Shown: piece after piece, positions 1-64,000 of the stretch
Position numbering within the stretch: the first letter of the stretch is position 1
How the letters are laid out: every line of letters begins with the position of its first letter
Origin: Nemertoderma westbladi
Lineage: Eukaryota; Animalia; Xenacoelomorpha
Direction of reading: 5' to 3'
DNA length: 64,000 bases
Assembly: GCA_032718475.1 (NCBI GenBank)
Contig: JAUCBJ010009066.1
Location: forward strand, 17,389-81,388
Notes under the pieces: generated by a model
Databases searched by the model: none
What the model saw: only the letters and a program-made list of their open reading frames with translations
Told to the model about the DNA's origin: nothing
Made by a program: the position numbers and the translations under genes

Positions 1-330
1 TGTAGTAGAATCTAGTAGAATGTAGTAGAATCTAGTAGAATAGAGTAGAATGTGGTAGAATCTAGTAGAATAGAGTAGAATGTGGTAGAATCTAGTAGAA
101 TAGAGTAGAATGTAGTAGAATCTAGTAGAATAGAGTAGAATGTAGTAGAATCTAGTAGAATAGAGTAGAATGTAGTAGAATCTAGTAGAATAGAGTAGAA
201 TGTGGTCGAATCTAGTAGAATAGAGTAGAATGTAGTAGAATCTAGTAGAATAGAGTAGAATGTAGTAGAATCTAGTAGAATAGAGTAGAATGTAGTAGAA
301 TCTGGTATAATAGAGTAGAATGTAGTGGAG
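1..330. repeat. 10-bp minisatellite in 30-bp trimers (TGTAGTAGAA-TCTAGTAGAA-TAGAGTAGAA), truncated by window start
   Basis: Periodicity directly visible. Confidence 0.95.
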
Positions 331-1623
331 TTTGAGCTAAAGTTATAACGCGGTGGGTATTAACAAATAAAGTTACTTCTCATAATTCGAGATAAATGAG
401 ATAAAAATATCCCACTGGCAGTGACGAGTGACGTCACGATAAAAATAAAAATAATTTTATAAACCCCAATTACTTATGTCGTTAAAAACGACATAAGTAA
501 TTTATTAAGAATTAAAATAATTGGCAGAATAAATAAATTAATAATGCGATATTAAACACCCAAGAAATATCTTCTTATACCATAAAATGTTGAATTGGAT
601 TAAATTACACATAACTGTGGGGCGAGCCACGAACTAAGCTAGCATAGGTAGGTACCGCTGTTTATTACTACAGTTGTCTGTATTGACTCACACAATATTC
701 GGTATAATATGCGAGGGGGACTAGCAGTTCTCTAGTCTCCCGCTAAAGGGCGACTGGCCAACGTAGCACCGGCACGATGAACTTGCTTACTCCGTTATGG
801 GCGAAGGAAGGGCTCGCGAACCTGTTCATAACTGTTTAATGGTATTAGGTAGAGTTCAAACGGGATCCCGGCGTAGAAATGTTGAATGAAGTTGCAACGA
901 AACATAAAGTTTTAATTAACTATCCAACAATCAAGTAAATTTATTTTAATATAATTTTATTTTACTAATATTTCACCGGGGTGAAATAAAGTCAAAAGAA
1001 ATAGAGAAATAAAACTCAAACCCGTATTACTTAAACACGGCCACATTATTATATACTGAAAACTTCCCAAAGTACAATCCGGGAGATCCCAAAGAAGTCT
1101 GATCCCTATTACACACTAGTATTGGGGTTTATTTAGGATATAGTAAAGTTGTTTTTTTCGTTTATATATTTACTTTATCTACGGATTGGTATAAGTTAAT
1201 ATTCTACAAATTTATGAGGTATTACAGTTTTGCTGTATTAAATAAATAACTTACTTTTATATCTGTTTGCTTCGAATTAATTAGATCAATAATGAAATAC
1301 AGAAAATCAAAATTATATTATTAATTATCATATTTTTTTATAATTATTATTACAAATTACAGTGAAAATATCACAATTATATATTTTTTAATTAAACGAA
1401 AGGAAACAAAAAATATTCACGAAAGGAAACAAAAAATATTCACTTTCGTTTCGTTTCGTTTCGTTTTGTCGTTTCGTTTTATTTTTTTTTGTATTATTTA
1501 ATTTTTATCGATTTCGTATGCAAAATATTTATCCAAAAAGAGTAAGATAAATTTAAATATATATTGAGTCCTGCAGAAAGAACAATCATGGGCGCCCAAG
1601 GGACGATAAAATGTAAACAATGT

Positions 1624-2234
1624 CTAAATCGGTCTAACCTGATTTCGTAAATTAGCCCTCATGTTTTGGTAATTATTTATCCCAGTCTCTTCCCCGCCTC
1701 GAGTAGGTGATGTCACACCGTTGCTAAGAGACTGCGGATTGTTTACCACCGTGTTCGTCCAACCGGAGCTCTTGGGCCAGTTAGTGGGGGAAGGGCCGCC
1801 GAAGTGAAGCGGTCTATTTACCAGTTTCGATCCGGTAAGTTTCATCTGAAACCCGTTCCGGAATCTGTTACTACTGCTTGTTCCATCTCCGACCGCTTGG
1901 GGCGTCTTAAAGTTAGGCCGATGTGGATCGATAACAGTCCGTCTAGGAGTCGTGGTTGGGGTAATAAGGTTAGGCAACAACGGCGAGCCAGTGAACACGT
2001 TGTATTTGACAGAAGAGCCAGGGCGCTGTGTGGAGTTCGGCAATTGCGGTCCAATAAACGGCGTTTGTTTCTGGGAGGGAGAATTCGACATCTCAGGGCC
2101 AATGAATGGTTCGCGTTTTATAGAAGAATTAGGCAACGGCATGCTATTTGAGCCAATCACTGACGGGCTTCTTGAGACGCCGTTTGGTTTTAGGGGATTG
2201 GTGGGGGTTGAGAGTGGGGGGTTCTTATTGATAC
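1624..2234 (-). CDS. USP coding exon 7 (Pro/Ser/Thr/Asn-rich, probably disordered tail)
   Basis: AACTTAG|GT acceptor matches phase 1; open to TAG at 1624; contains two PFIGP motifs. Confidence 0.8.
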
Positions 2235-5200
2235 CTAAGTTAATGGAGAAAGTAAAGATCAAACATTATTGTTTTTATACAAATATTGAATAAATTATGT
2301 TCATTTAATCAGCTGTCTCTGGATATAAACAACTCTTGAAAATGAACGAAATAAATGACTCGCCGCAGACAAGAATCTAACAAGTGGTCGCCCAATTACC
2401 ACTCAGTCATGGCCGACCAATCACTGAGGTCAGCACACTCTGTGTGATTAATTTATTATTGTATTTTGGGTAAATGAGTGGGTTTCCTATTATTATGACT
2501 TGAGTGACTTGTCTTTCGTTGGGCACAGCTTAGCAAAGTCTGCAATGACGTCCAGGTGGGATCGAACTAGTGACCTGGCATACCGTAGACAAGGCAAAAG
2601 GCCGCTAGCGGTATGGCTATTGGTTATAGTTATAGCGCCAGATTTCCAACATGAAGGTCACTAGTTCGATCCCACCTGGGCGCCATTACCGACTTTGCAA
2701 AGCTGTGCCTAACGAAAGTCATAATAAATTGATTGATTTGTAACACACAATAACAATTAACAAACATTGTTGGTTGATACTAGGGATGCGACAGCGGAGC
2801 CGGAGCCGGAGCTCTGTCGCATCCCTAGTTGACACTATTAAATTAATTAGTATCATAAACTCACCGTTTTGTATGTTGTGTATTTGGTGGCTATTGTTGT
2901 TGCTAACGGCAACAGGACCACTGCGCTGACGAAGGTAGAATAACACGTACGCCCCCTGGTGTTGTTTTAATGCCTCCAAACGAGATATTCCTGTAGCCTA
3001 AAGGGATAAAAAATATTTACTTAAAAAACAATTGTTTTAAGGGGGGGGGGGGGGGGGGGGGGGGGGTAATATTTCAGTTGCTATGACATTGTAATTCAAG
3101 CTAGCCAATCAGTTTTTAGAACGAAATCAGTAACGTAGAGCCAAACCAGAATGTACAGCCAAATCAGTATAAAGAGCCAAATCAGTACGTAGAGCCAAAT
3201 CAGTAAGTAGAGCCAAATCATTTATGTAGAGCCAAATCAGTATGTAGAGCCAAATCAGTAATGTAGAGCCAAATCAGTTGTAGAGCCAAATCAGTAAGTA
3301 GAGCTAAATCAGTAAGATAGAGCCAAATCAGTATCTAGAGCCAAATCTGTACCTAGAGCCAAATCAGTATGTAGAGCCAAATCAGTTTGTAGAGCCAAAT
3401 CAGTGTAGAGCCAAATCATAGTAGAGCCAAATCAGTATGTAGAGCCAAATCAGTAAGTAGAGCCAAATCAGTAACGTAGAGCCAAATCAGTAAGATAGAG
3501 CCAAATCAGTAAGATAGAGCCAAATCAGTAAGTAGAGCAAAATCAGTAAGTAGAGCCAAATCAGTAATGTAGAGCCAAATCAGTAATGTAGAGCCAAATC
3601 AGTAAGATAGAGCCAAATCAGTAAGATAGAGCCAAATCAGTAAGATAGAGCCAAATCAGTAAGATAGAGCCAAATCAGTAAGATAGAGCCAAATCAGTAA
3701 GATAGAGCCAAATCAGTAAGATAGAGCCAAATCAGTAAGATAGAGCCAAATCAGTAAGATAGAGCCAAATCAGTAAGATAGAGCCAAATCAGTTTGTAGA
3801 GCCAAATCAGTAAGTAGAGCCAAATCAGTAAGTAGAGCCAAATCATGTAATGTAGAGCCAAATCAGTAATGTAGAGCCAAATCAGTAAGATAGAGCCAAA
3901 TCAGTAAGATAGAGCCAAATCAGTAAGATAGAGCCAAATCAGTAAGATAGAGCCAAATCAGTAAGTAGAGCCAAATCAGTTTGTAGAGCCAAATCAGTTT
4001 GTAGAGCCAAATCAGTAAGATAGAGCCAAATCAGTAAGTAGAGCCAAATCAGTAAGATAGAGCCAAATCAGTAAGATAGAGCCAAATCAGTAAGATAGAG
4101 CCAAATCAGTAAGTAGAGCCAAATCAGTAAGATAGAGCCAAATCAGTAATGTAGAGCCAAATCAGTAAGATAGAGCCAAATCAGTAAGATAGAGCCAAAT
4201 CAGTAAGATAGAGCCAAATCAGTAAGATAGAGCCAAATCAGTAAGATAGAGCCAAATCAGTAAGATAGAGCCAAATCAGTTTGTAGAGCCAAATCAGTTG
4301 TAGAGCCAAATCAGTTTGTAGAGCCAAATCAGTAAGTAGAGCTAAATCAGTTGTAGAACCAAATCAGTTTGTAGAGCCAAATCAGTAAGTAGAGCTAAAT
4401 CAGTAATATAGAGCCAAATCAGTTTGTAGAGCCAAATCAGTAAGTAGAGCTAAATCAGTAGTAGAGCTAAATCAGTAATATAGAGCCAAATCAGTTTGTA
4501 GAGCCAAATCTGTACCTAGAGCCAAATCAGTATGTAGAGCCAAATCAGTTTGTAGAGCCAAATCTGTACCTAGAGCCAAATCAGTATGTAGAGCCAAATC
4601 AGTATGTAGAGCCAAATCAGTATGTAGAGCCAAATCAGTAAGTAGAGCCAAATCAGTAAGTAGAGCTAAATCAGTAACGTAGAGCCAAATCAGTATGTAG
4701 AGTCAAATCAGTATGTAGAGCCAAATCAGTACGTAGAGCCAAATCAGTTTGTAGAGCAAAATCAGTGTAGAGCCAAATCAATAGGTAAAGCCAAATCAGT
4801 AAGGTAGAGCCAAATCAGTAAGATAGAGCCAAATCAGTAAGATAGAGCCAAATCAGTAAGATAGAGCCAAATCAGTAAGATAGAGCCAAATCAGTAAGAT
4901 AGAGCCAAATCAGTAAGATAGAGCCAAATCAGTAAGATAGAGCCAAATCAGTAAGATAGAGCCAAATCAGTAAGATAGAGCCAAATCAGTAAGATAGAGC
5001 CAAATCAGTAAGATAGAGCCAAATCAGTAAGATAGAGCCAAATCAGTAAGATAGAGCCAAATCAGTAAGATAGAGCCAAATCAGTAAGATAGAGCCAAAT
5101 CAGTAAGATAGAGCCAAATCAGTAAGATAGAGCCAAATCAGTAAGTAGAGCCAAATCAGTAAGATAGAGCCAAATCAGTAAGATAGAGCCAAATCAGTAA

Positions 5201-8200
5201 GATAGAGCCAAATCAGTAAGATAGAGCCAAATCAGTAAGATAGAGCCAAATCAGTAAGATAGAGCCAAATCAGTAAGATAGAGCCAAATCAGTAAGATAG
5301 AGCCAAATCAGTTTGTAGAGCCAAATCAGTTTGTAGAGCCAAATCAGTTTGTAGAGCCAAATCAGTTTGTAGAGCCAAATCAGTAAGTAGAGCTAAATCA
5401 GTTGTAGAACCAAATCAGTTTGTAGAGCCAAATCAGTAAGTAGAGCTAAATCAGTAATATAGAGCCAAATCAGTAAGTAGAGCCAAATCAGTAAGATAGA
5501 GCCAAATCAGTAAGATAGAGCCAAATCAGTAAGATAGAGCCAAATCAGTAAGATAGAGCCAAATCAGTAAGATAGAGCCAAATCAGTTTGTAGAGCCAAA
5601 TCAGTTTGTAGAGCCAAATCAGTTTGTAGAGCCAAATCAGTAAGTAGAGCTAAATCAGTTGTAGAACCAAATCAGTTTGTAGAGCCAAATCAGTAAGTAG
5701 AGCTAAATCAGTAATATAGAGCCAAATCAGTTTGTAGAGCCAAATCAGTAAGTAGAGCTAAATCAGTTGTAGAGCCAAATCAGTAAGTAGAGCTAAATCA
5801 GTAAGATAGAGCCAAATCAGTATCTAGAGCCAAATCTGTACCTAGAGCCAAATCAGTATGTAGAGCCAAATCAGTATGTAGAGCCAAATCAGTAAGTAGA
5901 GCCAAATCAGTAACGTAGAGCCAAATCAGTATGTAGAGTCAAATCAGTATGTAGAGCCAAATCAGTACGTAGAGCCAAATCAGTTTGTAGAGCCAAATCA
6001 GTGTAGAGCCAAATCAATAGGTAAAGCCAAATCAGTAAGGTAGAGCCAAATCAGTAAGATAGAGCCAAATCAGTAAGATAGAGCCAAATCAGTAAGATAG
6101 AGCCAAATCAGTATAGATAGAGCCAAATCAGTAAGATAGAGCCAAATCAGTAGGATAGAGCCAAATCAGTTTGTAGAGCCAAATCAGTAAGATAGAGCCA
6201 AATCAGTAAGATAGAGCCAAATCAGTAAGATAGAGCCAAATCAGTAAGATAGAGCCAAATCAGTAAGATAGAGCCAAATCAGTAAGATAGAGCCAAATCA
6301 GTAAGATAGAGCCAAATCAGTAAGATAGAGCCAAATCAGTAAGATAGAGCCAAATCAGTAATATAGAGCCAAATCAGTAAGATAGAGCCAAATCAGTAAG
6401 GTAGAGCCAAATCAGTAAGATAGAGCCAAATCAGTAAGATAGAGCCAAATCAGTAAGATAGAGCCAAATCAGTTTGTAGAGCCAAATCAGTGTAGAGCCA
6501 AATCAATAGGTAAAGCCAAATCAGTAAGGTAGAGCCAAATCAGTAAGATAGAGCCAAATCAGTAAGATAGAGCCAAATCAGTAAGATAGAGCCAAATCAG
6601 TAAGATAGAGCCAAATCAGTAAGATAGAGCCAAATCAGTAAGATAGAGCCAAATCAGTAGGATAGAGCCAAATCAGTTTGTAGAGCCAAATCAGTAAGAT
6701 AGAGCCAAATCAGTAAGATAGAGCCAAATCAGTAAGATAGAGCCAAATCAGTAAGATAGAGCCAAATCAGTAAGATAGAGCCAAATCAGTAAGATAGAGC
6801 CAAATCAGTAAGATAGAGCCAAATCAGTAAGATAGAGCCAAATCAGTAAGATAGAGCCAAATCAGTAATGTAGAGCCAAATCAGTAAGTAGAGCCAAATC
6901 AGTAAGATAGAGCCAAATCAGTAATATAGAGCCAAATCAGTAAGATAGAGCCAAATCAGTAAGGTAGAGCCAAATCAGTAAGATAGAGCCAAATCAGTAA
7001 GATAGAGCCAAATCAATAAGATAGAGCCAAATCAGTAAGATAGAGCCAAATCAGTAAGATAGAGCCAAATCAGTTTGTAGAGCCAAATCAGTTGTAGAAC
7101 CAAATCAGTTTGTAGAGCCAAATCAGTAAGTAGAGCTAAATCAGTTGTAGAGCCAAATCAGTAAGTAGAGCTAAATCAGTTTGTAGAGCCAAATCAGTAA
7201 GTAGAGCCAAATCAGTAAGTAGAGCCAAATCCGTATGTAGAGCCAAATCAGTAAGTAGAGCCAAATCAGTATGTAGAGCCAAATCAGTAAGTAGAGCCAA
7301 ATCAGTAAGATAGAGCCAAATCAGTTTGTAGAGCCAAATCAGTAAGATAGAGCCAAATCAGTAAGATAGAGCCAAATCAGTAAGATAGAGCCAAATCAGT
7401 AAGATAGAGCCAAATCAGTAAGATAGAGCCAAATCAGTAAGATAGAGCCAAATCAGTAAGATAGAGCCAAATCAGTAAGATAGAGCCAAATCAGTAAGAT
7501 AGAGCCAAATCAGTAAGATAGAGCCAAATCAGTAAGATAGAGCCAAATCAGTTTGTAGAGCCAAATCAGTTGTAGAGCCAAATCAGTTTGTAGAGCCAAA
7601 TCAGTAAGTAGAGCCAAATCAGTAATGTAGAGCCAAATCAGTTATGTAGAGCCAAATCAGTAAGATAGAGCCAAATCAGTAAGATAGAGCCAAATCAGTA
7701 AGATAGAGCCAAATCAGTAAGATAGAGCCAAATCAGTAAGTAGAGCCAAATCAGTTGTAGAGCCAAATCAGTAAGTAGAGCTAAATCAGTTAGTAGAGCC
7801 AAATCAGTAATGTAGAGCCAAATCAGTAATGTAGAGCCAAATCAGTAAGATAGAGCCAAATCAGTAAGTAGAGCCAAATCAGTAAGATAGAGCCAAATCA
7901 GTAAGATAGAGCCAAATCAGTAAGTAGAACCAAATCAGTTTGTAGAGCCAAATCAGTTTGTAGAGCCAAATCAGTGTAGAGCCAAATCAGTAGGTAGAGC
8001 CAAATCAGTAAGGTAGAGCCAAATCAGTAAGATAGAGCCAAATCAGTAAGTAGAGCCAAATCAGTAAGATAGAGCCAAATCAGTTTGTAGAGCCAAATCA
8101 GTAAGTAGAGCCAAATCAGTATGTAGAGCCAAATCAGTATGATAGAGCCAAATCAGTAAGATAGAGCCAAATCAGTAAGATAGAGCCAAATCAGTAAGAT

Positions 8201-11200
8201 AGAGCCAAATCAGTAAGATAGAGCCAAATCAGTTTGTAGAGCCAAATCAGTTGTAGAGCCAAATCAGTTTGTAGAGCCAAATCAGTAAGTAGAGCTAAAT
8301 CAGTTGTAGAACCAAATCAGTTTGTAGAGCCAAATCAGTAAGTAGAGCTAAATCAGTAATGTAGAGCCAAATCAGTTTGTAGAGCCAAATCAGTTTGTAG
8401 AGCCAAATCAGTAAGTAGAGCTAAATCAGTAATATAGAGCCAAATCAGTTTGTAGAGCCAAATCTGTACCTAGAGCCAAATCAGTATGTAGAGCCAAATC
8501 AGTTTGTAGAGCCAAATCTGTACCTAGAGCCAAATCAGTATGTAGAGCCAAATCAGTATGTAGAGCCAAATCAGTAAGTAGAGCCAAATCAGTAACGTAG
8601 AGCCAAATCAGTATGTAGAGTCAAATCAGTATGTAGAGCCAAATCAGTACGTAGAGCCAAATCAGTTTGTAGAGCAAAATCAGTGTAGAGCCAAATCAAT
8701 AGGTAAAGCCAAATCAGTAAGGTAGAGCCAAATCAGTAAGATAGAGCCAAATCAGTAAGATAGAGCCAAATCAGTAAGATAGAGCCAAATCAGTAAGATA
8801 GAGCCAAATCAGTAAGATAGAGCCAAATCAGTAAGATAGAGCCAAATCAGCAAGATAGAGCCAAATCAGTAAGATAGAGCCAAATCAGTAAGATAGAGCC
8901 AAATCAGTAAGATAGAGCCAAATCAGTAAGATAGAGCCAAATCAGTAAGATAGAGCCAAATCAGTAAGATAGAGCCAAATCAGTAAGATAGAGCCAAATC
9001 AGTAAGATAGAGCCAAATCAGTAAGATAGAGCCAAATCAGTAAGTAGAGCCAAATCAGTAAGATAGAGCCAAAACAGTAAGATAGAGCCAAATCAGTAAG
9101 ATAGAGCCAAATCAGTAAGATAGAGCCAAATCAGTAAGATAGAGCCAAATCAGTAAGATAGAGCCAAATCAGTAAGATAGAGCCAAATCAGTAAGATAGA
9201 GCCAAATCAGTTTGTAGAGCCAAATCAGTTTGTAGAGCCAAATCAGTTTGTAGAGCCAAATCAGTTTGTAGAGCCAAATCAGTAAGTAGAGCTAAATCAG
9301 TTGTAGAACCAAATCAGTTTGTAGAGCCAAATCAGTAAGTAGAGCTAAATCAGTAATATAGAGCCAAATCAGTAAGTAGAGCCAAATCAGTAAGATAGAG
9401 CCAAATCAGTAAGATAGAGCCAAATCAGTAAGATAGAGCCAAATCAGTAAGATAGAGCCAAATCAGTAAGATAGAGCCAAATCAGTTTGTAGAGCCAAAT
9501 CAGTTTGTAGAGCCAAATCAGTTTGTAGAGCCAAATCAGTAAGTAGAGCTAAATCAGTTGTAGAACCAAATCAGTTTGTAGAGCCAAATCAGTAAGTAGA
9601 GCTAAATCAGTAATATAGAGCCAAATCAGTTTGTAGAGCCAAATCAGTAAGTAGAGCTAAATCAGTTGTAGAGCCAAATCAGTAAGTAGAGCTAAATCAG
9701 TAAGATAGAGCCAAATCAGTATCTAGAGCCAAATCTGTACCTAGAGCCAAATCAGTATGTAGAGCCAAATCAGTATGTAGAGCCAAATCAGTAAGTAGAG
9801 CCAAATCAGTAACGTAGAGCCAAATCAGTATGTAGAGTCAAATCAGTATGTAGAGCCAAATCAGTACGTAGAGCCAAATCAGTTTGTAGAGCCAAATCAG
9901 TGTAGAGCCAAATCAATAGGTAAAGCCAAATCAGTAAGGTAGAGCCAAATCAGTAAGATAGAGCCAAATCAGTAAGATAGAGCCAAATCAGTAAGATAGA
10001 GCCAAATCAGTAAGATAGAGCCAAATCAGTAAGATATAGCCAAATCAGTAAGATAGAGCCAAATCAGTAGGATAGAGCCAAATCAGTTTGTAGAGCCAAA
10101 TCAGTAAGATAGAGCCAAATCAGTAAGATAGAGCCAAATCAGTAAGATAGAGCCAAATCAGTAAGATAGAGCCAAATCAGTAAGATAGAGCCAAATCAGT
10201 AAGATAGAGCCAAATCAGTAAGATAGAGCCAAATCAGTAAGATAGAGCCAAATCAGTAAGATAGAGCCAAATCAGTAATATAGAGCCAAATCAGTAAGAT
10301 AGAGCCAAATCAGTAAGGTAGAGCCAAATCAGTAAGATAGAGCCAAATCAGTAAGATAGAGCCAAATCAGTAAGATAGAGCCAAATCAGTTTGTAGAGCC
10401 AAATCAGTGTAGAGCCAAATCAATAGGTAAAGCCAAATCAGTAAGGTAGAGCCAAATCAGTAAGATAGAGCCAAATCAGTAAGATAGAGCCAAATCAGTA
10501 AGATAGAGCCAAATCAGTAAGATAGAGCCAAATCAGTAAGATAGAGCCAAATCAGTAAGATAGAGCCAAATCAGTAGGATAGAGCCAAATCAGTTTGTAG
10601 AGCCAAATCAGTAAGATAGAGCCAAATCAGTAAGATAGAGCCAAATCAGTAAGATAGAGCCAAATCAGTAAGATAGAGCCAAATCAGTAAGATAGAGCCA
10701 AATCAGTAAGATAGAGCCAAATCAGTAAGATAGAGCCAAATCAGTAAGATAGAGCCAAATCAGTAAGATAGAGCCAAATCAGTAATGTAGAGCCAAATCA
10801 GTAAGTAGAGCCAAATCAGTAAGATAGAGCCAAATCAGTAATATAGAGCCAAATCAGTAAGATAGAGCCAAATCAGTAAGGTAGAGCCAAATCAGTAAGA
10901 TAGAGCCAAATCAGTAAGATAGAGCCAAATCAATAAGATAGAGCCAAATCAGTAAGATAGAGCCAAATCAGTAAGATAGAGCCAAATCAGTTTGTAGAGC
11001 CAAATCAGTTGTAGAACCAAATCAGTTTGTAGAGCCAAATCAGTAAGTAGAGCTAAATCAGTTGTAGAGCCAAATCAGTAAGTAGAGCTAAATCAGTTTG
11101 TAGAGCCAAATCAGTAAGTAGAGCCAAATCAGTAAGTAGAGCCAAATCCGTATGTAGAGCCAAATCAGTAAGTAGAGCTAAATCAGTTGTAGAGCCAAAT

Positions 11201-14200
11201 CAGTAAGTAGAGCCAAATCAGTAAGATAGAGCCAAATCAGTTTGTAGAGCCAAATCAGTAAGATAGAGCCAAATCAGTAAGATAGAGCCAAATCAGTAAT
11301 ATAGAGCCAAATCAGTAAGATAGAGCCAAATCAGTAAGGTAGAGCCAAATCAGTAAGATAGAGCCAAATCAGTAAGATAGAGCCAAATCAGTAAGATAGA
11401 GCCAAATCAGTAAGATAGAGCCAAATCAGTAAGATAGAGCCAAATCAGTAAGATAGAGCCAAATCAGTTTGTAGAGCCAAATCAGTTGTAGAACCAAATC
11501 AGTTTGTAGAGCCAAATCAGTAAGTAGAGCTAAATCAGTTGTAGAACCAAATCAGTTTGTAGAGCCAAATCAGTAAGTAGAGCTAAATCAGTAATATAGA
11601 GCCAAATCAGTTTGTAGAGCTAAATCAGTAATATAGAGCCAAATCAGTAAGTAGAGCTAAATCAGTTGTAGAGCCAAATCAGTAAGTAGAGCTAAATCAG
11701 TTTGTAGAGCCAAATCAGTAAGTAGAGCCAAATCCGTATGTAGAGCCAAATCAGTAAGTAGAGCTAAATCAGTTGTAGAGCCAAATCAGTAAGTAGAGCC
11801 AAATCAGTAAGATAGAGCCAAATCAGTTTGTAGAGCCAAATCAGTAAGTAGAACCAAATCAGTTTGTAGAGCCAAATCAGTTTGTAGAGCCAAATCAGTG
11901 TAGAGCCAAATCAATAGGTAAAGCCAAATCAGTAAGGTAGAGCCAAATCAGTAAGATAGAGCCAAATCTGTACCTAGAGCCAAATCAGTATGTAGAGCCA
12001 AATCAGTTTGTAGAGCCAAATCTGTACCTAGAGCCAAATCAGTATGTAGAGCCAAATCAGTATGTAGAGCTAAATCAGTAATATAGAGCCAAATCAGTTT
12101 GTAGAGCTAAATCAGTAATATAGAGCCAAATCAGTTTGTAGAGCCAAATCAGTAAGTAGAGCTAAATCAGTTGTAGAGCCAAATCAGTAAGTAGAGCCAA
12201 ATCAGTAAGATAGAGCCAAATCAGTTTGTAGAGCCAAATCAGTAAGTAGAGCCAAATCAGTAACGTAGAGCTAAATCAGTACGTAGAGCCAAATCAGTTT
12301 GTAGAGCCAAATCAGTGTAGAGCCAAATCAATAGGTAAAGCCAAATCAGTAAGGTAGAGCCAAATCAGTAAGATAGAGCCAAATCTGTACCTATAGCCAA
12401 ATCAGTATGTAGAGCCAAATCAGTTTGTAGAGCCAAATCTGTACCTAGAGCCAAATCAGTATGTAGAGCCAAATCAGTATGTAGAGCCAAATCAGTAAGT
12501 AGAGCCAAATCAGTAACGTAGAGCCAAATCAGTATGTAGAGTCAAATCAGTATGTAGAGCCAAATCAGTACGTAGAGCCAAATCAGTTTGTAGAGCCAAA
12601 TCAATAGGTAAAGCCAAATCAGTAAGGTAGAGCCAAATCAGTAAGATAGAGCCAAATCAGTAAGATAGAGCCAAATCAGTAAGATAGAGCCAAATCAGTA
12701 AGATAGAGCCAAATCAGTAAGATAGAGCCAAATCAGTAAGATAGAGCCAAATCAGTAAGATAGAGCCAAATCAGTAAGATAGAGCCAAATCAGTAAGATA
12801 GAGCCAAATCAGTTTGTAGAGCCAAATCAGTAAGATAGAGCCAAATCAGTAACGTAGAGCTAAATCAGTATGTGGAGCCAAATGAGTATGTAGAGCCAAA
12901 TCAGTACGTAGAGCCAAATCAGTTTGTAGAGCCAAATCAGTAATGTAGGGCAAATAATGAAACAACTCACCATGGCGTCGTCATATTTAAACCATTGCCC
13001 CTTCCCGTAGACCGTTGCTATGCCAACATAGTGCCCGGAATGGGGACTGGATCCGTGATGAAGAATAGCGCCAACTAGCGTATAATTGTGGCGCTGCAAA
13101 TTAAATAAACATTATAGACAGAGGAAGTCAATAAATGTAATCATAGTGAAAGCGAAACACATTAACCACAACCCATGTATCAATAAAGTCAACTAATATA
13201 TAACGACTAGTGTTAACTCTAACCCTCTGTTAACTAGTGTTAACTAAAACTTACAACTGTAACCATTTACTTTATCACTCATTTATTATTACTTTTGACG
13301 GTGTTTATTATTTATTACTTTATTATTAAGTTGAATGATTATCCATTGAACGAACTGCATAGTAAAATAATTTCAAAATCATTTCTAAATCTAAAATTAC
13401 AAGATTCTAATTTACCCGATTAGGTAAATTAGTTTTGTACTGATATAGTTATGTAACGGCCTGTTTACACGTGGGAACTTCTAGAGCAACTTTCTCGGCA
13501 ACTTGTAGAGCAACCCAGGTTGCCGATCAAGTTGCTCCGTGTAAACACGCAAAAAAGTTGCCGTAAAAGTTGCTCAACTTTTACGGCAACTTGAAGGAAT
13601 TTGCGTTGGCGAATTAGAGAGGGATAATTAGATTAAATTATCAAAAACTAGATAGTAGGCAAAATGACCCACTATTTTACAGTTAAACTAGCCAAGTTGC
13701 TCTAAAAGTTGCCGGCCAAAAGTTGCTGGTAAAGTTGCCACGTGTAAACAGCTATTAAATTAAGCTGCTCCAAAAAAAGTTGCTAGTTGCTGAGAAAGTT
13801 GCTCTAAAAGTGGCCACGTGCATGTAAACAGGCCTTAATGGACATACCTAAAGGAAGGCGGTAAGCAAACAAGGCCTAACAGTTTGTTCTAGAACATATT
13901 TTCCAAAAGACTATTGAAAAACTTAACAATTTACTCACGTCTTGGTAGTGGGTATTAACTGTTGTAAATGGACCGATGTTCTTAGATACAGATGTTCTTG
14001 GATAATATGTTATATTCCATTGCCAGAGCTACCACATCACCTTGTTTGCTATGAGCTTAGAGTGTGCGTTTAGTGTCTTTTTACATTTCAACAACTTGGT
14101 TCTTCTTTCTTCTCTGTCTTCTGTTCCAGTAGCCAATTTATCGACCCCAGTCTGGTGAACCACTGGGGGACGCGGTCCTTGTTGACACGGGCGACGACCG

Positions 14201-17200
14201 AGCCGGTATTTCTCCAGGAGGGTTCTCATACTCATATCTTTCAGTTGCGGGAGTAAACCGCTTGTGGTCGCAACTCCTACAAGCGTCTTCGCAGTAGGTC
14301 GCCGTTGGTTGATTACCTTCCGCCGACCTTGTCAGCATGTCTATAGCCATTGGTTGCTTACCTTCCGTCTATCCATGGCCTACAGCCCTGCTGCCGACTG
14401 TAGGGGTCCCTTTGTTACACCCTGAACCAAGTGTGTCTCCTGGGTTAGGTTACCTAACACTAGAGGAAAATTCAGTATAGACAGAGTGGCGTGGGTGCAT
14501 TTCTATTGCAGATTCATTCATGTGACTCAAGCCTTTGCTTTCAATGGTGCCCTAGGCACTGTAGCCCTATCAATGAATTATTTAGTTGACGGGACTTACA
14601 AACGCACTCTTGAATAAGTCTTGATCAACTAAATGATGAATCGGCTATACTGGCGCGGATCGGGGTGCCCTACTGGGCTGACAGCTACTTACAGGTAGTA
14701 CCACATTACTGCCATAGTGGGAGCAGAATCTGGGTACTCTGAACTGACTTGTCTCGTTGTCTCCTCTGGTCGTCAACTTGGAATTAACTGTTGTAAATGA
14801 TAGTAGCAATGTGTTGGCAAGCTGTGTTTTTCGAGGTGTTTTTGTTTATTATACATTTATTATGGGAACGGCTCTAGGGGTCTCTCGAAAGAAAAATATA
14901 TTTTACCAATTGTGAAAATAAAAGATAAGTTATTTAAGGTAAAACAAACTTATCATTCGTGGTTAAGACCCCTCTAACCTTTCCCATAATAACTGTTGTA
15001 AATGGACTGCTTTACTCACCAGGGTATTAACTGTTGTAAATGGACCGATATCTTTACTCACCTGGGTATTAACTGTTGTAAATGGACCGATATCTTTACT
15101 CACCTGGGTATTATATAACTGTTGTAAATGGACCGATATCTTTACTCACCCGGGTATTAACTGTTGTAAATGGACCGATATCTTTACTCACCTGGGTATT
15201 AACTGTTGTAAATGGACCGATATCTTTACTCACCTGGGTATTAACTGTTGTAAATGGACCGATATCTTTACTCACCTGGGTATTATATAACTGTTGTAAA
15301 TGGACCGATATCTTTACTCACCCGGGTATTAACTGTTGTAAATGGACCGATATCTTTACTCACCTGGGTATTATATAACTGTTGTAAATGGACCGATATC
15401 TTTACTCACCCGGGTATTAACTGTTGTAAATGGACCGATATCTTTACTCACCCGGGTATTAACTGTTGTAAATGGACCAATATCTTTACTCACCCGGGTA
15501 TTAACTGTTGTAAATGGACCGATATCTTTATTCACCTGGGTATTATATAACTGTTGTAAATGGACCGATATCTTTACTCACCCGGGTATTAACTGTTGTA
15601 AATGGACCGATATCTTTACTCACCCGGGTATTAACTGTTGTAAATGGACCGATATCTTTACTCACCCGGGTATTAACTGTTGTAAATGGACCAATATCTT
15701 TACTCACCCGGGTATTAACTGTTGTAAATGGACCGATATCTTTATTCACCTGGGTATTATATAACTGTTGTAAATGGACCGATATCTTTACTCACCCGGG
15801 TATTAACTGTTGTAAATGGACCGATATCTCTACTCACCTGGGTCTTAACTGTTGTAAATGGACCGATATCTTTACTCACCTGGGTATTAACTGTTGTAAA
15901 TGGACCGATATCTTTACTCACCTGGGTATTATATTAACTGTTGTAAATGGACCGATATCTTTATTCACCTGGGTATTATATAACTGTTGTAAATGGACCG
16001 ATATCTTTACTCACCTGGGTATTATATAACTGTTGTAAATGGACCGATATCTTTACTCACCCGGGTATTAACTGTTGTAAATGGACCGATATCTTTACTC
16101 ACCTGGGTCTTAACTGTTGTAAATGGACCGATATCTTTACTCACCTGGGTATTAACTGTTGTAAATGGACTGATATCTTTACTCACCTGGGTATTATATA
16201 ACTGTTGTAAATGGACCGATATCTTTACTCACCCGGGTATTAACTGTTGTAAATGGACCGATATCTTTACTCACCCGGGTATTAACTGTTGTAAATGGAC
16301 CAATATCTTTACTCACCCGGGTATTAACTGTTGTAAATGGACCGATATCTTTATTCACCTGGGTATTATATAACTGTTGTAAATGGACCGATATCTTTAC
16401 TCACCCGGGTATTAACTGTTGTAAATGGACCGATATCTTTACTCACCTGGGTCTTAACTGTTGTAAATGGACCGATATCTTTACTCACCTGGGTATTAAC
16501 TGTTGTAAATGGACCGATATCTTTACTCACCTGGGTATTATATTAACTGTTGTAAATGGACCGATATCTTTACTCACCTGGGTCTTAACTGTTGTAAATG
16601 GACCGATATCTTTACTCACCTGGGTATTAACTGTTGTAAATGGACCGATATCTTTACTCACCTGGGTATTATATTAACTGTTGTAAATGGACCGATATCT
16701 TTATTCACCTGGGTATTATATAACTGTTGTAAATGGACCGATATCTTTACTCACCTGGGTATTATATAACTGTTGTAAATGGACCGATATCTTTACTCAC
16801 CCGGGTATTAACTGTTGTAAATGGACCGATATCTTTACTCACCTGGGTCTTAACTGTTGTAAATGGACCGATATCTTTACTCACCTGGGTATTAACTGTT
16901 GTAAATGGACTGATATCTTTACTCACCTGGGTATTATATAACTGTTGTAAATGGACCGATATCTTTACTCACCCGGGTATTAACTGTTGTAAATGGACCG
17001 ATATCTTTACTCACCCGGGTATTAACTGTTGTAAATGGACCAATATCTTTACTCACCCGGGTATTAACTGTTGTAAATGGACCGATATCTTTATTCACCT
17101 GGGTATTATATAACTGTTGTAAATGGACCGATATCTTTACTCACCCGGGTATTAACTGTTGTAAATGGACCGATATCTTTACTCACCTGGGTCTTAACTG

Positions 17201-20200
17201 TTGTAAATGGACCGATATCTTTACTCACCTGGGTATTAACTGTTGTAAATGGACCGATATCTTTACTCACCTGGGTATTATATTAACTGTTGTAAATGGA
17301 CCGATATCTTTATTCACCTGGGTATTATATAACTGTTGTAAATGGACCGATATCTTTACTCACCTGGGTATTATATAACTGTTGTAAATGGACCGATATC
17401 TTTACTCACCCGGGTATTAACTGTTGTAAATGGACCGATATCTTTACTCACCTGGGTCTTAACTGTTGTAAATGGACCGATATCTTTACTCACCTGGGTA
17501 TTAACTGTTGTAAATGGACTGATATCTTTACTCACCTGGGTATTATATAACTGTTGTAAATGGACCGATATCTTTACTCACCTGGGTATTAATTGTTGTA
17601 AATGGACCGATATCTTTACTCACCCGGGTATTAACTGTTGTAAATGGACCGATATCTTTACTCACCCGGGTATTAACTGTTGTAAATGGACCGATATCTT
17701 TATTCACCTGGGTATTATATAACTGTTGTAAATGGACCGATATCTTTACTCACCCGGGTATTAACTGTTGTAAATGGACCGATATCTTTACTCACCTGGG
17801 TCTTAACTGTTGTAAATGGACCGATATCTTTACTCACCTGGGTATTAACTGTTGTAAATGGACCGATATCTTTACTCACCTGGGTATTATATTAACTGTT
17901 GTAAATGGACCGATATCTTTATTCACCTGGGTATTATATAACTGTTGTAAATGGACCGATATCTTTACTCACCCGGGTATTAACTGTTGTAAATGGACCG
18001 ATATCTTTACTCACCTGGGTATTAACTGTTGTAAATGGACCGACATCTTTACTCACCTGGGTATTAACTGTTGTAAATGGACCGATATCTTTACTCACCC
18101 GGGTATTAACTGTTGTAAATGGACCGATATCTTTACTCACCTGGGTATTAACTGTTGTAAATGGACCGATATCTTTACTCACCCGGGTATTAACTGTTGT
18201 AAATGGACCGATATCTTTACTCACCTGGGTATTAACTGTTGTAAATGGACCGATATCTTTACTCACCTGGGTATTAACTGTTGTAAATGGACCGATATCT
18301 TTATTCACCTGGGTATTATATAACTGTTGTAAATGGACCGATATCTTTACTCACCTGGGTATTAACTGTTGTAAATGGACCGATATCTTTACTCACCTGG
18401 GTATTAACTGTTGTAAATGGACCGATATCTTTACTCACCTGGGTATTAACTGTTGAAATGGACCGATATCTTTATTCGCCTGGGTATTATATAACTGTTG
18501 TAAATGGACCGATATCTTTACTCACCTGGGTATTAACTGTTGTAAATGGACCGATATCTTTACTCACCTGGGTATTAACTGTTGTAAATGGACCGATATC
18601 TTTATTCACCTGGGTATTATATAACTGTTGTAAATGGACCGATATCTTTACTCACCTGGGTATTAACTGTTGTAAATGGACCGATATCTTTACTCACCTG
18701 GGTATTAACTGTTGTAAATGGACCGATATCTTTACTCACCTGGGTATTAACTGTTGAAATGGACCGATATCTTTATTCACCTGGGTATTATATAACTGTT
18801 GTAAATGGACCGATATCTTTACTCACCTGGGTATTAACTGTTGTAAATGGACCGATATCTTTACTCACCTGGGTATTAACTGTTGTAAATGGACCGATAT
18901 CTTTATTCACCTGGGTATTATATAACTGTTGTAAATGGACCGATATCTTTACTCACCTGGGTATTAACTGTTGTAAATGGACCGATATCTTTACTCACCT
19001 GGGTATTAACTGTTGTAAATGGACCGATATCTTTACTCACCTGGGTATTAACAGTTGTAAATGGACCGATATCTTTACTCACCTGGGTATTAACTGTTGT
19101 AAATGGACCGATATCTTTACTCACCTGGGTATTAACAGTTGTAAATGGACCGATATCTTTACTCACCTGGGTATTAACTGTTGTAAATGGACCGATATCT
19201 TTACTCACCTGGGTATTAACTGTTGTAAATGGACCGATATCTTTATTCACCTGGGTATTATATAACTGTTGTAAATGGACCGATATCTTTACTCACCTGG
19301 GTATTAACTGTTGTAAATGGACCGATATCTTTACTCACCTGGGTATTAACTGTTTTAAATGGACCGATATCTTTACTCACCAGGGTATTAACTGTTGTAA
19401 ATGGACCGATATCTTTACTCACCAGGGTATTAACTGTTGTAAATGGACCGATATCTTTACTCACCTGGGTATTAACTGTTGTAAATGGACCGATATATTT
19501 ACTCACCAGGGTATTAACTGTTGTAAATGGACCGATATCTTTATTCACCTGGGTATTATATAACTCTTTAACTGTTGTAAATGGACCGATATCTTTACTC
19601 ACCTGGGTATTAACTGTTGTAAATGGACCGATATCTTTACTCACCTGGGTATTAACTGTTGTAAATGGACCGATATCTTTACTCACCTGGGTATTAACTG
19701 TTGTAAATTGACCGATATCTTTACTCACCCGGGTATTAACTGTTGTAAATGGACCGATATCTTTACTCACCTGGGTATTAACTGTTGTAAATGGACCGAT
19801 ATCTTTATTCACCTGGGTATTATATAACTGTTGTAAATGGACCGATATCTTTACTCACCTGGGTATTAACTGTTGTAAATGGACCGATATCTTTACTCAC
19901 CTGGGTATTAACTGTTGCAAATGGACCGATATCTTTACTCACCTGGGTATAACTGTTGTAAATGGACCGATATCTTTACTCACCTGGGTATTAACTGTTG
20001 CAAATGGACCGATATATTTACTCACCTGGGTATTAACTGTTGTAAATGGACCGATATCTTTACTCACCCGGGTATTAACTGTTGTAAATGGACCGATATC
20101 TTTACTCACCTGGGTATTAACTGTTGTAAATTGACCGATATCTTTACTCACCCGGGTATTAACTGTTGTAAATGGACCGATATCTTTACTCACCTGGGTA

Positions 20201-23200
20201 TTAACTGTTGTAAATGGACCGATATCTTTATTCACCTGGGTATTAACTGTTGTAAATGGACCGATATCTTTACTCACCTGGGTATTAACTGTTGTAAATG
20301 GACCGATATCTTTACTCACCCGGGTATTAACTGTTGTAAATGGACCGATATCTTTACTCACCTGGGTATTAACTGTTGTAAATGGACCGATATCTTTATT
20401 CACCTGGGTATTATATAACTGTTGTAAATGGACCGATATCTTTACTCACCTGGGTATTAACTGTTGTAAATGGACCGATATCTTTACTCACCTGGGTATT
20501 AACTGTTGCAAATGGACCGATATCTTTACTCACCTGGGTATAACTGTTGTAAATGGACCGATATCTTTACTCACCTGGGTATTAACTGTTGTAAATGGAC
20601 CGATATATTTACTCACCTGGGTATTAACTGTTGTAAATGGACCGATATCTTTACTCACCCGGGTATTAACTGTTGTAAATGGACCGATATCTTTACTCAC
20701 CTGGGTATTAACTGTTGTAAATTGACCGATATCTTTACTCACCCGGGTATTAACTGTTGTAAATGGACCGATATCTTTACTCACCTGGGTATTAACTGTT
20801 GTAAATGGACCGATATCTTTATTCACCTGGGTATTAACTGTTGTAAATGGACCGATATCTTTACTCACCTGGGTATTAACTGTTGTAAATGGACCGATAT
20901 CTTTACTCACCCGGGTATTAACTGTTGTAAATGGACCGATATCTTTACTCACCAGGGTATTAACTGTTGAAAATGGACCGATATCTTTACTCACCCGGCT
21001 ATTAACTGTTGTAAATGGACCGATATCTTTACTCACCTGGGTATTAACTGTTGTAAATGGACCGATATCTTTACTCACCTGGGTATTAACTGTTGTAAAT
21101 GGACCGATATCTTTACTCACCTGGGTATTAACTGTTGTAAATGGACCGATATCTTTACTCACCTGGGTATTAACTGTTGTAAATGGACCGATATCTTTAT
21201 TCACCTGGGTATTAACTGTTGTAAATGGACCGATATCTTTACTCACCTGGGTATTAACTGTTGTAAATTGACCGATATCTTTACTCACCCGGGTATTAAC
21301 TGTTGTAAATGGACCGATATCTTTACTCACCTGGGTATTAACTGTTGTAAATGGACCGATATCTTTACTCACCTGGGTATTAACTGTTGTAAATGGACCG
21401 ATATCTTTACTCACCTGGGTATTAACTGTTGAAAATGGACCGATATCTTTATTCACCTGGGTATTAACTGTTGTAAATGGACCGATATATTTACTCACCA
21501 GGGTATTAACTGTTGTAAATGGACCGATATTTTTATTCACCTGGGTATTATATAACTGTTGTAAATGGACCGATATCTTTACTCACCTGGGTATTAACTG
21601 TTGTAAATGGACCGATATCTTTACTCACCTGGGTATTAACTGTTGTAAATGGACCGATATCTTTATTCACCTGGGTATTATATAACTGTTGTAAATGGAC
21701 CGATATCTTTATTCACCTGGGTATTAACTGTTGTAAATGGACCGATATCTTTACTCACCTGGGTATTAACTGTTGTAAATTGACCGATATCTTTACTCAC
21801 CCGGGTATTAACTGTTGTAAATGGACCGATATATTTACTCACCAGGGTATTAACTGTTGTAAATGGACCGATATCTTTATTCACCTGGGTATTATATAAC
21901 TGTTGTAAATGGACCGATATCTTTACTCACCTGGGTATTAACTGTTGTAAATGGACCGATATATTTACTCACCAGGGTATTAACTGTTGTAAATGGACCG
22001 ATATCTTTATTCACCTGGGTATTATATAACTGTTGTAAATGGACCGATATCTTTACTCACCTGGGTATTAACTGTTGTAAATGGACCGATATCTTTACTC
22101 ACCTGGGTATTAACTGTTGTAAATGGACCGATATCTTTACTCACCTGGGTATTAACTGTTGTAAATTGACCGATATCTTTACTCACCCGGGTATTAACTG
22201 TTGTAAATGGACCGATATCTTTACTCACCTGGGTATTAACTGTTGTAAATGGACCGATATCTTTATTCACCTGGGTATTATATAACTGTTGTAAATGGAC
22301 CGATATCTTTACTCACCTGGGTATTAACTGTTGTAAATGGACCGATATCTTTACTCACCTGGGTATTAACTGTTGTAAATGGACCGATATCTTTACTCAC
22401 CTGGGTATTAACTGTTGTAAATGGACCGATATCTTTACTCACCTTGGTATTAACTGTTGTAAATGGACTGCTTTACTCACCTGGGTATTAACTGTTGTAA
22501 ATGGACCGATATCTTTACTCACCTGGGTCTTAACTGTTGTAAATGGACCGATATCTTTACTCACCTGGGTATTAACTGTTGTAAATGGACTGATATCTTT
22601 ACTCACCTGGGTATTATATAACTGTTGTAAATGGACCGATATCTTTACTCACCCGGGTATTAACTGTTGTAAATGGACCGATATCTTTACTCACCCGGGT
22701 ATTAACTGTTGTAAATGGACCAATATCTTTACTCACCCGGGTATTAACTGTTGTAAATGGACCGATATCTTTATTCACCTGGGTATTATATAACTGTTGT
22801 AAATGGACCGATATCTTTACTCACCCGGGTATTAACTGTTGTAAATGGACCGATATCTTTACTCACCTGGGTCTTAACTGTTGTAAATGGACCGATATCT
22901 TTACTCACCTGGGTATTAACTGTTGTAAATGGACCGATATCTTTACTCACCTGGGTATTATATTAACTGTTGTAAATGGACCGATATCTTTACTCACCTG
23001 GGTCTTAACTGTTGTAAATGGACCGATATCTTTACTCACCTGGGTATTAACTGTTGTAAATGGACCGATATCTTTACTCACCTGGGTATTATATTAACTG
23101 TTGTAAATGGACCGATATCTTTATTCACCTGGGTATTATATAACTGTTGTAAATGGACCGATATCTTTACTCACCTGGGTATTATATAACTGTTGTAAAT

Positions 23201-26200
23201 GGACCGATATCTTTACTCACCCGGGTATTAACTGTTGTAAATGGACCGATATCTTTACTCACCTGGGTCTTAACTGTTGTAAATGGACCGATATCTTTAC
23301 TCACCTGGGTATTAACTGTTGTAAATGGACTGATATCTTTACTCACCTGGGTATTATATAACTGTTGTAAATGGACCGATATCTTTACTCACCCGGGTAT
23401 TAACTGTTGTAAATGGACCGATATCTTTACTCACCCGGGTATTAACTGTTGTAAATGGACCAATATCTTTACTCACCCGGGTATTAACTGTTGTAAATGG
23501 ACCGATATCTTTATTCACCTGGGTATTATATAACTGTTGTAAATGGACCGATATCTTTACTCACCCGGGTATTAACTGTTGTAAATGGACCGATATCTTT
23601 ACTCACCTGGGTCTTAACTGTTGTAAATGGACCGATATCTTTACTCACCTGGGTATTAACTGTTGTAAATGGACCGATATCTTTACTCACCTGGGTATTA
23701 TATTAACTGTTGTAAATGGACCGATATCTTTATTCACCTGGGTATTATATAACTGTTGTAAATGGACCGATATCTTTACTCACCTGGGTATTATATAACT
23801 GTTGTAAATGGACCGATATCTTTACTCACCCGGGTATTAACTGTTGTAAATGGACCGATATCTTTACTCACCTGGGTCTTAACTGTTGTAAATGGACCGA
23901 TATCTTTACTCACCTGGGTATTAACTGTTGTAAATGGACTGATATCTTTACTCACCTGGGTATTATATAACTGTTGTAAATGGACCGATATCTTTACTCA
24001 CCTGGGTATTAATTGTTGTAAATGGACCGATATCTTTACTCACCCGGGTATTAACTGTTGTAAATGGACCGATATCTTTACTCACCCGGGTATTAACTGT
24101 TGTAAATGGACCGATATCTTTATTCACCTGGGTATTATATAACTGTTGTAAATGGACCGATATCTTTACTCACCCGGGTATTAACTGTTGTAAATGGACC
24201 GATATCTTTACTCAACTGGGTCTTAACTGTTGTAAATGGACCGATATCTTTACTCACCTGGGTATTAACTGTTGTAAATGGACCGATATCTTTACTCACC
24301 TGGGTATTATATTAACTGTTGTAAATGGACCGATATCTTTATTCACCTGGGTATTATATAACTGTTGTAAATGGACCGATATCTTTACTCACCCGGGTAT
24401 TAACTGTTGTAAATGGACCGATATCTTTACTCACCTGGGTATTAACTGTTGTAAATGGACCGACATCTTTACTCACCTGGGTATTAACTGTTGTAAATGG
24501 ACCGATATCTTTACTCACCCGGGTATTAACTGTTGTAAATGGACCGATATCTTTACTCACCTGGGTATTAACTGTTGTAAATGGACCGATATCTTTACTC
24601 ACCCGGGTATTAACTGTTGTAAATGGACCGATATCTTTACTCACCTGGGTATTAACTGTTGTAAATGGACCGATATCTTTACTCACCTGGGTATTAACTG
24701 TTGTAAATGGACCGATATCTTTATTCACCTGGGTATTATATAACTGTTGTAAATGGACCGATATCTTTACTCACCTGGGTATTAACTGTTGTAAATGGAC
24801 CGATATCTTTACTCACCTGGGTATTAACTGTTGTAAATGGACCGATATCTTTACTCACCTGGGTATTAACTGTTGAAATGGACCGATATCTTTATTCGCC
24901 TGGGTATTATATAACTGTTGTAAATGGACCGATATCTTTACTCACCTGGGTATTAACTGTTGTAAATGGACAGATATCTTTACTCACCTGGGTATTAACT
25001 GTTGTAAATGGACCGATATCTTTATTCACCTGGGTATTATATAACTGTTGTAAATGGACCGATATCTTTACTCACCTGGGTATTAACTGTTGTAAATGGA
25101 CCGATATCTTTACTCACCTGGGTATTAACTGTTGTAAATGGACCGATATCTTTACTCACCTGGGTATTAACTGTTGAAATGGACCGATATCTTTATTCAC
25201 CTGGGTATTATATAACTGTTGTAAATGGACCGATATCTTTACTCACCTGGGTATTAACTGTTGTAAATGGACCGATATCTTTACTCACCTGGGTATTAAC
25301 TGTTGTAAATGGACCGATATCTTTATTCACCTGGGTATTATATAACTGTTGTAAATGGACCGATATCTTTACTCACCTGGGTATTAACTGTTGTAAATTG
25401 ACCGATATCTTTACTCACCTGGGTATTAACTGTTGTAAATGGACCGATATCTTTACTCACCTGGGTATTAACAGTTGTAAATGGACCGATATCTTTACTC
25501 ACCTGGGTATTAACTGTTGTAAATGGACCGATATCTTTACTCACCTGGGTATTAACAGTTGTAAATGGACCGATATCTTTACTCACCTGGGTATTAACTG
25601 TTGTAAATGGACCGATATCTTTACTCACCTGGGTATTAACTGTTGTAAATGGACCGATATCTTTATTCACCTGGGTATTATATAACTGTTGTAAATGGAC
25701 CGATATCTTTACTCACCTGGGTATTAACTGTTGTAAATGGACCGATATCTTTACTCACCTGGGTATTAACTGTTTTAAATGGACCGATATCTTTACTCAC
25801 CAGGGTATTAACTGTTGTAAATGGACCGATATCTTTACTCACCAGGGTATTAACTGTTGTAAATGGACCGATATCTTTACTCACCTGGGTATTAACTGTT
25901 GTAAATGGACCGATATATTTACTCACCAGGGTATTAACTGTTGTAAATGGACCGATATCTTTATTCACCTGGGTATTATATAACTCTTTAACTGTTGTAA
26001 ATGGACCGATATCTTTACTCACCTGGGTATTAACTGTTGTAAATGGACCGATATCTTTACTCACCTGGGTATTAACTGTTGTAAATGGACCGATATCTTT
26101 ACTCACCTGGGTATTAACTGTTGTAAATTGACCGATATCTTTACTCACCCGGGTATTAACTGTTGTAAATGGACCGATATCTTTACTCACCTGGGTATTA

Positions 26201-29200
26201 ACTGTTGTAAATGGACCGATATCTTTATTCACCTGGGTATTATATAACTGTTGTAAATGGACCGATATCTTTACTCACCTGGGTATTAACTGTTGTAAAT
26301 GGACCGATATCTTTACTCACCTGGGTATTAACTGTTGCAAATGGACCGATATCTTTACTCACCTGGGTATAACTGTTGTAAATGGACCGATATCTTTACT
26401 CACCTGGGTATTAACTGTTGCAAATGGACCGATATATTTACTCACCTGGGTATTAACTGTTGTAAATGGACCGATATCTTTACTCACCCGGGTATTAACT
26501 GTTGTAAATGGACCGATATCTTTACTCACCTGGGTATTAACTGTTGTAAATTGACCGATATCTTTACTCACCCGGGTATTAACTGTTGTAAATGGACCGA
26601 TATCTTTACTCACCTGGGTATTAACTGTTGTAAATGGACCGATATCTTTATTCACCTGGGTATTAACTGTTGTAAATGGACCGATATCTTTACTCACCTG
26701 GGTATTAACTGTTGTAAATGGACCGATATCTTTACTCACCCGGGTATTAACTGTTGTAAATGGACCGATATCTTTACTCACCTGGGTATTAACTGTTGTA
26801 AATGGACCGATATCTTTATTCACCTGGGTATTATATAACTGTTGTAAATGGACCGATATCTTTACTCACCTGGGTATTAACTGTTGTAAATGGACCGATA
26901 TCTTTACTCACCTGGGTATTAACTGTTGCAAATGGACCGATATCTTTACTCACCTGGGTATAACTGTTGTAAATGGACCGATATCTTTACTCACCTGGGT
27001 ATTAACTGTTGTAAATGGACCGATATATTTACTCACCTGGGTATTAACTGTTGTAAATGGACCGATATCTTTACTCACCCGGGTATTAACTGTTGTAAAT
27101 GGACCGATATCTTTACTCACCTGGGTATTAACTGTTGTAAATTGACCGATATCTTTACTCACCCGGGTATTAACTGTTGTAAATGGACCGATATCTTTAC
27201 TCACCTGGGTATTAACTGTTGTAAATGGACCGATATCTTTATTCACCTGGGTATTAACTGTTGTAAATGGACCGATATCTTTACTCACCTGGGTATTAAC
27301 TGTTGTAAATGGACCGATATCTTTACTCACCCGGGTATTAACTGTTGTAAATGGACCGATATCTTTACTCACCAGGGTATTAACTGTTGAAAATGGACCG
27401 ATATCTTTACTCACCCGGGTATTAACTGTTGTAAATGGACCGATATCTTTACTCACCTGGGTATTAACTGTTGTAAATGGACCGATATCTTTACTCACCT
27501 GGGTATTAACTGTTGTAAATGGACCGATATCTTTACTCACCTGGGTATTAACTGTTGTAAATGGACCGATATCTTTACTCACCTGGGTATTAACTGTTGT
27601 AAATGGACCGATATCTTTATTCACCTGGGTATTAACTGTTGTAAATGGACCGATATCTTTACTCACCTGGGTATTAACTGTTGTAAATTGACCGATATCT
27701 TTACTCACCCGGGTATTAACTGTTGTAAATGGACCGATATATTTACTCACCAGGGTATTAACTGTTGTAAATGGACTGATATCTTTATTCACCTGGGTAT
27801 TATATAACTGTTGTAAATGGACCGATATCTTTACTCACCTGGGTATTAACTGTTGTAAATGGACCGATATCTTTACTCACCTGGGTATTAACTGTTGTAA
27901 ATGGACCGATATCTTTACTCACCTGGGTATTAACTGTTGTAAATTGACCGATATCTTTACTCACCCGGGTATTAACTGTTGTAAATGGACCGGTATCTTT
28001 ACTCACCTGGGTATTAACTGTTGTAAATGGACCGATATCTTTATTCACCTGGGTATTATATAACTGTTGTAAATGGACCGATATCTTTACTCACCTGGGT
28101 ATTAACTGTTGTAAATGGACCGATATCTTTACTCACCTGGGTATTAACTGTTGTAAATGGACCGATATCTTTACTCACCTGGGTATTAACTGTTGTAAAT
28201 GGACCGATATCTTTACTCACCTGGGTATTAACTGTTGTAAATGGACCGATATATTTACTCACCTGGGTATTAACTGTTGTAAATGGACCGATATCTTTAT
28301 TCACCTGGGTATTATATAACTGTTGTAAATGGACCGATATCTTTACTCACCTGGGTGTTAACTGTTGTAAATGGACCGATATCTTTACTCACCTGGGTAT
28401 TAACTGTTGTAAATGGACCGATATCTTTACTCACCTGGGTATTAACTGTTGTAAATGGACCGATATCTTTACTCACCTGGGTATTAACTGTTGTAAATGG
28501 ACCGATATCTTTACTCACCTGGGTATTAACTGTTGTAAATGGATCGATATCTTTACTCACCTGGGTATTAACTGTTGTAAATGGACCGATATCTTTACTC
28601 ACCTGGGTATTACCCCTATTAACTGTTGTAAATGGACCGATATCTTTACTCACCTGGGTATTAACTGTTGTAAATGGACCGATATCTTTACTCACCTGGG
28701 TATTAACTGTTGTAAATGGACCGATATCTTTACTCACCTGGGTATTAACTGTTGTAAATGGACCGATATCTTTACTCACCTGGGTATTAACTGTTGTAAA
28801 TGGACCGATATCTTTACTCACCTGGGTATTAACTGTTGTAAATGGACCGATATCTTTACTCACCTGGGTATTAACTGTTGTAAATGGACCGATATCTTTA
28901 CTCACCTGGGTATTAACTGTTGAAAATGGACCGATATCTTTATTCACCTGGGTATTANNNNNNNNNNNNNNNNNNNNNNNNNNNNNNNNNNNNNNNNNNN
29001 NNNNNNNNNNNNNNNNNNNNNNNNNNNNNNNNNNNNNNNNNNNNNNNNNNNNNNNNNTGCTTTACTCACCTGGGTATTAACTGTTGTAAATGGACCGATA
29101 TCTTTACTCACCTGGGTATTAACTGTTGTAAATGGACCGATATCTTTACTCACCTGGGTATTAACTGTTGTAAATGGACCGATATCTTTACTCACCTGGG

Positions 29201-32200
29201 TATTAACTGTTGTAAATGGACCGATATCTTTACTCACCTGGGTATTAACTGTTGTAAATGGACCTGCTTTACTCACCTGGGTATTAACTGTTGTAAATGG
29301 ACCGATATCTTTACTCACCTGGGTATTAACTGTTGTAAATGGACTAGCTTTACTCACCTGGGTATTAACTGTTGTAAATGGACCAATATCTTTACTCACC
29401 TGGGTATTAACTGTTGTAAATGGACCGATATCTTTACTCACCTGGGTATTAACTGTTGTAAATGGACGTATCTTTACTCACCTGGGTATTAACTGTTGTA
29501 AATGGACCGATATCTTTACTCACCTGGGTATTAACTGTTGTAAATGGACCGATATCTTTACTCACCTGGGTATTAACTGTTGTAAATGGACCGATATCTT
29601 TACTCACCTGGGTATTAACTGTTGTAAATGGACCGATATCTTTACTCACCTGGGTATTAACTGTTGTAAATGGACTGCTTTACTCACCTGGGTATTAACT
29701 GTTGTAAATGGACCGATATCTTTACTCACCTGGGTATTAACTGTTGTAAATGGACCGATATCTTTACTCACCTGGGTATTAACTGTTGTAAATGGACCGA
29801 TATCTTTACTCACCTGGGTATTAACTGTTGTAAATGGACCGATATCTTTACTCACCTGGGTATTAACTGTTGTAAATGGACCGATATCTTTACTCACCTG
29901 GGTATTAACTGTTGTAAATGGACTGCTTTACTCACCTGGGTATTAACTGTTGTAAATGGACCGATATCTTTACTCACCTGGGTATTAACTGTTGTAAATG
30001 GACCGATATCTTTACTCACCTGGGTATTAACTGTTGTAAATGGACCGATATCTTTACTCACCTGGGTATTAACTGTTGTAAATGGACCGATATCTTTACT
30101 CACCAGGGTATTAACTGTTGTAAATGGACCGATATCTTTACTCACCTGGGTATTAACTGTTGTAAATGGACCGATATCTTTACTCACCTGGGTATTAACT
30201 GTTGTAAATGGACCGATATCTTTACTCACCTGGGTATTAACTGTTGTAAATGGACCGATATCTTTACTCACCTGGGTATTAACTGTTGTAAATGGACCGA
30301 TATCTTTACTCACCTGGGTATTAACTGTTGTAAATGGACCGATATCTTTACTCACCTGGGTATTAACTGTTGTAAATGGACCGATATCTTTACTCACCTG
30401 GGTATTAACTGTTGTAAATGGACCGATATCTTTACTCACCTGGGTATTAACTGTTGTAAATGGACCGATATCTTTACTCACCTGGGTATTAACTGTTGTA
30501 AATGGACGTGCTTTACTCACCTGGGTATTAACTGTTGTAAATGGACCGTATCTTTACTCACCTGGGTATTAACTGTTGTAAATGGACTGCTTTACTCACC
30601 TGGGTATTAACTGTTGTAAATGGACCGATATCTTTACTCACCTGGGTATTAACTGTTGTAAATGGACCGATATCTTTACTCACCTGGGTATTAACTGTTG
30701 TAAATGGACCGATATCTTTACTCACCTGGGTATTAACTGTTGTAAATGGACCGATATCTTTACTCACCTGGGTATTAACTGTTGTAAATGGACTGCTTTA
30801 CTCACCTGGGTATTAACTGTTGTAAATGGACCGATATCTTTACTCACCTGGGTATTAACTGTTGTAAATGGACGTAGCTTTACTCACCTGGGTATTAACT
30901 GTTGTAAATGGACCAATATCTTTACTCACCTGGGTATTAACTGTTGTAAATGGACCGATATCTTTACTCACCTGGGTATTAACTGTTGTAAATGGACGAT
31001 GCTTTACTCACCTGGGTATTAACTGTTGTAAATGGACTGCTTTACTCACCTGGGTATTAACTGTTGTAAATGGACCGATATCTTTACTCACCTGGGTATT
31101 AACTGTTGTAAATGGACTGCTTTACTCACCTGGGTATTAACTGTTGTAAATGGACCGATATCTTTACTCACCTGGGTATTAACTGTTGTAAATGGACCGA
31201 TATCTTTACTCACCTGGGTATTAACTGTTGTAAATGGACTGCTTTACTCACCTGGGTATTAACTGTTGTAAATGGACCGATATCTTTACTCACCTGGGTA
31301 TTAACTGTTGTAAATGGACTGCTTTACTCACCTGGGTATTAACTGTTGTAAATGGACCAATATCTTTACTCACCTGGGTATTAACTGTTGTAAATGGACC
31401 GATATCTTTACTCACCTGGGTATTAACTGTTGTAAATGGACTACTTTACTCACCTGGGTATTAACTGTTGTAAATGGACCGATATCTTTACTCACCTGGG
31501 TATTAACTGTTGTAAATGGACCGATATCTTTACTCACCTGGGTATTAACTGTTGAAAATGGACCGATATCTTTACTCACCTGGGTATTAACTGTTGTAAA
31601 TGGACCGATATCTTTACTCACCTGGGTATTAACTGTTGTAAATGGACTGCTTTACTCACCTGGGTATTAACTGTTGTAAATGGACCGATATCTTTACTCA
31701 CCTGGGTATTAACTGTTGTAAATGGACCGATATCTTTACTCACCTGGGTATTAACTGTTGTAAATGGACCGATATCTTTACTCACCTGGGTATTAACTGT
31801 TGTAAATGGACCGATATCTTTACTCACCTGGGTATTAACTGTTGTAAATGGACCGATATCTTTACTCACCTTGGTATTAACTGTTGTAAATGGACGTGCT
31901 TTACTCACCTGGGTATTAACTGTTGTAAATGGACCGATATCTTTACTCACCTGGGTATTAACTGTTGTAAATGGACCGATATCTTTACTCACCTGGGTAT
32001 TAACTGTTGAAAATGGACCGATATCTTTACTCACCTGGGTATTAACTGTTGTAAATGGACCGATATCTTTACTCACCTGGGTATTAACTGTTGTAAATGG
32101 ACCGATATCTTTACTCACCTGGGTATTAACTGTTGAAAATGGACCGATATCTTTACTCACCTGGGTATTAACTGTTGTAAATGGACCGATATCTTTACTC

Positions 32201-35200
32201 ACCTGGGTATTAACTGTTGTAAATGGACCGATATCTTTACTCACCTGGGTATTAACTGTTGTAAATGGACCGATATCTTTACTCACCTGGGTATTAACTG
32301 TTGAAAATGGACCGATATCTTTACTCACCTGGGTATTAACTGTTGTAAATGGACCGATATCTTTACTCACCTGGGTATTAACTGTTGTAAATGGACCGAT
32401 ATCTTTACTCACCTGGGTATTAACTGTTGTAAATGGACCGATATCTTTACTCACCTGGGTATTAACTGTTGTAAATGGACCGATATCTTTACTCACCTGG
32501 GTATTAACTGTTGTAAATGGACCGATATCTTTACTCACCTGGGTATTAACTGTTGTAAATGGACCGATATCTTTACTCACCTGGGTATTAACTGTTGAAA
32601 ATGGACCGATATCTTTACTCACCTGGGTATTAACTGTTGTAAATGGACCGATATCTTTACTCACCTTGGTATTAACTGTTGTAAATGGACTGCTTTACTC
32701 ACCTGGGTATTAACTGTTGTAAATGGACCGATATCTTTACTCACCCGGGTATTAACTGTTGTAAATGGACCGATATCTTTACTCACCTGGGTATTAACTG
32801 TTGTAAATGGACCGATATCTTTACTCACCTGGGTATTAACTGTTGTAAATGGACCGATATCTTTACTCACCTGGGTATTAACTGTTGTAAATGGACTGCT
32901 TTACTCACCTGGGTATTAACTGTTGTAAATGGACCGATATCTTTACTCACCCGGGTATTAACTGTTGTAAATGGACCGATATCTTTACTCACCTGGGTAT
33001 TAACTGTTGTAAATGGACCGATATCTTTACTCACCTGGGTATTAACTGTTGTAAATGGACCGATATCTTTACTCACCTGGGTATTAACTGTTGTAAATGG
33101 ACCGATATCTTTACTCACCTGGGTATTAACTGTTGTAAATGGACCGATATCTTTACTCACCTGGGTATTAACTGTTGTAAATGGACCGATAGCTTTACTC
33201 ACCTCCACCTGGTATTAACTGTTGTAAATGGACCGATATCTTTACTCACCTGGGTATTAACTGTTGTAAATGGACCGATATCTTTACTCACCTGGGTATT
33301 AACTGTTGTAAATGGACCGATATCTTTACTCACCTGGGTATTAACTGTTGTAAATGGACCGATATCTTTACTGCTCACCTGGGTATTAACTGTTGTAAAT
33401 GGACCGATATCTTTACTCACCTGGGTATTAACTGTTGTAAATGGACCGATATCTTTATTCACCTGGGTATTATATAACTGTTGTAAATGGACCGATATCT
33501 TTACTCACCTGGGTATTAACTGTTGTAAATGGACCGATATCTTTACTCACCCGGGTATTAACTGTTGTAAATGGACCGATATCTTTACTCACCTGGGTAT
33601 TAACTGTTGTAAATGGACTACTTTACTCACCTGGGTATTAACTGTTGTAAATGGACCGATATCTTTACTCACCTGGGTATTAACTGTTGTAAATGGACCG
33701 ATATCTTTACTCACCTGGGTATTAACTGTTGTAAATGGACCGATATCTTTACTCACCTGGGTATTAACTGTTGTAAATGGACCGATATCTTTACTCACCT
33801 GGGTATTAACTGTTGTAAATGGACCGTGCTTTACTCACCTGGGTATTAACTGTTGTAAATGGACCGATATCTTTACTCACCTGGGTATTAACTGTTGTAA
33901 ATGGACCGATATCTTTACTCACCTGGGTATTAACTGTTGTAAATGGACCGATATCTTTACTCACCTGGGTATTAACTGTTGTAAATGGACCGATATCTTT
34001 ACTCACCTGGGTATTAACTGTTGTAAATGGACCGATATCTTTACTCACCTGGGTATTAACTGTTGTAAATGGACGTGCTTTACTCACCTGGGTATTAACT
34101 GTTGTAAATGGACCGATATCTTTACTCACCTGGGTATTAACTGTTGTAAATGGACCGATATCTTTACTCACCTGGGTATTAACTGTTGAAAATGGACCGA
34201 TATCTTTACTCACCTGGGTATTAACTGTTGTAAATGGACCGATATCTTTACTCACCTGGGTATTAACTGTTGTAAATGGACCGATATCTTTACTCACCTG
34301 GGTATTAACTGTTGAAAATGGACCGATATCTTTACTCACCTGGGTATTAACTGTTGTAAATGGACCGATATCTTTACTCACCTGGGTATTAACTGTTGTA
34401 AATGGACCGATATCTTTACTCACCTGGGTATTAACTGTTGTAAATGGACCGATATCTTTACTCACCTGGGTATTAACTGTTGTAAATGGACCGATATCTT
34501 TACTCACCTGGGTATTAACTGTTGTAAATGGACCGATATCTTTACTCACCTGGGTATTAACTGTTGTAAATGGACCGATATCTTTACTCACCTGGGTATT
34601 AACTGTTGTAAATGGACCGATATCTTTACTCACCTGGGTATTAACTGTTGTAAATGGACCGATATCTTTACTCACCTGGGTATTAACTGTTGAAAATGGA
34701 CCGATATCTTTACTCACCTGGGTATTAACTGTTGTAAATGGACCGATATCTTTACTCACCTGGGTATTAACTGTTGAAAATGGACCGATATCTTTACTCA
34801 CCTGGGTATTAACTGTTGTAAATGGACCGATATCTTTACTCACCTTGGTATTAACTGTTGTAAATGGACTGCTTTACTCACCTGGGTATTAACTGTTGTA
34901 AATGGACCGATATCTTTACTCACCCGGGTATTAACTGTTGTAAATGGACCGATATCTTTACTCACCTGGGTATTAACTGTTGTAAATGGACCGATATCTT
35001 TACTCACCTGGGTATTAACTGTTGTAAATGGACCGATATCTTTACTCACCTGGGTATTAACTGTTGTAAATGGACGTAGCTTTACTCACCTGGGTATTAA
35101 CTGTTGTAAATGGACCGATATCTTTACTCACCCGGGTATTAACTGTTGTAAATGGACCGATATCTTTACTCACCTGGGTATTAACTGTTGTAAATGGACC

Positions 35201-38200
35201 GATATCTTTACTCACCTGGGTATTAACTGTTGTAAATGGACCGATAGCTTTACTCACCTGGGTATTAACTGTTGTAAATAGACCGATATCTTTACTCACC
35301 TGGGTTTAACTGTTGTAAATGGACCGATATCTTTACTCACCTGGGTATTAACTGTTGTAAATGGACCGATAGCTTTACTCACCTCCACCTGGTATTAACT
35401 GTTGTAAATGGACCGATATCTTTACTCACCTGGGTATTAACTGTTGTAAATGGACCGATATCTTTACTCACCTGGGTATTAACTGTTGTAAATGGACCGA
35501 TATCTTTACTCACCTGGGTATTAACTGTTGTAAATGGACCGATATATTTACTGACTCACCTGGGTATTAACTGTTGTAAATGGACCGATATCTTTACTCA
35601 CCTGGGTATTAACTGTAGTAAATGGACCGATATCTTTATTCACCCGGGTATTATATAACTGTTGTAAATGGACCGATATCTTTACTCACCTGGGTATTAA
35701 CTGTTGTAAATGGACCGATATCTTTATTCACCCGGGTATTATATAACTGTTGTAAATGTACCGATATCTTTACTCACCCGGGTATTATATACTGTTGTAA
35801 ATGGACCGATATCTTTACTCACCCGGGTATTATATAACTGTTGTAAATGGACCGATATCTTTACTCACCCGGGTATTAACTGTTGTAAATGGACCGATAT
35901 CTTTACTCACCTGGGTATTAACTGTTGTAAATGGACCGATATCTTTACTCACCTGGGTATTAACTGTTGTAAATGGACCGATATCTTTACTCACCCGGGT
36001 ATTAACTGTTGTAAATGGACCGATATCTTTACTCACCTGGGTATTAACTGTTGTAAATGGACCGATATCTTTACTCACCCGGGTATTAACTGTTGTAAAT
36101 GGACCGATATCTTTACTCACCTGGGTATTAACTGTTGTAAATGGACCGATATCTTTACTCACCCGGGTATTAACTGTTGTAAATGGACCGATATCTTTAC
36201 TCACCTGGGTATTAACTGTTGTAAATGGACCGATATCTTTACTCACCCGGGTATTAACTGTTGTAAATGGACCGATATCTTTACTCACCTGGGTATTAAC
36301 TGTTGTAAATGGACCGATATCTTTACTCACCCGGGTATTAACTGTTGTAAATGGACCGATATCTTTACTCACCTGGGTATTAACTGTTGTAAATGGACCG
36401 ATATCTTTACTCACCTGGGTATTAACTGTTGTAAATGGACCGATATCTTTACTCACCCGGGTATTAACTGTTGTAAATGGACCGATATCTTTACTCACCT
36501 GGGTATTAACTGTTGTAAATGGACCGATATCTTTACTCACCTGGGTATTAACTGTTGTAAATGGACCGATATCTTTACTCACCTGGGTATTAACTGTTGT
36601 AAATGGACCGATATCTTTACTCACCTGGGTATTAACTGTTGTAAATGGACCGATATCTTTACTCACCCGGGTATTAACTGTTGTAAATGGACCGATATCT
36701 TTACTCACCTGGGTATTAACTGTTGAAAATGGACCGATATCTTTACTCACCTGGGTATTAACTGTTGTAAATGGACCGATATCTTTACTCACCCGGGTAT
36801 TAACTGTTGTAAATGGACCGATATCTTTACTCACCTGGGTATTAACTGTTGTAAATGGACCGATATCTTTACTCACCTGGGTATTAACTGTTGTAAATGG
36901 ACCGATATCTTTACTCACCTGGGTATTAACTGTTGTAAATGGACCGATATCTTTATTCACCTGGGTATTATATAACTGTTGTAAATGGACCGATATCTTT
37001 ACTCACCCGGGTATTAACTGTTGTAAATGGACCGATATCTTTACTCACCTGGGTATTAACTGTTGTAAATGGACCGATATCTTTACTCACCTGGGTATTA
37101 ACTGTTGTAAATGGACCGATATCTTTACTCACCTGGGTATTAACTGTTGTAAATGGACCGATAGGCCTATATTTACTCACCAGGGTATTAACTGTTGAAA
37201 ATGGACCGATATTGATATTTTCCAAATATTTAACTCTCCTGGTGTCTTTCCTAACGATTCCAGGGAAATTTGATTTAAACCTTTTTAAATGAAGGATTAA
37301 CACATTGGGCGGCTGGTGGATGAGCACTCGCTTAGTTGCGTTCACTTTATGGCGACATCTGCGTATAGATTAATAGCGAATAATTAATAATTATTCAAAT
37401 GATAAATTAAATTTAAAAAATTAAATAATACAATGATAGCGTATTGATAAAAACGAATAACTATATGTTAGTCTCGCACTTGTACAATTCAATAATTCAT
37501 TAGGGATGTTACCCCGAGGTATGTTTGTCACGCACCTGTACACTCGAGGTATGTTTGTCACGCACCTGTAACCCCGAGGTATGTTTGTCACGCACCTGTA
37601 CACTCGAGGTATGTTTGTCACGCACCTGTAACCCCGAGGTATGTTTGTCACGCACCTGTAACCCCGAGGTATGTTTGTCACGCACCTGTACATTAGAGGT
37701 ATGTTTGTCACGCACCTGTAACCCCGAGGTATGTTTGTCACGCACCTGTAAACTCGAGGTATGTTTATCACGCACCTGTACATTAGAGGTATGTTTATCA
37801 CGCACCAGTAACCCCCAGGTATGTTTGTCACGCACCTGTAACCCCGAGGTATGTTTGTCACGCACCTGTACATTAGAGGTATGTTTGTCACGCACCTGTA
37901 CATTAGAGGTATGTTTGTCACGCACCTGTAAACTCGAGGTATGTTTGTCACGCACATGTAACCCCGAGGTATGTTTGTCACGCACCTGTAACCCCGAGGT
38001 ATGTTTGTCACGCACCTGTAACCCCGAGGTATGTTTGTCACGCACCTGTACATTAGAGGTATGTTTGTCACGCACCTGTAAACTCGAGGTATGTTTGTCA
38101 CGCACATGTAACCCCGAGGTATGTTTGTCACACACCTGTAACCCCGAGGTATGTTTGTCACGCACCTGTACATTAGAGGTATGTTTGTCACGCACCTGTA

Positions 38201-41200
38201 CATTAGAGGTATGTTTGTCACGCACCTGTAACCCCGAGGTATGTTTGTCACGCACATGTAACCCCGAGGTATGTTTGTCACGCACCTGTAACCCCGAGGT
38301 ATGTTTGTCACGCACCTGTACATTAGATGTATGTTTGTCACGCACCTGTACATTAGAGGTATGTTTGTCACGCACCTGTAAACTCGAGGTATGTTTGTCA
38401 CGCACATGTAACCCCGAGGTATGTTTGTCACGCACCTGTAACCCCGAGGTATGTTTGTCACGCACCTGTAACCCCGAGGTATGTTTGTCACGCACCTGTA
38501 CATTAGAGGTATGTTTGTCACGCACCTGTAAACTCGAGGTATGTTTGTCACGCACATGTAACCCCGAGGTATGTTTGTCACGCACCTGTACATTAGAGGT
38601 ATGTTTGTCACGCACCTGTAACCCCGAGGTATGTTTGTCACGCACATGTAACCCCGAGGTATGTTTGTCACGCACCTGTAACCCCGAGGTATGTTTGTCA
38701 CGCACCTGTACATTAGAGGTATGTTTGTCACGCACCTGTACATTAGAGGTATGTTTGTCACGCACCTGTAAACTCGAGGTATGTTTGTCACGCACATGTA
38801 ACCCCGAGGTATGTTTGTCACGCACCTGTAACCCCGAGGTATGTTTGTCACGCACCTGTAACCCCGAGGTATGTTTGTCACGCACCTGTACATTAGAGGT
38901 ATGTTTGTCACGCACCTGTAAACTCGAGGTATGTTTGTCACGCACATGTAACCCCGAGGTATGTTTGTCACGCACCTGTAACCCCGAGGTATGTTTGTCA
39001 CGCACCTGTACATTAGAGGTATGTTTGTCACGCACCTGTACATTAGAGGTATGTTTGTCACGCACCTGTAACCCCGAGGTATGTTTGTCACGCACATGTA
39101 ACCCCGAGGTATGTTTGTCACGCACCTGTAACCCCGAGGTATGTTTGTCACGCACCTGTACATTAGATGTATGTTTGTCACGCACCTGTACACTCGAGGT
39201 ATGTTTGTCACGCACCTGTAACCCCGAGGTATGTTTGTCACGCACCTGTAACCCCGAGGTATGTTTGTCACGCACCTGTACATTAGAGGTATGTTTGTCA
39301 CGCACCTGTACACTCGCGGTATGTTTGTCACGCACCTGTAAACTCGAGGTATGTTTATCACGCACCTGTACATTAGAGGTATGTTTATCACGCACCAGTA
39401 ACCCCCAGGTATGTTTGTCACGCACCTGTAACCCCGAGGTATGTTTGTCACGCACCTGTACATTAGAGGTATGTTTGTCACGCACCTGTACATTAGAGGT
39501 ATGTTTGTCACGCACCTGTAAACTCGAGGTATGTTTATCACGCACCTGTACATTAGAGGTATGTTTATCACGCACCAGTAACCCCCAGGTATGTTTGTCA
39601 CGCACATGTAACCCCGAGGTATGTTTGTCACGCACCTGTACACTCGAGGTATGTTTGTCACGCACCTGTACACTCGAGGTATGTTTGTCATGCACCAGTA
39701 ACCCCAGGTATGTTTGTCACGCACCAGTAACCCCCAGGTATGTTTGCCACGCACATGTCACACTGAGGTATGTTTGTCACGCACCAGTAACCCCCAGGTA
39801 TGTTTGTCACGCACCAGTTACCCCCAGGTATGTTTGTCACGCACCAGTAACCCCCAGGTATGTTTGCCACGCACATGTCACACTGAGGTATGTTTGTCAC
39901 GCACCTGTTACCCCCAGGTATGTTTGTCACGCACCTGTTACCCCCAGGTATGTTTGTCACGCACCAGTAACCCCCAGGTATGTTTGTCACGCACCTGTTA
40001 CCCCCAGGTATGTTTGTCACGCACCAGTAACCCCCAGGTATGTTTGTCACGCACCTGTTACCCCCAGGTATGTTTGTCACGCACCAGTAACCCCCAGGTA
40101 TGTTTGTCACGCACCAGTTACCCCCAGGTATGTTTGTCACGCACCAGTAACCCCCAGGTATGTTTGCCACGCACATGTCACACTGAGGTATGTTTGTCAC
40201 GCACCTGTTACCCCCAGGTATGTTTGTCACGCACCTGTTACCCCCAGGTATGTTTGTCACGCACCAGTAACCCCCAGGTATGTTTGTCACGCCCCTGTTA
40301 CCCCCAGGTATGTTTGTCACGTACCAGTAACCCCCAGGTATGTTTGTCACGCACCTGTTACCCCCAGGTATGTTTGTCACGCACCAGTAACCCCCAGGTA
40401 TGTTTGTCACGCACCTGTTACCCCCAGGTATGTTTGTCACGCACCAGTAACCCCCAGGTATGTTTGTCACGCACCTGTTACCCCCAGGTATGTTTGTCAC
40501 GCACCAGTAACCCCCAGGTATGTTTGTCACGCACCTGTTACCCCCAGGTATGTTTGTCACGCACCAGTAACCCCCAGGTATGTTTGTCACGCACCTGTTA
40601 CCCCCAGGTATGTTTGTCACGCACCAGTAACCCCCAGGTATGTTTGTCACGCACCTGTTACCCCCAGGTATGTTTGTCACGCACCAGTAACCCCCAGGTA
40701 TGTTTGTCACGCACCAGTAACCACCAGGTATGTTTGTCACGCACCTGTTACCCCCAGGTATGTTTGTCACGCACCAGTAACCCCCAGGTATGTTTGTCAC
40801 GCACCTGTTACCCCCAGGTATGTTTGTCACGCACCAGTAACCCCCAGGTATGTTTGTCACGCACCTGTTACCCCCAGGTATGTTTGTCACGCACCTGTTA
40901 CCCCCAGGTATGTTTGTCACGCACCTGTTACCCCCAGGTATGTTTGTCACGCACCAGTAACCCCCAGGTATGTTTGTCACGCACCTGTTACCCCCAGGTA
41001 TGTTTGTCACGCACCAGTAACCCCCAGGTATGTTTGTCACGCACCTGTTACCCCCAGGTATGTTTGTCACGCACCAGTAACCCCCAGGTATGTTTGTCAC
41101 GCACCAGTTACCCCCAGGTATGTTTGTCACGCACCTGTTACCCCCAGGTATGTTTGTCACGCACCAGTAACCCCCAGGTATGTTTGTCACGCACCTGTTA

Positions 41201-44200
41201 CCCCCAGGTATGTTTGTCACGCACCAGTAAACCCCAGGTATGATTGTCACGCACCAGTAACCCCCAGGTATGATTGTCACGCACCTGTCACATTGATACT
41301 GGTTGTTCCCATAGAGTCGCGTAGATATAGCGAACATCCTCAGCAGTTCGATTATATTTACCGGATGGTCCGACTTGGGTAAATCCAAACTGAGTTGGGT
41401 GAACACTTCGTAAGTGTTCGACTTATAATGGCACTCACCACAGACAACCTGGGAGCGCATAGTACCCGCAAATATATCCCGCAAAGCTGATCTAAAAAAT
41501 TTAAAAAAGCCGAAACATATTATTAATAATAAGAATAATAAGGTGTTGTTACCGACCCGGGGCTTCTCGCAATGTTATTATTTTGCTGTAATCACCTAGC
41601 AACGGCGTTGTTCATTAAATTGATTATCGATGATTTTCGATTAAAACAAATATATAAGAACATGTTAAATTAACAATGTATTATTCTAATTGGGGGAGTG
41701 GATGGGGACTTTCGATCGATTATTTTCGTAACTATTTTCGATCGATTAACGATTTTCGATCACCTTTGGACAACCAAGTAAATTAGTTGGGTATCACATC
41801 ACGGTTTTTAAAGTATGTCGTTAATTAAACTCAATATAGAAAATAATGTGTATGTACCGGTAGATACAGGGAATTATTTTGTTCTTTTTTTTTTTTAGAA
41901 TATTGGCCTTTAAAGCCAATAATTATCCTAACGTGGTTCCCATTCCTTGCCAGACCCCCCCCCCCCCCCCCCCTTCCTACTCGACGCCTCTACCTGATTT
42001 TCCCCCTCTCCACCTGATCCCCCCTACCTGGTTTTCCCATTCGCGTGTACTATAAGCGATTTGGACAGAGCGTCCAGCATGTAGACCAAATACTCGTGGG
42101 CGTCCTCCTCACCACCGACGTGCATGTTGCGACACAAGGAGGACAATGACGCCACTAGCGGCTTGGGGAGGAATGCGGATTGGTTGGAATGGAGTTGTTC
42201 GCAGACCCGTGTCATATTGCAAGCGTGGCAGGGTTGGCGGTTGCCTAGGATACAGGCCATACTGAGCATTAAATTAATTTCCAAACAATTATATAATATG
42301 TAATAATACCTATATACTATTTTATTCATTCTAAACATGTGGTATATAAATTATACAATACATAAATAGGGCCTACTATATAATCATTAAATATATAAAA
42401 TATCGTTTTTGCCATTCAATTATTACTTTAAATTACCGGTATTCATTAATTAAGAAATTATATATTATTAGGCCTAGTTCCCCATTAAACTAATAATAAA
42501 AGTTCTGAAGTTATCATAAACATATATAAATAAAGAGGCCCCAACTCTGCAACTATGAGGATGAGGAATTACATCCGTAATATGTTTATCTGTTTGTATA
42601 ATATAAATATATATACTAAGTATAGTAAAAATATTATACTATAGTAAAATAATAATATGTTAATCATACCTATTATTACAGCAGTACATGACACAGGTAG
42701 GTAGGCGATAGTTGCAGAGCAGTAGGGAACATACCCTTAAATAAGCTCCAAAAGTGGGTTCTTATTTAAGGAAAATGGCTCTTATTTAGGGGTTTTTGGG
42801 CCTTTTTTGGATATTTTTTCGATATAATATGCAATAACTTGTTTCAGGAAAAAATACCGCATAATTTTATTTCACAATGTAAAAGTTGGGTCTTTCTTGA
42901 ACATAAAGCAAAAAACCAGAAAACATTTCACCGTCCGGTTTTTTTTCTACAAGCGTTTTAAAATTGCATCAAAAATACGACCAGTTCCTAAATAAGAGGG
43001 ATTTTTTAAATTTACCTTATTTAAGACATCGAAATTGTACACAAATACTAATAGTCCTTAAATAAGAACTTTTTGACATGGGTTTCTTATTTAGGTATAC
43101 AATTTCATTCCAAAATCTGCATACTCCTTAAATAAATTAAATATTTCTCATTTCTCACAGAGAGTAGAAGCAGTTCCGCGACAATAATAATATTGCTCCT
43201 CAAAAGTACTTTGTGTACAGTATGTGTTACACTTCTTTCATAATTCTTTGATTTACAGATTTATGTCAGTCTGTATAATGCTAATTGTTGGGTTAAGGAT
43301 AAGGACAATGGTTGCACTGCACTCTATAAATCCTCTATAGAATATCGTATCATTATGAAGTTGCTAGCACTGGCATTCTTACCTCACACGGTAGCATAGA
43401 ATAGCCCATTGATATTCAAAAGAATAGCCCATCGCCCATCTGAGCGCACATACATTGTCACGTATTTCGATGAAACATGACTCAAGTAACTGGACATCGC
43501 CGCACAGTTTCGAAAAACTAACTTGTGTCCTGCATTTCCTCTTCTGCTCCGCGTTACGCCCCACTTAGATGGATTGTCCAAAATGTTGTACTTGAAAGGT
43601 GTGAAAAAAGTGAAAAACCAATGTCAATGTCATGTCAATAGGCACAAAGATGGTTCGTTTGGGCAGCTGATAGACGTTATGAAGGTTAAAGATGATGACT
43701 GGATGACGTTTTGGCTCAACTAGCTCAGGCAGGAGTGGGACACGTTCGTGGGACCTTTGCGCAGCATGAAGTGAGCAAAGCCTTAGCTAGCCCTAGCTGA
43801 TAGGGGCCCCACCCCATTTACATGTTGTCTTTCGTTAGTCAGAGGTCGTTCAACACAATACTCGTCTCCTTAATTTGCCTCATTGCGTTCGTTTGTTTTT
43901 TTACCAAACTTCAGATTATTTCTAATCTTTTGACAGACTACATACTGACATACATACAAAGTTTCGTTTAATTTCATCAAGGAATGACCGTGTTATTACC
44001 GATAAAAAATTTACAACGACGACAGACAACTCGTTAATAGCACCCATATGCTAAGGCTTCGCTCACTTGAACGTGGCTCTCCCCCACATTCAATCCGGTT
44101 CGACGCAGTTTGTTGCTCATTGCTGCTCGTTGTGCTTTATTATTTCTCATTGTTGCTCGTTGTTGGTCATTGTTGCTTGTTGGTGCTCATTGTTGCTCGT

Positions 44201-47113
44201 TAGTTGTACCTTATTATTGCTCGTTGTTGCTCGTTGTACTCTATTATTGCTCGTTGTTGCTCATTATTGCTCATTGTTACTCATTGTTGCTCGTTGTTGT
44301 ACTTTATTATTGCTCGTTCAATCGTTGTTCCTCATTGTTGCTCGTTGTTGTACTTTATTATTGCTCATTGTTGGTCATTGTTGCTTGTTGGTGCTCATTG
44401 TTGCTCGTTAGTTGTACTTTATTATTGCTCGTTGTTGCTCATTGTACTCTATTATTGCTCGTTGTTGCTCATTATTGCTCATTGTTACTCATTGTTGCTC
44501 GTTGTTGTTCTTTATTATTGCTCATTGTTGCTCAGTGTTTCTCATTGTTGCTCGTTGTTGCTCAATGTTACTCGTCGTTACTCATTGTCATTGTTGCTCA
44601 TTGTTACTCGTTGTTCCTCATGTCCTAATTATGGGTCGTTGTTTCTCGATATTGTAATTTATTATTGCTCATTGTTGCTCGTTGTTTCTCAATGTTGCTC
44701 GTTGTTGTACTTTATTATTGCTCGTTCAGTCATTGTTCCTCATAGTTGCTCGCTGTTTCTCATTGTTGTACTTTATTATTACTCATTGTTGCTCGGTGTT
44801 TCTCAATGTTACTCGTTGTTGCTCATTGTTGCTCGTTGTTGCTCATTATTACTTATTGTTACTCGTTGTTGCTCATTGTTGCTCGTTGTTGTACTTTATT
44901 ATTGCTCATTTAGTCGTTGTTCCTCATTGTTGCTCGCTGTTTCTCGTTGTTGCTCATTGTTGTACTTTATTATTACTCATTGTTGCTCGGTGTTTCTCAA
45001 TGTTACTCGTTGTTGCTCATTGTTGCTCGTTGTTACTCATTATTACTCATTGTTACTCGTTGTTGCTCATTGTTGCTCGTTGTTGTACTTTATTATTGCT
45101 CATTCAGTCGTTGTTCCTCATTGTCAGATTGTTGCTCGCTGTTTCTCGTTGTTGCTCATTGTTGTACTTTATTATTACTCATTGTTGCTCGGTGTTTCTC
45201 AATGTTACTCGTTGTTGCTCATTGTTGCTCGTTCAGTCGTTGTTCCTCATTATTGCTCATTGTTGTTCGTTGTTTCTCGCTGTTGCCCATTGTTGCTCGT
45301 TGTTGTACTTTATTATTGCTCATTTTTGCTCGTTGTTGCTCATTGTTTCTCATTGTTGCTCAATGTTACTCGTAGTAGGCCTAGTCGTAGTTGCTCATTG
45401 TTACTCGTTGTTGCTCATTGTTGCTCGTTCAGTCGTCGTTCCTCATTATTGCTCGTTGTTGTTCTTTATTATTGCTCAATGTTACTCGTTGTTGCTAATT
45501 GTTGCTCGTTGTTGCTCATTGTTTTGTTACTCATTGTTCATTTGTTGCTCGTTGTTGCTTATTGTTGGTCATTGTTGCTCGTTGTGCATTTTTGCACCTA
45601 TCCAATTAAGCTCAGAAGCTCCCTTATCTCTGCATCTTGCAATGTCCTGTCAAGGTTAGGCAGGTAGGAGGTCATAACTGTCATAAGCAGATAAGGGCAG
45701 AAGGAGGACGGGGCTGGGAGACGAGGCTATAAGAGACATTATACAGTTATATAAGGATATTTAATTTAATTTATTTAATTTAATATATGAGAAATGAGGG
45801 CAGTATTGGTTGACAGGAGATACGCAATGCGTATCCCATTGCGCCTCATAATAGCCTCTCGTCAACAAGTCAACCCCATCGACTAGCGGCACTGGCTATT
45901 TCAGCTGACGGGGCTCTGTCGAAAAACGCGTCCCTGATGCAGTAAGGGCCCTCTTTTGAGGAGCAATATTATTATTGTCGCGGAACTGCTTCTACTCTCT
46001 GTGAGAAATGAGAAATATTTAATTTATTTAAGGAGTATGCAGATTTCGGAATGAAATTGTATACCTAAATAAGAAACCCATGTCAAAAAGTTCTTATTTA
46101 AGGACTTTTAGTATTTGTGTACAATTTCGATGTCTTAAATAAGGTAAATTTAAAAAATCCCTCTTATTTAGGAACTGGTCGTATTTTTGATGCAATTTTA
46201 AAACGCTTGTAGAAAAAAAACCGGACGGTGAAATGTTTTCTGTTTTTTTGCATTATGTTCAAGAAAGAACCAACTTTTATATTGTGAAATAAAATTATGC
46301 GGTATTTTTTACTGAAACAAGTTCTTGCATATTATGTCGAAAAAATATCCAAAAAAGGCCCAAAAACCCCTAAATAAGAGCCATTTTCCTTAAATAAGAA
46401 CCCACTTTTGGAGCTTATTTAAGGGTATGTTCCCTACTGCAGAGTGTGGAGTGGAGAAGCGGGGAAGATCTGCCGAGCTTGCTACTGCGCATGTCTGCCT
46501 GCCTGCATGTCAGCTTGTAGGTAGTGCAGGTATTTGTATTATATAGCAGTATAGGCCTAACAAGCTAAGCAAGTATAATTATTCACTCACATGTTTTTCT
46601 GTGATCAATCAAACTGCACATGAGTTGGGGAATGGAAGATAAACACTGCACAGCGGAATTTAGGAAACAAGTATTTCCTGAGTTATAGAGGCCGCAATGA
46701 CCTTTTAGTGGAAAGTTGATGTAACGGGAGGGAAGTACAACTGGGACGTAACTGGGTTCGTCGCTAGACGCTTGTTTCGATAACGCGTTGCTCCCTGTAG
46801 CAGTGTGGTTCTCTTTCTCTTTGGGATGAGATCCCGCGGCGGAGATGGATTTGTTAAACCCATCATCGTCGTGGTTGCCCCGGTAACTTTTAGCTTTAGC
46901 GCTTCCGTTTGTTACATTGACGTCGTTTCTAAAAACCGCGTATCGCGAATTAATAAACGAGGGAGTTGGTTTATTACCAAATTGCAGTTGTTTAGATCGG
47001 AACTGGCCTTGAAGGGGTTTCAAGTCGCCGATGCATATTCGCTTCCCTGGAGTTTCGTTATAATCTCCTCCTTTTCGCTTTCCATCGTTAAATCGAATAT
47101 TTGGGGTTGTCAT
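1624..47113 (-). CDS. Spliced ubiquitin carboxyl-terminal hydrolase (peptidase C19), USP36/USP42-like; 7 coding exons, 663 aa
   Basis: Exon lengths 523+217+207+178+123+133+611=1992 nt join in frame across GT-AG introns (phases 1,2,2,0,0,1). Motifs appear in the expected order: Cys box GLYNSGNTCFLNSAVQCL, EEDAHEYL, IFAG..RSQVVCGEC, YQCDRC, PPNVLILHLKRF, His box HHGSSPHSGHY, WFKYDD, AYVLFY. Subfamily assigned from motif resemblance only. Confidence 0.9.
2455..2745. mobile_element. Two oppositely oriented copies of a tRNA-derived SINE-like repeat in intron 6
   Basis: B-box-like GTTCGATCC in both orientations; arms 2513-2576 and 2655-2718 are reverse complements; the same family recurs at 59797-60098. 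Confidence 0.6.
2781..2827. mobile_element. 47-bp hAT-type mini element
   Basis: 14-bp perfect TIR TAGGGATGCGACAG; internal GGAGCC repeats; 8-bp TSD GTTGATAC/GTTGACAC (1 mismatch). Confidence 0.7.
2865..2997 (-). CDS. USP coding exon 6 (AYVLFY, end of catalytic domain)
   Basis: CCCTTTAG|GCT acceptor; ATGISRLEALKQHQGAYVLFYLR; ends AAC G|GTGAGT (phase 1). Confidence 0.88.
3105..12950. repeat. 17-19-bp tandem array (GAGCCAAATCAGTAAGATA), ~9.8 kb, ~520 units, fills intron 5
   Basis: Constant core TAGAGCCAAATCAGT with short variable linkers (AAGA, TTG, AAG, ATG); degenerate at both edges. Confidence 0.97.
12971..13093 (-). CDS. USP coding exon 5 (His box)
   Basis: TTTGCAG|CGC acceptor; RHNYTLVGAILHHGSSPHSGHY...WFKYDDAM; ATG|GTGAGT donor; 123 nt, phase 0-0. 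Confidence 0.92.
13457..13835. mobile_element. PIF/Harbinger-type MITE
   Basis: TIRs GGCCTGTTTACA...TGTAAACAGGCC with extended imperfect inverted arms rich in GCAACTT/AAGTTGC; TAA on both flanks (13454-13456, 13836-13838). Confidence 0.75.
13978..14780 (-). mobile_element. 5' fragment of an RTE-type LINE (5' UTR plus decayed start of the endonuclease)
   Basis: Minus strand reads LLKCKKTL...DVVALAMEYNI...ICI*EHR, resembling the IDIICIQEHR motif at the start of RTE apurinic-type endonucleases; more GC-rich than the flanks. The upstream boundary is approximate. Confidence 0.55.
14990..37212 (-). repeat. 42-bp tandem array made of the exon-4 end plus donor (ATATCGGTCCATTTACAACAGTTAATACCCAG|GTGAGTAAAG), >=22 kb, ~525 units
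   Basis: Unit matches the last 32 nt of exon 4 plus the first 10 nt of intron 4 with few mismatches; 38-, 46- and 47-bp variants occur; spans the N gap. Confidence 0.97.
28958..29057. other. Assembly gap (100 N) inside the 42-bp array
   Basis: Run of 100 N; true array length unknown. Confidence 0.99.
37181..37358 (-). CDS. USP coding exon 4
   Basis: TACGCAG|A TGT completes the CDRC motif; PPNVLILHLKRF...NIGPFSTVNTL; first available donor is CTG|GTGAGT (phase 0). The 3' end is uncertain because donor copies follow. Confidence 0.85.
37509..41290 (-). repeat. 30-bp tandem array carrying the exon-3 donor (CAG|GTGCGTGACAAACATACCTGGGGGTAA), ~126 units, fills intron 3
   Basis: Exact 30-bp periodicity; starts at the exon-3 junction GACAG|GTGCGTGACAATCATACC. 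Confidence 0.97.
41285..41491 (-). CDS. USP coding exon 3
   Basis: TTTTTTAG|A acceptor; SALRDIFAGTMRSQVVCGEC...LSLDL...YQCD; ends GAC AG|GTGCGT (phase 2). Confidence 0.88.
42028..42244 (-). CDS. USP coding exon 2
   Basis: TCCTAG|GC acceptor completes TGC (KTC-NRQPCHAC); contains EEDAHEYL; ends ACC AG|GTAGGG (phase 2). Confidence 0.88.
43741..44088 (-). mobile_element. DINE-1/Helentron-like non-autonomous element nested in the long-TIR transposon
   Basis: Both ends match the 55415-55894 element in reverse orientation; internal inverted repeat AAGTGAGCRAAGCCTTAGC. Confidence 0.55.
44105..45590. repeat. Degenerate ~10-bp low-complexity repeat (TTGTTGCTCR)n
   Basis: Directly visible; produces spurious Leu/Cys/Val-rich ORFs. 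Confidence 0.92.
46591..47113 (-). CDS. USP coding exon 1 (N-terminal region plus Cys box)
   Basis: ATG at 47113; contains GLYNSGNTCFLNSAVQCL; ends ACA T|GTGAGT (phase 1). The start codon is not independently confirmed. Confidence 0.88.
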
Positions 47114-47765
47114 TATGACGCCAGTAATACTGTAATGCAGTAACTGAGTAATGCCGTAAGCCTAGGCAGCTAGGCCTAACTACAGAACTATGAACTATCG
47201 TCAGACAGTCAGAATGTCAGATCTCGATCTCATGCAGTCCAACAGTGACAGTCCACAGTGCTGCAGTGATCAGGCAGTCAGGTGATGCTCTCAGATGCTC
47301 TCATGCCAGCATGCACTCTCCTGCTCTCAAGCTCAGCCAGTCCAGCAGTCAGCAGACAGAAGCTCAGGCTGTCATGTAAAGCAGTACAGCTGCAAGTACC
47401 GGACCGGTAAAGATCAAGGTAAGGCGTGATCTGAACTGAAGCCGTACACCGTCTGACCGTAGGTTAGCACAGCAGTACACAGCAGCACAGTAAGCTGGTG
47501 TGGTAAGGTACGGTAAGTCATAAGTGGTATGGTAAGTGCCTGCAACCGTGAAACGCGCTGTCACTTCTGCACTTTATCGTTCCCCTTTCAGCCTTTGCTC
47601 GCAGCTGACAGTGTAACAGAATTCATTGCATACCGTAGACTCGTAGAGCCGTAGGCTAGTAGCGGTAGGCCCTATAGATTTGTAGATTACGGTACGGTCT
47701 GACGGTACCGGTGGGGTTTGACTATTCCGCGCAGGCAGCGTAAGTGTAGTGTAATAAGCTTGTGT

Positions 47766-48380
47766 TCCTGTATGGAATCCATCCAAAAAGTGCGCCGGAT
47801 AGCGCGCCGACCAATTTTTATGCGCGCCGCGCGCCGATGCCATTACGAAGAAAAACCCCGCGCCAACTAAATTTTTAAGCACGCCGATGCAATTTCGAAG
47901 AAACCCCGCGCCAACTAAATTTTTAAGCGCGCCACACATTGAAACAATTTTGAAGAGCGCCACGCCAATGCAAATTCAATTTTGAGGGAGTGTAACCAAT
48001 CTGTCAATGTCAGTCAGTACTGCTGCACCAGTCCCTGCTGTCCTATATCTGTATCTGTGTATACAACAGTAGCCTAACCACTGAACCATACAACAGAAAA
48101 AGAAAGGCGAGCGAAGCGAGCCGAAATTTTTAAACAGCTAAATGCTATTTTTAAGGCACTTATCCATAATTGTTAAACCTGTAAACTAACAAATCGGTGC
48201 CGGCTTTTATTTTTGGGAGAGCCAAAGCTGAAAGCCGGCGCGCTTTACGATTTTCAAGCGCGCCACACGCCAAAGTCGGCGCGCTTTACGATTTTCGAGC
48301 GCGCCACGCGCCACATTGGCGCACTTTTATTGCAAAGTGCGCCGGATTAATCCGGCGCAAAGTGGATGGATTCCAGTCTG
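47766..48380. mobile_element. hAT-like MITE upstream of the USP start codon
   Basis: Inverted termini TGGAATCCATCCA..GTGCGCCGGAT / ATCCGGCGCA..TGGATGGATTCCAGTCTG; many GCGCC subterminal repeats; flanking direct repeat GCTTGTGT(T). The left end is degenerate. Confidence 0.65.
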
Positions 48381-48574
48381 GCTTGTGTTGTGGTATCTCA
48401 TCCTGCTCTTATCTGCCTGCATCAACCCGATCATATAAATAACGTAGTTTGTTGCTTATACTTGGTGTATCATATATTGACAATACATATAAAATATAAT
48501 AACAAAATATATTCACATCAGTACATCACCAGTTGATCACCGTAATAATATCATCATACAGTATATAGTTTAGG

Positions 48575-50455
48575 TATGGAATTGGAATTTTTTATTTGAC
48601 GTTAAATCAGTTAAAACGGGCACTAAGGATATAATTAAAATATAACATATAAAGTAGGAAAAGGTAACGGCAACAAACAAATGTAGTACAGTATGGTGTT
48701 CAACATGTCCTAGAAAATGTGTTTTATCGGAAAACCGTACAAAATAGAAAAAACATAGATAAATAAAATGACCTTCAATAGATTGGAAACACTATTTACA
48801 ATATTTACAACATAATTATGGTAAAATTTAGGACTAACAAACATAGTGGATACGAGTTAAAAGGTATAAATGCAACAACCACAAAATTATTGTAATTATG
48901 ATAAGTCATTTAGGACAAACGGAAACAGTGGATAAGAGGTGTAAGGTATAGATAAAAGCAACAACAACAACACAATAATTATAAAAACGTTCGGCATCAA
49001 TAAAATGTATCTATTAGTAACCAAAAGGTTTAGGTTGTCTTTTTAATACATTTTTAAAAACTGTATTTATTTACTGTTTATTGTCTTATTTTAAAATATT
49101 ATGTACTGTATATATTTCTATTGTCTTACTATAAAATATTATGTACTGTATTTATTTGTAATAAGTTTACCGCGTCTGTGAGTTAGGAATTATAAATACA
49201 CAATGCGTATAATATATATACTGAGAGTTAATTAGGTAGTGATTTGTCGTCGAGGATAAACCCATGAGACTATGTCTCGTTTTCATGAGGGTCCTCGCTA
49301 TATTAGGAGATATTAAAATCGGTAAAGGTTCTATGGATGTTGGTACAGTATGTTACATATGTACATATTGCAAAGGAGTTAAGTCAAGTTGCAGTAATTT
49401 AGAATGAACATGGGTGTGATAAAATAAATAAATTAGACAGATAAATATAAATTATTAAATTTAGTACAAAGTTTGAAAAGAGCGCGGCTTTTTAAATTAA
49501 AGTTAATTGAGTATTGCTAAAAAGTAAAATAAATTTGTTAAAATAGGTAGTTTGTGGAAAGGTAAAAACTTGTTAGAAATAAATTGATTGCTCGGATTCA
49601 ATAAGTTTTGAAAAACGGTGTTCTTTTACCCTATGTTTGATGGACTCCAGTGATGGGGATTTAGTGATTTCGTTTGGAAGCGTGTTCCAAAGTTTTGGAC
49701 CCTGGTGTGCAAATGATTCGCAGCCTGTGGCAGTCTTGTGGTAGGGTACCACAGCGTGTGACTCGTTACGTCGTAGACGTGATTGTGTTTGGGAGAACGT
49801 AATCAGGTCTCGTAGACCCTTTGGTGCGGTCCCAGTGTAAATTCGGTAAATGTAAGTGAGTGTTATTTGCTGCACGCGTTCTCGGAGTGGTAACCAGTTC
49901 ATTGCTGCAAAGTCGTCGATGCCGATGTGATGCCGTGGGGGCATTGAGTTACAGAAACGTATGCACTTTCTCTGGAGTGCGTTGACTCGTCTGCGGAGTT
50001 GGACTGTTTGTGCTAGAGTAGAGTACCAGCATGGGGCAGCGGAATCAAGGTGCGGCTGGATTAGAGAGTTACACAGAAGGCGTCGAATTGGTTTACTAAG
50101 CGCTTTTGAATTGCGGTGGAGAAAGCCGCGTATCGAGTTTCCTTTTTGGATCGCACGGCGCACTGCACTTTCGCCTGAAAATGTACAGTAGGGTCAAAGG
50201 GGCAGCCTAAATAGTTTATGGTCTTTACTGTGGGGAGTGTTTTATCGTTGTAAGTAACGTTAAAGTTGTCCACTTTGGATAGGTTTTGGTGTGAACCAAA
50301 TAGAATGACTTTGAATTTACCAGAGTGTATACTTACTTAGTCGGTTGTTGATGGCCCATGTTGAAACTTTGTGCAGTTTCATAGATAAACAGGCTGCGAT
50401 ATCTGATGCATTAGTGCCTGTTGCAAGGAGGTTGGTGTCGTCGGCATACTTGGGG
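48575..50455 (-). mobile_element. 5'-truncated, frameshifted L2/CR1-group LINE (RT C-terminal half plus 3' UTR)
   Basis: KYADDTNL RT motif, then INYLGC, LCNSLIQPHLD..CWY, LQRKCIRF, GPKLWNTLP across shifted frames. The 3' boundary is approximate. Confidence 0.8.
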
Positions 50456-51117
50456 GATGGGTCTGATTGGCAGGTAGATTGGTAATCGGTTGGGTATTGG
50501 GGAGTAGGTGTTGTTGTGTCAAGAACCAAAGGTACTGTATAGGTGGTTGGATCAGCTTCCCGTTTATCAAAGTTTTGGTGACTAACTATACTATACTTAG
50601 ACTATACTAAGGTATATTACAGTATTACCGTAGCAACAAATACTACAAGGCTACAGGCCTATGCCTAACCTAAAACAAAGTAAAGGCTATACGCTACCGG
50701 TACTGCTATATTCCTATCACATCCCCCTTGGAAATAAAGATCGACTCGATCTTCAAAATTATAAAAATTATTACAATATTAATATTCTACTATCTTAAAA
50801 AAAAAACATATCTCAATTCGTTACATTATAATCGTAATTAACTCACTCAAAATAAATTCACAAAATACGTTCAGTTTCTAATAATAGTACCAAATTATCT
50901 GTACAGTATATTTTAGGTGTACCAAATGCTTTAATCTATTACAACAGCAATACTCCTTCATCACAAAAAAATAGTTTTCCAAATACAAATTAAAAATATA
51001 TGCACAATAATTAAATTATTACTATTGTAATTGCAATCACAATATTCTTATACTCCCGTAACATTGTTTCAGTTTCGTACTAACTTCTTTCGTACCGTAC
51101 CGGTACAGAAAATATAA

Positions 51118-51290
51118 TTATTTTCTGTCACAATCACTACAAAACCATTTATCTTCCTTAGGTTCATCTACAAGACCAACACAATCAAAATGAAACCATT
51201 CAAGGCATCCGTTACAGGCGACAACGGAATTACCGGCACCAGGGCACGGATAAACAATGGTTTCGTCTACATTACGAGTATTTTGATGTG
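51118..51290 (-). pseudogene. Isolated PHD-finger coding fragment, probably TE-derived
   Basis: C..VVACNGCLEWFHFDCVGL...KWFCSDC fits most of the C4HC3 pattern, but the first Cys pair is incomplete; embedded among TE fragments. Confidence 0.6.
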
Positions 51291-51404
51291 AGTTTTTCTG
51301 ACTATCGTAATCCCGACCAAGCAACGGTTTCGGACTACGCCCGCCCAGAAAGTGTAACATTCGTAGATAAATGCGGTAGGTATGGACCGACTCTCAAACG
51401 AACG

Positions 51405-52512
51405 TGGTCAAGACGACAAGGCTCGGGTCCCTATTGGATTAACAGCAGCCAATAAGCAGGCTCCACTGCTAATGAATGTTGAATATAAGGTTTCTCTTCC
51501 TGATCACGATTGGGTTGTGGCTGATAAACATAAACTGATACCTTCAGTTTATTCTGGAATCGTAATCCAGCCGGATGGTTTTGGTAGACCGGAATGTATT
51601 GGTTATTCAGGTCCCACATATATTGCAATTAGATCTGGAAAGCACTGTTCCTCCACTGCATATAGCCATTGTCGTGACTTGGTTATTCAGGTCCCACATA
51701 TATTGCAATTAGATTTGGAAAGCACTGTTCCTCCACTGCATATAGCCATTGTCGTGACTTTGAAAGACTCCTTACTATACCTGAATTTGATACAGTTACT
51801 AAAGATAGCTAGGTGAATATTGCAAAGCCCGTATTTATATTAACCGTCGATGGGGGGCCGAACGAAAATCCGCGCTTTCAAAAAGTCATTGAGGTTGCAA
51901 TCCACCATTTTATAACTCAAAAATTGGATGCACTTTTTGTGGCAACAGATGCCCCGGGACGTAGTGCATGCATTTAACCGTGTTGAGCGACGCATGGCTC
52001 CACTTAGCAGGCAACTTGCGGGCCTGATTCTACCACATGATACTTTTGGCAGCCATCTAGACCATCGAGGTCGTATATACCACTGACGCGGATTTGGAGA
52101 AACGCAACTTTGGGAATCAATGGGAACTGCATAACTTTCCGTCAATATTTATAAATCAATCAGTGTGTAAAGAGAAGGACTGCAACATTTATTTCGCGTC
52201 AAAAACATTATTAAAATTTCATACTAACGTCGTACATGGCGCAGATGATGACTATTTAGCACTGCCCGCCATTAAGGAGGACATACAAACGATTGACTAC
52301 GGACGATTATCGGTGATTAATATAAATGAACATTGTCTTGTCCTTGGGACAATGTAGATTAGTGTTGGCATAACAAACACTGTGTGAAGGCCAGGCCTAT
52401 TATTGAAATAAAATATTTTTTGTCTAAGGGGGGGGGGGGGGGGGGGGGGGGGGGGTATACATTTACGATAAAAAGGGGGGTGGGTCCAAAAACTGAAAAA
52501 TTTGCGTGACAT
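51405..52512 (+). mobile_element. Decayed Zator-like (TP36-related) DDE transposase, 3' part
   Basis: QDDKARVPIG...LPDHDW...KLIPSVY, then VDGG..ENPRF and FNRVERRMAPLS in broken frames; internal 80-bp tandem duplication at 51601-51760; near-identical to 63645-64000. Confidence 0.65.
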
Positions 52513-52619
52513 ACATACTATTGTTTTTCATTCACTGGCTAATTTAACTTGGCTCAGAGAACTCTAGCTGAGAAGTCTCTAGCAGAAAGGGTCTATTTTG
52601 TCTTAATTCAATATTTTCT

Positions 52620-53445
52620 AAAGTTCCCGTTTATTGATTTCTCGCTGGCCAAACATCTTCTTGATGCACTGATAGAGCCAATTTTATCGAATTATTTTAT
52701 TTCAACGAATGTATAGATAGCTATGGACAGATTGGTTTTGAAGTTCCTACAACATTTCCTAGGTGTGAAATCGTCAACAGCTTATTTTGCGGCATATGAT
52801 GAAACTGGATACTTTCCTTTGGTGATTGATTGGAAATTACGGATCATTAGGTACTGGTTTAAGCTCTTGAAGAGGCTAGGTTACCAAAACAGTTATACAA
52901 CATACTGGTGGAAGGTACGGGTGAGTTGTTGGGCTGGGCGGCTTCAGTCAGGGGTCTGCTTCATTCCTTGGGGTTCTCATGGTTATGGAATGACCAGAGC
53001 AATTGTATTGACAACGAGAATGCAATTATCCTAGAAATTAAATTAAGGTTACAGGATCAATTTATTCAGACCTGGTGGGGATCTATCCGTGATTCTTCGA
53101 AGGGACAGCTTAATATCAAGGAAACTTTTTCAATTGAGTTTTATCTGGATGGACTTGCAGGTCATATTTCTTTTCAACGGCTGTTAGCTAGGTTTCCCTG
53201 TTCCTCCCATGAATTAATGATAGAAACTGGACGGTGGTAAGACATACCAAGGAACCAGAGCTTATGTCCGATGTGTGATAGTGGTCTAGTAGAAGACGAA
53301 TTCTATTTTCTTCTCGTTTGTAACGCTTACAGTGAGATACCGAGTCGTTTCCTGGATATCCGATTCGTCATCTGTCATATGTCCTTCAATAAATAAATTT
53401 CATGGTTGGTTATCAAGAAGTAAAGTCGTGACGTCATCTTAGGCT
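52620..53445 (+). mobile_element. RTE-X-like LINE 3' fragment
   Basis: KFLQHFLGVKSST...ETGYFPL...IRYW, then LARF.CSSHELMIETGRW..IPR..LCPMC...EDEF.FLLVC zinc-knuckle region with stops and frameshifts. Confidence 0.7.
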
Positions 53446-53616
53446 TAGGCAGATACTTACATGGAGCTTACAGATACTTACATTCGAGCTTACAGATACT
53501 TACATGGAGCTTACAGATACTTACATGGAGCTTACAGATACTTACATGGAGCTTACAGAAACTTACATGGAGCTTACAGATACTTACATGGAGCTTACAG
53601 ATACTTACATGGAGCA
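53443..53616. repeat. 21-bp tandem repeat (CAGATACTTACATGGAGCTTA), ~8 units
   Basis: Directly visible, at the end of the LINE coding remnant. Confidence 0.93.
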
Positions 53617-54420
53617 TTTAAGATAAGGCGGGAAAAAATGGGTTGATGGAATGGGGTGTGGAAAAATTAACTATTTTTTCCACGGGTTTTTCTTTTTACT
53701 AAGTTTTTTCTTTCTTTTTTGTTGTTGTTGTTGCTGTAGGGTGGTGCTAATTTGTAATGTAGGACCATCAGCGTTAGCTTGGATTCGAAGCGCGGGGCTT
53801 CTGTAAATGGTGCAGTACGATTGTATTTAGGAGCAAGTACTGTAGGTTATATTGAATATCGTATACAGAGTATATGTGCAATGTTTATAATAAGTGCAAT
53901 ATTATTCTTGGTGGAGGGAATTTGCGTTATTGTGCGATTATATTATGTTGTGTGTCAGCTATGCCATGAGATTGGCAATTGATTGATTGAATCCACTGGT
54001 ATCAAGTAGCGCACTGTATACTGCTAATACTGCTACTATACAGAACCCACAAAAATTACTTTAGCTACCGAGTACATACATTGTTTATAGAGTATGTTAT
54101 TTATTAAAAGAGAACCTGCGGGAGTCCAAACAGCATATAAACGGTAATATAACAACTGCATTATTATTGTGGATGAATAATATCATGTAGTGTAGACCAT
54201 GAAACTAATGTGTGCTCTGTAGTACAGAGTAGGCCATTAGCTACAGTATATTAACCAATATACTGTATATCAACATTGTACATTACAATAATGTAATTAT
54301 CATTCTCATTATTATTTATTATTATTACACTGTATTCAAATTCGTTGATACTTCTGCAAAGCTTGTGTCTATCATACGCAATGAAACACCAGAAATCGTT
54401 ATCTGTTTGTCTGAGAGTCC

Positions 54421-54690
54421 TACTAGGATCGGTATGCTGCATTGCAGTTGCATTATATAATATATTACATATATATATTAAGAATGCAGTGCCGGCTTGT
54501 TGACAAAATTGCACCACCACAACTCCATATCCCAATGAATTTCCCAAGATTATCCCAGTGTCCTTTAAGATGCGTCTCAAGAAAGTCATGGGCTGTCCAC
54601 CATGCTTATTCACTCCATGAGGCTGCCAAAGTACAAGATTATGCACTGGCTGGTCCTCACGGCGAAAGCAATGTCTTTCAATACTCAGAT
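54421..54690 (-). mobile_element. RTE LINE 3'-end fragment (same family as 62101-62790)
   Basis: HNLVLWQP...TFLRRILKDTG and the same 3' end (TACTAG..GATCGG.ATGCTGCATTGCAG on +). Confidence 0.75.
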
Positions 54691-55414
54691 AGCTGACCGG
54701 TAGGCAAGGAAGTGCTGCCTACCCGTAAGGAAATCTGTCGAGTTTGCAATTGTGAACAGTATTTAACAATCTTCCTCGTTATGAATTTAATTAATTGTAG
54801 TGTCAAAATACGAGCAAGACTCTCCCCTTTCAATTATTATAAGCCGCGTGTGAAATGATTGAGATTTAATGTGTATTTGAATGAATCTAAAATCTCTATC
54901 CATAGAAACAAAGATAAGAAATTATCAGAACACTGCGTAGAGACGTCAAATATGTAGCAGCCGATCACAGCCGATTGTCAAAATTGGCTTCCCGCGTTTA
55001 CTTAACCCGCCATATCGACCGTTTCCTCGTGATTTTAAAACACAAAAACGCACCGCCGCCGCTTAAAACACACCCAGCCACTCGATTCAGGGCATCTTGT
55101 TACCCCTTATTCAATTGTTTCTAGCCCAACAATTTTTTCGCGCACCAACCCTATTAGCTAGTATAAAATGTAATAAAAACTTTTTAAAAGTTGCTGGGAA
55201 TATAACTTTTTAAAAATGTTGCAGCAACTTGTTCGAGGACTCTTGACTTTTTTGTGGACTCTTGAATTTATCCTGTTGGTTTCTCGAAACATCTCGCACC
55301 TACCTTTTTGTCTCAGTAACTACTTCTACTTAGGACAAATTATATTTTCGTGATTATTTCCTCTTTGAATCTCCTAAGTAAATTAATTTCACTTGACCAC
55401 AATTCATTCTTAAT

Positions 55415-55894
55415 TGTGGGGCGAGCCACGAAGTGAGCGAAGCCTTAGCCTATGGGTGCCATTAACGAGTTGTCTGTCGTCGTCGTCGTCTGTCGTCGTC
55501 GTCGTCATCGTAAATAGCAGTTACCCTCACAGTGTCAAGACGTTGCACAGTTATAAAGGTCGTTAGTCTCCGTTTAGAGAAATTATTTTAACACAAAACA
55601 AGACGAGCGCAACGAGGTTAATGACGGATAAGAGTTTTGTAAAACTAAAAACGTCATACTTAACTTAAATAGCCCTAGTTAGAAGAAGGTTTACAAATGA
55701 CAGTTAAAGTGTGTAAGGGCAAACTGATATGGATCTCTATTTTTACAACTAGACTATCACAAACTGATAGCATCGCCTTCACTCATATATATCACTTAGG
55801 AAAGACAGTTTTCGTATATCTAATAGAGTTTAGTATAATGTACTTTCTATTTCTAATATAGGCTTTCGTGCTGCGCGAAGGCCCCACAAACGTG
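55415..55894 (+). mobile_element. DINE-1/Helentron-like non-autonomous element
   Basis: Ends TGTGGGGCGAGCCACGAA...TTCGTGCTGCGCGAAGGCCCCACA are imperfect inverted repeats; internal (GTC)n microsatellite; the same left end occurs at 617-634 and a reverse copy at 43741-44088. Class assignment is by structure only. Confidence 0.55.
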
Positions 55895-56026
55895 TCAATA
55901 AGGTGATTGTAAAAGAAGACGCTGCAACTCGCTGCAATTCGCTGCAACGCAGTTTAGATTGTTCGATTAGAGGGGGTTGCCGCTGAAATTTAGTAATTTA
56001 TGTTTATGAAGACAAGTAATAATATA

Positions 56027-57139
56027 TACCAGCAACACATGAAAGGAGAATCACAGTAAACCAGCAATACATGAAAGGATAATCACAGTATACCTGTATA
56101 GTATATACCAGCAACACATGAAAGGAGAATCACAGTAAACCAGCAACACATGAAAGGAGAATCACAGTAAACCAGTAACACATGAAAGGAGAATCACAGT
56201 AAACCAGCAACACATGAAAGGAGAATCACAGTAAACCAGCAACACATGAAAGGAGAATCACAGTAAACCAGCAATACATGAAAGGATAATCACAGTATAC
56301 CAGCAACACATGAAAGGAGAATCACAGTAAACCAGCAACACATGAAAGGAGAATCACAGTAAACCAGCAATACATGAAAGGATAATCACAGAAAACCAGC
56401 AATACATAAAAGGAGGATCACAGTATACCTGTATAGTGTATACCAGCAACACATGAAAGGAGAATCACAGTAAACCAGCAACACATGAAAGGAGAATCAC
56501 AGTAAACCAGCAACACATGAAAGGGGAATCACAGTAAACCAGCAATACATGAAAGGATAATCACAGAAAACCAGCAATACATAAAAGGAGGATCACAGTA
56601 AACCAGCAACACATGAAAGGAGAATCACAGTAAACCAGCAATACATGAAAGGAGAATCACAGTAAACCAGCAATACATGAAAGGATAATCACAGAAAACC
56701 AGCAATACATAAAAGGAGGATCACAGTATACCTGTATAGTGTATACCAGCAACACATGAAAGGAGAATCACAGTAAACCAGCAACACATGAAAGGAGAAT
56801 CACAGTAAACCAGCAATACATGAAAGGATAATCACAGTAAACCAGCAACACATGAAAGGAGAATCACAGTAAACCAGCAATACATGAAAGGGGAATCACA
56901 GTAAACCAGCAACACATGAAAGGAGAATCACAGTAAACCAGCAATACATGAAAGGATAATCACAGAAAACCAGCAATACATAAAAGGAGGATCACAGTAT
57001 ACCTGTATAGTGTATACCAGCAACACATGAAAGGAGAATCACAGTAAACCAGCAATACATGAAAGGGGAATCACAGTAAACCAGCAACACATGAAAGGGG
57101 AATCACAGTAAACCAGCAACACATGAAAGGAGAATCACA
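56027..57139. repeat. 32-bp tandem array (ACCAGCAACACATGAAAGGAGAATCACAGTAA), ~33 units
   Basis: Directly visible; occasional TACCTGTATAG insertions mark higher-order blocks. Confidence 0.95.
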
Positions 57140-57199
57140 CAAGTAATAAGTATAGAGACGTCATGAAGATAAAGAGTCATTATGGAAATATTTAATTGA

Positions 57200-57889
57200 A
57201 TGAAAAAATATGCAAGCATAAAAATGGAGTATTCCAAAATGGCAATTATAATAGCTATTAGTTTATCATTATTTTATGTAACGAATTGTTTGGGCTGCTC
57301 TTGTGAAATACGGGATACCCTTTTCATAAAGAGCGCGAGCGAAACACTAAAAAAGTTTTTTGACGACGCCTTGATGAACCTCATAGTTACACAGAACGAC
57401 AAATTGTTCAACAGTACAAACCGTATCGCAGTAAACTGCAGTTCTTGCGGTCTCTTGCACTTCAGATTCTCTGGAATTCCGAGTTATGATTTCCAAGAAA
57501 GGGAAGAGGTTAGATTCTATTTCACGACGACATTCTGTTGGGATAAGTGTTTAGAGCTAAACGAAGCAACTTGCACTCTCCAATTCGACATGGCCACTGA
57601 GCCAGGCGCAGAACCCAGTAGTATGACAAATGATTTGTACCTTTTCAAGAGGGTAGTTTCGTGGGTGGAAGGCTCTTTTTCAGAGAAGACAGGCAGGTCC
57701 TGTCAACTACAATGCCGTGACGGGTTCGGTAGCCAATGCCCATCTGTGGCGTGGGAGGATGACTACGTAGCTGAAACCACGCGCGGGAGCCCAATTGTCC
57801 CGGAAACATCCACAGAGAGCGGCTCCGAGAAAGTCTACCCGACCTATCAGCTTGTTGGAATTCTCTTTCTTGGAGTTTTTAGCTGCTAA
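57200..57889 (+). CDS. Intronless Cys-rich secreted, probably GPI-anchored protein of unknown family (229 aa; start may be a downstream Met at 57224 or 57239)
   Basis: Non-repetitive 690-nt ORF in AT-rich DNA; hydrophobic N-terminus MAIIIAISLSLFYVTNC; 12 Cys; S/T/E-rich stalk; terminal hydrophobic stretch with no cytoplasmic tail. Confidence 0.7.
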   Translation: MKKYASIKMEYSKMAIIIAISLSLFYVTNCLGCSCEIRDTLFIKSASETLKKFFDDALMNLIVTQNDKLFNSTNRIAVNCSSCGLLHFRFSGIPSYDFQEREEVRFYFTTTFCWDKCLELNEATCTLQFDMATEPGAEPSSMTNDLYLFKRVVSWVEGSFSEKTGRSCQLQCRDGFGSQCPSVAWEDDYVAETTRGSPIVPETSTESGSEKVYPTYQLVGILFLGVFSC

Positions 57890-58915
57890 TATTACCTGGA
57901 AATCAACTACTTATATGGTGGTGAAGGGTACCTGTATACATATACATTTTTGTGTAAAATTATAATATTATAATAGTTATGTACTTATTTATCCATTGAT
58001 GGTCGGGTTACACATCATGCTTAGGCCTTTAGTAAAAAAATATAAAAATATAGCAGTTTTTTGCAGGTCCGTTTTTTTTTAATTGTATACAATAATTTTG
58101 AGATTTTTATATGTAAATACCTCAAGTGGAAGGATCAGCGCAGGAATGCAGTTAGTTCTCGGTAAAAAAAGCTTCACACAATGCAAATGGACCTACAATG
58201 TAGGGTAGACTACGCAATGTTTTATGGAAATTTCGGGAATGTTACCTTAGGGGAGGGTTACAGTTGCTGAAAAAAACCATTCGTGAAGATGTAATGTACG
58301 AACTATTGTGTACCAAAAATAGCTGTCCCAGTATTTTTGATTATTTTCAAAGTGGTGAACATATAAGGGGTGTTCTCACTCCCTGGCTTACAGGTGCTAC
58401 TATATTACAGGTAAAAATGTGAAAAGAACCATCCGTTGGTCGGTTGGTATTTCCAAGCCTATGCTCAGTAACCCAATGCGATAATAATTAATTAATAGTC
58501 CAGTGATCACTGTCCTACAGCAGGGTCCGATACATGTGATATCACATGTATCGGAACTACGATGGTATACTCACGGTATCCACACTGATAATCTAAAAAT
58601 AGCTTTTGGATTTGAAAATATCATAAAGTTTTGTTGGATTAATTGAAAAATTTCATTCAGTATTGTTTGTGCTGTGCATTGTATGTAGTCCTATATATAC
58701 TTTTAATATATTATTATTATTAATTTATTTATTATTAACTAATTTACCTCGCCTGGAGGCGTATCTTCCGCTCTAAAAAATTATTAATTAATTTATCTGA
58801 TTCTGTAGTTAAATGTAAATCCGTGGTGGTATCTGTTGGTAGATATAATCTATAATTTTTTTTTGAATTAAGTGGTGTTAATTAAATTCCTTAATTTAAT
58901 GTGTAGCCTAGTGTA

Positions 58916-59133
58916 CGGTGGCTGAATGTCGCCACTTTAATATAAAAAATCGTTTCACTTTAAAGGTAGAAGCGTAAAGAAGCAAGTTACAGAGGCGGGT
59001 CGAAAGGAACCAAAACAATAAACGAGAGCTAGGAATATTGTACAAAACCCAATTTAGCTAGGCACACCCGCGGTGATCTTGAAACTTTAAAGTGAAACGA
59101 TTTTTCATATTAAAGTGGACACATTCAGCACGG
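58916..59133. mobile_element. Tc1/mariner-type MITE
   Basis: ~50-bp imperfect TIRs (CGGTGGCTGAATGT..CACTTTAATAT.AAAAATCGTTTCACTTTAAAG) flanked by TA on both sides. Confidence 0.7.
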
Positions 59134-59796
59134 TACTATTGTATTTAAATTTCCAATGGTATAAATAAAAAATATTTAGTTCAAGTTAAAGTAGTTAAAG
59201 TTTGCTTTTGTTGCTATTTTTGATGTGTGCGTTATGTTAATAATCGGGTGTTATAATATACTTTGTTCTTGAAGTAATATGACATTTTGTTAACTTATAT
59301 ATTCAACTTTAACAAAAGTGACAAATCTGAACTAGTATCTCGAATTTACACCATGACCCGTAATAATATAGTGTCATTTTCTGATGACACGGACCCCCCC
59401 CCCCCCCCGAAATTTTTCTACAGATCTTTATCATATTGCTTGAAATTTGAAACACAACTTGTTCAACTCACCGTGGTTGTTACCATGAAGCCGGAATTTT
59501 CGATTTCGCCGTTAAATTTTTCCTATAAGAGTTTTAAAAAAGTGTCTTTTCCGAAATCGCACCCTCTGTTTCATTGCCATTCTTCACTTTAGTCGTAATT
59601 TTTTCACATCAATAGAAAGCTTGCGTTGAAAGGATTCCAAATATGTAACAATATCTGAATTTCGTTGAGAAACGGCTGAGATATAGGCGTTCAAAGATTG
59701 AACGCCTAATTATTGTACGCTGCAGGTTATTGTGTCCTATTGTTTTCACATATCAGTTTTGAATATTATTATTACTTTTGTTCGGTACCGCTTTGC

Positions 59797-60098
59797 AAAT
59801 CGAACTAGTGACCTCCGGGTTGGAAGTCTGACGCAAAAACCATTCAGCTAGCGGCTCAGGTTAAAGGTAAACCTGGAAATACTACCTGATACATTGTATG
59901 TCCGCAATTTACCTCCTCATGGCCTGCCACCTGTCAATAGAATCACCTGCTACCACTATGCTCAATCCTACTGTACTTGGCCGTCTTTAATAACCTGGGT
60001 TCGATCCCACCTGGATGTCATTGCCGACTTTGCAAAGCTGTGCCCAACATAATTAATAATAATATGAAACCACTCATTCACCCAAAACACCAATAATG
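59797..60098. mobile_element. tRNA-derived SINE-like fragments (same family as 2455-2745)
   Basis: ATCGAACTAGTGACCT (minus-strand piece) and GGTTCGATCCCACCTGGATGTCATTGCCGACTTTGCAAAGCTGTGCCCAAC...CACTCATT.ACCCAAAA (plus-strand piece). Confidence 0.6.
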
Positions 60099-61450
60099 AG
60101 TTTTTAATATGGTTCTTAAAGTTTGTCAAGAATATATCATCGACATATGATACTGCTGGATAAGGAGTCTTGGCCCTCTTGTGCTTTACTTCTATTTTTC
60201 CAGCTCTTTTTTTGCTTTTGTTGATAGGAAATAAAGATAAAAAAGATAGGAAGTATACCTTCCTTCTGTATATCGCCGTACAACGAAGCTAAAATATTCA
60301 CATAGTAAATTGGTCTAACAGTTCAAAGTAGAGATGCTCCGATACCAGACAATGTCCCGTATGCATAAAACAATGGTAATTTTACTACGGCGTTTCTCCA
60401 AGGATCGTAAGTTGGATTACAACTATCGTAGCCACGATCCTAGTATATTGGTTGGTATGCATAAAATTTGTCGAGCATACTTTATGAACGCCCCCTAATA
60501 TCTATTACAAAATATATTTACAGCAGAAAACATTAATTGAAAAGGAACACTTTAAAAGTTTATTTGAGATAAATTATTATCAAGCAGAGAACTCACATCG
60601 AGTGATTCAAATAACAAATCACAAGGATGAGGACGAGGAATTTAAATAAATTCGCGATGTGCAGAAAGGACGTCGTATTCCTTCGACTTATGTTCTGTCA
60701 TCGAAATGACACGAAACATAAAAGTGTGATTTATACATAAGTAAAATAGCTATAATTCCTGTTCGAATAATCTGGTTTAAATTTAAACCAAAAGCAACGC
60801 GCCCGTGCCTGTTTTGTTACTTTTATTGTTCCCTTCCAGAGATCCAACAAATTTATTTCATACTTAGTTGTTTTTTTATATATTTTAAAGACTATTAAAA
60901 AAAAATTCATCTAGAACTAAGAAATAAATTTTAAATATATAAATAAAATTAACAAGTCTTTAAACATTTGAAAAGATCTGAAAAAACTAGAAAGTTTTTA
61001 TTGAATGATCTATGATCAAACATAGGGTCTAACATAATTTATCTAGAATAAGCAATATTTAACCGCAGTATATATGATAAATGAAACGAATATAACATTG
61101 TCGTGAAGGTGAATATTATATTTAACAATAAAACTACGTATTTTATGTTAAATAACATATTCACTAAAAGCTCAAGAAATTATATTTACTGAGATTAGCA
61201 ATTTTAACAAAGATTTTAACAATTTTAACACGAGAGGGGGCGTTTGATGAGTGCTGCATTGAGTGCTGCTCTTTTTATGCCAGTTACTGTAGGCCTACAG
61301 TAGTTGCAGACACAAGGATACTGTAACTGTAGGTAGACTAGGCCTACCTAAAATATAATCTAATGTCCGCCACGGTACTAACTACTGTAGGCCTGCACTG
61401 GAACTGGATGTTAAATATTGTTAAATTAGGATAGCAATGCTTAAACAGTA

Positions 61451-64000
61451 ATGGACAAGGATAAGTTATTCAAAAGCCTATACAAGGCATATGAGGCTGT
61501 TCACTCGGACAAAAATAAATCAGTTATACAGAATGAAATCACCAAAATGTGGACAAAACTGAAAACGGACAATGATAGTGTTCAGAAGTTGTCAGATAAA
61601 ACTCAAGAAACTATTTACGAACTTAACAGTACTTTAATGAAGAGGAAAAGTACATTAATGTCGATGTGAGCTAAATTCGGAAATACCAGTTCGACTTGTT
61701 CCGAGGTTCGTGGTTCCGAGGTCACAGAAACTGAAACTTCACAGGCAGTCGCCTGTATCACGGTAACATAACCTACCAGTATCGTAGGTGACCCAGTCTT
61801 TATGGGTACGGAGATTTCAATAAATGCGCCCATGTCCAAAGAACCCACTTTAAACCCAAAATGCCCAGCTCAGGATGAATTAAAAAAAACACTTAGATCT
61901 TGTGAACAGCGATTTGGTCGGATTGTACAAAAGGAAATCTCTTGGTGTAGCTACAATGAAGGATACCGAAATTATGGAGGTAAAAAAGAAAACAAAAAAC
62001 CATTTAGAAGAGAAAGCTAAAGAATAAAATTTATGAACAAAAAAGACAGCAAAAATTTCGTGCCAAACGGAGGGCTGTTTTAATTAAATTGATGAAAGAC
62101 TACTAGTAGGATCGGCATGCTGCATTGCAGCTGCATTTTTAAGAATGCTGTGCCGGCTTGTCGACAAAATTGCGCCGCCACAACTCCCTATCACCCATGA
62201 CATTTGCTAGATCATCGGCATCTTCAAGGCCAGTGTCCTTTAAGATGCGTCTCAAGAAAGTCATGGGCTGTCCACTATGCTTATTCACTTCATGAGGCTG
62301 CCAAAGTACAAGATTATGCACTGGCTGGTCCTCATGGCGAAAGCAATGTCATGCAAAGCGGAGGCGATTTTGTTCTAGTGTCAAGCTTGGGGGAACCAAT
62401 GAGACACCTCCATTGTTATATTGTGTCTGGTTGGAGATGTGTGAATTGTACTTGATACAATGAACCCGGCGTAGCATTCTTGTGAATGTACCATCCAGAG
62501 ATTTGGTGTCCTAGGCAGTTAGAGCCCAGCATGGATTCCCATAGAGGAGTACTGGAACTACTGCTGCTCTAAATAATCGGACCTTAAGTTTCCGATTAAT
62601 TCTCGGTCACTTCCAAATCCTGGAAAGCCTATTCAAGGGTGCCCATGCCTTTCCCTTACGTATTCGAAGGTCCTCACCTGACTTCCGGATCCATGATCCC
62701 AGGTAACATAAGTCGTCCACATGCTCAAGCATGCCATCCTTTGAGCTTATGCTCATCCGATCAGAGACTTGCTGAGGACTTTCAAAGTCGACATTGATGT
62801 CGATGTGGGCTAAATTCGGAAATACCAGTTCGACTTGTTCCGAGGTTCGTTGTTCCGATGTCACAGAAACTGAAACTTCGCAGGCAGTCGCCTGTATCAC
62901 GGTAACAGAACCTACCAGTATCGTAGGTGATCCAGTCTTTATGGGTACAGAGATTACAATAAATGCGCCAAAGTCCAAAGAACCCACTTTAAACCCAAAA
63001 TGCCCAGCTCAGGATGAATTAAAAAAACACTTAGATCTTGTGAACAGCGATTTGGTCGGATTGTACAAAAGGATATCTCTTGGTGTAGCTACACTGAAGG
63101 ATACCGAAATTATGGAGGTAAAAAAGTAAAACAAAAAAACCATTTAGAAAGAAAGCTAATAAATAAAATTTATGAACAAAAAAGACAGCAAAAATTTTGT
63201 GCCAAACGGAGGGCTGTTTTAATTAAATTGATGAAAGACAACCCGAAAGCTAAAGAAGCGAATTCGCGAATGCACTGGTAGACCACGCATAGAGACGAAA
63301 CAACCGTTACTGCTCCAAGCTATTGTCGATATAGCTTTATACGGATCCGCCTCCGATGAAAGGCGTCAATCCGACTTATATAGAAGTGTGAAGACTCTTG
63401 ATGAATTAACTGCACAGCTTAATATGGATGGCTTTGAGATTAGTAGAAGTGGCATATATCTTCGTCTACTTCCACGAATGAGTTCTAGTCATGAAGGGAA
63501 ACGTCACATAAAAACAGTTCCAGTGAAATTAATCCGTGCCCATAATGATAAACATATAAAACATATTGACAGACGCTTTTGCACTGCTACCATTCAACAA
63601 TTGGAGGAAGTAGCTTCATTATTGGGTCCGAAGGATGTTTCATCAGTCAAGACGACAAGGTTCGGGTCCCTATTGGATTAACAGCAGCCAATAAGCAGGC
63701 TCCACCGCTAATGCATGTTGAATATAAGGTTTCTCTTCCTGATCACGATTGGGTTGTGGCTGATAAACGTAAACTGATACCTTCAGTTTATTCTGGAATC
63801 GTAATCCAGCCGGATGGTTTTGGTAGACCAGAATGTATTGGTTATTCAGCTCCCACATATATTGCAATTAGATCTGGAAAGCACTGTTCCTCCACTGCAT
63901 ATAGCCATTGTCGTGACTTTGAAAGACTGCTTACTATACCTGAATTTGATACAGTTACTAAAGATAACGAGGTGAATATTGCAAAGCCCGTATTTATATT
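61451..64000 (+). mobile_element. Second Zator-like transposase pseudogene, interrupted by an RTE fragment, running off the window
   Basis: Broken ORFs 61451-, 62794- and 63388- (ISRSGIYLRLLPR..S.EGKRH..TVPVKL) lead into the DDK...LPDHDW region that is near-identical to 51405-51845. Confidence 0.7.
62101..62790 (-). mobile_element. 5'-truncated RTE LINE fragment
   Basis: LEHVDDLCYLGSWI...IRKGKAW..LNRLSRIWK, then LVLWQP...DTGL...MGDRELWR; short TAG-type tail at 62101. Confidence 0.8.

What the first reader, a model, noticed from the sequence alone, without database searches (positions are those of the whole stretch)
2998..42027. Splice-donor-seeded tandem arrays in four consecutive introns of one gene
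Seen: introns 3, 4 and 5 are filled by three unrelated arrays (30, 42, ~19 bp). Each is anchored at the intron's 5' end and stops short of the acceptor. The 30- and 42-bp units contain the gene's own exon/donor junction, the 19-bp array begins about 15-25 nt after its donor, and intron 2 has a degenerate donor re-copy. Known: tandem duplication of AG|GT-containing DNA is a proposed intron-gain route, and minisatellites expand by slippage or unequal exchange. Inference: independent arrays nucleated at successive donors suggest a splice-site-targeted duplication process (e.g. coupled to transcription, splicing or R-loop repair), or that only donor-anchored expansions are tolerated. I do not know a named system matching this.
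Basis: partly seen in the sequence, partly recalled or inferred. Interest (0 to 1): 0.9.

Follow-up and report, generated by a model that had tools for sequence, protein, structure and literature searches.

The report
Giant splice-donor minisatellites in deubiquitinase gene
Three introns in a row of a deubiquitinase gene are swollen by huge tandem repeats that begin at or just after the exon end, two of them copying the splice signal over a hundred times, yet the one spliced transcript seen uses the first signal, so this is likely an extreme example of a repeat type already known from lancelets and humans.

Summary
A minus-strand USP36/USP42-like gene (663 aa, 7 coding exons) carries arrays of about 126 x 30 bp, 524 x 42 bp and 533 x 18-19 bp in introns 3-5. 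The 42-mer copies 32 nt of exon plus 10 nt of intron; the 30-mer copies the donor and likely about 12 nt of exon. The 19-mer only lies beside its donor, and intron 2 holds a small degenerate re-copy. A spliced contig from one run joins exons 3-4-5 at the first donors, although 363 downstream sites in intron 4 match the donor consensus better. This is a named class: lancelet 'mirage' minisatellites (including consecutive donors in PGBD5) and the human F7, CBS and ABCA7 VNTRs. The scan also noted such arrays on other DNA (14 notes, at least 11 genomes; unchecked). The introns were not created by the repeats. A geometric null gives p of about 0.003-0.017, chosen after the fact, in introns once as short as ~170 nt. 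A donor-targeting process is not excluded but could not be tested, because no genome is held. Best reading: ordinary duplication and array turnover, filtered by splicing. Only the scale is unusual.

The parts
46591..47113 (-). Coding exon 1 of a USP36/USP42-like deubiquitinase (holds the catalytic Cys box)
   Evidence: UCH 1-29; run X4 contig 46590-47169, depth 773
42719..46440 (.). Inserted element in intron 1: 488-bp inverted repeats, 5-bp flanking direct repeat, 10-mer array 44110-45585 inside; not donor-anchored
42028..42244 (-). Coding exon 2
   Evidence: UCH 48-106; boundaries from frame, not seen in RNA
41975..42046 (-). Exon 2 donor with a degenerate re-copy 35 nt downstream (16 of 19 matching), not an array
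   Evidence: shuffle p=0.002
41285..41491 (-). Coding exon 3; its own donor is the one joined to exon 4
   Evidence: loose end equals exon 3 end
37507..41288 (-). 30-bp donor-spanning minisatellite, about 126 copies; 80 of 119 counted unit starts (the real donor included) read CAG|GTGCGT
37181..37358 (-). Coding exon 4; first donor used; Ser/Thr allele at 37198 shared with array units
14990..37212 (-). 42-bp donor-spanning minisatellite (32 nt exon + 10 nt intron), about 524 copies, with an internal 6,420-bp block duplication (99.1%)
   Evidence: present in DNA runs X1, X2, X3
13949..14799 (-). Remnant 42-mer pieces (13949-13977, 14783-14799) separated from the array by other sequence
12971..13093 (-). 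Coding exon 5 (holds the His box)
   Evidence: UCH 197-233; loose end equals exon 5 start
3124..12948 (-). 18/19-bp minisatellite, about 533 copies, starting about 9-22 nt after the donor, no exon sequence; internal ~3.9-kb block duplication (97.2%)
2865..2997 (-). Coding exon 6
1564..2234 (-). Last coding exon (low-complexity tail) and start of the 3' UTR; the 3' end is inferred from the X4 contig length

Best explanation
Two of the three arrays are copies of the gene's own exon-end and splice donor and the third lies just inside its intron; they likely arose as ordinary short tandem duplications, likely grew by slippage and unequal exchange, and likely persist because splicing uses the first donor, which is seen in one transcript contig. 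Shown: unit content, first-donor use at introns 3 and 4, an intact 126-148 nt unique tail before two acceptors, kilobase block duplications inside two arrays. Inferred: the seeding event, the growth mechanism, and the filter. Before growth introns 3 and 5 were about 170 nt, so once the acceptor region and the coding interior are excluded the donor end is a large share of the places where a duplication is harmless.
For: Unit anatomy. Run X4: one contig, depth 1,038, covers exactly exon 4 and its loose ends equal the exon 5 start and the exon 3 end; no X4 cover on 37075-37179. In the same run an intron-1 read-through contig at depth 22.9 against 773 was kept, a rough sign that a minor form of about 3% can show up. 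Block duplications of 6,420 bp (99.1%) and ~3.9 kb (97.2%) and patchy variant runs. The region is array-prone: 3 multi-copy arrays over 100 bp in about 18.5 kb outside the gene. First-donor choice among identical downstream copies is shown for human F7 (PMC1557585, abstract and Discussion). Lancelet mirages do not disturb splicing and occur at consecutive donors in PGBD5 (passages).
Against: All three locally seeded arrays plus the intron 2 re-copy are at donors and none at acceptors or intron interiors; the geometric null gives 0.003-0.017 for the three, even with 30-50 nt of acceptor region excluded. In intron 4, 363 downstream sites match the donor consensus better than the real donor (8/9 against 7/9), so tolerance is not trivial; human ABCA7 shows read-through into a donor-adjacent VNTR (PMC13747324, passages). 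Acceptor-side mirages exist (BflGb6), so the filter is not absolute. X4 is labelled 'DNA?' by the tool, is one sample, gives contigs only, and its individual's arrays are not shown.
Confidence: 0.68

Rival explanations
1. A mutational process seeds tandem duplications preferentially at 5' splice sites, for example through transcription- or splicing-coupled breaks or R-loops at the donor, followed by ordinary array growth.
For: Donor-junction copies in 3 of 6 introns and acceptor copies in 0 of 6, plus a fourth array 9-22 nt after a donor; the one non-donor intronic array sits inside an inserted element; p about 0.003-0.017.
Against: One gene, picked because it looks like this; pre-expansion introns were short; 3 arrays outside the gene have no shown link to a used donor; nothing here measures breaks or R-loops; selection alone predicts a donor-over-acceptor bias.
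Confidence: 0.17
2. The decoy donors are functional: they tune splicing or give in-frame insertions, since 30 and 42 are multiples of three.
For: 24 of 121 downstream donors in intron 3 and the first 4 of 517 in intron 4 would give a full-length in-frame protein; ABCA7 VNTR length is tied to altered splicing.
Against: Only first-donor joins seen in X4; insertions would fall inside the catalytic domain; 113 of 515 42-mer units are of other lengths; the first two downstream donors of intron 3 would give truncated products; no unusual RNA structure at the three donors (z -0.15, 0.75, 1.00).
Confidence: 0.05
3. The arrays are real but their lengths are inflated by assembly, for example two haplotypes laid end to end.
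For: Near-identical internal blocks (6,420-bp offset with a 2,019-bp exact run; ~3.9-kb offset).
Against: The blocks differ by substitutions and gaps (23 mismatches, 8 gaps in 5.8 kb; 97.2% in the other), and multi-copy 42-mer contigs occur in DNA runs of two studies. It would change the size, not the anchoring.
Confidence: 0.1

Closest known systems
Lancelet 'mirage' minisatellites (Adh3, globins BflGb6/BflGb9, troponin C, PGBD5). Seen: matching passages of PMC3087553 and PMC3902484; the original Adh3 paper (PMC117041) was not held
   Same: Unit spans an exon-intron boundary and duplicates the splice signal; splicing undisturbed; in PGBD5 arrays abut the donors of two consecutive exons; Adh3 units of 10-72 bp
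   Different: Copy number: 2-7 in the globin and PGBD5 cases against about 126 and 524 here; arrays make up over 90% of the introns; organism not identified as a lancelet
Human F7 intron 7 37-bp VNTR (PMC1557585; abstract and Discussion read)
   Same: First unit spans the donor; downstream pseudo-donors silent; most upstream site used even against stronger sites
   Different: 5-9 sites against hundreds; tested by mutagenesis there, by one contig here
Human CBS 31-bp VNTR c.1444_1467+7(16_21) (PMC2630376; passages)
   Same: By its notation 24 nt of exon plus 7 nt of intron, like the 32+10 unit here
   Different: 16-21 copies; splicing outcome not stated in the passages I saw
Human ABCA7 intron 18 ~25-bp VNTR (PMC13747324; passages)
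   Same: Donor-adjacent array reaching over 200 copies, like the 19-mer
   Different: Read-through and exon skipping are reported there; none seen here
Intron gain by tandem duplication of AG|GT DNA (Rogers model; as cited in PMC3087553 and PMC2812944, passages)
   Same: Duplicated DNA holding AG|GT
   Different: Here the acceptors are old unique sites beyond the arrays; no new intron is formed

Membership tests
Mirage minisatellite (30- and 42-mer) | Repeat unit spans an exon-intron boundary | tested here: met
   42-mer: 32 nt exon + 10 nt intron; 30-mer: donor in every unit, exon-like ends in 3 (10/12) and 22 (gapped) of 125 units
Mirage minisatellite (30- and 42-mer) | Copies carry potential splice sites | tested here: met
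   361 of 516 and 80 of 119 unit starts read CAG|GT
Mirage minisatellite (30- and 42-mer) | Normal splicing is kept | tested here: met
   One contig of one run joins exons 3-4-5 at the first donors; rare forms and that individual's arrays not seen
Mirage minisatellite (30- and 42-mer) | Length instability between alleles or cells | tested here: inconclusive
   First unit is 48 bp in the window and 42 bp in X3 (one contig, depth 3.2); array-to-unique depth differs greatly between X1 and X2, but these depths are not copy numbers
Mirage minisatellite (19-mer) | Repeat unit spans an exon-intron boundary | tested here: not met
   No junction similarity (p=0.94); it is a donor-adjacent intronic VNTR
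Rogers-type intron gain | Acceptor supplied by the last repeat copy and the next exon starting with the rest of the unit | tested here: not met
   Acceptors 148 and 1,896 nt beyond the arrays in unique sequence; exon starts unlike the units
Rogers-type intron gain | Intron absent from orthologues of relatives | tested here: inconclusive
   80 metagenome loci were distant and nearly all without introns; 1 of 80 gave three or more segments
Donor-targeted duplication process | Genome-wide excess of array starts at donors over intron interiors | not testable with these tools
   No whole genome held
USP36/USP42 subfamily | UCH domain with closest named relatives USP36/42 | tested here: met
   best solved match human USP36 (E 7e-34 against 1e-13 for the next family), with a profile that includes a fungal homologue; only 29-37% identity to any hit; no tree built

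The most novel reading that the evidence does not exclude
In this animal lineage tandem duplications are seeded preferentially at splice donors of transcribed genes and can grow to tens of kilobases; the spliceosome ignores more than 350 better-matching donors in one intron, and the array trades variants with the coding exon (the Ser/Thr allele of exon 4 occurs in both forms among the units).
Probability: 0.17. Interest if true: 0.72.

Novelty: new member of a known kind. Interest (0 to 1): 0.3.

Why it matters
As it stands it is an extreme natural test of 5' splice-site choice: a real donor matching the consensus at 7 of 9 positions is used ahead of 363 sites matching at 8 of 9 over 22 kb, far beyond the 5-9 sites of human F7. 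It also shows how introns of about 170 nt can grow to 4-24 kb without transposons. [quoted passage not shown]

Tried and rejected
Whole genome: none held, so no genome-wide test. First exon 2 boundary (42260) gave a broken frame and was corrected to 42244. Homologue searches with single exons: 0 hits among 11 candidates and 1 fungal hit among 286; the profile search gave no close relative, so the organism is not placed beyond 'probably an animal' (inference from gene and repeat style). No RNA holder was listed; X4 is treated as spliced RNA only because of its exon-exon joins. The 42-mer unit had 0 exact matches in metagenome contigs. Intron positions in relatives: uninformative. The 21-mer at 53450-53615 holds a perfect donor motif on the minus strand; I tested whether it marks an upstream exon of this gene and X4 gave no cover at 53402-54349, which is absence in contigs only. 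RNA folding at three donors was no better than shuffles. A microhomology at the duplication breakpoints could not be pinned down. Earlier notes on this genome or look-alike DNA: none; none held all words on a genome-wide donor-versus-acceptor test. Paper searches listed no genome-wide test of donor enrichment; I saw most hits as listings only, the library lacks most subscription papers, and no supplements were read. PMC10078293 (passages) did not address it.
Full report
Gene. The window holds a minus-strand gene whose seven coding exons give one open frame of 663 aa with GT..AG introns of 4,346, 536, 3,926, 24,087, 9,973 and 630 nt. Four of seven exons hit Pfam UCH in profile order. The best solved-structure match of an exon-plus-homologue profile is human USP36, and of ten close hits looked up, four are named USP36, USP36-like or USP42 and one plant UBP23; the rest are unnamed or hypothetical. 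Identity to the 40 best hits is only 29-37%, so the organism is not placed.

Arrays. TRF finds a 30-mer (37507-41288, 126 copies), a 42-mer (14990-37212, 524 copies) and a 19-mer (3124-12948, 533 copies), filling 96%, 92% and 98.5% of introns 3-5 and 35.8 kb of the 45.5-kb gene. The 42-mer is the last 32 nt of exon 4 plus the first 10 nt of the intron; 402 of 515 units are 42 bp and 361 of 516 unit starts read CAG|GTGAGT, whereas the real donor reads CTG|GTGAGT. The 30-mer starts at the donor; 80 of 119 counted starts read CAG|GTGCGT. Its exon share is likely about 12 nt: 3 of 125 units match the last 12 exon bases at 10/12 and 22 match with a gap, but the units next to the donor match at only 5-7 of 12. 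The 19-mer holds no exon or donor sequence and starts 22 nt in by TRF, about 9 nt in if a degenerate unit is counted. Intron 2 has one degenerate re-copy of the junction 35 nt on (p=0.002). Donor-junction copies are significant in 3 of 6 introns and acceptor-junction copies in 0 of 6; one of the other 12 tests (next-exon start, intron 5) gave p=0.03, which I treat as chance.

Other arrays. Intron 1 has a 10-mer array 1,005 nt from its donor, between 488-bp inverted repeats that are 98% alike and flanked by a 5-bp direct repeat, which reads as an inserted element. Without it intron 1 is about 620 nt. Outside the gene lie three more multi-copy arrays (30-mer at 3-326, 21-mer at 53450-53615, 32-mer at 56028-57139) in about 18.5 kb, so arrays are common here in general.

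Splicing and independent DNA. Five of eight listed runs hold exon 7, all labelled 'DNA?'. Four were laid on 37075-37500. X4 gives one contig of depth 1,038 that covers exactly exon 4; its loose ends equal the start of exon 5 and the end of exon 3 letter for letter. So the first donors of introns 3 and 4 are used in that sample, and X4 behaves as spliced RNA. X4 has no cover on the second and third copies. In the same run a contig running from exon 1 into intron 1 at depth 22.9 against 773 was kept, a rough sign that a minor form can be seen; contigs still drop rare variants, and whether the X4 individual has the arrays is not shown. X1 (possibly the assembly's source) and X2/X3 (one sample, another study) hold many 42-mer contigs, and one X3 contig (depth 3.2) bridges exon 4 and a plain 42-bp first unit. 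The 30- and 19-mers were not checked in reads; introns 1, 2, 5 and 6 were not seen as joints, although the X4 contig length fits exons 5-7.

Turnover. The 42-mer array contains a 6,420-bp block duplication (99.1%, 23 mismatches, 8 gaps) and the 19-mer array one of about 3.9 kb (97.2%); variants run in patches. This is what unequal exchange leaves, though haplotypes joined by the assembler could look alike. Exon 4 differs at 37198 between the window and X1 on one side and X3 and X4 on the other (Ser or Thr), and both forms occur among the units (14 and 476 of 515). Exchange between array and exon would explain this, but so would a recurrent mutation; not tested.

Is the anchoring more than chance? 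Collapsing the arrays gives introns of about 166, 155 and 850-1,910 nt. The chance that all three seeds span or start within 25 nt of the donor is 0.003-0.017, depending on the intron 4 length and on excluding 0-50 nt at the acceptor; counting the intron 1 array as a fourth trial gives 0.005-0.019 for at least three of four. That is suggestive for one gene but the gene was chosen for this pattern out of a very large scan, so it cannot separate biased seeding from a splicing filter. The genome-wide test was not possible.

Mechanism. Most likely a short tandem duplication across or beside the donor (inferred), growth by slippage and unequal exchange (inferred from block structure and general knowledge of minisatellites), and survival because the first donor is still used (seen in one sample) and the last 126-148 nt before two acceptors stay intact (seen). 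Downstream donors would mostly be harmful: only 24 of 121 in intron 3 and 4 of 517 in intron 4 would give a full-length protein, each with an insertion in the catalytic domain. The introns were not made by the repeats, because the acceptors are unique sites beyond them.

Known relatives. Repeats spanning exon-intron boundaries are named 'mirages' in lancelet Adh3 and globin genes, at both donor and acceptor sides, with splicing undisturbed and the origin called unclear (PMC3087553, passages). Lancelet PGBD5 has them at the donors of exons 3 and 4 (PMC3902484, passages), a direct precedent for consecutive donors. Human F7 uses only the most upstream of 5-9 identical donors, even against stronger ones (PMC1557585, abstract and Discussion). 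CBS has a 24+7 unit by its notation (PMC2630376, passages) and ABCA7 a donor-adjacent VNTR of up to over 200 copies with read-through (PMC13747324, passages). The Adh3 paper itself was not held. Earlier notes of this scan gave me these leads and describe similar arrays in at least 11 other genomes; they are unchecked and are not counted as support.

Verdict. Real, already-named kind of repeat; new member, unusual in scale and in having three such introns in a row. Interest 0.3. The bolder reading, donor-biased seeding in this lineage, stays open at about 0.17.

Noticed in passing
window 42719-46440: 3.7-kb non-coding inserted element in intron 1: 488-bp terminal inverted repeats (98%), 5-bp flanking direct repeat, 1.5-kb degenerate 10-mer array inside; superfamily not assigned.
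   Followed up: partly
window 47169-47171: The X4 contig for exon 1 begins right after an AG, 56 nt before the ATG; this may mark an unplaced upstream UTR exon or trans-splicing, which would shift the intron numbering.
   Followed up: partly
window 53450-53615: 21-bp array (8 copies) whose unit holds CAT|GTAAGT on the minus strand; no X4 cover upstream of it, so no exon shown.
   Followed up: partly
window 56019-57150: 32-bp array (1.1 kb) with an 11-bp direct repeat on both sides, just upstream of a 229-codon stop-to-stop frame (57200-57889, +) with no Pfam hit.
   Followed up: no
window 3-326: 30-bp array downstream of the gene, cut by the window edge; on the minus strand it is pyrimidine-rich and units end in AG, like an acceptor.
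   Followed up: no
window 37198: Exon 4 Ser/Thr allele; both forms occur among the 42-mer units (14 and 476 of 515).
   Followed up: partly
window 37421-39757 and 39688-41574 (minus): The 30-mer is open in the exon 3 frame for 532 codons and open for 1,292 codons on the plus strand (37504-41382); a by-product of a stop-free unit that could mislead gene callers.
   Followed up: partly
window 49573-50500, 51407-51841 / 63646-64000, 54414-54681 / 62097-62356, 61647-62103 / 62784-63242: Dispersed repeats and likely mobile-element remnants; the first looks by eye like the end of a non-LTR retrotransposon but had no Pfam hit.
   Followed up: no
window 2510-2721 and 59999-60097: Small inverted-repeat element in intron 6 with a related copy near 60 kb.
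   Followed up: no
window 37075-37164 (runs X1, X2): Array-to-unique contig depth is far higher in X1 than in X2; may hint at different array lengths or library bias, not a copy number.
   Followed up: no

Follow-up and report, generated by a model that had tools for sequence, protein, structure and literature searches.

Minisatellites whose unit contains a 5′ splice site are known from F7, CBS, 6-16, LMNB2 and PDGF, which share one architecture and in which the first donor or the first few donors are used. In intron 7 of human F7, the unit of a 37-bp VNTR spans the exon-intron boundary and repeats the donor downstream, the first donor is selected by 5′-to-3′ priority, and pseudo-sites mutated to CAG/gtgagt captured ~70-90% of splicing in minigenes (Borensztajn et al. 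2006, PMC1557585). For the 31-bp VNTR of CBS, c.1444_1467+7(16_21) (PMC2630376), the use of two pseudo-donors together with the real one is summarized in PMC1557585. The "mirage" minisatellites of lancelet Adh3 and globin genes are tandem exon-intron boundaries, and normal splicing is maintained in the cases described (Ebner et al. 2010, PMC3087553). The first-donor rule was established on 5-12 weak repeats and partly yielded to CAG/gtgagt copies. Searches of open-access main texts showed no array in which a donor is repeated hundreds of times.

In the window (the whole stretch of 64,000 nucleotides that was analyzed), an array of 22 kb consists of tandem copies of one gene segment, the final 32 bases of exon 4 followed by the initial 10 bases of intron 4. 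It is likely a donor-spanning minisatellite of the kind found in human F7 and CBS and in the lancelet, grown into a runaway repeat. As in the F7 VNTR, the unit spans the exon-intron boundary. However, ~520 copies stand against 5-9 and 32 exon nucleotides against 4 (PMC1557585), and the F7 unit is not a multiple of three whereas the 42-nt unit is. Pseudo-sites in F7 do not differ from the real one, whereas most of those in the present array exceed it in strength and have the engineered sequence that was able to compete in the F7 minigenes. The CBS unit (PMC2630376) is likewise mostly exonic (24 + 7 nt versus 32 + 10 nt here), but it occurs in 16-21 copies and its 31 nt shift the frame, which the 42-nt unit keeps. 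With the lancelet mirages (PMC3087553), the array shares an invertebrate host, concerted evolution and end copies that escape homogenization; the globin cases shown there have 3-6 units, whereas satellite scale is reached here and two consecutive introns are affected. New are the size of the array, a likely later sweep of CAG, the unit of 14 open codons, a donor-seeded array in intron 3 and a stray copy. Nature has here put the choice of a single 5′ splice site to an extreme test, with ~360 CAG/gtgagt copies trailing a weaker real donor over 22 kb in a gene that appears intact. If the downstream donors are used, a satellite is turning into coding sequence; if they are not, the array belongs to a known class as an ordinary, though very large, case.

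Host gene and array structure

The host is a minus-strand gene for a USP36-like deubiquitinase with seven exons, and the array lies in intron 4:

46591..47113, minus strand, coding part of exon 1 from the first in-frame ATG, with the Cys box
42028..42244, minus strand, exon 2
41285..41491, minus strand, exon 3, matches USP structures
37181..37358, minus strand, exon 4 (178 nt), whose donor CTG/GTGAGT at 37180 is array copy 1
12971..13093, minus strand, exon 5, with the His box
2865..2997, minus strand, exon 6
1624..2234, minus strand, coding part of exon 7 up to the stop codon

The join of 37181 to 13093 is phase 0 and yields an open seven-exon frame with intact Cys, His and Asp boxes. The UCH domain (PF00443) was matched on four of the seven exons. 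USP36 was the best USP match for exons 2 and 4, and other USPs were the best for exons 3 and 5. Protein word searches with exons 4 and 5 gave no candidate spanning the exon 4-5 junction, and the search with exon 1 returned one distant fungal USP. A representative protein search retrieved 47 USPs at 28-53% identity, the host-gene protein itself being absent from it. Rfam gave 0 matches over the whole window.

The repeats of the gene and the irregularities of the intron 4 array are as follows:

14990..37212, minus strand, 42-nt array of the exon 4 end (32 nt) plus donor (10 nt), ~520 copies
28958..29057, no strand, assembly gap of 100 N inside the array
16300..27750, minus strand, two near-identical blocks of ~5 kb, 6420 nt apart (limits approximate), a recent or an assembly duplication
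37507..41288, minus strand, second donor-seeded array in intron 3, 30-nt unit, 126 copies, built like the 42-nt array

For positions 14990-37212 a period of 42, 523.6 copies and 93% matches were determined, in agreement with the ~525 copies of the first-pass annotation. The boundary of exon 4 and intron 4 falls inside copy 1, and the donor is repeated head to tail at 520 junctions. The first-pass account of the unit, 32 exon 4 nucleotides joined to the intron start, is likewise correct, as 30 of the 32 nt at the end of exon 4 are identical to the consensus. The array covers 22 kb of an intron of ~24 kb. In the intron 3 array, 80 copies of the unit read ACAG/GTGCGTGA, and the frame stays open for 532 codons beyond exon 3. 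Further arrays of the gene are donor-free, among them a 10-kb array of 533 copies of 19 nt in intron 5.

Because of the 100-N gap and the near-identical ~5-kb block, the copy number is uncertain. The array could be much shorter than assembled, or it could cripple the gene, which would then be a mis-spliced or dying allele. The gap lies within the array, the units adjoining it are noisy, the ~5-kb block recurs at 99.8-100% identity, and three word searches and the representative search yielded no matching protein. However, ~370 copies remain after subtraction of one block, the variant sets differ between the two sides of the gap, and these sides link exons 4 and 5 in the right order and phase. 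With seven open exons and all three boxes preserved, and with absent database matches counting as weak evidence, we regard such a reading as very improbable.

Donor strength and variation among the copies

Among the 520 junctions, 363 read CAG/GTGAGT, 81 CGG/GTGAGT, 50 CAG/GTGAAT and 15 CTG/GTGAGT. The CAG copies form 9 Watson-Crick pairs with U1 (−13.8 kcal/mol) compared with 8 for the first donor (−10.8 kcal/mol), so that the earlier statement that they out-match the exon-proximal CTG site holds. An equally good donor was present in 0.5% of 20,000 shuffled units. Variants were counted in 511 of 516 units, after removal of one unit holding the gap and four of double length. The commonest sit at donor positions and damage the donor or its AG: −2 A>G (83 units), +5 G>A (49) and −2 A>T (15), −2 being the most variable position. 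Perfect donors make up 180 of 209 junctions in the proximal part of the array versus 183 of 311 in the distal part.

These data bear on the suggestion of the first-pass annotation that the array is a U1 sponge. On a selected U1 platform, dense donors would suppress premature cleavage at AGTAAA and AATAAA, letting the array grow, or would sequester U1. The sense strand of the array has 466 AGTAAA and 54 AATAAA overlapping donors, the +5 G>A variant converts a donor to AATAAA, the CAG sweep would have followed the founding of the array, and telescripting is a described phenomenon. However, AATAAA occurs at ~2.4 per kb, near the level in the unique intron DNA of the gene (11 in 6.2 kb), and donor-weakening variants have spread without hindrance. 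The possible alleles seen number 6 of 27 at donor positions versus 27 of 99 in the rest of the unit (p = 0.8), and conservation thus lends the sponge no support. Moreover, one nascent transcript per locus could take up little of a snRNP as abundant as U1. A selected platform is therefore given a very small probability.

In a recursive ratchet, each AG/GT junction would serve as acceptor and regenerated donor, and the 24-kb intron would be removed stepwise. AG/GT is kept at 419 junctions, and 417 YAG/GT were counted in the array, a feature shared with the recursive and dual-specificity sites of published descriptions (PMC10156609, PMC10809524), where AGGT sites in the tandem repeat of human UBC act as dual sites. 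TTAAT is placed as in the exon 5 acceptor. The likeness to the exon 4 acceptor proposed earlier is real for the last 8 nt of the unit, which agree with it at 7 positions, but the surrounding sequence lacks the context of an acceptor. At −40 to −4, the T content of the unit (0.27) is at background, falling at the 40th percentile among 651 YAG sites that served as background, compared with 0.38-0.59 (80th-99th percentile) for the six real acceptors. Three AGs fall in the same interval, where real acceptors have 0-1; the AG of the junction follows one of them at a distance of 9 nt. Measured against those descriptions (PMC10156609, PMC10809524), the array lacks a pyrimidine- or T-rich tract, has an AG close upstream and does not conserve the AG. 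No copy carries Y5+N0-4YAGGT, which is a human motif; only two of the six real acceptors have the human pyrimidine motif, indicating that acceptors in this organism are lenient. The AG is lost in about one-fifth of the copies, the CTG of the presumed founder form contains none, and the 10-kb array in intron 5 has no such sites. Within the array, no purifying selection on the recursive motif was seen. Because the units resemble background rather than acceptors and the commonest variants damage the donor or the AG, the recursive track put forward in the first-pass annotation is poorly supported. From its sequence, a recursive ratchet is unlikely, and we assign it only a marginal chance.

Reading frame and choice of donor

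The 42-nt unit consists of 14 open codons in the frame of exon 4, and therefore donors 1-5 give in-frame products in a loop that tolerates insertions. Among 517 donors, only these five are both in frame and stop-free:

37001..37132, minus strand, donors 2-5, with first intron bases 37132, 37090, 37048 and 37006, in frame and stop-free

Donors 2, 3, 4 and 5 would extend the protein by 16, 30, 44 and 58 residues, respectively. The spacing from LKRF to the His box is 47 residues with donor 1 and would be 63 with donor 2. Of 48 fetched proteins, the pattern was held by 22; in these relatives the spacing is 43-57, apart from a single domain at 77. The comparison favors donor 1, though only indirectly. 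The box 4-5 loop of USPs accepts insertions.

We consider it probable that the array is mostly a neutral repeat expansion, with the main splicing predicted at the first donor and likely leakage to the next few. Exon definition and 5′-to-3′ priority would favor donor 1. Donors 2-5 would add 16-58 residues to the loop that precedes the His box, where insertions are known to occur, and donors 6 onward would cause a premature stop and nonsense-mediated decay. The copies would be tolerated rather than needed. A silent decoy field with first-donor choice, also proposed in the first-pass annotation, is partly supported: it agrees with the known behavior of F7-type minisatellites and would give the best protein fit. 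Neutral expansion is further supported by the higher-order blocks, by the other, donor-free arrays that the gene has collected, by the CTG of both end copies and by donor positions that are no better conserved than the remainder of the unit. Against it, the units of both donor-seeded arrays are stop-free multiples of three, a hint of selection, with a chance of ~0.05-0.11 in an estimate that is circular for donor 3. A donor-strengthening change that likely swept the array also speaks against neutrality, as does the higher share of perfect donors in its proximal part. Against first-donor choice, donors 2-4 carry CAG/gtgagt, the form that competed in F7, although the first donor here is stronger than that of F7.

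Alternatively, in an in-frame donor ladder, donors 2-4 would take much of the splicing, part of the repeat would now be coding, the frame would be selected, and box 4-5 isoforms with the respective insertions would result. Donors 2-4 exceed donor 1 in U1 pairing and in predicted single-strandedness (0.26-0.36 versus 0.12), and the resulting exons of 226-310 nt have open frames. The capture of splicing by engineered pseudo-sites in F7 minigenes and the two pseudo-sites employed beyond the first in CBS and 6-16 point the same way. However, the His-box spacing would be longer than in 21 of 22 relatives, the first F7 site persisted, and frame was no predictor of site use there. Known arrays are often not multiples of three (31, 37 and 100 nt), and the reasoning fails in intron 3, whose donor sits inside a CxxC zinc motif. 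We therefore hold the ladder to be unlikely. A broader version, in which the repeat reached satellite size because it kept the frame, a single change then made the donor perfect in ~360 copies, the nearest of these outcompete donor 1 and add repeat peptides to the surface loop, and the U1-loaded array shields its poly(A) hexamers, appears quite unlikely. If it is true, selection on splicing would have shaped a satellite of splice signals that is now in the course of becoming coding sequence.

Origin and turnover of the array

Homogenization, block duplication and divergent ends are all present in the 42-nt array, as in tandem-repeat turnover. CTG is found at both end copies and goes together with T at +10 (6 of 14 versus 6 of 505, the copies not being independent). 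The founder unit would have had the form of the first donor, with CTG and T at +10. CAG likely arose after the duplication and then swept the array, and G at +10 would also have come later and spread. Unequal exchange may have duplicated blocks of the array. AATAT had been proposed as a plausible microhomology seed. It predicts a 40-nt unit, whose junction occurs 0 times, whereas the junction of the 42-nt form is present 11 times; the seed would thus have required a subsequent slip of 2 nt.

At the far end, the following remnants were located:

14853..14996, no strand, MITE-like element with 31-nt inverted ends (84% complementary), truncates the last array unit
14783..14799, minus strand, unit remnant, 17 nt exact
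13929..13977, minus strand, stray exon-end copy in which 28 nt match the unit exactly, followed by 11 others and a phase-0 donor

From the 17-nt remnant to the stray copy, a stretch of 790 nt holds no sequence repeated in the window and only short open reading frames. The stray copy likely marks where the duplication first ended on its far side, a portion that insertions would have severed from the array. Its donor at 13938 is weak (−7.4 kcal/mol) and lies 845 nt upstream of the exon 5 acceptor. It was rejected as an mRNA donor because exon 4 would then take in 23 kb containing stops. A 42-nt mini-exon was also rejected, as the sole acceptor there is AAG. The first-pass annotation did not mention that the unit has an open frame, that a stray copy exists (13977-13929) and that the intron 3 array is of the same build.

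The host gene and its intron-4 array

The array lies in a USP deubiquitinase gene on the minus strand, for which seven exons were modeled. All exon joins are GT-AG, and a single open frame of ~663 residues results.

47113-46591, minus strand: exon 1, coding part
42244-42028, minus strand: exon 2
41491-41285, minus strand: exon 3
37358-37181, minus strand: exon 4
13093-12971, minus strand: exon 5
2997-2865, minus strand: exon 6
2234-1624, minus strand: exon 7, coding part

A Pfam UCH match was obtained in four of the seven exons. The best solved structure was USP36 for exons 2 and 4, but not for exons 3 and 5; protein word searches and a representative protein search found no close relative. 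Upstream of exon 1, GC-rich, GCGCG-rich repeats at 47750-48330 appeared promoter-like by eye and may resemble E2F sites.

The intron-4 array (14990-37212) has a period of 42 nt and, as assembled, 523.6 copies with 520 donor-like junctions, in agreement with the ~525 copies of exon end plus donor noted in the first-pass annotation. Each unit joins the 32-nt end of exon 4 (30/32 identical) to 10 intron nt. CAG|GTGAGT was present at 363 of the 520 junctions, and its computed pairing energy with U1 was -13.8 kcal/mol versus -10.8 for the real first donor, CTG|GTGAGT at 37180, so that most copies are indeed the better match; the other donors of the gene ranged from -6.4 to -11.2 kcal/mol. Because the array contains a 100-N gap and a duplicated 5-kb block (99.8-100% identity), its true length may differ from the assembled one; ~370 copies remain if one block is removed. 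That the array is inflated or damaging was judged very unlikely.

Origin of the array

CTG occurs at the donor of both the first and the last copy, and within the array it was linked to the T at +10 of the first donor (6/14 versus 6/505, a significance inflated by the block duplication). The founder was therefore probably similar to the real donor, with no AG|GT; judging from the variants, CAG would be a later change that then spread. An AATAT microhomology seed, as proposed earlier, predicts a 40-nt unit, which was never seen, whereas the 42-nt form with T at +10 occurs 11 times. Any of three routes would yield the 42-nt unit: blunt joining, an overlap of 3 nt, or subsequent slippage by 2 nt.

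A MITE-like element (14853-14996) truncates the array in mid-unit. Beyond it lie a 17-nt unit remnant and then an isolated exon-end copy (13929-13977, minus strand); chance matching was excluded for both. This stray copy carries nine extra bases and has a weak donor of its own (position 13938, phase 0), with the acceptor following 845 nt downstream; it probably marks where the duplication originally ended on its far side. The ~800 nt between remnant and stray copy (13978-14782) showed no repeat within the window and only short ORFs. A second MITE-like element, with internal repeats, occupies 13459-13834 in the rest of intron 4.

Splicing, reading frame, and selection

Recursive splicing through the AG|GT junctions had also been proposed. 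Of the junctions, 419 carry AG|GT, AG|GT arrays in human UBC can act as dual sites (PMC10156609, PMC10809524), TTAAT is placed as in the exon-5 acceptor, and the last 8 nt of the unit agree with the exon-4 acceptor at 7, which bears out the noted resemblance to an acceptor of this gene. However, the T content at -40 to -4 was 0.27, which ranks at the 40th percentile among 651 background YAG sites, versus the 80th-99th for the six real acceptors, and this region holds three AGs in the unit versus 0-1 in real acceptors. The published human motif Y5+N0-4YAGGT was matched by no copy, but by only two of the six real acceptors as well. Recursion is very unlikely.

In the exon-4 frame the unit reads as 14 codons without a stop, and donors 1-5, counted outward from exon 4, give open products. 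The fifth unit, at 46 nt, runs into a stop, so that all later donors fail. The insertion would fall directly before the His-box strand, by our own assignment the box 4-5 loop, a flexible insertion site of USPs (Ye et al. 2009, as cited in another source). The LKRF-to-His spacing is 47 residues with donor 1 and would be 63 with donor 2; among the 22 of 48 fetched proteins holding this pattern it was 43-57, with one domain at 77.

Donor-repeating minisatellites of 5-25 copies are known from F7, CBS, 6-16, LMNB2, and PDGF; according to PMC1557585, splicing goes to the first donor or the first few donors, frame does not predict use, and engineered CAG/gtgagt copies in F7 captured ~70-90%. Major use of donors 2-4 is a live alternative, if a rather unlikely one. 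The CBS unit comprises 24 exon and 7 intron nt (PMC2630376), and the lancelet "mirages" leave splicing undisturbed (PMC3087553); PMC10078293 contributed nothing specific. No donor array of hundreds of copies was found in the open-access literature searched. The intron-4 array is real, known in kind, and extreme in size and copy strength. Most likely, and with somewhat better than even probability, it is a runaway repeat that the gene tolerates, with priority for the first donor and a margin of safety provided by the reading frame.

For variant counts, 511 of 516 units were aligned on a core that excludes the donor, the remaining 5 being dropped. Substitutions were most frequent at -2 (83 + 15 copies) and +5 (49 copies). 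Distinct alleles were not rarer at donor positions (6/27 versus 27/99 elsewhere, p=0.8). Against an absence of donor selection count the alteration of GT in just 3/520 junctions and the excess of perfect donors near the exon (180/209 versus 183/311 farther); this could be explained by history alone. Poly(A)-type hexamers overlap the unit donors (AGTAAA 466, AATAAA 54); +5 G>A converts AGTAAA to AATAAA, first at 36957 and mostly in the distal half. U1 protection against premature cleavage, as described in the literature, may help tolerance of the array. Selection for it is not supported, because unique introns have a similar density of AATAAA (11 in 6.2 kb). With donor alleles as varied as the rest of the unit, the suggested U1 sponge received no support from conservation, and a selected U1 platform is very unlikely.

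Other arrays of the gene and the window

Another array built like that of intron 4 lies in intron 3 (30-nt unit, 126 copies); in it, 80 copies read ACAG|GTGCGTGA, variants agree with the exon-3 end at 9/11 nt, and 48/120 donors are in frame and stop-free. Two open 3n units in introns 3 and 4 have a chance of ~0.05-0.11, a mere hint of selection on frame. The exon-3 donor sits within a CxxC motif, where insertions should be harmful. The intron-5 array (3124-12948, minus strand; 19-nt unit, 533 copies) begins 22 nt past the donor and contains none itself, so arrays arise in this gene whether or not splice signals are included. All three arrays begin at or near a donor; 148 (intron 3) and 126 (intron 5) repeat-free nt precede the acceptor. 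In intron 1, 488-nt inverted ends (98% identical) flank a 10-nt repeat of 144 copies (42719-46440), a foldback-like transposon.

Upstream of the gene and outside the assigned exons, a 21-nt repeat (53450-53615, minus strand) has 8 copies, 7 of which carry GTAAGTAT (10/11 U1 matches). Tandem arrays of 32-nt and 30-nt units lie at 56019-57139 and 3-326. Dispersed repeat pairs of 79-98% identity (51407-51841/63646-64000, 61647-62103/62784-63242, and 54414-54681/62097-62356) are probably transposon fragments, and by eye a stretch near 49600-50500 resembles a LINE 3' end.
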